A stretch of 64,000 bases of DNA from NCBI GenBank assembly GCA_000165345.1, contig CM000433.1, positions 992,001 to 1,056,000 on the forward strand, in the 5' to 3' direction. Within the stretch, counting starts at the first letter, position 1. The number at the start of each line of letters is the position of its first letter. The position numbers and the translations under genes are program-made. This document shows positions 1 to 64,000 of this stretch, piece after piece. The notes beneath the pieces are model-generated. The model had not been told where the DNA came from and ran no database searches. It saw nothing but the letters and a program-made list of their open reading frames with translations.

Positions 1-64
1 AAAAAATATGAAAACTACCCGCCAAACCACCTCTTAAAAATTGTTATTTGAAAATAATTAATTA

Positions 65-586
65 ATGAATTCAATAAAATTATTAAACTTGAAGGTAGTT
101 CAAAATTTAAGTAAATTCAACACCCAATACAAAGTTTTTAATTTCAGAAAATCTATTAGCACATTAAAATTCTTATGTGATAGGAATTCTAAGTTTGTTC
201 CTCCATTAGCACATAATTTATTGAAATTAAAAAAGAATAGAATTTATACAAATTCCTCGGACATCTCTCAATTCAGCTCAAAAACTGAAGGGTTATTTTT
301 TGAAATTGAAAAAAAATTGAGCGATCTTCTTGATAATGGTTTGCTTTCCGATATTGACCTTCATGATGAATTTATGAATATTTCTTTCAATCTTAATGGA
401 GAAAAAAACACCATTGTCATTTCAAAACAGCCTGCAACTAATCAAATTTGGTACTCATCTCCTTTGAGAAAGCCAGATTACTTTGAATTCAACTCTGATT
501 GGAGGTCAAATCGAACAAATAAAACTCTTTTTGAAGTTTTAAATGATGACTTATATAAGGCTACTGGAATACATGTCAATTTATAA
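65..586 (+). CDS. Frataxin-like (CyaY family) protein with a basic N-terminal presequence
   Basis: The C-terminal half (NTIVISKQPATNQIWYSSPLRKPDYFEFNSDW...LFEVLNDDLYKATG) matches the conserved frataxin core (..VINKQTPNKQIWLSSP..YDW). The N-terminal ~65 aa are K/R/S/L-rich with no acidic residues, like a mitochondrial or mitosomal targeting peptide. Confidence 0.6.
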   Translation: MNSIKLLNLKVVQNLSKFNTQYKVFNFRKSISTLKFLCDRNSKFVPPLAHNLLKLKKNRIYTNSSDISQFSSKTEGLFFEIEKKLSDLLDNGLLSDIDLHDEFMNISFNLNGEKNTIVISKQPATNQIWYSSPLRKPDYFEFNSDWRSNRTNKTLFEVLNDDLYKATGIHVNL

Positions 587-587
587 A

Positions 588-652
588 ATTTGGCGCCAAG
601 CCCTATTTCTTTTTTGTTTAAATGGCCATGCTATTAAACTCATTGGCGCCAC
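588..652. promoter_or_regulatory. Two TGGCGCCA E2F-like motifs (591-598, 644-651) upstream of the methyltransferase gene
   Basis: The motifs are seen directly. Confidence 0.4.
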
Positions 653-758
653 GTTAATTTTGGACAGGTTTAATTATATTATAATGTAAATTTAAAAGTA
701 TATATAAATTAAATTGTAATATTATAGGCAAACAAGTCATAAGGAAAGGTGTGATTAA

Positions 759-1442
759 ATGGAATCAGATAGTACTTACAAGTCTAAATTGATAAATAAG
801 AACTATTGGGAGGAGTTCTATGAAAATGAACTTGACTCTTATAATGATGTTGGCTATAGGGGTGAGGAGTGGTTTGAAGACTATATTGATGCAATAGTAG
901 ATTGGGTTATGGAAACAGGATGTGAGGTACAATCTGGGCGAGTTTTAGATATTGGATGCGGAAATGGACTATTTTTGATTGATTTAATACGTAATATTAA
1001 TTTTAGCAGTGCTGTTGGAATAGATTATATACCATCAGCTATAGAACTTGCAAAAAAAATTGTTCAAGAAGAAGAACTTTCCGACAAGATCTCATTATAT
1101 CCTGTAGATTTGGTATCAGGAAAGGATGTTTCAAAAAATAATGATAACGAACAGATTTTAGAATTGGGGAAATTTGAAGTTGTTGTTGATAAAGGTACTT
1201 ATGATATTTTTGTAATGAAGGATGAAAAACATATCTACAAAGACAGCGTCTCAAGATATCTAAAGAATGGAAGTATCTTATTCATTTCATCATGTAATTC
1301 AACTCCTGAAGAATTATGCAGTGTATTTGATGATCAAACAAATTTTGAAAAACTTTCTGAATTGCCACACAAATCTTATAGTTATAATGGAATTGAAGGA
1401 CAAGTTCTAGCTTCTGTAGCATTCAAATATATTAAGAATTAG
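759..1442 (+). CDS. SAM-dependent methyltransferase, METTL10/Efm4 (EEF1A-lysine methyltransferase)-like
   Basis: N-terminal YWEEFYENEL...GEEWFED motif is typical of the METTL10/Efm4 family. SAM-binding motif I is VLDIGCGNG. The ORF is complete at 227 aa. Confidence 0.6.
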   Translation: MESDSTYKSKLINKNYWEEFYENELDSYNDVGYRGEEWFEDYIDAIVDWVMETGCEVQSGRVLDIGCGNGLFLIDLIRNINFSSAVGIDYIPSAIELAKKIVQEEELSDKISLYPVDLVSGKDVSKNNDNEQILELGKFEVVVDKGTYDIFVMKDEKHIYKDSVSRYLKNGSILFISSCNSTPEELCSVFDDQTNFEKLSELPHKSYSYNGIEGQVLASVAFKYIKN

Positions 1443-1553
1443 GTAGCATTTATTAAAGGTTCTAGGCCAGAAAGTACTTTATCTACTTGATCAAAAAAAA
1501 ACAAAGTATCTATTTTCAAAGTTTTATACTGAGTTTGTATCAGCTATTATTAA

Positions 1554-1916
1554 TTAAAAGTTAAATTTATATATGCATTTTAATAAAATCTTTATATTAT
1601 TATTATAACTCACCTTAATCTCGCCCTTAATATCTATTATACTCTTTATTTGTCTTAATTTCTCATTGTTTAATTCCTTCCTCTCACTATTCTCATCCAA
1701 AAAAATACTATTATATTTTGATACATTATTTAAAAGTAATAAGGTTTCAGTCATACTATCAAACTCAAATGAATTTATTATTGATTCCTCATCTTCCAAA
1801 TGAGAAGTTATTTCTCTTTTATACTCTATATTGTTCTCACGACATAACCTTCTGAGATACTTAATTTCATCACACAACTCCCTAACCAATTCAATCTTCC
1901 TTGACATCCTCAACAA
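1554..1916 (-). CDS. Hypothetical small protein (120 aa)
   Basis: ORF only. No recognisable motif. It lies in the 710-bp spacer between two + strand genes. Confidence 0.25.
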   Translation of the reverse strand: MLRMSRKIELVRELCDEIKYLRRLCRENNIEYKREITSHLEDEESIINSFEFDSMTETLLLLNNVSKYNSIFLDENSERKELNNEKLRQIKSIIDIKGEIKVSYNNNIKILLKCIYKFNF

Positions 1917-2017
1917 AAACTAATTATCCACAACTTCTCAGCATAAGCTCAATCACAAATCATTATTTCCTATTATTATTTCATTTCCAATTTATCTCAA
2001 ATTAAATAACTCACATA

Positions 2018-2045
2018 CCGCGCCAAAAATATGGCGCCTACCGGC
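2018..2045. promoter_or_regulatory. CCGCGCCAAAAATATGGCGCCTACCGGC paired GC-box/E2F-like motifs upstream of the 2155 gene
   Basis: Seen about 110-140 bp upstream of the ATG. Confidence 0.4.
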
Positions 2046-2154
2046 ATTAACTTTTTCAATATAGTCAAAATTTACATTTGGTTGAAAAAATATTCATAAG
2101 AACGGCATAAGAAAGAGTAGTTTTCGTCAAGAAAAGCTTTCAAACTTTGGGGAA

Positions 2155-5100
2155 ATGCATACGAAAAGGAAAAGGAAGTCTGATACCGACCAGCCATCTG
2201 AACCTAATAAGTTCATGGCAGTTGATGGGCAAATTACTTCTAATGTCTTTAATGATTGGAATACTGAAATTTCTGTTATTACAGAAAGGTACCAGGATGA
2301 ACTCGCAACTAAAGTTAGTCGTTTGTATGAAGGAATAGGGAAAGATTTAGAGGCTACCATATTTGATTATTCTCAAAACGAGGATGAATATATATTAGGT
2401 TTATTGAAGAATACTGATATAGAAAATAACATTCAGAGTATAATAGACTGCCTTGAAAATTACAAAGAGTCCTTGAATTCAAAAAAGCGAAATCATGAAG
2501 GTGGCTCTATATTGGAGGATCTTAGAAAAAATCTTTTAAAGAGTTATTCCAGAATTGCATCTCACAAATTTGTTAAAGATGGTGAATTTGTTATTAAAGA
2601 TTGGACTTACTTCTTACCAATCTTACTTTCAAGCTCTGTTTCTGATATTGAGATCTCCATTATTCTAGACAAGCTTCCAAAAGTAATTAGGTTTCTTATT
2701 AAAACTATTAGAAAGTTTCAGTTTATAACTGGTAAATGCGTTTCTGTTGAAGCTATTGATACTATTAATATGTATAGGAACATTCTGAATGAGTTTACCA
2801 AGGCTAATAAAATGTATCATAATATTCAAAATATCTCAATTGAAAGATCAATCATAGAAATTCATGATCCACTTACCTTATATATTAAGAACATCATTAA
2901 TTACTCTGATAAAACTAAGTTATCTTCAAGCTTTATTCCATTAAGATTTGGTAAAGATCATACTGAAGGAGCAGGATCTTCTAAAACTAGTTTTAAATTA
3001 GATCTATTATCCAATTCTGGTGATATATTGTATATGATCTATGGAAATAACATCTCTTCTCTTGGTGTTTTTGGAACTAACTATTTAAGTAGAAAAATGA
3101 ATTTGGATAATTTATGGCAATTATCTATCTTCAAAAACCAATCTATTGGTCTTATACTTAGTAATCACAAAGAAAGGGATGATAAATCTCAAGACTTTGA
3201 AATTGAAAATCTTGATAGCTTTATAGGGAGTTTGGGATATGGTTATTCATCACTTGATTCTCTTAAGCCTATGAACCCAAGGCCAGAGCTAAACAAAAGA
3301 ATATCAAATAATATGCTAAGACTACAAATTAGCAAGAAGGTATATAAGAGATATAACAAAGAAGTGAACCCTAATACAAAAGCAATATCTCCTCTATCTC
3401 TTAATCCACTTATTCAGAAGTTTACTGGTTTCAATTCAGTAATTGAAGATGAACAAAAGTTTGGATTTAGAGATTATTCTAAATTTCCTTCGATTCCTAA
3501 CAAAGAACCAGAGAGAGCTGAGCTTATCTTTTCTAATGGAGCAAAATTACAAGAAGAAAAGGTTCCTCTTGGGTTCATATCTACAATAAGACAGCAGAAA
3601 TATGGTAAAAGAGAACTGGAGTTAGTTATTTTAGATACAAAAGAGTGTAGTAATTATATAGCAAATCAACATAAAGCTTCAAAAGCTAGAAATCTAAGAT
3701 TTGAAGAGTATGGATTGTTTTGGAAAACTATTCCAGAAAAGAATGGTAATTACAACTTTAAAATGATTCCATTACGTACTTGTAGTGCCTCAATTCATCA
3801 TTCAACCAAGTTTAAATCTCATCTATATTATTCCAGATTTCTATTGGAACAGCTTGTAAACTCAAATTGGAAGAAGAGGATTATTACAAAGAACAAGAAA
3901 TACTACAAGCTTTCTTCTTTAGTTAATGGAGGTTTTTTAAGTAAATCACAAAAGGAAACTGTTAATAAGATCACAAAAATTATATTAAATAATGGCTTAT
4001 GGGAGAATTATAGTGACATTGTACCAAAATTATTAACAGGTACCGATAAAAGAATTAGTGGCCACGAAATTGAGGAATGGGAGGATTTTGATGAAAATAA
4101 TGAATTTGATCAAGAAATGTATAGATTATCATCTGAATGTAGGAATAGTTCAAGTTCGAAATCATCAGAGTTTTATGGAAAGTATTTAAAATTAAGTTCA
4201 AAGAATTATAAGCTAGTTTCAAAAAGATGTCAAAAAATGTTGGCTAAATATATATTCAAAGAGTATCCAAGATTTTTGACCCAATATTTTAAGATTAGAA
4301 AGGAATGGAAGGAATATAATAGAAGCGAGACTCAAAAGAGAAATAAACAAAATGTTAATAATTCGTCTAGACTACAGTTGGATATTATTGGATATTCTGG
4401 AGAAAAGAACTTAAAAGCACAGTTCTCTAACTTTGAGAATCTAAAAATTAAGCATGAACCAAATGAATTAAAGACAGAAAATTCGAAAGATCCGCAAGTT
4501 CTTCATTTGATTAAACTAGAAAAGAAGCAAGAACAGAATACATTAACAGTTTTACCAAAGTTTGATTCCAAGTTACCATTGAATCAGATATATAAACTAG
4601 AGAATTTCATATCTATAGAGTTATTCAATAAAATTAAGATGGAATGGACAAAAAGTACAGTTAGCATATATAGTGGTCAATTAAGTCACTTTTCAAGGAT
4701 ATTATTAAATAATTTGAATAATTCTTCAATTTTGAACATAAAAGTTAAATCATTCTTTTTAAAGCTTATAATTTACATTGATTGGCTTATATATCTGATT
4801 AATCATTCAAATAAATCATTTGGTGGAGCTAGAGCAATTCAGAAATGTTTACAAGCATCTTTAGATTCTCAAACAAACAATCAGAATTCAAAATATCAGA
4901 GTAATTTAAGAATTCCAATAGAATTTTGCAATTGGATTATTGATTCATTTTTATCAAAATACCAGACAGAGAATCTTCAGACAAGATTCAGCTTTTCTAC
5001 AGCTGGAGAAAGTAAACTTTTTGCAACTATTCTATGGCTATCTAACTTTGTCAATGCTCATTCACACAATATTAATTACACAGATTACAACGGTGATAAC

Positions 5101-5325
5101 TTTGATATTCCTGTATTTCTTCCTTCTTCAGAGCCTTCTCCAATAGAATTTTCAGATCTTTTACTTCAAGATTTGAAGGATAAATTTACCAAAAAGTTTA
5201 GAAGTATTGCTCATGCAATGGGCTTCAGATCAACAGTTCCTCCCCCAAGAAGATTTAAATCAAAGAATTATATGATACCTCCAAACATTACCAGCGTAAT
5301 TTTGAACGAGTTCCCTAGACTATAA
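2155..5325 (+). CDS. Hypothetical protein (1056 aa) with a basic N-terminus (KRKRK)
   Basis: Long uninterrupted ORF. Codon composition is consistent with neighbouring genes. No domain is recognisable by eye. Confidence 0.7.
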   Translation: MHTKRKRKSDTDQPSEPNKFMAVDGQITSNVFNDWNTEISVITERYQDELATKVSRLYEGIGKDLEATIFDYSQNEDEYILGLLKNTDIENNIQSIIDCLENYKESLNSKKRNHEGGSILEDLRKNLLKSYSRIASHKFVKDGEFVIKDWTYFLPILLSSSVSDIEISIILDKLPKVIRFLIKTIRKFQFITGKCVSVEAIDTINMYRNILNEFTKANKMYHNIQNISIERSIIEIHDPLTLYIKNIINYSDKTKLSSSFIPLRFGKDHTEGAGSSKTSFKLDLLSNSGDILYMIYGNNISSLGVFGTNYLSRKMNLDNLWQLSIFKNQSIGLILSNHKERDDKSQDFEIENLDSFIGSLGYGYSSLDSLKPMNPRPELNKRISNNMLRLQISKKVYKRYNKEVNPNTKAISPLSLNPLIQKFTGFNSVIEDEQKFGFRDYSKFPSIPNKEPERAELIFSNGAKLQEEKVPLGFISTIRQQKYGKRELELVILDTKECSNYIANQHKASKARNLRFEEYGLFWKTIPEKNGNYNFKMIPLRTCSASIHHSTKFKSHLYYSRFLLEQLVNSNWKKRIITKNKKYYKLSSLVNGGFLSKSQKETVNKITKIILNNGLWENYSDIVPKLLTGTDKRISGHEIEEWEDFDENNEFDQEMYRLSSECRNSSSSKSSEFYGKYLKLSSKNYKLVSKRCQKMLAKYIFKEYPRFLTQYFKIRKEWKEYNRSETQKRNKQNVNNSSRLQLDIIGYSGEKNLKAQFSNFENLKIKHEPNELKTENSKDPQVLHLIKLEKKQEQNTLTVLPKFDSKLPLNQIYKLENFISIELFNKIKMEWTKSTVSIYSGQLSHFSRILLNNLNNSSILNIKVKSFFLKLIIYIDWLIYLINHSNKSFGGARAIQKCLQASLDSQTNNQNSKYQSNLRIPIEFCNWIIDSFLSKYQTENLQTRFSFSTAGESKLFATILWLSNFVNAHSHNINYTDYNGDNFDIPVFLPSSEPSPIEFSDLLLQDLKDKFTKKFRSIAHAMGFRSTVPPPRRFKSKNYMIPPNITSVILNEFPRL

Positions 5326-5866
5326 GGTATTTAATAGAAAATGTACTGTTTCTTAAGAAAGAAAAACATCAAATACACTAAAATTTTCTCTAGTAACTTG
5401 ATATATTCAATCAAGTTAGTTATATCTATATTAAGGACTATGACCTCTAATTTATAGCATTTTTAAAAGTGATGTGATTTGAATAATAGAATAAATAATT
5501 TGAGAACTGAGTTATAAAATAATTATGATTAAGATTAGAAATAGAATAAAAATGCAATTGAATATTAGAAATATACAACATTTATAATAAATTTTATACA
5601 AGGCTTTTACTAGTTAATAAAATTTAAATAAAATGAATATTCAAATTTTTATACCGTTTTTACCATTTTAAGAACCACTATACATTTTCAAATCATGTCG
5701 AATTTCCACAGTTTATTGAAATAATCTGATTTTTTTTGTCATGACTTTTATGTCTTGTTGCTTTATACACAAAAATGTATCCATATTTACAATTTATACT
5801 TAATACTTTTCTTCTTTTTATTAATCTAATTAATTAGTGGCCGATACCTTTTAAAATGAACAGAAA

Positions 5867-5890
5867 GTTCCCGCCCAAAGTTCCCGCTCG
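5867..5890. promoter_or_regulatory. Tandem E2F-like sites TTCCCGCCCAAAGTTCCCGCTCG upstream of the 5988 gene
   Basis: Two TTCCCGC cores about 100 bp upstream of the ATG. Confidence 0.4.
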
Positions 5891-5987
5891 AAATAATAAT
5901 AAATTAATTAAGAGTAAAAATGTAAAATTCACATAGTATTAAAAAAAGGCAAAAAGGGATACGAGATGAACTAAGAAGAGCTTTGAA

Positions 5988-8900
5988 ATGAATGTGACTT
6001 TAGGGTCCATACTGTTCCCTGAACGTCGAAAGGTAGTGGTAGATACTAGAAAGGGGCTTCATAACAAGAGAAAGAAGCAGGTAAATGCTCAGAAAAACCA
6101 GGAACAAACTTCCAAGCAATTTACTACGCGGCTTCTTTTGGATGACGAAACAATTGCTCCAAATGATTTTTTGACCCCATTTCCAAGTGATGATGTAAGA
6201 AACACAGAGCAATTTTGGGAATACTTAGAGCGTGTGTTTTATCCTGTAGATGAGAGATGGATTAGTATATTGGATCTTTCAGCAAGGCCACGGAATTTGG
6301 AGCCAAGTGAAACATGTATAGGGTTACATTTTGCTTATAGGTGGGCATTGGTAGATTTATTTGATACTAGCGAACTTTTTAAATTGGTTGGGAATAGAAA
6401 TAAGATTTTTAAGAATACCTTAGAGAAATGTAAGAATTTATCATCTGATACTAAAGCAAATAGTAATAGCGGTAGTAATAGATCAGGCGGAAAAGACCAA
6501 GTTTTGGATAAATCAGAGGATTGCCAACCAGATAATTTGGAAAGTTCAGATTTAGTAGAAGAACAGAAGGTTTTAAGTTATTTGGAGTTTCTTGATCTTC
6601 CAACACTTGAGCTTATAGGAATAGACCCAGCGGTATTGGGAGGAGTGAATACAAATGGGGACAATTTGGTAAAACAATCAGATAGTACAAATCAGAAAAA
6701 GGGGGCTTTAAATAATCCATATTTTGAGGAATGGAAATTTCTCTACAAAAGATTATGTTTTATTGAGAAGGAGGTTGACTCTATGCTTTTAAAGCTAACA
6801 GATAGTGTTAGTGAGAACATCCATAAGGACAACTCCAGAAAGTTACTTCAAAGACATCAAAAAAAGAAATGTAGACAATTCCTATTAAAAGTGATGCATT
6901 ATCATAGTATGAGACAATTTGTGGATTCTCTGGAGGAGGTTTTATACTTTGATGAGAATACTGGACAGTATTTGACAACTTGGGATGATGGTGAGGCTGT
7001 TAGAGCCGCATGGATGAGTCAGGATCAGCTTTTACAGCTTCTTTTATTTAGGCCAAACTCTACAGAAAGTAAATATTCTGTTTCAATCCCAAGTGAGTAC
7101 ATTCCTTATGCAAGATCTTTAGACACTCATTGGCTTAAATACTTATTAGACTCTGGTTTAACAATGATTAGCGATGATTCAAATAATCCTCAAGATGACG
7201 ATAGGCTTGGGGATACTTTGAATCTAGATACACCTTCTAAGCCTAAAGATGGTTGTATTGAACTTTCAAGGCATCCTCTTTGTCATTATTGTAGAAGAAG
7301 TTGCAAGAGGCTTAACTATTCTAGGTGCCCATCAAAACTTAAACCTTTAAATCTTGGAATTAATCCTTCAGGTCTTAACCAAACTACACAAGCTCAAAAT
7401 CCAAACTCTAATTCTATTTTAAATAATAATAACTCTTTAAAGCTACCAGGAACTTCAACATCTACTAGCGCATCCAATATTTACTATTCAAGATCTCTTA
7501 TTCCATGGAGAGTCCCAAAGTCTCAAAGTAATATAGAAAATAGTGACCATTCTGAGCCAATTCATATAAATAGCAATAATTATAACCAAAATCAATTCCA
7601 ATTTGGAAGTAAATCAGGAAAATCTGTTAAGCCCAACAATAGATCGTCAATTGGAGGGAATTCTTGTGGTTCTGGAGCATCTTACTTACTTAATGTGAAT
7701 AAATCTCATGTATGTAATATATGCACTGATTTTGAATCAAGTCTGAATGAATCTGTTTCTGCTCCTCAGGAAGAAATCTTAGTTAGTAGAGCCTACTCTC
7801 CCAATAATTGTTGGAGAATGTACTGTTCAGAATGCATTATGCATAATTTTTCCTCAATAATTAAGCAAAAGTATTCAAATGGAGTGGTTTTGAGGTATTA
7901 TTGCCCTTTTTGTAATGGTGCTTGTAATTGTGAGAGGTGCCTCAGAAATCAACAAATTCGAAAAATTAAAAACTACTTGAAGTCACGTTTCTGTGGATAT
8001 ACATTTCAATGTTCGATATCCAGCTGTGTAATTCAAAACGAACTCAGCTGGTATGACTTTCTCAAAGATTTTGGCGGAGACTCATTATTTCCGAATATTA
8101 ATGATAATAGCACTTATAAGGAAAACAATAATTTATTAGGAAATAATGAAACGGCATTAGTGAACGATTTAGGTGAAATTGATGAATCTATGGTTAATCC
8201 CAGCAACTTAGCAGTGGTTTCTTATATTAACAATGCAAACAGGAGGCTTTCCGTCGCAGAAAACACACACCTAGGCTTTATTTGGCTTCAAGCTAATAAT
8301 ATTCCATTCCAAAAGCCTACTCCTTCCTCATCAGGAGTGAATGCAAATATCAATGACTCAAACTCCAAAAAAACAACCACACTATCCAGTGCTCTATCAG
8401 GAAGCTGTGCATCCGACCCCACTAAACTAGTATCTAAGAATAAGTCGAGAAGTAATAGGTCCTCAATTAACGGAACTCAAAAGAACAGAAGAAATTCAAA
8501 TGTCCAAAGCAACTTTGAAGATGGTGATTCTGGTCATTCAAATAATAATAAATCTCAACAACCTACACAATCTGCTCCATCTAATTCCTCCATGTTTTCA
8601 AGTATGGGCAGGCCCGCCTTTAACATTAAAGTAGGAGGCGCCCAAAATATACCGCCCTCAATTCATATACCTCGCGAAGTATTAAATGAGCCAACGCATG
8701 CATCAGGAGCTTCGGTACTTTGGAGTTTAAGGTCGATTTTAATCAATAATGTGAATAAGTACCATAAGGAATGCTTGAATAATTTAGAGCGTTGGGAGAG
8801 TATCCAGGAATTATATAATAGGAAGAGGGTAGAACTGGAGAGTTACTTTGAGGAGCAGCTTTCGAAGCTAAACTTAATGGACGACTGGATTCGTTCAATA

Positions 8901-10082
8901 TCATTCACAGAAACTAATAAGAGGTTTATAATGAGGAAGATGCCATTATTGTGTTGGGCTGCAGACATCCCATCCGCAAAAGCTTTTAATTTTGACGACT
9001 ACCCTCAGTTGTTGCCAAACAATAACGTTGTGGAGATGATTGAACATATTCAGAATTTTGTAAACAATGGTATCATTTCGGAAGATCTACCAACTCATCA
9101 AATTTTGGGTCTTAGTGAGATTAGTGAAGGTGATGGGATTATTGGAGTATCACAAAAAACTACTCCAAGTCTTAAACTAATTGACAAGTTACCAGGAATG
9201 GTTACTAAAAACTCTCCTAGTTCAGTTATGGAGTTTCTAATGAATTCAATCTCTGAAATACAAAATATTGTAGTAAAGACAAATCATAACACTTCCAAAG
9301 ATGAGTCATCAAAGGCAAATAAGATCCAAAGAAGCTCAAAAAAAGACAAATCTAACTCTAAAAATTCTGTTCAAAATAAGCTTCCGAACTGTGATGTTGT
9401 AAACCCAGATGAAGTAAAGATTTCAAATTGTAATAATGATTTGATTTCCTCCTCCTCTTCTATTGCTGAGGCTGATGGAAATCATTTTTACAGTAACTCA
9501 CCTATTAATGCTGAATTTTTATCTAAAAACCACGGTATGCTTGAAACAGCCACTTCCACTGGTCAAAACGATCCTTCTTTAATTACCAGGTCATCAGTTG
9601 GAGATGGGATCCAAAACCCTGATAGTAGTCACTTGCCTAACTTCAGCCTTGTTGAATGTCAAAAATCCTCTAATAATAATCCCTTTTTCCATGGGGGTAG
9701 CAACTCATATATGTTAAATGAAGGCTCTATCGATCCATTCCAGTCTTATTCTAGTAAGACTATCCCAAGCCAGGATCCTGGAGCTGTTGATGGTGCCCAA
9801 AATAAATCTAGGAAAAGAAAGTCCTCTTTGGAACTAAATTCTGTAGAAATATTAACTCCTGAACGCAAAAGGGAGCTTGCCTTGAAAAGAAAACGCGACA
9901 GGGAAACTATCCGAAGAGCAATGAAAAAAAACAGTCATCTTTCCTCATCAAGTCCCACTTCTCCTAATGCTATTGGAGCAATGGGTTTCAATGGCATGGA
10001 GGAAATTAATAGTTTGAATGGTGACGGAACAACTTTTAGTATTAGCAGCAATGGCAGCAGTTATGGCTCTCCCCAACTGTAA
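5988..10082 (+). CDS. Hypothetical S/N-rich probable nuclear protein (1364 aa) with a Cys-rich zinc-finger-like module
   Basis: Long ORF. A Cys cluster at about aa 420-660 (HPLCHYCRRSCKRL...CNICTD...CSECIMHNF...YYCPFCNGACNCERCLRNQ) has a CPxCxxxCNCxxC ending. That ending is reminiscent of the CDCA7-type 4CXXC_R1 zinc finger. There is a basic KRK-rich C-terminal region. Confidence 0.65.
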   Translation: MNVTLGSILFPERRKVVVDTRKGLHNKRKKQVNAQKNQEQTSKQFTTRLLLDDETIAPNDFLTPFPSDDVRNTEQFWEYLERVFYPVDERWISILDLSARPRNLEPSETCIGLHFAYRWALVDLFDTSELFKLVGNRNKIFKNTLEKCKNLSSDTKANSNSGSNRSGGKDQVLDKSEDCQPDNLESSDLVEEQKVLSYLEFLDLPTLELIGIDPAVLGGVNTNGDNLVKQSDSTNQKKGALNNPYFEEWKFLYKRLCFIEKEVDSMLLKLTDSVSENIHKDNSRKLLQRHQKKKCRQFLLKVMHYHSMRQFVDSLEEVLYFDENTGQYLTTWDDGEAVRAAWMSQDQLLQLLLFRPNSTESKYSVSIPSEYIPYARSLDTHWLKYLLDSGLTMISDDSNNPQDDDRLGDTLNLDTPSKPKDGCIELSRHPLCHYCRRSCKRLNYSRCPSKLKPLNLGINPSGLNQTTQAQNPNSNSILNNNNSLKLPGTSTSTSASNIYYSRSLIPWRVPKSQSNIENSDHSEPIHINSNNYNQNQFQFGSKSGKSVKPNNRSSIGGNSCGSGASYLLNVNKSHVCNICTDFESSLNESVSAPQEEILVSRAYSPNNCWRMYCSECIMHNFSSIIKQKYSNGVVLRYYCPFCNGACNCERCLRNQQIRKIKNYLKSRFCGYTFQCSISSCVIQNELSWYDFLKDFGGDSLFPNINDNSTYKENNNLLGNNETALVNDLGEIDESMVNPSNLAVVSYINNANRRLSVAENTHLGFIWLQANNIPFQKPTPSSSGVNANINDSNSKKTTTLSSALSGSCASDPTKLVSKNKSRSNRSSINGTQKNRRNSNVQSNFEDGDSGHSNNNKSQQPTQSAPSNSSMFSSMGRPAFNIKVGGAQNIPPSIHIPREVLNEPTHASGASVLWSLRSILINNVNKYHKECLNNLERWESIQELYNRKRVELESYFEEQLSKLNLMDDWIRSISFTETNKRFIMRKMPLLCWAADIPSAKAFNFDDYPQLLPNNNVVEMIEHIQNFVNNGIISEDLPTHQILGLSEISEGDGIIGVSQKTTPSLKLIDKLPGMVTKNSPSSVMEFLMNSISEIQNIVVKTNHNTSKDESSKANKIQRSSKKDKSNSKNSVQNKLPNCDVVNPDEVKISNCNNDLISSSSSIAEADGNHFYSNSPINAEFLSKNHGMLETATSTGQNDPSLITRSSVGDGIQNPDSSHLPNFSLVECQKSSNNNPFFHGGSNSYMLNEGSIDPFQSYSSKTIPSQDPGAVDGAQNKSRKRKSSLELNSVEILTPERKRELALKRKRDRETIRRAMKKNSHLSSSSPTSPNAIGAMGFNGMEEINSLNGDGTTFSISSNGSSYGSPQL

Positions 10083-10405
10083 AAAAAAAGTCAATCATTT
10101 AACTTTTCTCAATAAACTTCATCATTTCCATGATTATTGCCTTAAATTAGCTATTTAAGTAATTAACTTCTTTTTTAATTTCTAAATCCATGGTTTTTTC
10201 ACCTTTCTTTCTCCCTATCCCCTACTTCCCCTCTCACTGATTCCTCACTTTACTGATATCTACGAGTTTCTCACATAAGAATTCAATTAAACTGCACAAA
10301 TCATGTGGGATCTGGGTATGGAAGATAAAAAAATCTTTAATTCTTTCTCAACCATAATTCTCCCAATACTTTAATTTCCCCATATTGAAATTCATAATAT
10401 TAATG

Positions 10406-10416
10406 TTTTGGCGCCT
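10406..10416. promoter_or_regulatory. TTTTGGCGCC motif upstream of the S9 peptidase gene
   Basis: About 130 bp upstream of the ATG. Confidence 0.35.
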
Positions 10417-10541
10417 ACACACAACTTTTTTTTTTCTTTTCAAAAGATTTTTTAAATAAAAGAATACAACTTATAAAATAGTTGCTTAAAATATATCTAC
10501 TTTAAAAATATTTGTAGAACTAGTAGCAAATAGTTCTGAAT

Positions 10542-12974
10542 ATGAGCGCATCTGAAGTAAAGGATACTAGACTTTCTTTGATTACGGCTTTTCATGGAGC
10601 TTGGTTTTGTAAAGAAGCTACAATAACTAAAGTTGGAAGCCAGATAATCTCATTCTGCAAGGGGTATCGATCAATTGGTGAACGTAGAGTTCCTTTTAAC
10701 TTCACCTTGTCTCATAATACTTCAGGACTAATTCACGATATTGATGGCCCATTAGACGATAGGTCTGATCCTAGTACAACGGGATATCCTTTGCTAGAAT
10801 TCTATAAATCAAATTACTTTTTCTCATTATACGAGGATATTGACTACCAGACAAGACAAACCACTGGTGCAAGATTAGTAGTCTACTCGTTAAATGCATC
10901 ATCTTTAACACCTTTTAGTGCATCTTCTAACTTTGATACTTGTACAAATTTGCTCCATGATAAGATTCTAAAGGTTAATTCTGATGGTACCTTTGATGTT
11001 GGACTCACATGGAAAAATGCCTATTACATAGCAGAACCAAAAGTTAAGCGTCCAAAGTGGACAGATAAAATGAAAAATCCATTTTCTGAAAGACAATGGA
11101 GCGTCACTGATTATGGAAATCAGAATCTCTATGTACCTGACTGGGGAGAAAATCTTTCAGAATTTAAGAATCCGCGTGTATATGCTTGGAGCTTTGACAT
11201 GCCAAATTCGATTAATTCTGAACCATTTGAGCTTAATTTCAGTTTTCGTGAGACACATTCTGTCTTTTCATTAAGACTACTTCCAAACGAAATGGCTATG
11301 GTTGTTAATGCTTTTGAAAATGAGCCTTTGAAACTTGGTTACTCTTTTTGTTTTGGCCGTCCATCTAAGGCTATTCTATGTAATTTGGCTCCTTCAGAAC
11401 CTATTGGTTCATATAATCTTAAAACTATTTCAGAAATTATTCTTACTCCTCCTGATGAATTTGTTAGAGGAATACAAATTATTGTTACATCATGTTCTCC
11501 ACTAGTTTCTAAATGCACTTTATTATACTTTTCTATGCCTTCTAATCAGCTGAATGAACCTCACTGGTCCTCCTTACAACTTTGTGCTCAAGATCTTGTA
11601 TTGAATGGACTCTCTTGGTCTCCAGAAGGAGAAAGAAGAATTTGTGTGTCTACTCAAGCAGATCCTGCTCCAGCAAATGACCCTCTCAAATTTGAAGGTT
11701 TCTCTGGACTATTTGGTACATCTAACTACGCTCTTATTCCTTTAAATGGTTCAAACTGGGTATTCACTTCTACTTATGTTGGAAGTAAATTAGTACCTGT
11801 TGCAATTAATATTATTACAGGACAAGTTTGCAGAATTAAACTTGTCGTAAGTGATGAGTCATTGTATGAGGGTGATCTAGAAGTTTTTTCTGTAAGCTTT
11901 GGACCTAATGATTCTTCAGTTTATGCAACTCTTAATCTATCTTCACCTACTATGCCATCTTTGGTCATGATTGTACAAATGTGCCTAAATCCAGTACGTA
12001 ATATTATTCACGCTCAAATCGTCAAATCTGTGAGCTCTTTTGGAAAGAATTCTAATGCTTTTGCTTCATCTCTTGTAAAAAAAATTCCACAATCTCCATT
12101 GTTTAATAACACATTCAATCTTGCAAAAGTCTTGGACAATATTGAATTCTTCACTTTTAAGGACAAACATTTAGTTATTAGAAGTAAGGACCTATCTAAA
12201 TGTTCTCCTGACCTCAAAAAAAGTCCGCTTTTTCTATTTCTTCATGGAGGTCCACACTCAGTAACAACCACAAACTACAACTTTTTCCTTGTTTTCCTAG
12301 TAAGTATCGGATATACAGTACTTGCTCCAAATTATACTGGATCTATTGGTTTTGGAGACAATTATACCAAATCACTTATTGGACATTGTTTTGAAACAGA
12401 TGTTAATGAGATTATGTCTCTATCAGATAATATTAGAAGCGTTAAAGAACTGAATTTGGATCCAAACAAATGTTTTGCTTATGGTGGATCATATGGAGGA
12501 GCTTTAATTTTCTCATTAGTCACACATCATCCCAATTTTCTTACATGTGCTGTATCTAGTAATGGATTTACTAATGCGATATCTTTTATTGGAACTACTG
12601 ATATTCCAGATTACGTATTTTCTGAGTTTATTCCTGAGACTTCAGTACCAGATAAGAAAAGAATTACAATTCTTAGAGATACAGATACTTTAGTTAAGCT
12701 TCATACGAATTCGCCAATATCTATGGTAGATAAGGTTGTTACTCCATTATTAATAGCTGTTGGAGGTAAAGATAAAAGGGTACCAGCATCACAATCTATT
12801 GAATTTTATAAAGCTTTGAAGCAGCTTGGTAAGAGCGAGGTTAAAATGCTTTACTATCCTGACTCAGGCCACTCAATTAGTAGGTCAAAAGAACCATTAG
12901 ACTTATTCTTGAATTTAGCGAATTGGTTTGGTCTTCATTCTGGAATTCCTTTCGTTTTTACCGGAGATTTATAA
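10542..12974 (+). CDS. Prolyl-oligopeptidase family (S9) serine peptidase, acylaminoacyl-peptidase-like
   Basis: The C-terminal alpha/beta hydrolase region carries a GGSYGG (GxSxG) nucleophile elbow. A downstream Asp lies in VGGKDKRVP and a His in PDSGHSI, giving the Ser-Asp-His order of the S9 family. A long N-terminal region is consistent with a beta-propeller. Confidence 0.75.
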   Translation: MSASEVKDTRLSLITAFHGAWFCKEATITKVGSQIISFCKGYRSIGERRVPFNFTLSHNTSGLIHDIDGPLDDRSDPSTTGYPLLEFYKSNYFFSLYEDIDYQTRQTTGARLVVYSLNASSLTPFSASSNFDTCTNLLHDKILKVNSDGTFDVGLTWKNAYYIAEPKVKRPKWTDKMKNPFSERQWSVTDYGNQNLYVPDWGENLSEFKNPRVYAWSFDMPNSINSEPFELNFSFRETHSVFSLRLLPNEMAMVVNAFENEPLKLGYSFCFGRPSKAILCNLAPSEPIGSYNLKTISEIILTPPDEFVRGIQIIVTSCSPLVSKCTLLYFSMPSNQLNEPHWSSLQLCAQDLVLNGLSWSPEGERRICVSTQADPAPANDPLKFEGFSGLFGTSNYALIPLNGSNWVFTSTYVGSKLVPVAINIITGQVCRIKLVVSDESLYEGDLEVFSVSFGPNDSSVYATLNLSSPTMPSLVMIVQMCLNPVRNIIHAQIVKSVSSFGKNSNAFASSLVKKIPQSPLFNNTFNLAKVLDNIEFFTFKDKHLVIRSKDLSKCSPDLKKSPLFLFLHGGPHSVTTTNYNFFLVFLVSIGYTVLAPNYTGSIGFGDNYTKSLIGHCFETDVNEIMSLSDNIRSVKELNLDPNKCFAYGGSYGGALIFSLVTHHPNFLTCAVSSNGFTNAISFIGTTDIPDYVFSEFIPETSVPDKKRITILRDTDTLVKLHTNSPISMVDKVVTPLLIAVGGKDKRVPASQSIEFYKALKQLGKSEVKMLYYPDSGHSISRSKEPLDLFLNLANWFGLHSGIPFVFTGDL

Positions 12975-13315
12975 AAATACAAGATTTTTAAATATACTGG
13001 AATGTTTTTTTCAGAACGAATTTACTTTTGGAGTGTAAAAATGCAAGAGAATTCAAACCCGAGATTTATACTTAAATAATTAGAATGATCTAATAAAAAT
13101 AAGTTGACTTTATATTAAACAAATATTTCTATTGAGTAAAAAAGAAATCTAAAGTATTTCAGGTGTTTTTTTAAAATAATTATATACTTTATAATTCCAT
13201 CTTGAAGGTATTTGTTCTAAATAAGGCTATAATTTAGAGTGATTGAATGATAAACATTGGCATTAACAAAAATCCAAATGCATTTTCTTTTTTTTCCTAT
13301 TTTAACATTGAGCGA

Positions 13316-13801
13316 TTAAAACAAAGGAAAACAATGAATTTCTGAAAATTCATCTCCAACTTGCCAAAGGTAATTAAAATAATTGTTAATAATGTGGTTA
13401 TTGTTATATTTGTTTTGACTGAAATTAGAGAGTGTCTTATTATTAATGTTGTTTGTTTTGGAACTTGTTTTTGGATATTTTTTTTTCTTAATTCTTTGTT
13501 GAAAGATTTCAGTCATTGAAGGATATACTGGATCGAAGATTTCAAAATGTTCTTGGTCAATGACATATAAACTACTTTGAAGAGGATCTAGGACTTTTTT
13601 AATCTTTTTTGTATTGTTTTGATAGTTTGATTTTTTTTTTGTTGTTTTCAATTCTTGTTCAAAGTGATTAGAGTCACTATTTATTGTTGAGATTGTATTA
13701 TTAAAGTCATTTGATTTAATGTCAAATAACTTTACCATTTCTTTAACAGAATGATTAGGCTTTGGATAGTTAAGAGTACCTTCGAATTGCATGTTGAACA
13801 T
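13316..13801 (-). CDS. Hypothetical small N/K-rich protein (161 aa)
   Basis: ORF only, in an otherwise gene-free 2.1 kb interval. Low complexity. Confidence 0.3.
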   Translation of the reverse strand: MFNMQFEGTLNYPKPNHSVKEMVKLFDIKSNDFNNTISTINSDSNHFEQELKTTKKKSNYQNNTKKIKKVLDPLQSSLYVIDQEHFEIFDPVYPSMTEIFQQRIKKKKYPKTSSKTNNINNKTLSNFSQNKYNNNHIINNYFNYLWQVGDEFSEIHCFPLF

Positions 13802-14544
13802 TTAAACTTTAAGAATATTTATTATATTTTTTTTCTTCTCTTTAAATTGATACAAAAGTCAATAAAGTGATAAAATGGAAGAATATATCAAGAATGGAAA
13901 TATCGTAATTTTAAGAAGCGCATAAAAGTCATTATTTGAATACATTTTTTTTGCATTTCATGAATTTTTAACAATTTTCCCTCAATAACAATTTGAGTAT
14001 ATGCAGTTGATTAATTTTCGATTACGAAAAAATACGAGTTAATAAACGGAGGGAAAAGAAAAGTAAAAATGGGAATAATTGAAAATTTGTCCCACAAAGT
14101 TTAACATGTACGAATAATCCACATGAAAATTACTTAATAAATTATATGAATTAAAAACTTTTAGTAGAAATAAAATTTATTATAAAAGTTGAAAATGTGT
14201 TTAATAAATATTATAGAAAGAATTAACAAGATTTCTTGAGAAGCTTTAATAAGAAGTGAAATAGGGAATTATGTTTTAGGGGGTTTGATATATTTATTTA
14301 TTTTAATGATAAGATTTAGTAGAAAAATGAGAAAAAAAAAATCAAATATGTAGAAGCAACAATTATTAATATTTGGATGAGGTGATGATTGGGGGAAAAA
14401 AATCATCTAATTTACAAACTCATATTGATGAATCTTTTAATTAATCATTATTAGTATTTTTTAGAAGTGCATTTATTAAATTATTTGCATACGTGTATTA
14501 GCGTTATTAAGTACCGGCAAGTGGGGCTTCCACATAAGTGCATG

Positions 14545-14558
14545 TTTTGGGCGCCAAA
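14545..14558. promoter_or_regulatory. TTTTGGGCGCCAAA motif flanked by TGCATGT elements upstream of the kinase-like gene
   Basis: About 580 bp upstream of the ATG. Confidence 0.35.
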
Positions 14559-15133
14559 TGCATGTAAGTACATTTTGACGGTGCAATAGAAAATAGAATC
14601 AAAATAGGTTCCACTCAAATTCGAGATTTTTTTTAATTTATAAACAAAGGTGGGAAATAAAAGAAGTCATGTATAAGGTTATATATATTTACAGGTGAAA
14701 TATAATAAATTATTAATACATTAGGTAATGCTAGAAAAAAGTATTAAAAAATTGTAAAATGCCAAAAAAAATTGGTGGAGAGACTGAAATATTAAGGCTA
14801 AAAGAAAGGAGAGTAATATAAATAATAAATAAAAAAGATTAAAAACAATAATAGAAGTAATAATAATATTTGAAGAAAAAATTTGGTTGAGGAATATAAT
14901 TAAAAGAAAGAAAGTGATTGGAAGGAGATAATCTCTAATTAATTTTGGAGATTATTATTTTAATTATTACTATTGTTATTTATTTTCTTCCAAGCTTGTT
15001 AACAAAAAAAGTTAATATTAAATTGGAATGGAAATTAGGATTAATAAAATATTAGAACAGAGAAGAAAGAATAATGTAATAATAGGAAATAAAAGTAAGA
15101 AAGTTTTATCAATTACTAGAAAGGATTAAAAGA

Positions 15134-17524
15134 ATGAAAAACTTTTCGAAAGAAGAGACACGAAAACCTTTTACAAATAGACAAGTTATTGATATTAAGT
15201 CGAGGCATGATCAGAGTGGAAGACATTTAAAGACAAATGGAGAATTTGGATATGAAAGTGGGATTTGGTCAAAATTTGTTGGATTAATGAAGAACTCACT
15301 AAATATTTCAATTTTAAACAGACCTTCAAATCAATTGAATAAAGTTATGGATAATACGAGTTCAAAAAACCATTTGAAAGAAATAATAATGAAGAAGAGT
15401 ACGGAGAAATTTAACGATAAATCAGCAAAGTTAGGAATTGGATTAAGAGAACAGAAAGAAGTTAATATTGGGATTAAATCAAAGGGGGAAAAGAGCCCAG
15501 TTTCGCCAAAAAGTACAAAGATATCACCCAGTTTATCTCCCGTTGTTTCTTTCCCCTACTCAACTTCTTCTCCATCATCTTCTTCTTCCTCATCATTTTC
15601 ATCTCCTTCAAGTTTGAATGAAAATATTGGAATTTCTTTTGCAGAACAAATATTGAATTTTAATTCAAGTGAATATTCCAAGGTTATTAATGGTCAAGCT
15701 CCTGTTACTCCAACAACATTAGATGGAAGTTCAACAACAACGTCTCCAACATTTACAAATTTACGTTTTTCAAGTCCTTCAAATAATAATGGATCTGCAA
15801 AATATAATGAAACTCCAAATAGTAAGGAATTTGATTCTTCAACTTTAAAAGAAGAATATTTTTCAAATAAAAAGAATCATGCAGTGGATTTTTCTGCAGA
15901 TGATAATCATCTAAATTACATAATGGAAAGAATAAATCAAAGTGGCTTAGTAGAATCCAATGATAAGTCTGTTGCAAAATTAGATATTCCTTTATTAAAT
16001 CAATATATCTCACAAGACTTAATTGCAGAAGTAGGCAGTTGCTTGGAAGAAAATAATAAAAGGATATCAAGTAACAAATATACTTTATTAGGTAGAGGAT
16101 TGAGTAATTTACCAAAACATTCATCCACAGTATCTTATTCTCCATCTTCTTTATCATCAGGAAAAAACGACAAAGTTTGTTATACCTGGAAAGAGGCAAA
16201 ACAACTCATAAGTAAATTAAAGAGTTCAACAAAACTGTATAAATTTAATGGGGTCCCATTTTCTGATTGGGCTCACGAGAAAATACCAACTTTGGGTGCT
16301 TCCCCAACAAGTTGTAGGGTTCAGGAAATGTTCAAATCTAGAATTTATTTGGAAAAAAATAATGAAGTTTATGCTACTTTATTTATAAAAAAGATACCAA
16401 GAAATATTTGGTCTAAACAATGGGAAATGCATGAGATTTGGGATGGTGATTATGTTACTGATGGGGAAGACTTTGTGATGGAGGCTGCAGCTCTAGCTTT
16501 TCTGCAAAATCATAGTGTTGGAATTGCTCCAAGACTATATGCTATTCTGGAACATTGTGAAGATAATTGTAATGATATTAATAGTAATAAAGAAAGTAAA
16601 ATTCAATACAGAAATATCGCAAATAGAAATGCTTGCGATTATTTACTATCTAAAGATACTACACATATAATATTAGTTTCAGAACATTATGGTGAAGACT
16701 TATTGGATTATTTGGATAAATGTGAAAAAAAAAATAGAAATCTAACAGATAAAGAGAAAAAGGAATTACAATATAAATTGGCATTAGCATTAAATAATCT
16801 TCATTCAAAAGGATTATGCCACCTTGATTTCACTCCTGAAAATATTTTAATTGGCCCAAATGGTATCAATATTTGTGATTTTGCAAAATCTACTCCAATT
16901 ATTACCAAAAATCCTAGACATACTCATTATTCAAGAAAAAGTCCAAAAAATCATTTATCTGAAAATTTTAATTCTAATAATACTAGCTTTAACTTTATCA
17001 ATCCGCCTCCTGAAGCTTATTGTGAGTTTGAAAGTTGTGAACCGACTGTTGGAAAAGGAGCTTATATGCCACCAGAATGTTGGAAGATCTTTTGGAGATT
17101 AGAGGAAAATAAAATTCAATTTCCACTTGAAGAATTAATGGATATTGATACATATAATAGAAGAAGCAATTATTCATATTTTAATGAATTCTCCAGAATT
17201 CATAATAAAAGTCCAATTAAATGCCAAGATAGATCTATGTTTTATTTTAATACAAGGATTGCTGATATATATATGCTTGGTATTATAATGTTTTGGATCT
17301 GGTCAGATGGTGGAATTTGGAAATATTCCGATACCAGACAAGATCATAGGTATCAGAATTTGGTATTTTCTGATATTAATTTTGATGTATTTCGTGAATG
17401 CAGAGGTTGGAACAAACAATTAAAATCATTATTAAAAAAAATGTTGGAGCCTGATCCAAATAAAAGGATCACAATGAGCGAAATTTTATCCGATCCATGG
17501 TGGAAATGCCCCTTAGATGAGTAG
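15134..17524 (+). CDS. Protein kinase-like protein, probable pseudokinase, with a Ser-rich N-terminal region
   Basis: The C-terminal ~400 aa show kinase-fold landmarks: LGRGLSN (Gly-loop-like), ATLFIKK (beta3 Lys), CHLDFTPENILI in place of HRDLKPEN, DFA in place of DFG, and PPE in place of APE. Confidence 0.65.
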   Translation: MKNFSKEETRKPFTNRQVIDIKSRHDQSGRHLKTNGEFGYESGIWSKFVGLMKNSLNISILNRPSNQLNKVMDNTSSKNHLKEIIMKKSTEKFNDKSAKLGIGLREQKEVNIGIKSKGEKSPVSPKSTKISPSLSPVVSFPYSTSSPSSSSSSSFSSPSSLNENIGISFAEQILNFNSSEYSKVINGQAPVTPTTLDGSSTTTSPTFTNLRFSSPSNNNGSAKYNETPNSKEFDSSTLKEEYFSNKKNHAVDFSADDNHLNYIMERINQSGLVESNDKSVAKLDIPLLNQYISQDLIAEVGSCLEENNKRISSNKYTLLGRGLSNLPKHSSTVSYSPSSLSSGKNDKVCYTWKEAKQLISKLKSSTKLYKFNGVPFSDWAHEKIPTLGASPTSCRVQEMFKSRIYLEKNNEVYATLFIKKIPRNIWSKQWEMHEIWDGDYVTDGEDFVMEAAALAFLQNHSVGIAPRLYAILEHCEDNCNDINSNKESKIQYRNIANRNACDYLLSKDTTHIILVSEHYGEDLLDYLDKCEKKNRNLTDKEKKELQYKLALALNNLHSKGLCHLDFTPENILIGPNGINICDFAKSTPIITKNPRHTHYSRKSPKNHLSENFNSNNTSFNFINPPPEAYCEFESCEPTVGKGAYMPPECWKIFWRLEENKIQFPLEELMDIDTYNRRSNYSYFNEFSRIHNKSPIKCQDRSMFYFNTRIADIYMLGIIMFWIWSDGGIWKYSDTRQDHRYQNLVFSDINFDVFRECRGWNKQLKSLLKKMLEPDPNKRITMSEILSDPWWKCPLDE

Positions 17525-18187
17525 AAATAATCACTCACAATTATCATCAAATTTTGTGTTTTGGTCATCTATTAATTATTTCTAAATTAATTTTAATGGG
17601 TAACTAAATGTAAAAATAAGACTAATCTAATGCAGCCAATCAAGAAATATTCATTCGTGCTTAAATTTTATATTGGTCAATCTTAAAAATGTGATAATTT
17701 TACTATTGTTAATGAAATATTAATTTATAATTATAGAGATTTTCATTATGGCTTTATATACTAATGCTTCAAGTAAGATATTAATTATGTAAATGCATGT
17801 AGAGCAGCAATTCATATGGAAATTTCATGTTTTATTGAAAATAATGTTTTTGAGAAAAAGTATTAATGCAGTTTTAAGCTTCTTCATAATGGCTATGGTT
17901 AGAAATTATTTTATTATTCAAATTAGAGATGGCGGGTTCATTATAAATAATACCGGGTACCTAATATTCTGAATCATTTTAATAAATATAACTAATGCTT
18001 TCCTTTTTATAAAAAAAAGAAGAGAAAGAATTTAATATTAAGTAAAATAATTTAAAAGTACAATATAAATAAAAAAGTTGAATTTGAATTTGACTTGAAA
18101 TAAATAAAAGTAAGAGCTTAGAGGATCATTTGGAAAAGTGCATTGATTTTTAAGAGAATTACTAATAGACTGGGTAATAAGTAAATA

Positions 18188-20038
18188 ATGGAAAATCCAC
18201 AAAATATTGTCAAACATGCATTCAATGAAGCTATTAAGAACTTGTTTCCAGAGTTTGATAAAGAAGCAATAATTGCAATATCAAATCCAAACTTTGGAGA
18301 TTATCAGTGTAATAGTTGTATGACCATTTTCTCGCAATTTAAAGGTAAATTAGAAGGAATAAAAAGCCCACGAGACATTGGAATGAAGATTAAAGATTAT
18401 ATTGAGAAAAATGGTGATTTGTCAATAAATTTTAAATCCATAGAAGTTGCACCACAAGGATTTATTACAATAAAGTTATCAGATGAATTTATTCAAAATA
18501 ATTTATCTAAATTACAAGAAATGGATGAGGTAAAAGTAACTCCAACAATGAAATTCCACTGCAAAAGTGGAAGAAAAACTCCAAAAGTAATTGTAGATTT
18601 CTCATCACCAAACATTGCCAAAGAAATGCATGTTGGACACTTAAGATCTACAATTATTGGTGATACAACATGTAGAATTCTTGAATATTTAGGATTTGAA
18701 GTATTAAGAGTTAATCACGTTGGAGATTGGGGTACTCAATTTGGCATGCTTATTGAATATTTAAAGGAAGAATATCCCACTTTTGTTGAGAATTTACCAG
18801 AAATATCAGATTTACAAGAATTCTATAAGAACTCAAAGAAAAGGTTTGATACTGATCCACAATTTAAGTTAAGGAGCCAACAGAATGTTGTTATGTTACA
18901 AGGGGGTGATCAAGATGCTTTGACTGCTTGGAAAAAGATTTGTGAGGTTAGCCGAGTTGAATTTCAGAAAATTTACGATCGACTTGGAATTCGTCTTGAG
19001 GAATTTGGTGAAAGTTATTATAATGATATGATCCCTGGGGTTGTTAAAATGTTGGATGAAAAGGGTATTCTTAAGCTTGATAATGGAGCTCAGTGTGTTT
19101 ATACTAAAATTAATGAAATACCTTTAATGGCTGTTAAAAGTGATGGAGGATATGGATATGATTCAACAGATTTAGCTGCAATTCACCATAGATTAATCAC
19201 TTTAGATGCTGATTGGGTTATCTACACTACTGATATGGGCCAAGAAGAACATTTTATGAAACTTTTCGACGTTGCTGAAACTATGGGATGGCATGATCCT
19301 TCTAATACAAGACTATTTTTCATTGGATTTGGAGTTATTCAAGGAGAAGATGGAAAAAAGTTTAAAACAAGAAGTGGTGATGTTGTCAAATTAACTGAAC
19401 TTATTGACGAAGGTGTTGCTAGAGCAAAGAAAGAATTAGTTGACAGAAGAAATCAAAGAAGATCTGATCAAACAAATAAATCAAATACAGATGTTGAAGT
19501 TGATCATCCAAATATTGATGATTCTGACTTGGATTTAATGGCAAATACTATTGGTCATGCAGCTATTAAGTACTTTGATTTGAAGCAAAATAGACTTACT
19601 AATTACAGATTTTCATTTGATCGAATGTTGGATCCAAAAGGTAATACTGCAGTTTATTTACTATATGCATATGCAAGAATTTGTGCAATCTTTAGAAAAG
19701 TTGAATTCATTCAATCTGATAATAGTATGGTAATTAAACAGAAAGTTTCAAACTTTAAGCTTAAGATTTCTAATAATGTTGAACGAAAATTGTCTATTCA
19801 GTTACTCAGATTCCCTGAAGTTTTTGATGGAATTTTGAATGATTTCTTCCCCAATAGACTTGCTGATTATTGTTATGAATTATCCGAGTGTTTTGCACAA
19901 TTTTATACTGAATGCAGAATTATTGGATTAGAAGAACAGCAACTTGAACAAAGTAGGCTTTTACTTTGTTTCTTAACAAAACAAATTCTTTTAAAAGGAC
20001 TTGATTTATTGGGAGTTGAAACTTTGGAGAAGATTTAA
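18188..20038 (+). CDS. RARS: Arginyl-tRNA synthetase (class I)
   Basis: N-terminal Arg-tRNA-synthetase-like region, then PNIAKEMHVGHLRSTIIGD (HIGH-type motif). Catalytic core and a C-terminal DALR-like anticodon-binding region are present. Complete 616 aa ORF. Confidence 0.9.
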   Translation: MENPQNIVKHAFNEAIKNLFPEFDKEAIIAISNPNFGDYQCNSCMTIFSQFKGKLEGIKSPRDIGMKIKDYIEKNGDLSINFKSIEVAPQGFITIKLSDEFIQNNLSKLQEMDEVKVTPTMKFHCKSGRKTPKVIVDFSSPNIAKEMHVGHLRSTIIGDTTCRILEYLGFEVLRVNHVGDWGTQFGMLIEYLKEEYPTFVENLPEISDLQEFYKNSKKRFDTDPQFKLRSQQNVVMLQGGDQDALTAWKKICEVSRVEFQKIYDRLGIRLEEFGESYYNDMIPGVVKMLDEKGILKLDNGAQCVYTKINEIPLMAVKSDGGYGYDSTDLAAIHHRLITLDADWVIYTTDMGQEEHFMKLFDVAETMGWHDPSNTRLFFIGFGVIQGEDGKKFKTRSGDVVKLTELIDEGVARAKKELVDRRNQRRSDQTNKSNTDVEVDHPNIDDSDLDLMANTIGHAAIKYFDLKQNRLTNYRFSFDRMLDPKGNTAVYLLYAYARICAIFRKVEFIQSDNSMVIKQKVSNFKLKISNNVERKLSIQLLRFPEVFDGILNDFFPNRLADYCYELSECFAQFYTECRIIGLEEQQLEQSRLLLCFLTKQILLKGLDLLGVETLEKI

Positions 20039-20276
20039 AAAAAAAGAGGAAAGAAAAACAATGAAATAATTTAATCCAATTTAAACTGCTAGTGAATTTA
20101 TTACACAGCAATTCAACTCTTTTTTAATATCAAATAAGATAATTATAACTAAATTGGAAAATTTTATCTTAATTGTAAATATTTCAAAGTCTAAGGTTAT
20201 ATATTCGTACAAACAAGTAATCGCATTAAACATATATAAAATTAGGTATCTTTATTTCAAAACCCAACCAAACTTT

Positions 20277-21236
20277 TTAATCAGAATCTGAAAAGATAAC
20301 ATGACTATTTGATGGCTTAATCTTTGTCTTTGTTTCTGATTCAGATATTGGGTAGTTGTTAGAGTTTGATTTGTCTTTGTATTTATCTTTGTATTTATCT
20401 TTGTCTTTCTTAACATTTATCTTATTAGAGCTTTTCTTTGTATTACTACTGTTTCTTGTTTGATTGCCTCCAATCATATATTCAATCTTTTTTATTGGTC
20501 TTTTTAAAGTATCATGTTCCTTATTCAGATTCTGATCGCATTCTAAATCATCACTATCATCCTGAGCAAGAAATGAATCTTTCAATGACAAATTATTAAT
20601 TTCTGAAGTCTTAATCTTCTTTCTTCTAAGCTCTTCCTTAAGTTCTTGAACATCATTAATATATTCTTCTCTTCTTTTAATCATCTCAGAATCTAATTCT
20701 GTATTTGAAAATAAAGGAATATATTTCCTTTCTTTAAAAAATGGAAGTAATCTTATGTAATCTTCATATCTTTTATAAACTAATATTTTTGATTTAATTT
20801 TCAAAATTTTATCTCTAACTGTATCATTTTCTGAAAAACTTAAATCCAAACATTCTTTAGGATTTCCCTCTGCATTATCAATATCACTATTATTTTCATC
20901 TTGTTGTATTTCTTCTTCAATTTCATTATTTCTTAATATTTCTACCAAGTCCTTTTGGAGTTGATTAATTTTCCTTTTAACTTTAACAAGTTCAACAAAT
21001 CTCATAGTCTTTTGCTTATTCTTCTTATATTGAAGATATTTATTAAGCTTCTTCTTATATGAGCTATTATTCTTGGAGATTGTATCTTTTAAAACTTTTG
21101 CTTCCTCTTCTAATTCAATCTTCTTTTCTTCAGAAATTTGAAATTTCTTATTTTCCAATAATCTTTTAATATCTCTGATTCTTTGACCTGCACTTCTGGC
21201 CTTTTTAGCTTTATTTTCTTTATTAGATTCACTCAT
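20277..21236 (-). CDS. K/E-rich coiled-coil protein, rRNA-processing Efg1-like
   Basis: N-terminus KAKKARSAGQRIRDIKRLLENKK...KKIELEEEAKVLKD followed by KTMRFVELVKVKRKINQLQK resembles Efg1 family conserved blocks (RIRDLERLL ... KKYHMVRFFERQKA). Confidence 0.5.
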   Translation of the reverse strand: MSESNKENKAKKARSAGQRIRDIKRLLENKKFQISEEKKIELEEEAKVLKDTISKNNSSYKKKLNKYLQYKKNKQKTMRFVELVKVKRKINQLQKDLVEILRNNEIEEEIQQDENNSDIDNAEGNPKECLDLSFSENDTVRDKILKIKSKILVYKRYEDYIRLLPFFKERKYIPLFSNTELDSEMIKRREEYINDVQELKEELRRKKIKTSEINNLSLKDSFLAQDDSDDLECDQNLNKEHDTLKRPIKKIEYMIGGNQTRNSSNTKKSSNKINVKKDKDKYKDKYKDKSNSNNYPISESETKTKIKPSNSHVIFSDSD

Positions 21237-21615
21237 TTTTTTTTTTGTAATTCTTATGAATTTTATAGAATTTCACTCTGTTAATAAATCTCAAAAAGAT
21301 ATTTTTATTATTTAGAAAAACATAAAATAAATTTATCCTATATTCCACTTGGTTTATTATTCAAGCTTAAAGTAACCTCTAATAAGCCAATTATATTGTA
21401 TTGTATTATCTTTTATATAGGTAATGTGAAAGATTAATAATATTGACTTTTTTGAAATAAAATTAAAATATATATTTCCAAGTTAAACTCCAGCTACCAA
21501 GTCCTCCAACTTCTAATCTTCTAAAAGTTTCTCTCTCAAAATTTGAAAATCTTTTTTTTCTTTTCTTCCTTTTTAGTTTATTTTTGACATTTTAATTATA
21601 AATAATTTCCCAGAA

Positions 21616-21626
21616 GCCCGCCCAAA
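21616..21626. promoter_or_regulatory. GCCCGCCCAAA E2F-like motif in the divergent Efg1-like / Trm11 promoter
   Basis: About 90 bp upstream of the Trm11 ATG. Confidence 0.35.
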
Positions 21627-21714
21627 CTGAAAAATGCTATACCGGTGACAACTAATAATTTTTTTTTTGTGGAAAACAGATCAAAATTGACCAAAAATTT
21701 AGGAAAAATAAAAT

Positions 21715-23241
21715 TTGAAAAAAATAAAAGTCTGTATGCCGTTATATTTGGTTTGGTTTGTTTTACACCCTGATTATCATGAATTTAGACTTCAGGAATT
21801 GGAATCTTTAGCTGAATGTTTTGGAGTTGAAAAAAATAAGCTTTGGGTCACTAATTTACCAGAATACGTTTCATGGCATCATCGTAAATATGATAGACCT
21901 TTAGCAAATGATCATAGTAGTTCTTTTGCATGGGTATGTTTACCAAATGAAGATATTGCTTTACGTATCTTGCAAAGAAGTGTTCTAGTAAGAGGTTTTA
22001 TGCAAGTTTGGGCAAGTGGAACAGATCATGAACAAGTTGAGAAAGTTCTTAAAGAAGATGAATATGTTAAAAAAGAATTTCTTAGAAAGTATATACATGA
22101 TGATGTTGATTTTTCTTGGAAAGTTAAAAGTATTGGAAAAAAGTTATCTAGACCTGAACAAGTTTCAAGAATGAATCATTATAGTTTTCTATTTAAAGGT
22201 ACTGAGACTGTTAATTTAAAAGATCCTTCTTTAAGTCTGGGAATTTTTGAAGATTGGAGATCTATTCATAATCAAGAAAAACTTCCAATAGAAGGAATTT
22301 CTAAGGAGCAAATTTCTAAGCTTCAATCTACTATGCTTAAAAGGGTTTATCTTGGAAGAATAATAGAGAATCAAAGCTCTACTGATCTTGGAGATAAATC
22401 TCTATGGTGGTTGAAGTATACTTTAAATAAGAGACCAATATTAGGTCCAACAACTATGGATAATGAATTAGCCTTTATAATGTGTAATATTGCTCAAGTT
22501 AAAAAAAATGATATAGTTTTTGATCCATTTTGTGGAACTGGTGGTATCCTTATTTCAGCTTCTCATTTTGGAGCTACATGTTTTGGATCTGATCTTGATC
22601 TTAGAGTAATTAATGGATGGTTTTGTTCTTATGTTAATCCACATATGATTAAAGATCAATCTATTAAAGAAGACCATTCAAAATCTATTTATTCTAATTT
22701 TGACTATTATAAGCTTGAAAGACCTGGTATTATTAGAATGGATATTTCTCAGAGTTCAATTAGATCCTCATGGATAGATGCCATTGTTTGCGATCCTCCT
22801 TATGGAATTAGAGCAACTTCTAGAACCACTAATTCTAATTCAAATCAACCTACTAGTGTTTATTCAGGTAATAACTATATCCATACATTTATTCAGGATT
22901 ACAATTATAGGAAATCTTCACCATCATCATCATCATCTTCTATATCAAATACTCATCCATCTACAGGAAAGAATACTTTTGGGTCTCATCAGCCAATTGA
23001 TGAAATGATCTTTGACCTATTATCATTTGCATCTAAGACTTTGGTTATTCATGGACATCTTGTCTTTCTTTTACCTCTTATGGTATCAGATGCCAATATT
23101 GTAATTCCTAATCTTATTGAAAATTGGAAGCATATCTTTTCTATTGACTTTCCTTATATGCAAACATTAGGAGGAGGTCTTGGTAGATTGTTAGTACATA
23201 TGAAACTAATCAACAAAAATGAAGAATTATTTGGGATCTAA
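21715..23241 (+). CDS. TRMT11: tRNA (guanine10-N2)-methyltransferase Trm11
   Basis: Trm11-type N-terminus (LVWFVLHPDYHEFRLQELESLAECFGV). SAM motif FDPFCGTGGILISASHFGATCFGSDLD. Catalytic DPPYG. A Ser-rich insertion follows the DPPY motif. Confidence 0.85.
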   Translation: MKKIKVCMPLYLVWFVLHPDYHEFRLQELESLAECFGVEKNKLWVTNLPEYVSWHHRKYDRPLANDHSSSFAWVCLPNEDIALRILQRSVLVRGFMQVWASGTDHEQVEKVLKEDEYVKKEFLRKYIHDDVDFSWKVKSIGKKLSRPEQVSRMNHYSFLFKGTETVNLKDPSLSLGIFEDWRSIHNQEKLPIEGISKEQISKLQSTMLKRVYLGRIIENQSSTDLGDKSLWWLKYTLNKRPILGPTTMDNELAFIMCNIAQVKKNDIVFDPFCGTGGILISASHFGATCFGSDLDLRVINGWFCSYVNPHMIKDQSIKEDHSKSIYSNFDYYKLERPGIIRMDISQSSIRSSWIDAIVCDPPYGIRATSRTTNSNSNQPTSVYSGNNYIHTFIQDYNYRKSSPSSSSSSISNTHPSTGKNTFGSHQPIDEMIFDLLSFASKTLVIHGHLVFLLPLMVSDANIVIPNLIENWKHIFSIDFPYMQTLGGGLGRLLVHMKLINKNEELFGI

Positions 23242-23519
23242 TATTAATTATTTTGTCTAAAAGAATATCTAATTAGGTAGATATAAGTTAGCAAAGGAAA
23301 AGGAACAAAATAAGATGAATAAAGAAAAGAATTTGGAATATATTAGTAGCTGCTTTTTTTCCTCTTCTCTTCTTAGTGAATAATGGAATATTTGCAAACA
23401 AATATCTCCTTTATTAGCATCTCATAAATTATGATTATATAAGTAAACATTGGAATTTTCTTTAAACTCATTTATAAATACCTTTTAATATATACATATA
23501 TAAACACAACTTACTTATA

Positions 23520-26500
23520 TTACCTTGTTTCATTAAAAGTTGCATTCTTTAAAATAGATTGTAGTTTCTGAGTTTGTATAGGTTTCAAGGATTCTGATAT
23601 TAGAATATCATTTGAAAGATTATGAGAACTATTCATTGATGATGATGATGATTGGGACTCATTAAATATTTGTACATGAGAATTTTTGTTATTGTTCTGA
23701 CTACTCTTGTAGTCATTATCATGATCACTTAAACGTGACAAATATTTATTATTGGAAGAATTGTTATTAACCAAAGTCCAGAACAAATTTGTTGAAGATG
23801 GACACATACAAGTATTTAAATTCTGAGATAAGTTACTTAAGTTCTTTTTACCAAAAGAAATAGCAACTTCATTACTAACTTGTTTTAAACAGTATAATGA
23901 TGAAAATGAACTTGTAATTTGGTTAGCTCCCAAAACTTGTTTATTTGGATCATTTGAATAGGAAATAATACTTTGAACAGTCTTTGAAATCTGTGATAAA
24001 GTAGAAACTGGATTACTTTTTTGATTATCATTATTTATTTGACTATCTTTATCAGTCTTAAGGAACATCTTTTCAATAGATTTTTGAATATCATTAATAT
24101 CAGTAGTTTCATATTCATCAGTAAATTCTTTATTAGTAGATAAAGAATCATCAATAACCATTTCAGTATTTTCTAATGATTGTTTATTAATATCTTGTAG
24201 AACTTGTGAAATAATTTCACCAGATGTATCCAAAGCTCGTATTTCTTGAATATAAATGTCATAACTGGATAACAAAAGCACTAAATATATAGAGATTTTT
24301 GTGTTTTCAACTTTAAATTGAATAATAGCATCCTTAACAGATGTTTCTTCAAATAAATCAATCTCAATATCTTCCAAACATTTAATTTGTTCAAGTTTAG
24401 ATTTGGATTTAGTACTTTTTACAAATTGATAAAGAGAAATAAGTGCTTTTTGTTTTGTATTTTTAACAATAGCAAATTGAAATGGGATTTCTTCTTTTAA
24501 GAATTGGGTAAAATGACCATAATCTTGTATATTAATAAGCTTGGAATCAGAATTAAGTTGAATATTCTCTTGATGAATTAACTCCATGGAAGTAATATTC
24601 CATATAAAAAGCTTTCCAGAAGAAGGAGAAATTCCTAATAGATAATATTCATGATTATGCATAACAATAAGCATTTGAGTAATTTGAGCTCCTTTAACAG
24701 ATAAATAACCAATATCACTTTCAAGTAGAATTGAATATTGTTTATTCCAATTATATACTATAATACCTTTAGATGAAGCCAAGAAAAGCTTATTAAATGC
24801 ATGACTAAAACAAGTAGAATAAATTTCAATTTCAGATTCTGGATGAATAATTGATGAATTGACCCATTCTTTAATTTGATTTTTATAAATCCAACATTTA
24901 ATTTCACGTTTACAAGTAATTGTTATAAAACATGTATTATTATCTTTATTAATATCATGATTATCATTTTCATATAATATATGATCAGATTCTGCTTCTT
25001 CTATTGAAACAACTTGGTCAATATGAGCAATAGGATAGTTAGATACTAATTCAAATTGTGTTTTATCTTTAGAAAGAAGAATTTTCCAAAATTTAAGATT
25101 ATATGCTCTCTTTTCATCATTAAAATGATCAAATTTTTGACTTTCAATAGTAATAGCAGATTTTGAATTCTTTGAATAATATGCATCAATTAATACAACT
25201 CTAGTAATATCATCTTGTACAAGCTTTGATGAAGAAATTCCATCTCCAACTTTTGAAACATAACTTTCTTCAGGCTTACAAAGAATACTAGAATGCCATA
25301 CATCTTTAATAAGATCATGAATATGCAACTTGAATGGATGAGAAATAATGGATACTAAAAGCTTTGTAGGATTCAAGAATTGAGATCCTAGAATTTTGAT
25401 TTTAGGATAATCCATAATACTACCTTTAATTGCATTGAATGGAGTAGAAATACCATATATAGTATTTAAGATTTTATTATGTACTAGATCAATAATTTTA
25501 ATACTGTTATCAGAGCATACAATAGCTGCTATTAATGAAGGTAAAGTATTAGAACCAGATACTTGAGTATAATCATGATTTTGAGTATCCATACAAACTT
25601 TTTCTTTTCTAAATGATGTAATATTATATATAGGAGCTCCCAATCTAGGAATAAATTGTCTAGTACCATTATTATTTGGATTTTTGTAATGATTTCTGGT
25701 ATGAATCAGATAAGAATCTGAAGAGAAAGTTTGCCTCCATAATACTAGAACAGCTTCTTCTCCACCTGATAATATAGTATCTGTACCAGGTATAATATTT
25801 AAAGAATTTAATTCATGTGAATGCCAGTGAGATATTGATGTTTTAACATTATATTTATAGATCATTTTTTCAATATCAGAATTTTCAGAAATGGAAGGAG
25901 CATTTTTCCACATTTGTATACCTTCTTTTGATGAAGAAGGAGGAATAAACCAATAAGTTAACCTACCATAAGCATCACCAGTAGCAACAAATTGTTGATC
26001 TTCAGAAAGTGTAAGCGATAGAATATATTCGGAATGTCTAAAACGAATAATTTTATCAGGGTATTGAGTATTCCAAATAATTAAGATATTTTTCCATATA
26101 AAACAGAATAAAGACTCATCCGAAGATACTTGGAAATTTAAAGCTCCATATGAGAAGTTAATAATCTTTTTGAGAGATTTTTGAATAAATTTGGAATGAT
26201 TAGATTTTTGATTAACAGAAGTATTAAATTTTGAAATTATATCAGAAATGGGAATTTTATATAAGGAAACATTAGTATCAATCAAAGTATCTTGATCTTT
26301 TGCTTCACTTATGATAAAATATATATTGTTTTTTGCAACTTTCAAATCAATAATACATCGACCAATTTCAATCTCTATTACAGACTTCTTTTCTTTATGA
26401 TTTAAGATATCATTTAAATGAAAAATTCGTATTAAACCACTAACAGTTGTAGTAACAATAAATTCCTCATTTTGATCAGACTTTATCACACCAAGACCTG

Positions 26501-26717
26501 TGATAATTTCTTTTGAAGCAGAAAATTGAGATTTAGACTCTCCATTTCCCAAAGTATCATATACATAAATTTCGTTATCTCTTCCTTTTGGGATTAATAA
26601 TAAATTCCCATTATTGCAAAACACTGGTGGTACTTTTAGAGAAAAGCATCCTCCTTTGTAACCTTTATTCATCTCTTCTCCTTTTCCATAAAAGACTAAT
26701 AATACCAATCTATACAA
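23520..26717 (-). CDS. WD40-repeat protein, possibly a nucleolar small-subunit-processome-type beta-propeller protein
   Basis: Multiple WD-like repeats are present (e.g. ...ATGDAYGRLTYW, ...LSGGEEAVLVLW). 1065 aa. The true start is probably the internal Met of MNKGYKGG at about 26672. Confidence 0.7.
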   Translation of the reverse strand: MYRLVLLVFYGKGEEMNKGYKGGCFSLKVPPVFCNNGNLLLIPKGRDNEIYVYDTLGNGESKSQFSASKEIITGLGVIKSDQNEEFIVTTTVSGLIRIFHLNDILNHKEKKSVIEIEIGRCIIDLKVAKNNIYFIISEAKDQDTLIDTNVSLYKIPISDIISKFNTSVNQKSNHSKFIQKSLKKIINFSYGALNFQVSSDESLFCFIWKNILIIWNTQYPDKIIRFRHSEYILSLTLSEDQQFVATGDAYGRLTYWFIPPSSSKEGIQMWKNAPSISENSDIEKMIYKYNVKTSISHWHSHELNSLNIIPGTDTILSGGEEAVLVLWRQTFSSDSYLIHTRNHYKNPNNNGTRQFIPRLGAPIYNITSFRKEKVCMDTQNHDYTQVSGSNTLPSLIAAIVCSDNSIKIIDLVHNKILNTIYGISTPFNAIKGSIMDYPKIKILGSQFLNPTKLLVSIISHPFKLHIHDLIKDVWHSSILCKPEESYVSKVGDGISSSKLVQDDITRVVLIDAYYSKNSKSAITIESQKFDHFNDEKRAYNLKFWKILLSKDKTQFELVSNYPIAHIDQVVSIEEAESDHILYENDNHDINKDNNTCFITITCKREIKCWIYKNQIKEWVNSSIIHPESEIEIYSTCFSHAFNKLFLASSKGIIVYNWNKQYSILLESDIGYLSVKGAQITQMLIVMHNHEYYLLGISPSSGKLFIWNITSMELIHQENIQLNSDSKLINIQDYGHFTQFLKEEIPFQFAIVKNTKQKALISLYQFVKSTKSKSKLEQIKCLEDIEIDLFEETSVKDAIIQFKVENTKISIYLVLLLSSYDIYIQEIRALDTSGEIISQVLQDINKQSLENTEMVIDDSLSTNKEFTDEYETTDINDIQKSIEKMFLKTDKDSQINNDNQKSNPVSTLSQISKTVQSIISYSNDPNKQVLGANQITSSFSSLYCLKQVSNEVAISFGKKNLSNLSQNLNTCMCPSSTNLFWTLVNNNSSNNKYLSRLSDHDNDYKSSQNNNKNSHVQIFNESQSSSSSMNSSHNLSNDILISESLKPIQTQKLQSILKNATFNETR

Positions 26718-26846
26718 GAGAATAGAAGAGTAATACTATCTCTATTAAGTATATATATATGTATATATATTAATGTATGTTTTCTCTTGCCTTGTTACCT
26801 TTTCTTGGTCTGTCTAACTTTGACTCCTTTTTAGGCACTTTCAAGA

Positions 26847-26877
26847 GGCGCCATAGCTGCGCCAAATTTTGCCCGCC
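26847..26877. promoter_or_regulatory. Cluster of three E2F-like motifs (GGCGCCA, TGCGCCAAA, TTTTGCCCGCC) abutting the TK stop codon, about 130-160 bp upstream of the WD40 gene start
   Basis: The motifs are seen directly. GGCGCC / TTTCCCGCC-type E2F/DP sites are a recognised over-represented upstream motif in Cryptosporidium. Confidence 0.45.
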
Positions 26878-27465
26878 TTAGAAATTGTATTCTTCACAAT
26901 TAATTATATGATGTTTTCTGCATACAGAAGTATAAATAGAATTGTCACCAATAAGAATTTGTTCGCCAGAAAAAACAGGTTCTCCATTGCTATTTAATCT
27001 GATAGTCATGGTAGCTTTTTTGCCACAGCGACAAATAGTTTTGATTTCAGTAAGTTTATCAGCCCATGCTAATAAGTATTTACTTCCTTCAAATAAATTT
27101 CCCTTAAAGTCTGTTCTCAAACCATAGCATAGTACTGGAATATTTAGCTTATCAACAACAATGCATAATTCTCTAACTTGGAATTTCGTTAGGAATTGGC
27201 TTTCATCAACTAGAACACAATCAATTTTTTCCTTATTATTTTCTTGATTAATAATATCAAGTAGTTTTAAATCAGGAGTGAATGTGTGTGCTTTTTCTGA
27301 GAGACCAATTCTAGAGCAAATTGAGCCTTCTTCAAATCGGCAATCTTTGCTAATTGTAAAGAGAATGGTTTTCATTCCTCTTTCTTGGTAGTTGAATGAG
27401 GATTGAAGAAGAACCGTTGATTTTCCAGCATTCATTGCTGAATAGTAAAAGTATAATTTTGCCAT
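26878..27465 (-). CDS. TK: Thymidine kinase (TK1/bacterial type)
   Basis: P-loop MNAGKST. Zinc-ribbon cysteines CRCGKKA...CRKHH. Compact 195 aa type-II thymidine kinase. In Cryptosporidium this enzyme is known to be of bacterial origin. Confidence 0.9.
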
Positions 27466-27694
27466 TTTATTAAAGTATTTCCAATCTTATTTGCAGTAGG
27501 TATGAGTGATATTATTGCTTTAAAGTATTTATTAGGTAAATTGTTGAATTCTTTGTGTTAGATGGTTTAAAATTTTGTTTTGAGTGATTAATAAAAATAA
27601 ATTTAATTTATTTTTACTTTATGAGTAGTTATTTAATCTCAATTTAGCCTCAAATTTATTACTTGAGAAAAGTGGTTACCTATATATAGATATT

Positions 27695-27710
27695 AAAAGG
27701 CGCCAAAAGG
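27695..27710. promoter_or_regulatory. E2F-like palindromic motif AAAAGGCGCCAAAAGG in the divergent TK / 27827-gene promoter
   Basis: It lies in the 361-bp divergent intergenic region and is consistent with cell-cycle control of TK. Confidence 0.45.
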
Positions 27711-27826
27711 GTTCATTTTCAGATACTTGAAATGTAAATTGATATTATTATATAAGAGTGGGATTTCGAGTAGAATATATGTTTTTGGTGTGATAATGCT
27801 TTTTAACTTGAGTTTGATAAGAAATT

Positions 27827-30800
27827 ATGATAAGTAGTCTTGAAAATGGGCCTACTGAGGAGGATCTTGAATTATTATTAGGTGGGTATAATAAGGAAGA
27901 GGAAATATTATTTGTTGATTTGAGGGAAGAATCAGATGAATTAGATAAAGTTTATTACCAGGAAAATTCCAATTTTTTGAATCCAGTTAGCTATATGAAA
28001 AGGATTGGCGATGAACAAAATCAAGATGCACCAGATAAATTGAAAAAGCGTAGAGTTAAGTCAAAGAAAACAAGACCAAGGAGGAAAAAAAGTAAATTGA
28101 AAGATGATTCTGATAAACTTTCAATAGACTCTGATGAATTTGTTGTACCAGATGATGAGGTGATTCCGCCTGACTGGGAGTATAACTTTGAAAAGCCAAT
28201 AGTTTGTCAAAATGTTACATTTTATAATAAAGTTGACAATATTTTAACTGAGAAGCTTGAATGTAATGATAGTAGTTTGGACGAAGATTTTTTCAATAAT
28301 TGTGAAATTAATGAAGGCGGATTTAAAGGTAGAAAACGTAAAAATGGAATGATTGGGATTGATATTGATAAAGAATATATTGATGATAAAGACAATACTG
28401 CATTAATTGTTGAAAGCCATTTACTGAAAGATGACATAGATGATGAAGACCAGGTAATTTTTGTAGATAGGAATTTGAACTCTTTTATTAAGCAGGTTGA
28501 TAAAAATAAGACCATAGATGAAGTTAGGACAAATGATTCTGAACCAGTTATTGTTGAAAGCGATGAATTCATTATAAATACAGAGATTTTCAATTATGGG
28601 ATTTTTAATATATACTTTAAAATGATGGATATTATTGAAGATTTTGAAAATTATAACAATTTTCAATGTTTTTCAGAAAGTTCATTTAAACTTGAAGGAA
28701 AAGATATTTCCACTCTTTTGATAGTATTCAAATCAATTGATATTGAATTCAGCAGTTTCAGCAATAATAGTAATAGTAGCTGTAGCAGTGGCAATATTAG
28801 TAATAATAATATTGGAAGTTTTGACTTGATTCAAAGTTATCTTGACTTATTTTACAATAATATCTTAAATTCATCAAAAGAGACTCAAAATTTTAATTCA
28901 ACATTTTTAAAGGAATTACACTTTGAAATGATTGGTTTTATTGAGTCAAAGTTTGATGAGATTGTTCAATTAAACCCATCTGAATGGAATTATAAGGTAT
29001 TGTTTTTGTTTTTAAGAATAATTGGACTAACTTTATTTGTTGAGCACTTGCTAATACATACAATAAAGATTGAAAAAACTTCAGAGTCAAAGATCTCAAA
29101 TTTAAATGAAGAATTTTCAGTTTTTTTTGTCAATGAGAATATTTTGAACAAGAATAATGTATCCAAGATTCTTAGACAAATCTTGAAAAAAATGTTGGAT
29201 CATTTATTAAATTTGACTTTAAAAGAAAACTTGAATGGTAATATAAGTAGTATTCATTGCATTTTGATTTTGACTTTATTCATTAATTTTAAAGTAAGTG
29301 GGGACTTGATTTTCACTTATATTTCAGAAAAATATATTAAAGATTTAAATATAACTTTTGATTTTTTTTTAATTTATTATTATGCAATGATTATTTATAG
29401 TAATTTTACTGATTTGAAGTTTGATATTTCCAAGTTATTTGCCAAATTTATCTTTGATTTAAAGGGCAATTCTTCAAATAAAAATGAATGTTTGAACCAT
29501 TATTACTTATTAAATGAGTATTTAAAATCAGTTAATGTATATCAACTTAATAATATAAATTGCAAGAATAAATTCGAATCTCTATTATATTGTTTAAGTG
29601 ATTCAAATTTCTTTTACAATATTAATAAAGAAAATGAAGTAAATATTTGTTTGTCATTATTTAGCATTGATAAATTAAATTCAGAAATCTTCTACTCAAA
29701 TCTTCCATTAAATAACTTGAAATTAAAAGAAATTCATCATAATATGAGGTGTTTTGATAAAAAATTGAGAAATATACTATTCTTGAAATCTGGAAAAGAT
29801 GAGGAGCATTGCAAAAATTATGAGAAAATGAAAAATAACTTGATTTTACCAATTAATTTTAAAGAAATAAATCTTCTTGAATTAACAGAAGAAATTTACT
29901 TTAATTTGTTGAACTTATTGGTAAATTTGATAAAAAATATCAATGAGTTAAATTTACTTTTAAAGTTTCTTCATATGCATTTTGATATTGGAAAAGCTTC
30001 GAATATAAGTAAAAATGATATTATAATGCATTATTTAGTATATAATACTTTATTCATAGTATTATTATTAAATTCAAATTTGTTTGAATTTGAAATTCCA
30101 ATAATAAATTTATATTATACTTATTTAGAAGAAAATGACCAGATTAATAATTTTCTTCTAACTGAAATGGTATTAGATAATGAAAACACTGAAAACAATC
30201 ATTTATCTGAGAAGATTAAATTGAATAAAAATTATAAACTGCTTATTCAAACTCTATTAGGGTCTTCCAAATTTGGTATCCAAATTGAATTAAAGTTCCA
30301 CATTGATATGCTTTATAATATTATTACATTAATAGAACCATTGGCAGAAAATAAATATATATTTGAATATTTAAAACAAATTAATAATCTCAAGTTAAAT
30401 GAACTATTTTATTATAATTCAAATAAAATTATCCCACAAAATATTCCCAATAATTATTTATTAAATTCCAACGAATTAATTTTGCACTCAAAATTAATTA
30501 GTAATTTTAATTCAAATATTTTGTTTGCACACGTAATTAATACCGGTATTGAATTATTGCCAAATGCATGCAAAATTAATGTGGACATAAAACAAAATGA
30601 ATTATTAATTAGATTGATAATATATTTTAAAATAATAATAGAGGAAAAATTGGATATTTATTTTGAATCAATCAATAAATTATCAGATGTAGAATTGGAT
30701 AAACCTTTTATTAATTTTATAGATGAGATTTTTAATTTAATAAATAATTTATCAATTTTATTGGTTTGGAATTTTTTGGAGATAAATGATACAACAGCAT

Positions 30801-31117
30801 TTGAATTTTTAATTTATTATTTTGGTTTAATTTCAGACAAATTATTTTATTATATAAAATATTATAAAAATGGTCAAAACAACAAAGGAAAGCAAATTTG
30901 TGAATTATTTATTTTTCATATGTACAGGAATTTGGGAGGTTTTATTCTAAGATTTTTCAACAAATTTAAAGAAAATATTAAGATAGAATGTGAAATTTAT
31001 TCATTTATGATTGTTTTTTATTTGTTAATGTTTAATATTAATCATTTTAATTTTAAAAGTTATTATAAAGAATATTTAAAAATTGAAAAAGAAATTTTTG
31101 AAAAAATCCAATTTTAA
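27827..31117 (+). CDS. Hypothetical large I/L/N/F-rich protein (1096 aa); N-terminal part of a possibly longer gene
   Basis: Long ORF with an acidic N-terminus and basic patch. It ends 1 bp before a run of ambiguous bases. Confidence 0.65.
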   Translation: MISSLENGPTEEDLELLLGGYNKEEEILFVDLREESDELDKVYYQENSNFLNPVSYMKRIGDEQNQDAPDKLKKRRVKSKKTRPRRKKSKLKDDSDKLSIDSDEFVVPDDEVIPPDWEYNFEKPIVCQNVTFYNKVDNILTEKLECNDSSLDEDFFNNCEINEGGFKGRKRKNGMIGIDIDKEYIDDKDNTALIVESHLLKDDIDDEDQVIFVDRNLNSFIKQVDKNKTIDEVRTNDSEPVIVESDEFIINTEIFNYGIFNIYFKMMDIIEDFENYNNFQCFSESSFKLEGKDISTLLIVFKSIDIEFSSFSNNSNSSCSSGNISNNNIGSFDLIQSYLDLFYNNILNSSKETQNFNSTFLKELHFEMIGFIESKFDEIVQLNPSEWNYKVLFLFLRIIGLTLFVEHLLIHTIKIEKTSESKISNLNEEFSVFFVNENILNKNNVSKILRQILKKMLDHLLNLTLKENLNGNISSIHCILILTLFINFKVSGDLIFTYISEKYIKDLNITFDFFLIYYYAMIIYSNFTDLKFDISKLFAKFIFDLKGNSSNKNECLNHYYLLNEYLKSVNVYQLNNINCKNKFESLLYCLSDSNFFYNINKENEVNICLSLFSIDKLNSEIFYSNLPLNNLKLKEIHHNMRCFDKKLRNILFLKSGKDEEHCKNYEKMKNNLILPINFKEINLLELTEEIYFNLLNLLVNLIKNINELNLLLKFLHMHFDIGKASNISKNDIIMHYLVYNTLFIVLLLNSNLFEFEIPIINLYYTYLEENDQINNFLLTEMVLDNENTENNHLSEKIKLNKNYKLLIQTLLGSSKFGIQIELKFHIDMLYNIITLIEPLAENKYIFEYLKQINNLKLNELFYYNSNKIIPQNIPNNYLLNSNELILHSKLISNFNSNILFAHVINTGIELLPNACKINVDIKQNELLIRLIIYFKIIIEEKLDIYFESINKLSDVELDKPFINFIDEIFNLINNLSILLVWNFLEINDTTAFEFLIYYFGLISDKLFYYIKYYKNGQNNKGKQICELFIFHMYRNLGGFILRFFNKFKENIKIECEIYSFMIVFYLLMFNINHFNFKSYYKEYLKIEKEIFEKIQF

Positions 31118-31118
31118 A

Positions 31119-31158
31119 NGGGATTNNCNANNNTNGNNTNNCAGNCANNAANAATNNA
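31119..31158. other. Low-quality segment with ambiguous bases
   Basis: Interspersed n characters between two same-strand ORFs. Confidence 0.9.
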
Positions 31159-31230
31159 AGAAACGTTATCGGAAAATTAAAAAATTTTCATTTTATTAAT
31201 TATTATATTAAAAAAAAAATTTGTAATAAC

Positions 31231-32577
31231 TTGAATTCTATTTATAAATTGGTTGGAGTCATTAGTAATGAATGGAAATCAAAAATTAACAAAATATTAG
31301 ATTATATTGAATTTATTGATTTATCTAATTTAAAGGAATCTTCGGATTCAGAATCAATCAAATTTAATATTAATGATTTAATACTAGAATTGTATTTTGA
31401 TTATTATATTTCTAATCTGGATTGTGAAATTTTACAAATTATTAATAAGAAAGTTATCAATTATTCTATTAATTTATATTCCACTAAGAATATATATGGA
31501 TTATTGATCAATTTTATTTTAAAGGGAATACATGAAAAAAATAATAATTCAAATATGGAACTTATTTTGAATTGGAATCATATTAATAACTCGATTAAAG
31601 GATATATTAATCAATTAAAAAATGACCTGTTAATAAATATTTGGATTAATTATGATTTTATACAAATGTTTATGATACCTAGTAGCTTCTCATGCAGATT
31701 TATATATATGAGAATACATTTTTGGATTAATATTCTAAGTATTCCACTTTCAAAAATGTTAATTAATTCTAATGAAGATTTTAATAATGTAAGAATTACA
31801 CTTGAATATCCAATGAAGTATTTTAAGAAGTTACTGATAATCAAAGATTTTAATATATTTAAAGAAAATATTATAAATTTCTCAATAAACTTTATTATTG
31901 ATTCTGTAAGATTAATTCAATTATCTTACTTTAAAATTATTTTAAAAATGTTTATTTCTAAAATTCAAAAAAATAATACTTTACATAATTTAGAGTTTGA
32001 AGAATTTACTAAATTTATATTCAAATTAATAACTTATATGAAACTCATTTCTAATAAAACAAAATTAGAATTGGAATCAAACCATGTAAATAATCAATTC
32101 AAAATTGATAATAACACAAAATGTGATATTATTGATATTATTTCTCTTTTAATATCTTATTTAAATCAAGTGTCCGAAGCTGTACATGATTTTTTAGTAA
32201 TCAGACAGGAATTCATTCAAAATAATAACAATGATAATAATAATAATAATGATTTTAAAATCGATGATAAACCTATTCAGCAAATTAATTATGAATTATT
32301 GAAAAAGAAAACTGAGTGGATTAATTATTTCATTTATTCCAGTAATTTAAATTATTCTGATCATTCTGAAAATATCACAAAATTTAATATACTTGAATAT
32401 ATTTTAAATCATAATAATAAATATTCTTTATCTATTGAATTTCAAAAACTTCCAAAAATTTTCCAGTATATTAAAAAGGAAACCTCCAAAATGACTATCC
32501 ACAAATTACAATTTTTCAACAATTTAACTTTTTCTGATTGTACATTTTCAAATACTAATACTATTCAATTATTTTAA
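31231..32577 (+). CDS. Hypothetical protein (448 aa); possibly the continuation of the 27827-31117 ORF across a low-quality segment
   Basis: Same composition and strand as the upstream ORF. It is separated only by N-peppered sequence at 31119-31158. The ORF is open upstream of the first Met. Confidence 0.5.
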   Translation: MNSIYKLVGVISNEWKSKINKILDYIEFIDLSNLKESSDSESIKFNINDLILELYFDYYISNLDCEILQIINKKVINYSINLYSTKNIYGLLINFILKGIHEKNNNSNMELILNWNHINNSIKGYINQLKNDLLINIWINYDFIQMFMIPSSFSCRFIYMRIHFWINILSIPLSKMLINSNEDFNNVRITLEYPMKYFKKLLIIKDFNIFKENIINFSINFIIDSVRLIQLSYFKIILKMFISKIQKNNTLHNLEFEEFTKFIFKLITYMKLISNKTKLELESNHVNNQFKIDNNTKCDIIDIISLLISYLNQVSEAVHDFLVIRQEFIQNNNNDNNNNNDFKIDDKPIQQINYELLKKKTEWINYFIYSSNLNYSDHSENITKFNILEYILNHNNKYSLSIEFQKLPKIFQYIKKETSKMTIHKLQFFNNLTFSDCTFSNTNTIQLF

Positions 32578-33380
32578 CAAAGTTTACATTAATTTTGTTA
32601 TTAAATTAAGAAGAAAAATTATTTATTAATCTATCATTATTCTGCATGCATTTTTTTTAAAAATATTTACTTGCATTTCCACATGTACTCACGTTTCAGT
32701 ACCGGCAATATTATTAATGACGTGTGAATCACCCCGCTCAAAGTGTAAATAGGGAATATAATTGAGTGGGGCAATTAGTAATATTAATAATAATAATATT
32801 ATTATTATTAATATTATTATTATTATTAAATTAAAAATAAATTAATTCAGAGTTAATATAGTTATTCTTGTAATTAAATTTTTTTTGTTTTTTTAAGAAA
32901 AAAAGTTAATACATTGTCTTTGATAGTTGATCACTTTTTTAATAGATTCAACATGCTATCAGTAGTTTAGTTAGTAAATTGAAATAGATTCGTATTTTTT
33001 TCGGTATATTTGACTCTAAATATTATGAATCATACAAATGTATTTAAAAAATATGTTACCCCACATTAAATAAAAAGATACCGTGTATTAGGGAAAAATT
33101 GAAATTAATGATTAATAATAGTAAAATAAGGTTTTATTTTACTTTCTTTAAAAAAAATAAATAAATGATGATGAATTTAGGTTATTAATGCAAGTATAAT
33201 ACTTAAGAGGTATATATATTTATATTTCATTTATTATTAAAGAAAAAGGAAATTAAAAATAGTAATAATTAAAGTTGAAAAGTATTCATATTTAAACCCA
33301 AATAAAATTAGTTAATTTTTTTTATTTTCAATAAATAAAAACCCATAATAAAAAGGGTAAAACTAACATTTAGTGTTTTC

Positions 33381-35351
33381 ATGGATTCAATTAACTTTAG
33401 AAGCATTTATATTCCATCAGCAGTAAGGTATATTATATTACTTTTATTATGGACAATATTTACAAAAAATGTTTATAGTAAAAGTAGTGAGGAAACTTTA
33501 TTGGGAAGATCGGTATTGGATTTAAATAAGAAAAATACATGTGAATACTATGGAGAGCAGGATGGTATATTTACTGATTCATTTCACTCAAGAATATGTA
33601 TAGTTCCAGAAGATGGATTACATGGAAAAAGGGAATACGAAAATCATCAAAGAAAAACATTTGGAACAATTAGACCAAATAATAAACAATTATCTAATAA
33701 TAAATTATATAGGAAAGATGATCATTTAACTTCTTCAATTGCAGATTTTGATAGTAATTCTGTGAGAATACAAAGAAAAAACGTGGATTTAGAAGCTATG
33801 TTTGGAATAGGAAAAGATAACAACAGAATGAATCTTAATAATGAAGCAGTTCAAAGTTTCTATTCAAATAATGAAACAGAAACCCAAGATAAGAATGCGA
33901 CAAACGACTATTTTTTATTTAAAGAAGGACTTTTGAAATATCAAGAGAAAAAGATATTAAGATATTATTTATATGATGTAGGAAATAAAGTCCATTCAGA
34001 TACTATAGCTTATCCAGAAAATATTATATCAGAAAACTCTGCATTTAACTATTTGGGGAATTATGCAGATGTTTATGAAATTAGTAAAGTATCAGATCCA
34101 CCAGTAATTTCATGGCCAAATAATCACATAGTTTTTGTACATTCTCAAGTAAAATCTGATGGTACATTTAGATTTCAAGTATATACTAGCTCAGGAGAGG
34201 TAGGATTTTATTTTGAAGTAACTGGTAATAGTTATAAAACAGGTTGTGGTAGTTATTCTAGAAGTGATAACAGCAAATTTACTCACTCAGCAAATTCTTT
34301 AATTCAAGTACAATTAGTAAGAAGAAAGTTTGGATTTAATGTATTTGTTGATGGTACTAGAAGAACAAAATTAGATATTATTGATTGTATTGCAAGTGTT
34401 CCAACTAAAGTTCAAATAACTAGTGGATCAGGATCACAAATTTATCCAAAAGTAGAAGATTGCCAAATCTCACAGTGGACAGATTGGTCAACTTGTTCAA
34501 AAACTTGCTCAACTGGTTCAAAAGCTAGATACCGTTCAGTAATTATGCCAAGTATGAATGGTGGTTTACCATGTCCTAAATTACTTGATTCAAGTCCTTG
34601 TAATGCTGATATTTCATGCTCACCATGCCAATATTCGGAATGGACAATGTGGGGTGAGTGCTCAGCTACTTGTGGATCAGGATCAACAACCAGAACAAGA
34701 AAGTTATTAAGTGCAGCATATTTTATTGAAAGCTGTATTGATACATTCCAATTAAAATCTTGCCATGGTGTTTCTTGCGCTAGTGATTGTATTGTAACAG
34801 AATGGTCAGATTGGAGCGAATGTAGTACAACTTGTGGTGTTGGAAGTCAAATTTCCACAAGATCCATAGTTGTTCCAGAACAAAATGGTGGAAAATGTGA
34901 TCATGATCTTAACAAAGTCCAAGAATGTAATGTTTCTGTTTGCTCCAAGTCTTGTGATCCTTCTCCATGCTTAAATGGCGGTATTTGTAGTGAATTACCA
35001 AAGTCAAACTTCGCTTGTACATGCCCGCCATTTTACGGAGGAGAAACTTGTGATCAATTTGAATTTCCTTGGTGGTTTTATAATATTATAATTGTTTTAG
35101 CTGTTTTGGCTGTTGGGATATTTTATAAGTCTCAAATTTCAAATATAGTTACTCCAAATACAATGGATCCTTCATATGCAGGAGATGGGGATTATGCCTT
35201 CAGTCAAGGCCCTGCTCCCCCAGATCCAGTACAAGCAGCAAATGGACAACCTCAATACTACCCAAATGCGTATAATTACAACTATGGGTATTATGACAAT
35301 TCTAATGAGGGATATTTGGTAAATAATGATGAAGGAAATTGGATGTACTAG
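33381..35351 (+). CDS. Thrombospondin type-1 repeat / EGF-domain transmembrane adhesin, TRAP-like micronemal protein
   Basis: N-terminal signal peptide. Three TSP1 repeats (WTDWSTCSKTCSTGS, WTMWGECSATCGSGS, WSDWSECSTTCGVGS). EGF-like CDPSPCLNGGICS...CTCPPFYGGETC. A transmembrane helix IIIVLAVLAVGIFY. Acidic cytoplasmic tail ending ...DEGNWMY, with a sub-terminal Trp as in TRAP-family adhesins. Confidence 0.85.
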   Translation: MDSINFRSIYIPSAVRYIILLLLWTIFTKNVYSKSSEETLLGRSVLDLNKKNTCEYYGEQDGIFTDSFHSRICIVPEDGLHGKREYENHQRKTFGTIRPNNKQLSNNKLYRKDDHLTSSIADFDSNSVRIQRKNVDLEAMFGIGKDNNRMNLNNEAVQSFYSNNETETQDKNATNDYFLFKEGLLKYQEKKILRYYLYDVGNKVHSDTIAYPENIISENSAFNYLGNYADVYEISKVSDPPVISWPNNHIVFVHSQVKSDGTFRFQVYTSSGEVGFYFEVTGNSYKTGCGSYSRSDNSKFTHSANSLIQVQLVRRKFGFNVFVDGTRRTKLDIIDCIASVPTKVQITSGSGSQIYPKVEDCQISQWTDWSTCSKTCSTGSKARYRSVIMPSMNGGLPCPKLLDSSPCNADISCSPCQYSEWTMWGECSATCGSGSTTRTRKLLSAAYFIESCIDTFQLKSCHGVSCASDCIVTEWSDWSECSTTCGVGSQISTRSIVVPEQNGGKCDHDLNKVQECNVSVCSKSCDPSPCLNGGICSELPKSNFACTCPPFYGGETCDQFEFPWWFYNIIIVLAVLAVGIFYKSQISNIVTPNTMDPSYAGDGDYAFSQGPAPPDPVQAANGQPQYYPNAYNYNYGYYDNSNEGYLVNNDEGNWMY

Positions 35352-35761
35352 TTTATTTACTTCATTATTATTCTTTTCTCTTCTTCTATATTACATCCGA
35401 ATATATAAATATATATATATATATTTATTTATTTATTTACTTATTTATATATTTATATTTATATATTTAAATAATACGAATTTGCCACTCACAGCATATA
35501 TGCATGCATGCAATATTTAGGCGGCAATAATCGACCAAATTGATTGCATGTGGGTCAACACTAATAATAATAATAGTAATAGGCCAATACAAATAGAGTT
35601 TAAGGTTTATCAATTTTTTAAATACTTAATTCAAAATATTCCTCTCAATTTGATCTTATAAATGCTAATCTATTTTAGTTTAGGAAAATGAGACAAGACT
35701 AGGTCAAAGTCATAAATACAAACAAAAATAATAAATCAAATGAACTTTTCTTTAGTATTCC

Positions 35762-42613
<6,852 letters not shown>

Positions 42614-42615
42614 AT

Positions 42616-50886
<8,271 letters not shown>

Positions 50887-52289
50887 GCCTCCAAGCTCCT
50901 AAGCTTTTATGAGGATCATTTTCATCATATATTAACAAATATTTGGATTCTAATGCTTGGACTGTTTTCTTATCATTCATACTTTTTTCATCACTGGTTT
51001 CCAATAACTTATTTCTAACATTGACTATATTCACCATTTCATAGCTGGCTTTATCATTCTTTATCCTATTTGGACTATTACTAGGAGATTGATGGTTATG
51101 AGGATGAGAATTACGATGATTATGGTTACGATGATGATTTCCAATAGATGATTCAGAATTAAAATCTTTCAATCGTCCTTCATCAATTGAATTAAAATTA
51201 AAAGTATTAGGGAAGTACTGACCAATATAAATTCCAACCTCATTAATCTCAATAGTCTTATATAAAGCATTCGGATCATCCAATTTTTGACTTTCAGAAT
51301 TCAAAGAACTTGTATCACGATTACCTAAAGAATCTGTTGTTACCACAAAACCTGACTTAATCATTGCTCCCATAATAATATCACTTCTGGTATTTCTTGA
51401 ATGATTTACTACAAGCTTATCATCACTTGATTGAAATCCTACCATACATATATGAATATCTTGAATCTCTAATTGAACATTTGCAACAATCTTCTTAATT
51501 ATTCTCCATAGTAAATTAGTTCCATTTGCTGAATTATTTGCATCATCCGACCCTCCAATTGATTTTGAATCTTTAACACCATTCAAATCCTTTCTTTCGT
51601 CTTTTGATAAATGGCCCACACTTTCTGGAACTTCATTCGGATTATTACTCGAATTAGATAACTCTCCATTCAAAAAACGCTCATTTAAACGCTTTTCTTT
51701 AAATTCTATCAACTTTTCTTTTGCTTCTCTAAGCTCTTTTCTCAAAGTATCTTCATCCACATTTCCATAATCTTTTGGTCTTACTACAACATGTAATTCT
51801 TTGAGTTTTATTACTAAAGGTTTATAACCTAAAGAAGTCCATGGTATTGTAATAGAAACATGACCAATTTGACCAGAAACTATTGATAATGGTAAATGTA
51901 GAATATCACCAAGATTCTCTTTCAGCTTCAAATTCTCTAATACTAAATTTCCTGATAATACTCCAAGCCTTAAGTTTTCACGGCTTAAGTTGTACACATA
52001 TGGCTCCAAATACCTTCCAAGTAATCTTTGTAATATAGTTTCCAACATTTCTCAACTTATTCTTTAAATAAAGTTTACATATGTTTCTAAATAATTTAAC
52101 CACAGATTAATATTATATTTTTCTTTTTATGCCACCATATCATTTACAATATTACTTCTTTATGTATTAAAATAACAAAAGAAAGCCAATTTTTTATTTA
52201 TTTTCTTTCTTCCTTCTACAAGACAATATTTTAAATTGTACTGAAATTCACTGGCCTTAAAATTAATCTTTTTGATGATTTATTAAACT

Positions 52290-52312
52290 GGGTACCGAGT
52301 CGATATTCGAAT
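52290..52312. other. Probable residual cloning-vector polylinker at a contig end
   Basis: gggtaccgagtcgatattcgaat resembles the pUC-type MCS GGGTACCGAGCTCGAATTC (the second half of the SmaI site, then KpnI-SacI-EcoRI) with a few base-call errors. It lies directly before the N gap. Confidence 0.45.
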
Positions 52313-52412
52313 NNNNNNNNNNNNNNNNNNNNNNNNNNNNNNNNNNNNNNNNNNNNNNNNNNNNNNNNNNNNNNNNNNNNNNNNNNNNNNNNNNNNNNNN
52401 NNNNNNNNNNNN
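52313..52412. other. Scaffold gap, exactly 100 N
   Basis: Run of 100 n characters. The composition differs on each side. Confidence 0.95.
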
Positions 52413-53206
52413 TTTAAAATCAATTAATTAATTCTTTTAATAAATAAATAGATAAATTTCTTATATAATTTTGATTTTAAAGAAAAAAAAAAAAAAAATA
52501 TAAGAATAACTATTAGATAATACATTGATAATAGGATTAATAGTTATAGCATTATTATTAATAATAGGATTTAATAATGTTAATAATTATAATGATAATA
52601 GAAATAATTACAGGTTAATACTAATATTAAAAATAATAATAACAATAATAATAGTAAATAGAAAAATAAAAGTACAAATATTAATTATTTCTTAAACATA
52701 ATAATTATTAGTACTATTTTAAACAACTAAATAATTAATTAGTTTTATCACTTTTAAAAACAAAATTTTTCTTTTTTTACAAATCAAAAAACCCACATTC
52801 AATTTTCAAATAGTTGTCATTAAAAACTTATTTAAAAAATTCAACCAATTAAAAACACCACCAACTCCAATATTAATAAATATATTAAGTAATTATATTA
52901 TCATAAATTTACTTAATTTATTTCATTAATAAAAATCCCATTTAAATTTTCTTTTATAAGATAATCGTAATAAAAATCATCATCATTATTATCATCTCAA
53001 ACTTAAGTATTTAAATAAAATAAACTCTGATAAATCTTCTTTCAAGCAATTATTATTTTATACTCAAGTTTTTTTTTTCATTTATTCAAACAAAATCCTC
53101 ATACACATTTTTTTCTCATGCAATTATTATTTCCTACTTAAATTGATTAAAGAAATTTAAACAAACCCACATAAATCTATTCTTCTCTTAAAAAAGAATT
53201 ATATCA

Positions 53207-53515
53207 TCATCTTAATAATTTTACTTCTTCATTTGATTTATTTCGATAATTTTCTTCATTACTTATACTATTATTTATATCTATACGTAATTTTTCTAAT
53301 AAATCATTTATTAATACTTTCATACCAAATAAATTTTTTGTTAAATATTCAATACCATTTATATTTAATAAATATTTCTCAACATTATATTGATATGATA
53401 TTTTTTCACATTCATAATCTATTATTACATTATTAATTATTGTACATTTACAATTTTTTTTGCAATGGTACACCAATATAATAATGATTATTATTAATAT
53501 CATCATTATATTCAA
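53207..53515 (-). CDS. Possible 3' extension of the 53448-54236 secreted-protein gene in an alternate frame, or a spurious ORF
   Basis: It overlaps the end of the upstream ORF by about 68 bp. A(8)/T(8) runs lie at the junction. Confidence 0.2.
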   Translation of the reverse strand: MNIMMILIIIIIILVYHCKKNCKCTIINNVIIDYECEKISYQYNVEKYLLNINGIEYLTKNLFGMKVLINDLLEKLRIDINNSISNEENYRNKSNEEVKLLR

Positions 53516-54236
53516 ATATTACAAAAAAAATTTTATCTTTATGTAAATCATTTTTATAGCTGGTCAATTTTTCTTCATTATTATAAAATTCTTTAAATAT
53601 TATTTTATTATTTAAATTATCAATATATTCTGGTTCTTGTTCTTTTACAAAATTTATTATATCTTCTGATTTTATTATTTTTTCATCAAAATCTCTTAAA
53701 TATTTTGGTAATTCTGGTATTTCTTTTAATTGATAAGAATAATATTTTGCAACTAGTGAAAAAGCTGGAATAGAAGGACGATCTACATCATTAGTTATTG
53801 GAGTTATTCTAAACTTATTATTTTCTACATCAAGTATTAATTTTGAAGCACAAAATATCTTTCCTAGAAGAAAATTTTTATTAATATTATTATAAAATAT
53901 TATTCTTAATACATCAAAATCACTTTTTTTAATTATGAACTTGCGGAGACCAGCTTCAATATTAAATGGATGAGGGTCTGCTTTATTACAATTTAAAGTA
54001 ATATTATATTTATTTAAAAATGGAAATGTTAATAATTCATTACCTTGTGTAATTGCAACAAGGTAATTATTATTATCAGTACCATTCATAGTATTATTAT
54101 TAATATCATATGGAACAAAATGTCCTTCATAAAATGTTATATGATGACTATCAGGAGGATAAAAGATGTCAAAAAAAGTTAATCCATATGTGTATTTAAA
54201 TAATAGTAATAATATTAAATAATTAATAAAATTCAT
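53448..54236 (-). CDS. Predicted secreted hypothetical protein (262 aa)
   Basis: N-terminal signal peptide MNFINYLILLLLFKYTYGL. No known domain. It may continue into the overlapping 53207-53515 ORF through a homopolymer-associated frame change. Confidence 0.5.
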   Translation of the reverse strand: MNFINYLILLLLFKYTYGLTFFDIFYPPDSHHITFYEGHFVPYDINNNTMNGTDNNNYLVAITQGNELLTFPFLNKYNITLNCNKADPHPFNIEAGLRKFIIKKSDFDVLRIIFYNNINKNFLLGKIFCASKLILDVENNKFRITPITNDVDRPSIPAFSLVAKYYSYQLKEIPELPKYLRDFDEKIIKSEDIINFVKEQEPEYIDNLNNKIIFKEFYNNEEKLTSYKNDLHKDKIFFVIFEYNDDINNNHYYIGVPLQKKL

Positions 54237-54507
54237 CTTTATTTTATAATATTAATATTACTGGTAATAATTTATCTAAAATTTTTTTTTTTTTTTTTAT
54301 AATAATACAAAATAATTTATTTTTAATGTCAATTTAAGATCATTTATTTTTCTTTATAATTATTTTATGCGGTAATATTAAGACATTTTATTTATTTTAT
54401 TTTTATTAATTTTATAAGATAATGTCAAATTAAGATCTTTTTTTTTTTCTTTTTTTTTTTTTTATTTTATCTTTTCTATTTTATTATTATTATTTTTTTC
54501 TTTTAAA

Positions 54508-54561
54508 ATTAATTAATTAATTAATTAATTAATTAATTATTCTTCTTCTTCTTCTTCTTCT
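54508..54561. repeat. (AATT)n followed by (TCT)n microsatellites in the divergent promoter upstream of guaA
   Basis: aattaattaattaattaattaattaatt followed by tcttcttcttcttcttcttc. Confidence 0.9.
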
Positions 54562-54600
54562 TTATTATTATTATTATAATCATTATTTAATATATTTATT

Positions 54601-56655
<2,055 letters not shown>

Positions 56656-56665
56656 TAATACATGA

Positions 56666-57484
56666 TTAAAGTATAAAAAATAAATTTTCGAATTTATTTA
56701 AATCCAATCTTTTTTCTAAATATTCACTTGAAATATATTTAAGTACCTTTGATAATGTATTGCCTTCTGATTCTAAGCGTTTACAATCGATTAATTCTTT
56801 TGAATTGGATTTTGAAACACAATATAATTCATAAGATATTAATCTAATTGATAATAATTTCTCATATTCAGTAATTATTTTTCTTATAAATGATCTTTCT
56901 ATTTCAGTCATATCATAGTCTGCTATTTTCTTTCCATTCTTCCAAACGTAATCACCTTCTTGAAAATATATATAATTTAACGATATTAATTCTAATTCTA
57001 ATTTAAAACATTCTCTTAATTTTTTATTTCTTTCATTTCTTAATAATTTTATTCTATCTTTTAATAAAGTGTTTGCTAAATAATTTGCATCACCACAACC
57101 TGTTCCATCATGATATCCATCATCATCACCACATGCAACTCTCATAAGAAAATTTAAATAGGATTTGTATTCTTCCATTAAACCTAATATAATTGAATAT
57201 TCAGGTATTAATTTGTAACAATCTGCCGCCAAACTTGTTTTTGAATGTTTATATAAATGCTCATTTTTTCTAATTTGTGGATACATTTCTAATGGATGAA
57301 TAGACATAAATTTCCTTGGTATATTAGCTGAAATATTATATTTTTTATAATATTCTGCATCATTAGATGTTGAGTTATTCACTATATATAATAATGAAAA
57401 ATTCATTAATCCATTTCTAGAAGAATTTGATTTGTTATTTATTAAAATAATTATGGAAAAGATGAATAAAAGTTCTAATTTCAT
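56666..57484 (-). CDS. Predicted secreted hypothetical protein (272 aa)
   Basis: Signal peptide MKLELLFIFSIIILINN. Conserved Cys pairs. No recognisable domain. Its stop codon lies 10 bp from the guaA stop codon (convergent genes). Confidence 0.5.
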   Translation of the reverse strand: MKLELLFIFSIIILINNKSNSSRNGLMNFSLLYIVNNSTSNDAEYYKKYNISANIPRKFMSIHPLEMYPQIRKNEHLYKHSKTSLAADCYKLIPEYSIILGLMEEYKSYLNFLMRVACGDDDGYHDGTGCGDANYLANTLLKDRIKLLRNERNKKLRECFKLELELISLNYIYFQEGDYVWKNGKKIADYDMTEIERSFIRKIITEYEKLLSIRLISYELYCVSKSNSKELIDCKRLESEGNTLSKVLKYISSEYLEKRLDLNKFENLFFIL

Positions 57485-58309
57485 TATGAATATTGCTAAT
57501 TAAATTATTTTTTAAAATTTGAATACAATTATGAAAAAAATTTAAAAATACTTATATATATAAATTAAATATTTTATTTAAATTAAATTTATTTTAATTA
57601 TTAAACGTGATTATATTTTGCTCGAGAATTTTTATAATTTATTTAATAAAACAAAACATTTATTTAAATTAATGAATATTATTACAAGTAAAAATAATAG
57701 AATAAAATATTATTTTTAATAATAACCCGCCATATACATTTTAATTCATTATTAAAATTACATCATTTAAAAATTTGTCCTAATAATTTGAAAATCATTG
57801 AATTTTTTTTTCTCACAGACACCCCTTCAATTCTTTTTCGCACCACCCTTAATTTTTTTCTCACACCCCCCTCAATTTTTTTTTTTCTAATGCACCTTTC
57901 TTAATTAAAACTTAAAATGAAATAATTATTAATAATATTCATGATTTAAAATAAAATATATATTCTTTTTTGTCTTTTCTTTTTTTTTTTTTAATAGTTT
58001 AAGTCAAGTTATTAAATTTGGAATTAAAAAGAAAGAAAAAAAAAAACATTTATAAATTATATGATTAACAATAATATTTAATTAATAATAAAAATTAGAA
58101 AAAAATAACTATAATATTTTTCAGTATATTTGTTTATATAATAGATCTTATTATTAATTTTTTTTTTACTATGAAAAAATTATAAGAAAAAAAAAAAGAT
58201 CTCGAAAAATAATAAAAAATAAAAATAAAAATATTAAATAAATATAATTAAAAAAAATGGTAAATTAAATATTTAATATCAATGAATATTATAGTTGTAG
58301 ATATATAAA

Positions 58310-58344
<35 letters not shown>

Positions 58345-59149
58345 TATTTTTTGTAAAAAATTATAATAAAATTATTTTATGATCTTATCTTTAAATTCTT
58401 GAAATATCGATTCATGCAATTTAAGATATAAAATAAATATATATAGATAGATTTTGCATGCCGACAAGACTGAATCAATTAATTAATTAATTAATTATAT
58501 CACTTTTATCTAGCTTAAGATCATACTAATATAAATCAGTATTACATAATTTAATTTATTATTTATTAAAAGAAAGAAAGAAAAAAAAATGTTTTCTTTT
58601 TTTTTTTTTTTGATTGAATAATAAGTTACTGGAAGAATATATTTGAAAAGAATTTAGTTGATGGCTATATATAATAATCAAAAATAAAAACATCCCGTTA
58701 TTGTTATTACAACTCATTAATAATTTTTATAATTTCCTTTTAATAATTAATAGTATTCAACATTTAAAATGGTGAATTAAAAATTTGATTAAATTTTAAA
58801 ACAAAAATATTTCATGAGTGAGTAACAACAACTTAATATTAACAATATGTTTTTTTTTAAATAATATTTGAAATAAATAATAATTAATGTGTATGCAATA
58901 TAATAATTGATATATATATATATATATATATATCAAATATATTATTAATATGTATATATATACTTGCAAATTATATATATATTCAATATATTAATATTTA
59001 TTTCAAATATTTTTAAAAGATCAGAATGAATGAATGAGAATAAAAAAAAAAAAAGAAGAAATAACAATATTATCAATAAAGTAATAATAATGAAATAATG
59101 ATAATAGTAATAGTAATATTAATATTAAAAGCAATGTTTATTAAAGAAT

Positions 59150-59310
<161 letters not shown>

Positions 59311-59321
59311 TAGTAATAATG

Positions 59322-59365
<44 letters not shown>

Positions 59366-59367
59366 AA

Positions 59368-59429
<62 letters not shown>

Positions 59430-59739
59430 TAATAGTAATAACATCAGAAAAAAAATATTGTCAATTTTTTAAAATATTATTATTGTTTAACAATAAATTA
59501 TTTTAAAAAATAACAATACTTATTAATAAAATAAAATATTGATCATCAATATTTTTGATTTATTAATACTGATATTTATGAATTACTAAGTATATTATTA
59601 TTTTTATAATTATTATTCTTATTATTGCTCTTAATATTCCTAATACTCTTATTATTCCTATTCCTGTTATTATATTATTATTATTATTCGTATTATTTTA
59701 AGTGTTATTTCATATTATTAATATTATTATTATTTTTTA

Positions 59740-59863
<124 letters not shown>

Positions 59864-60452
59864 TTATTGTCATTTCTTATTATTAATGTTATTATTTTAA
59901 ATATTATTTCATATTATTAATATTATTAATAATATTATTCTTTTTTTTTTTATTCTCATTTATTCATTTTATTTCATTTTTTTTTTCTTCAGAACTCTTG
60001 AAAAAAATATTAAATCAATAATAATATGGTAATATTTCAATATTATGGATCATTTAATAATATTTGGTAAAAAATAGAAATGTGAAATAATGATTGGAAT
60101 ATATTTAAAATAAAATATATTATTTAGTTCAGAAATGAAATTGGTTTTCATTTTTAACAATTAATATGTAATAAATACTAATTTTATGTTAATATTATGG
60201 AATTATGAATGGATATTTCAAATATTAATGGATAAAATTCTTATGTTTTTTGATTAAATATTATTGGTTTTTATTTCTTCTATTTTTTTTTTTTTAAATA
60301 ATAAAGATATGAATTCAAATCATCAATATGTATTCAATAATAATCATAAATAAATATTTTCAATAATGATCAAGTTTGAAATATATTCTAATATTATTGA
60401 ATATTAAAGCATCATAGTAAATAAAAATCAAATTAAAAAAAAAGTTAAAAAA

Positions 60453-60880
60453 NAAAGAAAAGTANAAAAAAATTAAAAAAAAAAAAGANGAAATNAAAGT
60501 NATAANAANAAAAAGAANGNAAGNATACTNAAANTTGAAGGAAAAAAGNAATCAAATNAAAACTTGNAAAAAAGAAAAAAAAAANTTAAANNANANACNC
60601 TCAAAAATTNCTAACCAAAATTATAACAANANTANNNNTNTCGNTNNANCANNATTANTATTATTTNCTTTAATAANNATGNNCNACTNATANTNATCNA
60701 TNACTANCTTNTNAATACCTTAATTTTTCATTNATTAAGNTTNTTTTCAACCATAAAAANTTGTTTAAAATGAATTTTANAAATAANTCGNNTCTANAGG
60801 ATATNTTTACNTATATAATNTAATTNAAAAAAANNNGNNNNCNCTTTNCTTTNNCTTTNTTNCTCCCACTTTTNATNTTA
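60453..60880. other. Low-quality, N-peppered, extremely A-rich segment
   Basis: Dozens of single n characters in oligo-A-rich sequence. The ORFs reported across it are artefacts. Confidence 0.9.
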
Positions 60881-60932
60881 NTAATAATTAACAATTATCA
60901 AAATAAATTATTTATTTTATTAAAATAAAATA

Positions 60933-61943
60933 TTATAAAATTTTTTTTAAAAATATTATAAAGTATCTTCGATAATCCCCCTTTTCATCCCAATAACTAC
61001 ATTGTACTTGTGATATATGCTCTTTTCTTAATATTAACATACATAAACGACTTTGTCCTATTCCACCACCTATTGTTTCTGGTAATTCATTATTTAATAA
61101 CATCTTACAATATGGTAATTTTAATCTTTCAGTAGAATTACATATCTCTAATTGTTTTATTAATGATTCTTTATTTACACGTACACCCATTGAACTTAAT
61201 TCAATTGGACCATTTAAAATATTACTCCAATATATTAAATCACCATTATATTCCCAATCATCATAATCTGGTGCACGTAAATCATGCACTGTATTATTAC
61301 TTAATTTTTTACCTATTTGTTTAATAAATACTGATCCATATTTTTTACATATTTCTCTTTCTCTATCATTACTTGATAGATTTGGATACATATTTAATAA
61401 TTCTTCAGATGATATTATATATAATTCTTTTTTTATCATTTCATTTTCATTTGGTATATTTACTATATCTTGTTTTTCTTTTTTCATATTCCAATATAAT
61501 CTTTCTAAATTATATATATTATTATGTATTATTCTTGCTATATCTACTAATATTTCATCTTTTGTTTTACCTTTATTTGTATCTATTACCATTTCCCAAT
61601 CCCATTGATCTACATATATTGAATGTAAATTATCTAATTCTTCTGATTTACGTATTGCATTCATATCTGCATATAAACCATTTAATTCATATTTTTTTAA
61701 TGCATATCTTTTCCATTTTGCTAATGATTGTACTATTTCTAATACTTTATTGTTAAATGTAAATGATACTTTTTCTTCATAACCAGATAAATCATCATTT
61801 AAACCTGATTCTTTTTCAAGAAATAAAGGTGCTGAAATACGAATCAAATCTAATGATTCTTTTAGTAATTGTTGAAATGTTATTTTAATAAATTCAATAT
61901 CTGCTAATACTGTTTTAAATTGGCTTTGTTTTTTAACTTCCAT
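60933..61943 (-). CDS. asnA: Aspartate--ammonia ligase (asparagine synthetase A, AsnA type)
   Basis: Colinear with E. coli AsnA, including SLAKWKR, SIYVDQWDWE, DVRAPDYDDW, ELSSMGVRV and TIGGGIGQSRL blocks. Complete 336 aa ORF. Confidence 0.9.
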   Translation of the reverse strand: MEVKKQSQFKTVLADIEFIKITFQQLLKESLDLIRISAPLFLEKESGLNDDLSGYEEKVSFTFNNKVLEIVQSLAKWKRYALKKYELNGLYADMNAIRKSEELDNLHSIYVDQWDWEMVIDTNKGKTKDEILVDIARIIHNNIYNLERLYWNMKKEKQDIVNIPNENEMIKKELYIISSEELLNMYPNLSSNDREREICKKYGSVFIKQIGKKLSNNTVHDLRAPDYDDWEYNGDLIYWSNILNGPIELSSMGVRVNKESLIKQLEICNSTERLKLPYCKMLLNNELPETIGGGIGQSRLCMLILRKEHISQVQCSYWDEKGDYRRYFIIFLKKIL

Positions 61944-62402
61944 TTTAATAATAATAATATTATTTTATTATCTTATTTAGTTACTTTTATTTAATTATTT
62001 TTAATTTCTGCTTTTTTCTTTCTCTTTTTTTTTTTTTTAATAAATTCATGATTTCTTCCAAGTCCCGCTAATTAATAGAATTATTTATTAATAATTGATG
62101 TTGATATTATTATTATTATTATTTTATTTTTAAAAAACTGATTATTATTTCTAAACTTTTAATATTGAATAACAAGGAATAATATTATTACATTATTTTT
62201 TTTTTCTTTTTTGAATATAATATTTTTCATTTATTATATGTTTTAAATATCATATTTATAAAATTTATTTATCATTAACTATATATTTATAATAATTTAT
62301 TTAAAATCATTAATTATAATCACAAATTTAATAAATTAATGATTAATTATGTTAATTAATTAATCTTAAAATAATAATTATCTTGTATTCATTTATTTAT
62401 TA

Positions 62403-62437
<35 letters not shown>

Positions 62438-62874
62438 CAATATTTTTCTATTTTTATTTTATTTTTTTTTAACGATGTTATTATTAATCAAGAAAAATAA
62501 AGAAAGAAAGATAAATAAAATTAATATTGATTATTAAATATCATTAAAAAAAAAAATCTTTTTCAACAATTTGATATAAGTAATAATAAAAAAAAAAAAA
62601 AAAAAATGAATTTATTATTTTAGGTGGGAAAAAAATATTATAAAATTTTTTTTTTTGGTGGGAAATAAAATAATCCAAGTGCATATAACACGAAATTGTT
62701 TATTTTTATTTTTTTTTTGTTTTATATTATTAATAATTGTATCATTATTTTTATTTCATTTACAATTTATTATTATTTATTAAAAATAAGTTTTTTTTTT
62801 CTTTTTTTTTAAAAAAAATTTCAAGTTATTTTATTGAATCTAAATATTGCAATTAATAATTTTTTAAAAAATAG

Positions 62875-64000: not shown

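Follow-up and report, generated by a model that had tools for sequence, protein, structure and literature searches.

The closest described system is the E2F-like motif of Cryptosporidium parvum itself. The motif was first noted by Bankier 2003, and Oberstaller, Joseph and Kissinger 2013 (PMC3734150) described the E2F-like sequence, in the forms Motif 3 (DTTGSCGCCH) and Motif 4 (TTTGGCGGGAAV), as the upstream motif most abundant in C. parvum, with upstream over-representation in 163 of 200 expression clusters. E2F was also the top motif in the ATAC-seq peaks of open chromatin (Xiao et al. 2025, bioRxiv 10.1101/2025.01.17.633476). The C. parvum genome is reported to encode two or three E2F proteins (cpbgf_1001560 and cpbgf_6001430 among them) and two DP proteins, all from loci outside the window, and Cryptosporidium has retained E2F/DP, which was lost in all other apicomplexans. 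The 64,000 nucleotides analysed here (the window) belong to the chromosome 5 reference of C. parvum Iowa II from 2004. The sites found in the window agree with Motifs 3 and 4 in organism, word forms, upstream location and near-ubiquity, and no essential difference was seen; they are instances of the published motif and are already known as such. The original prediction, which had assigned them to the E2F/DP-type upstream motif of Cryptosporidium, was right in this respect. The window adds local detail, namely the distance of 100-170 bp to the ATG, the 11-14 bp core spacing, the site-by-site conservation in five species, and one orthologous position at which the two forms are exchanged.

The canonical E2F/DP site of animals and plants shares with the window's sites the consensus, the T-rich flank and the frequent pairing, and probably also, as judged from the distance to the ATG, a promoter-proximal placement. 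The E2F4-DP2-DNA structure from Zheng and co-workers in 1999 is said to contain the site TTTSSCGC with a symmetric SGCGCS core. In mammals, thymidine kinase (TK) is a classic target of E2F, and the site in the TK promoter of the window parallels this system. Unlike the canonical site, the Cryptosporidium motif is found upstream of most genes instead of a cell-cycle regulon, the Retinoblastoma-family partners are missing, and E2F/DP is its putative binder. The AP2_1 motif TGCATGCA, an ApiAP2 site, is likewise a GC-containing palindrome that is conspicuous in the AT-rich intergenic DNA of Cryptosporidium, but its sequence and its protein family are different, and its binding was shown by microarray. 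In the window, this motif co-occurred with an E2F-like site at 14539-14564 and ranked first among the non-repeat words of the intergenic DNA between 28 and 64 kb. It was also located upstream of the TSP1-domain adhesin gene, in an intergenic region without an E2F word, and in the convergent region downstream of the gene.

Enrichment and promoter-side placement

GGCGCC was observed 8 times, whereas 0.19 occurrences were expected from dinucleotide shuffles, and seven of the eight copies were intergenic. The intergenic DNA of positions 1-28000 (5.9 kb) contained 13 E2F-like hexamers versus 0.33 expected, and the coding DNA of the same interval (22 kb) contained 2 versus 0.63 expected. An unbiased ranking of 6-mers in this intergenic DNA placed TGGCGC, GGCGCC, TTGGCG and GGCGGG in the top four positions, and TTGGCGCC and TTTGGCGGG/TTCCCGCC were 20- to 200-fold enriched in intergenic DNA. 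A composition artefact was rejected by first-order Markov simulations performed on each compartment separately. Alignment of 16 intergenic sites gave the consensus T-T-T-S-S-C-G-S-S, with an invariant C and G (16/16) in the third and fourth place of the core; each of the three 5' flank positions was T in 12-13 of the 16, a signal somewhat inflated because the orientation of each site was picked for the best match. TTTSSCGC was matched at all eight positions in 6 of these sites and at seven positions in 7.

The sites were restricted to the promoter side of genes. When GGCGCC and GGCGGG/CCCGCC were counted over positions 1-28000, all ten intergenic regions holding a gene 5' end contained a site, whereas none of the four convergent (3'-3') regions did (Fisher P = 0.001). 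The original prediction had considered that the upstream frequency might be no higher than in coding or random sequence; instead, intergenic DNA had ~24 times the motif density of coding DNA, the density in the convergent regions was zero, and the motif was present at every coordinate it had listed. The median distance from site to ATG was 130 bp (interquartile range 118-149 bp), measured from the ATG and not from mapped start sites, and it was independent of the intergenic length (160-712 bp). Two sites fell outside the usual range, that of the kinase gene at 584 bp and that of ArgRS at 257 bp. A hidden small gene was considered as an explanation for the 584-bp distance of the site at 14550, and neither a convincing ORF nor a gene in the C. 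parvum or C. ubiquitum annotations was found there. In the arrays, the cores were 11-14 bp apart. Almost all genes of the region had the motif upstream. Since it is nearly ubiquitous, it cannot alone account for stage-specific expression; instead of acting as a classical E2F switch of the cell cycle, it could be a general mark of promoters or chromatin.

Individual sites and their conservation

At the start of the window, CCCGCCAAA (reverse TTTGGCGGG) at 18..26 on the minus strand was located 47 bp upstream of the frataxin ATG (65), and its C. ubiquitum counterpart TTCCCGCCAAAA was at 48 bp. Two plus-strand sites preceded the methyltransferase ATG (759). The first, TTTGGCGCCAA at 589..599 (core 592, TTGGCGCC), was 167 bp upstream of the ATG and 6 bp past the frataxin stop, and the second, TTGGCGCCA at 643..651 (core 645, TTGGCGCC), was 114 bp upstream; C. 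ubiquitum carried TTGGCGCT at 154 bp and TTGGCGCCAA at 103 bp. The divergent promoter of a 117-aa gene (minus strand) and orf1056 (plus strand) held the pair CGCGCCAAAAA and GGCGCC at 2019..2044 (CGCGCCAAAAATATGGCGCC at 2019-2038), its two cores spaced by 14 bp and TACCGG immediately after them. This pair was 112-136 bp from both ATGs, and C. ubiquitum had identical copies of both cores (112/135 and 125/122 bp). A tandem pair of the GGCGGG type, TTCCCGCCCAAAG-TTCCCGCT (TTCCCGCCCAAAGTTCCCGC at 5868-5887), at 5868..5888 on the plus strand was spaced by 13 bp and located 107-120 bp upstream of the ATG (5988) of the RING-domain gene, where C. ubiquitum had TTCCCGCC twice, at 122 and 109 bp. The plus-strand site TTTTGGCGCC at 10406..10415 (core 10410) was 132 bp upstream of the S9 peptidase ATG (10542), with TTGGCGCC at 137 bp in C. 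ubiquitum.

The site at 14539..14564, TGCATG-TTTTGGGCGCCAAA-TGCATG, consisted of an E2F-like palindrome (14550; starting at 14545) between two AP2_1-type TGCATG words. It preceded the kinase ATG (15134) by 584 bp, and the orf161 ATG was 749 bp away. C. ubiquitum had TTGGCGCC at 571 bp, and TACCGG was 36 bp away in both species. Upstream of the ArgRS ATG (18188), by 257 bp on the plus strand, GGCGGG (ATGGCGGG) was followed 15 bp downstream by TACCGGGTA (17931..17956), and the site at 17931 was conserved in chipmunk genotype I and C. ubiquitum (257 and 227-232 bp). The divergent promoter between the Efg1-like gene (minus strand) and the UPF0020 methyltransferase gene (plus strand, ATG 21715, 98 bp) contained CCCGCCCAAA (reverse TTTGGGCGGG) with TACCGGTG 18 bp away, at 21617..21647 on the minus strand; GGCGGG was present in this intergenic region in 5 of the 5 species examined. 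A triple site, GGCGCC / GCGCCAAA / CCCGCC, with cores 11 and 14 bp apart, occupied 26847..26877, directly past the TK stop codon. It preceded the ATG of the WDR75-like gene (26717, minus strand) by 130-155 bp, and chipmunk genotype I, C. ubiquitum and C. felis had kept the arrangement. The 361-bp divergent promoter (27466-27826) of TK (234 bp) and a ~1585-aa gene (128 bp) contained the site AAAAGGCGCCAAAA (27699) at 27695..27708; in chipmunk genotype I and C. ubiquitum, its orthologous position was occupied by TTTTTGGCGGGC at 121-122 bp. The GGCGCC of the C. parvum TK promoter therefore aligns with GGCGGG in two species, showing that the word forms substitute for each other.

Inside the RING-domain gene (5988-10082), a coding cluster of CCCGCC, GGCGCC and CCGCCC was found within 45 bp (8613..8657). 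Only one CCCGCC was retained near this position in C. ubiquitum, a weak conservation. The cluster may be an internal promoter, or it possibly reflects chance or coding constraint. The sites at 18, 17931, 8613-8657 (coding) and 57726 (distal block) had not appeared in the original prediction.

The comparison with C. ubiquitum showed that 75 of 78 positions in the E2F cores were identical (96%), against an intergenic identity of 0.60. A site was present at the aligned place for 11 of 13 sites and was perfectly conserved for 10, against a 6-mer background rate of 0.119 (P = 1e-7). The site-to-ATG distances were nearly equal in C. parvum and C. ubiquitum, and footprints of the sites were also seen in chipmunk genotype I, C. 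felis and C. bovis. Judged from these alignments, the E2F-type sites are kept by purifying selection across Cryptosporidium species. A conserved palindrome, TACCGG(TA), was also observed 0-38 bp from several E2F sites. It was not among the 25 published upstream motifs, and a literature search for TACCGG in Cryptosporidium gave PCR primers only.

The motif-poor distal block

The first 52 kb of the window were identical (100% over the stretches compared) to C. parvum IOWA-ATCC CP044418.1, as were the TK and RING-gene loci. A 100-N scaffold gap at 52313..52412 joins this internal sequence of chromosome 5 to a subtelomeric block of another chromosome. The hyper-AT block beyond it (52413..64000) encodes a 262-aa gene, GMP synthase, a 272-aa gene, AsnA and a 141-aa gene. 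Its intergenic GC content was 9-13%, its intergenic regions were up to 3.4 kb long, and it contained (AAT)n arrays. The block aligned to CP044422.1 with 99% identity in a segment 15-35 kb from the end of the chromosome; this alignment stopped exactly at 52413. Another Cryptosporidium species or a contaminant, suspected from the GC content of 11-20%, was rejected by this identity to C. parvum. The region with GMP synthase and AsnA is found on chromosomes 1, 7 and 8 in modern assemblies, and its wrong report on Chr 5 and its relocation were described by Baptista 2022. The AsnA translation of the window was the same as the Iowa II protein EAK87293.1 by direct comparison (343/343 residues, aberrant C-terminus included), and the 2004 gene model of AsnA has a non-ATG start and a frameshifted C-terminus. 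The AsnA contig P0002 was 81%-identical. The identity to C. hominis was 80-94%, too close for footprinting. By these alignments, the distal block is a multi-copy hyper-AT subtelomeric compartment (chromosomes 1, 7 and 8) that was mis-joined to chromosome 5 in the 2004 assembly. The discontinuity that had been proposed between the two parts of the window is real, since the sequence past the gap is the subtelomere of another chromosome. This discontinuity is the known mis-join of the 2004 reference and not chromosome 5 biology.

The sites were scarce in this block. GGCGCC did not occur from 27.7 kb to the end of the window, and GGCGCC and TTCCCGCC were literally absent beyond 52.4 kb, as had been stated; the claim that no motif at all occurs there failed at one intergenic CCCGCC, CCCGCCAT at 57726..57733 on the plus strand. 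This sole E2F-like word in the intergenic DNA of the block precedes the 272-aa gene (56666-57484, minus strand) by 242 bp and was present in three C. parvum assemblies and absent in C. hominis. A site was found in 10/10 promoter regions of the first 28 kb versus 1/5 of the distal block (Fisher P = 0.004), a small sample. The proposed division into a motif-marked first contig and an unmarked distal block held for the first 28 kb, but 28-52 kb, with two or three promoter regions, also had no site.

Protein binding, rival explanations and meaning

Our preferred reading, to which we give a probability of about 0.85, is that GGCGCC and GGCGGG/CCCGCC, usually with a T run on the 5' side (TTTSSCGC), form an E2F-type cis-regulatory element of Cryptosporidium promoters, and that the motif-poor distal block is a different, mis-joined subtelomeric compartment. 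It draws on the enrichment, promoter-side restriction, positional constraint and conservation found in this analysis, and on published reports that E2F/DP is encoded and that the motif dominates ATAC-seq peaks; from these we infer E2F/DP as the binding protein. E2F/DP winged-helix heterodimers would bind the symmetric SGCGCS core at sites that are single or in arrays and often common to two divergent genes, and the bound protein would mark or open the promoter, leading to transcription of most housekeeping genes.

It is improbable that the sites are promoter elements of another binder, such as an ApiAP2 protein, a zinc-finger protein or other GC-box binder, and that their resemblance to E2F sites is coincidental. 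The inferred status of the Cryptosporidium binder, the position of the motif upstream of most genes and not of a cell-cycle subset, the absence of Retinoblastoma-type partners, and several sites of the form ATGGCGSS, beyond the canonical consensus, are consistent with such a binder. However, T-T-T-S-S-C-G-S-S with its symmetric core fits E2F/DP sites in both published forms, the AP2 domains of C. parvum recognized TGCAT, CACACA and G-box motifs on protein-binding microarrays and not the E2F-like motif, and Cryptosporidium is the only apicomplexan genus with both the E2F/DP proteins and the motif. Far less credible is a role at gene 3' ends or boundaries as a terminator, polyadenylation signal or insulator. 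In short tandem intergenic regions, sites do lie directly past the upstream stop (592, by 6 bp; 26872, which abuts the TK stop), and E2F motifs have also been reported between genes of polycistronic transcripts, but the four convergent regions of positions 1-28000 contained no site in spite of their two 3' ends each. In long tandem regions (459-712 bp), the site was close to the downstream ATG (107-136 bp), with hundreds of bp between it and the upstream stop, and the distance to the ATG was conserved between species whereas that to the stop was not. The terminator or boundary reading was rejected by these convergent-region and distance tests.

The scarcity of the motif in the distal block could also be an artefact of poor sequence or small-sample chance without biological meaning, which we regard as unlikely although it deserves more weight than either alternative above. 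The numerous N bases at 60453-60881, the approximately five promoter regions of the block, its one CCCGCC, and the lack of a site in the 28-52 kb of chromosome 5 sequence all point in this direction. Against it, finished, high-quality assemblies of the same 21-kb region (three of C. parvum and one of C. hominis) contained no GGCGCC, at most one GGCGGG and at most one AAAGCGCCA; the difference in promoter regions with a site was significant, as given above, and the block also differs in its GC content, intergenic length and (AAT)n arrays.

Returning to the E2F-type reading, two points may be new, and we offer them tentatively, as somewhat doubtful: the duplicated subtelomeric block (GMP synthase, AsnA, TrpB) would be a largely E2F-free promoter compartment, and TACCGG(TA) would be a second promoter element cooperating with the E2F site. 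If true, these horizontally acquired, copy-number-variable subtelomeric genes would be under different transcriptional control. The site-level conservation data, with TACCGG as a candidate companion, could guide reporter mutagenesis. The E2F-type motif is established as the dominant promoter signal of Cryptosporidium, which sets this parasite apart from other apicomplexans, and the window is a clean local illustration of it.

E2F-like words in the promoter regions

Each upstream motif of the original prediction was found in the window with the predicted words. GGCGCC occurred eight times against 0.19 expected. The window was split by its gene map, and the simulations used a separate first-order Markov composition for every compartment. 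The intergenic DNA of 1-28000 (5.9 kb) contained 13 E2F-like hexamers (SGCGCS, GGCGGG or CCCGCC) versus 0.33 expected, and the coding DNA (22 kb) contained 2 versus 0.63, so that the upstream frequency exceeded that of both coding and composition-matched sequence. When all 6-mers of the same intergenic DNA were ranked without bias, TGGCGC, GGCGCC, TTGGCG and GGCGGG took ranks 1 to 4. Three further intergenic sites, overlooked in the prediction, were located at 18, 17931 and 57726. Also overlooked was a coding cluster at 8613-8657 (CCCGCC, GGCGCC and CCGCCC within 45 bp) inside the 1364-residue RING-domain gene; a single word was kept nearby in C. ubiquitum, and the cluster could be an internal promoter, an antisense promoter or chance.

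The sites were located upstream of genes, as had been proposed. At least one was present in all ten intergenic regions of 1-28000 that hold a gene 5' end (promoter regions), whereas none was found in the four convergent regions of 1-28000, which separate two 3' ends (Fisher P = 0.001). The median distance from the site to the facing ATG was 130 bp (interquartile range 118-149 bp) and was unchanged over intergenic lengths of 160 to 712 bp, which argues that the sites are positioned by the downstream gene and not by the upstream stop codon. The predicted duplication was borne out in four promoter regions with two or three sites each; the cores were spaced 11-14 bp apart in three of these arrays and 53 bp apart in the fourth, a pair. 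Alignment of 16 sites gave T-T-T-S-S-C-G-S-S, the E2F consensus. At 14539-14564, 584 bp upstream of the kinase gene, an E2F-like palindrome was embedded between two AP2_1-type words (TGCATG-TTTTGGGCGCCAAA-TGCATG); C. ubiquitum kept the E2F part and one flanking CATG.

No E2F-like site was found in the 28-52 kb part of the chromosome 5 sequence, because two giant genes occupy it and allow no more than two or three promoter regions. The upstream region of the TSP1-domain adhesin gene carried TGCATGCA at 32643-32650 instead of an E2F word, and the convergent TSP1/VPS13 region contained GCATGCATGC at 35501-35510. Among the non-repeat 6-mers of the 28-64 kb intergenic DNA, AP2_1-type words ranked highest.

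All five intergenic CCGG of the window lay within TACCGG (2039, 14512, 17951, 21640 and 32700; full form TACCGGTA, a palindrome), each on the same strand as the gene downstream of it. An E2F-like site lay within 0-38 bp of four of the five. Enrichment of the element is weak from the window alone (4 observed versus 0.29 expected, uncorrected for multiple testing). TACCGG was kept at the corresponding positions in chipmunk genotype I and C. ubiquitum and is not among the 25 published C. parvum upstream motifs. Further positions of the element were 4725, 15858 and 19608 of L015, 15785 and 19446 of L016, and 9852, 18541 and 21959 of L022.

Conservation across Cryptosporidium

Synteny at the thymidine kinase locus was intact in Cryptosporidium sp. 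chipmunk genotype I, C. ubiquitum, C. felis and C. bovis, and that at the RING-gene locus was intact in C. ubiquitum. The same intergenic regions of these relatives carried E2F-like words at nearly equal distances from the ATG. The distances in C. parvum and C. ubiquitum, respectively, were 47 and 48 bp for frataxin, 120/107 and 122/109 bp for the RING-domain gene, 134 and 137 bp for the S9 peptidase, 128 and 122 bp for the ~1585-aa gene, and 98 and 112 bp for the UPF0020 methyltransferase. Pairwise alignment of 16 orthologous intergenic regions from these two species gave an overall identity of 0.60, and the E2F cores were identical at 75/78 positions. An E2F-like hexamer stood at the aligned place for 11 of 13 sites, and 10/13 cores showed perfect conservation, compared with a background rate of 0.119 among other 6-mers (P = 1e-7). 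In the divergent promoter of the thymidine kinase and ~1585-aa genes, GGCGCC of C. parvum corresponded to GGCGGG in two other species; this exchange indicates that the two words are variant forms of a single element.

Identity of the window and the site-poor distal block

ORFs and Pfam matches gave a compact, intron-poor eukaryotic gene map including frataxin, methyltransferases, S9 peptidase, kinase, ArgRS, thymidine kinase, TSP1-domain adhesin, a ~5400-residue VPS13, GMP synthase and AsnA. The ORF-based models at the RING-domain gene agreed with three annotated C. parvum assemblies, from which a 117-residue gene (1554-1907, minus strand) was added. The AsnA translation matched EAK87293.1 of C. 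parvum Iowa II at 343/343 residues, including an aberrant C-terminus that modern assemblies do not have; by this match the window is identified as the chromosome 5 reference of Iowa II from 2004, which accounts for the N bases scattered along it and for the 100-N gap at 52313-52412. Poor-quality stretches of that reference (31119-31157, 42613-42618, 50793-50881, 60453-60881 and 60933-60980) break gene models: ORFs of 1096 and 448 residues are a single ~1585-residue gene in other species, three separate ORFs make up VPS13, and the AsnA C-terminus is frameshifted relative to modern assemblies. The thymidine kinase stretch was 100% identical to IOWA-ATCC CP044418.1 across 6.6 kb.

The predicted discontinuity between the two parts of the window proved to be real and is an assembly join. 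The first 52 kb corresponded to about 721-774 kb of CP044418.1, and the distal block (52413-64000) aligned at 99% to IOWA-ATCC CP044422.1, 15-35 kb from the chromosome end, with the alignment ending exactly at the gap. Baptista et al. 2022 reported that the old reference assigned this subtelomeric region to Chr 5, an assignment that the HAPPY map did not support; its proper place is Chr 1, and Chr 7 and Chr 8 carry near-copies. Just beyond the gap, CP044422.1 continues with a copy of window 53247-54522 (83% identity) that represents a paralogue of the 262-residue gene. The block is hyper-AT (intergenic GC 9-13%), and its long intergenic regions contain (AAT)n arrays. The 3.4-kb intergenic region that follows AsnA contains two of them, both long ((AAT)n/(TAT)n, 59060-59954), and a 102-bp tandem repeat (63006-63301, 2.9 copies, 95% matches) lies inside a 141-residue ORF.

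The block had been described as motif-free: GGCGCC was indeed absent from 52413-64000, but one CCCGCCAT was present at 57726, 242 bp upstream of the 272-residue gene. Sites occurred in 1/5 promoter regions of the block versus 10/10 in 1-28000 (P = 0.004, a small sample), and it is possible, if rather doubtful, that the scarcity is partly a small-sample effect. Poor sequence quality was ruled out as its cause, since three finished assemblies of C. parvum and one of C. hominis were equally site-poor in the 21-kb region.

Function of the element

The observation was confirmed; the motif itself had been described before. The word was first noticed by Bankier et al. 2003. Oberstaller et al. 2013 (PMC3734150) classed Motif 3 (DTTGSCGCCH) and Motif 4 (TTTGGCGGGAAV) as E2F-like, found them over-represented upstream of genes in 163/200 expression clusters, and described the E2F-like motif as the commonest putative binding site of C. 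parvum. The interpretation as a Cryptosporidium E2F/DP-type upstream motif was therefore correct, with putative binding. E2F motifs were also the most prominent in sporozoite ATAC-seq peaks and occurred between genes of polycistronic transcripts (Xiao et al. 2025, bioRxiv 10.1101/2025.01.17.633476).

A role of the words as terminator or boundary elements is highly improbable, being contradicted by their absence from the four convergent regions and by their distances to the ATG. Binding of the promoter element by a protein other than E2F/DP is unlikely. Cryptosporidium is the only genus known among apicomplexans to have retained E2F/DP.

The thymidine kinase (26878-27465, minus strand), whose protein is unchanged in C. 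parvum, shared 63-65% identity with enzymes of gamma-proteobacteria (Serratia, Tatumella, Leclercia) and was equally close to its C. felis orthologue; it is a known bacterial horizontal transfer, now behind a eukaryotic E2F-type promoter. The best-supported reading, to which we assign a probability of about 85%, is that E2F/DP would bind the promoter element, which would then act on nearly all housekeeping promoters, often in both directions.

Follow-up and report, generated by a model that had tools for sequence, protein, structure and literature searches.

How did a thymidine kinase (TK) of bacterial type come to reside in a Cryptosporidium genome, and to which genes do the E2F-like GC motifs on both sides of it belong? 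We examined these questions in a 64,000-nt stretch of DNA, referred to here as the window, and in the corresponding loci of related species. Our reading, to which we assign a probability of about 85%, is that a bacterial-derived TK lies between two ordinary Cryptosporidium promoters. The locus is real, and its main features have all been described before: that TK came from bacteria, contributes to antifolate resistance and is dispensable is textbook Cryptosporidium biology, and no promoter motif of the genus is better known than the E2F-like one. What is added here is modest and comparative, in that the module abutting the TK stop codon appears to be that of the adjacent WD40 gene, and the sole conserved upstream core adjoins the other neighbor.

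The TK gene occupies positions 26878-27465 on the minus strand as an ATG-to-TAA open reading frame (ORF) of 195 codons, followed by a TAA stop at 26878-26880. Residues 2-186 matched the Pfam thymidine kinase profile PF00265 from end to end (positions 1-176 of 176; E = 1.8e-54), and the score of 184.7 bits, against a curated cut-off of 20.6, places the protein within that family. A P-loop of the form GxxxxGK[ST] is present as AMNAGKST (residues 9-16) and the acidic DE..QF motif as VDESQF (residues 85-90); both are identical in an aligned enterobacterial TK. The Cys/His pairs of a predicted zinc site in the lasso domain are found at CRCG (145-148) and CRKHH (182-186), whose counterparts in the enterobacterial enzyme are CFCG and CRKHY and which also align with the C..C and C of Ureaplasma and primate TKs. 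The first-pass annotation had described a compact TK1-type enzyme of bacterial type, a description borne out by the full-length PF00265 match and by 60-65% identity to gamma-proteobacterial TKs. Two further candidates were discarded. A Pfam AAA_22 match on TK (17.5 bits, below the cut-off of 27) reflects P-loop similarity only, and a 61-aa plus-strand ORF with a TTG start within TK (26942-27127) was dismissed as a chance antisense ORF.

The TK protein is encoded exactly on NCBI CP044418.1 (1.086 Mb, assembly GCA_015245375.1), and around TK the window was 100% identical to that record across the 6,588 bp compared. Judged by sequence, the ORF is C. parvum cgd5_4440 of the literature, with the same protein, flanks that are 100% identical, and no differences. 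That gene has been listed with a 362-bp upstream region (Mullapudi 2007, PMC1779779), and the corresponding spacer in the window is 361 bp. These matches suggest that the window represents chromosome 5 of C. parvum type. TK appears in Table 2 of PMC545779 with the evidence type "Assay", and its reaction in the literature converts salvaged thymidine to dTMP, a route that bypasses DHFR-TS. Parasites in which TK has been knocked out survive, although they are sensitive to DHFR inhibitors (PMC4777385). In Mullapudi 2007, TK was placed among other kinases on the basis of an AT-rich motif and of late expression (48-72 h) rather than of an E2F motif.

Homologs of TK were sought among 5.8 billion proteins. 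Eight Cryptosporidium orthologs, at 69-83% identity, ranked ahead of all other matches. The next-best matches were all bacterial where named, and the named ones were gamma-proteobacterial TKs with 60-65% identity over 95-98% of the query length (~258-270 bits), from Tatumella, Serratia, Providencia, Leclercia, Vibrio, Photobacterium, Pseudoalteromonas and the Pasteurellaceae. Among the eukaryote-labeled close matches, only Cryptosporidium was seen. Aligned with the enterobacterial TK, the Cryptosporidium protein was 63% identical over 186 residues without a gap, with the P-loop, DESQF and Cys/His motifs conserved; aligned with Pan TK1, it was 24% identical with 16 gap positions. The best solved-structure matches were likewise bacterial (E ~1e-13), and human TK1 structures scored 21-22 bits (E ~1e-3 to 2e-3).

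A neighbor-joining (NJ) tree of 130 sequences placed these relationships in context. It contained nine Cryptosporidium TKs, nine named gamma-proteobacterial TKs, three vertebrate TK1 sequences, an Anaeramoeba TK, and 108 representatives taken from a filter-free HMMER search of 1.84 billion cluster representatives. The Cryptosporidium TKs were monophyletic in 100 of 100 bootstraps, as were the eukaryotic TK1 sequences (vertebrates plus Anaeramoeba). The Cryptosporidium TKs nested among gamma-type TKs and joined the sampled eukaryotic TK1 in 0 of 100 bootstraps. It had been claimed beforehand that TK was acquired horizontally, and that this would fall if TK grouped with eukaryotic TK1; with no bootstrap returning that grouping, the claim of a horizontal origin was not refuted, and the nesting among gamma-type TKs agrees with published ancestry. 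In this distance-based tree the sister group of the Cryptosporidium clade reached at best 10/100 support, and most of the close representatives are metagenome proteins; the ten nearest outside Cryptosporidium are metagenome proteins or carry the bare label "thymidine kinase". This places the donor lineage no more precisely than as gamma-proteobacterial-like.

In the main NJ tree, the TK from outside the genus that came closest to the Cryptosporidium clade was P0255 (bootstrap only 8/100), which sits on a TARA Oceans scaffold from a marine metagenome (L012, TK at 1193-1831). The genes on that scaffold are small and tightly packed, and include a 2OG-Fe(II) oxygenase and SIR2; it looks phage-like rather than chromosomal.

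Taken at the level of protein sequence, the evidence supports horizontal acquisition of TK from a proteobacterium, with a donor gene most like present-day gamma-proteobacterial tdk. The ancestry of TK has been published as alpha/gamma-proteobacterial (PMC545779, PMC4777385) and its horizontal origin in 2004 (Striepen et al. 2004, as cited in PMC545779 and PMC4777385); per PMC545779, TK is absent from other apicomplexans. The GC content over TK equals that of its surroundings.

The likeness to gamma-proteobacterial Tdk (E. coli-type, PF00265) extends to length (~200 aa, compared with 195 aa here) as well as to the gapless 63% identity and the shared P-loop, DE(S)QF and zinc-site motifs. Unlike that enzyme's gene, however, Cryptosporidium TK resides in a eukaryotic nucleus, has AT-rich codon usage and eukaryotic-type flanking promoters, and lacks an operon context. 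With the eukaryotic cytosolic TK1 of humans it has in common the PF00265 fold family and the reaction. Human TK1 is an E2F-regulated S-phase gene in animals, and an E2F-type motif in the upstream spacer is a further likeness between the two. Against this, Cryptosporidium TK is 24% identical with gaps, lacks the C-terminal regulatory extension and never groups with TK1 in the tree; moreover, the E2F-like site at Cryptosporidium TK is positioned relative to the neighboring gene, so a TK-specific link to the cell cycle cannot be claimed.

The flanking motifs belong to a class that is strongly over-represented in the window. Compared with dinucleotide-preserving shuffles of the 64-kb sequence, SGCGCS was found nine times (0.19 expected), GGCGGG eight times (0.31 expected) and TTTSSCGC six times (0.42 expected), an enrichment of roughly 14- to 47-fold. 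Once matches were merged, 15 of 18 sites lay outside long ORFs, that is, in 22% of the window (binomial P = 6e-8), a bias that held even though intergenic DNA is 18% GC and coding DNA 27%. Most sites were located 42-250 bp upstream of an ATG. All four named cores at the TK locus were found and match the published Cryptosporidium E2F-like motifs 3 (DTTGSCGCCH, core [C/G]GCGC[G/C]) and 4 (TTTGGCGGGAAV, core GGCGGG) (Oberstaller 2013, PMC3734150), in keeping with the first-pass annotation, which had called them E2F-like. The E2F consensus, TTTSSCGC or [A/T][C/G]GCGC[G/C][A/T], is matched by TGGCGCCT, which holds the core at 26847-26852, by TTTGGCGC (26859-26866, minus strand) and by AGGCGCCA, which holds the core at 27699-27704; the GGCGGG core at 26872-26877 also conforms. 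As expected of E2F-type elements, the sites were non-random in location (15 of 18 intergenic) and conserved, with positions kept across ten other Cryptosporidium TK loci.

No upstream motifs are more over-represented in C. parvum than the E2F-like ones, which precede 161 of 200 expression clusters (PMC4117751). In ATAC-seq data from this species, the E2F motif predominates among the peaks, over half of which were annotated as bidirectional promoters (10.1101/2025.01.17.633476). Binding of such motifs by E2F/DP is without experimental validation in any Cryptosporidium species (2025 review, PMC12246861). The cores described here resemble those published: they are intergenic, most lie no more than ~250 bp from an ATG, and many occupy divergent spacers. 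They do not differ in kind; what distinguishes the TK locus is that three cores fall within 31 bp, the densest cluster of the window, and abut a stop codon. Since the motif is near-ubiquitous, its presence says little about TK-specific or cell-cycle regulation.

That dense cluster (26847-26877; minus-strand reading GGCGGGCAAAATTTGGCGCAGCTATGGCGCC) comprises GGCGCC at 26847-26852, TTTGGCGC at 26859-26866 on the minus strand, and GGCGGG at 26872-26877, also on the minus strand. It lies between TK and the WD40 gene (23520-26672, minus strand), which encodes a 1050-aa WD40-repeat protein with a weak WDR75-like match. TK is thus head-to-tail with this gene and, on its other side, diverges from a plus-strand gene beginning at 27827, the tight arrangement noted beforehand. 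The WD40 gene starts at ATG 26672, which is the first ATG and also the annotated start in the public record, and its orthologs are named WD40-repeat proteins. Measured from this codon, the spacer is 205 bp, and the cluster lies 175-205 bp upstream of the ATG and at +1 to +31 of the TK 3' flank. Two details given previously need correction. The cluster was said to overlap the TK 3' end and stop codon; it ends at 26877 and the stop is at 26878-26880, so the two only abut. The cluster was also placed 130-160 bp from the next gene, a distance measured to a TTG at 26717 rather than to the ATG. The cluster presumably lies within the TK 3' UTR.

We compared the locus with orthologous TK loci from ten other Cryptosporidium sources, with CP044418.1 as the parvum reference; the sources included C. 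meleagridis, chipmunk genotype I, C. ubiquitum, C. canis, C. felis, C. bovis, C. ryanae and the assemblies L011 and L013. The gene order (large divergent gene, TK, WD40 gene) was the same in all loci for which flanks were recovered. GC cores fell within about +1 to +40 of the TK stop at all eleven TK-bearing loci examined, the window plus ten others. In six of the seven other intestinal-clade loci (C. meleagridis, chipmunk genotype I, C. ubiquitum, C. canis, C. felis and L013) there were two to three cores, at approximately +1/+4, +12 to +20, and +26 to +29; L011 had only the +26 core under the patterns used. C. bovis and C. ryanae had one or two GGCGCC cores at +26/+40 from the TK stop. Across species the cores alternated between the GGCGCC and GGCGGG types, with positions unchanged.

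Adjoining the cluster is a 69-bp conserved non-coding block (26778-26846, minus strand, AGTGCCTAAAAAGGAGTCAAAGTTAGACAGACCAAG...). Among four species the block was 88-94% identical, compared with 52-69% at the four-fold degenerate sites of TK; in comparison with C. canis, the figures were 68-73% for the block and 23-40% for TK four-fold sites. Set against TK coding sequence as a whole, nucleotide identity was 88-94% in the block and 77-83% in TK. At the center of the block is an imperfect palindrome, GTCA-N5-AGAC (GTCAAAGTTAGAC, 26812-26824, minus strand), which was invariant in eight aligned Cryptosporidium TK loci and was also found in L013 and C. meleagridis. This element combines the published "unknown" motifs 12 (GAGWCA) and 18 (WTAGACR) (PMC3734150). 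It had a single match in the whole 64-kb window, and GAGTCA..TAGAC, sought across the window as a possible recurring promoter motif, occurred nowhere but at the TK locus. An Rfam scan of 26300-28100 on both strands (E <= 1) returned no RNA family; the block is therefore not a known ncRNA. We regard the block as the probable core promoter, or 5' leader, of the WD40 gene.

The C. muris genome provided a locus in which the WD40 gene occurs without TK. The C. muris WD40 ortholog, CMU_037670, has the same downstream neighbors as in the window (a Trm11-like methyltransferase, Efg1 and arginyl-tRNA synthetase), and its upstream neighbor is a divergent S-adenosylhomocysteine hydrolase (SAHH) gene; tblastn of the 13-kb C. 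muris locus found no TK. Upstream of the WD40 ATG, C. muris has an E2F-like half-site, TGCGCCA, at ~125 bp, and a GTCA-N5-AGAC element, GTCAAGGGAAGAC, at -87 to -75. The latter was the only match in the 13 kb, with 0.15 expected. The downstream module thus exists independently of TK. Because the C. muris gene keeps these elements without TK, the E2F/GTCA-N5-AGAC module appears, on comparative grounds, to be the promoter of the WD40 gene. The proposal that promoter elements of the neighbor lie within the TK 3' end accordingly survives in part: the module fits a WD40 promoter, but it occupies the 3' flank of TK and not its coding end.

As a separate observation, the synteny between C. muris (L014, DS989726.1, 2755-5000) and the window (26673-27826) breaks exactly upstream of the WD40 promoter, with the SAHH gene on the C. 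muris side and TK plus the large gene in the other species.

C. bovis and C. ryanae depart from this spacing. Their WD40 ATG lies 530-560 bp from the cores, which stay beside the TK stop, and we found no open frame that could serve as an upstream exon bringing the WD40 start nearer to the cluster. Given this distance, a promoter reading fits these two species only with a long leader or a leader intron. In the window, splice-like signals are conserved in the WD40 leader (26710-26798, minus strand): AAAG|GTAAC at ~26798, and a pyrimidine-rich tract ending in TATAG at ~26710. These signals suggest a possible 5'-UTR intron of ~89 nt, which, if present, would explain the longer spacer in C. bovis and C. 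ryanae. The same leader contains a six-codon upstream ORF, ATGGAAAAGGAGAAGAGATGA (26669-26689, minus strand), whose TGA overlaps the WD40 ATG (ATGA). By eye, an equivalent upstream ATG with the same overlapping TGA is present in chipmunk genotype I, C. ubiquitum, C. meleagridis and one further Cryptosporidium assembly.

Other explanations for the cluster have to be weighed against these data. TK and the WD40 gene could be expressed as a dicistronic mRNA, with the E2F-like cluster as an internal spacer element that perhaps drives a stage-specific monocistronic transcript. C. parvum is reported to have 201 polycistronic transcripts, 160 of which carry an E2F-type motif in the inter-ORF spacer (10.1101/2025.01.17.633476), and the present pair would suit that class: the two genes are co-oriented and 205 bp apart, the cluster begins at +1 after the TK stop, and the cores of C. 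bovis and C. ryanae keep their distance to that stop and not to the next ATG. Nevertheless, the C. muris WD40 gene retains GTCA-N5-AGAC and an E2F-like half-site with no TK upstream, indicating that the module works without TK, and we regard a dicistron as unlikely. The fixed position of the cores, +1 to ~+40 from the TK stop at eleven of eleven loci, including C. bovis and C. ryanae with the next ATG more than 500 bp away, could also mean that they chiefly serve the 3' end of TK, as a termination, polyadenylation or boundary element rather than a promoter. We think this improbable. Motifs of the same types precede most gene starts in the window and flank genes on either side; the cores match a published promoter motif; and they switch between the GGCGCC and GGCGGG types, as is typical of transcription-factor sites. 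The persistence of the adjoining conserved element upstream of the C. muris WD40 gene, where there is no TK, further argues against a TK-specific 3'-end function.

That the GC motifs are compositional islands without sequence-specific function, such as chance GC-rich remnants in AT-rich spacers, is a suggestion that draws on the shortness of the motif and on binding that is without demonstration in the genus (PMC12246861). It is very hard to reconcile with the ~14- to 47-fold enrichment over dinucleotide-preserving shuffles, with an intergenic bias (P = 6e-8) that runs counter to the lower GC content of intergenic DNA (18% vs 27%), or with positions that are conserved across species in which synonymous sites are largely randomized, and we give it hardly any weight.

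On the other side of TK, the divergent spacer (27466-27826, 361 bp) separates it from the plus-strand neighbor. The spacer had been said to carry a GC motif, and a single E2F-like site, AAAAGGCGCCAAAAGG, is indeed present at 27695-27710, with a GGCGCC core at 27699-27704; on the minus strand the site reads TTTTGGCGCCT, in agreement with published motif 3 (DTTGSCGCCH). In the window the site lies at -127 from the ATG of the neighbor and at -239 from that of TK. The distance of the GC core to the neighbor ATG was -126 to -128 in four taxa and -110 in C. canis; its distance to the TK ATG ranged from -222 to -255. This site is therefore positioned relative to the other neighbor rather than to TK. 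It is at the center of a conserved core of ~120 bp (27667-27786, -41 to -160 from the neighbor ATG), which was 74-86% identical, compared with 42-60% across the 200 bp beside the TK ATG, roughly the level of TK synonymous sites. TK would have no conserved promoter to itself in the 200 bp beside its start codon. We interpret the core at 27667-27786 as probably a shared bidirectional promoter core that lies nearer the other neighbor.

The divergent neighbor itself (27827-31117, plus strand) is a large ORF with no Pfam domain and is syntenic in all TK-bearing species examined. Its gene models disagree: the CP044418.1 annotation gives 1095 aa, gene calls in the remaining named species and in a Logan assembly give 1545-1596 aa, and that of C. 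meleagridis gives 1108 aa. Within the plus-strand region 27827-32577, the window has the ORF at 27827-31117 followed by one at 31231-32577 in a different frame, which may reflect a frameshift, a split gene or an intron that the annotation lacks.

These features can be assembled into a mechanism for our preferred reading, a bacterial-derived TK between two ordinary promoters. A proteobacterial TK gene would now be a fully integrated, compositionally unremarkable nuclear gene, and its TK1-fold salvage product would phosphorylate thymidine to dTMP, bypassing DHFR-TS. From +1 of the TK 3' flank, the downstream module, consisting of two to three E2F-like cores about one helical turn apart and then the GTCA-N5-AGAC block, would drive the WD40 (WDR75-like) gene, either as a promoter or as a 5' leader, and any TK 3' UTR would have to run through it. 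TK would most likely also be transcribed from the shared bidirectional core in the 361-bp spacer. We infer E2F/DP binding, the starts and ends of the transcripts, and the use of the shared core by TK. A bolder version holds that the bacterial TK was domesticated by wedging between two pre-existing E2F-type promoters and is transcribed from the bidirectional core of its neighbor. We advance this version tentatively and rather doubt it. If true, it would be a concrete case of a promoterless prokaryotic gene gaining expression in a eukaryotic nucleus, and it would have brought TK by convergence under the same transcription-factor family as animal TK1. More practically, both the 5' and 3' flanks of TK carry conserved regulatory DNA that we attribute to its neighbors, which is relevant to constructs that replace or disrupt the TK locus.

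The juxtaposition of stop codon and motif has a parallel elsewhere in the window. An E2F-like site, TTTGGCGCC (589-597), begins 3 nt past the stop of the ORF at 65-586, with the next ATG (759) 162 bp downstream; a stop codon abutted by such a site is thus not peculiar to TK in this compact genome. The only three of the 18 sites that are not intergenic are E2F-like cores inside long ORFs (8613-8642 and 35024-35029): CCCGCC and GGCGCC, 19 bp apart, within the ORF at 5988-10082, and CCCGCC within the ORF at 33381-35351. They may act as internal promoters, or may have arisen by chance in coding DNA, which is richer in GC. The final 12 kb (52001-64000) are extremely AT-rich, with a GC content of 11-20% per 2 kb, compared with 25-37% elsewhere, and contain few long ORFs.
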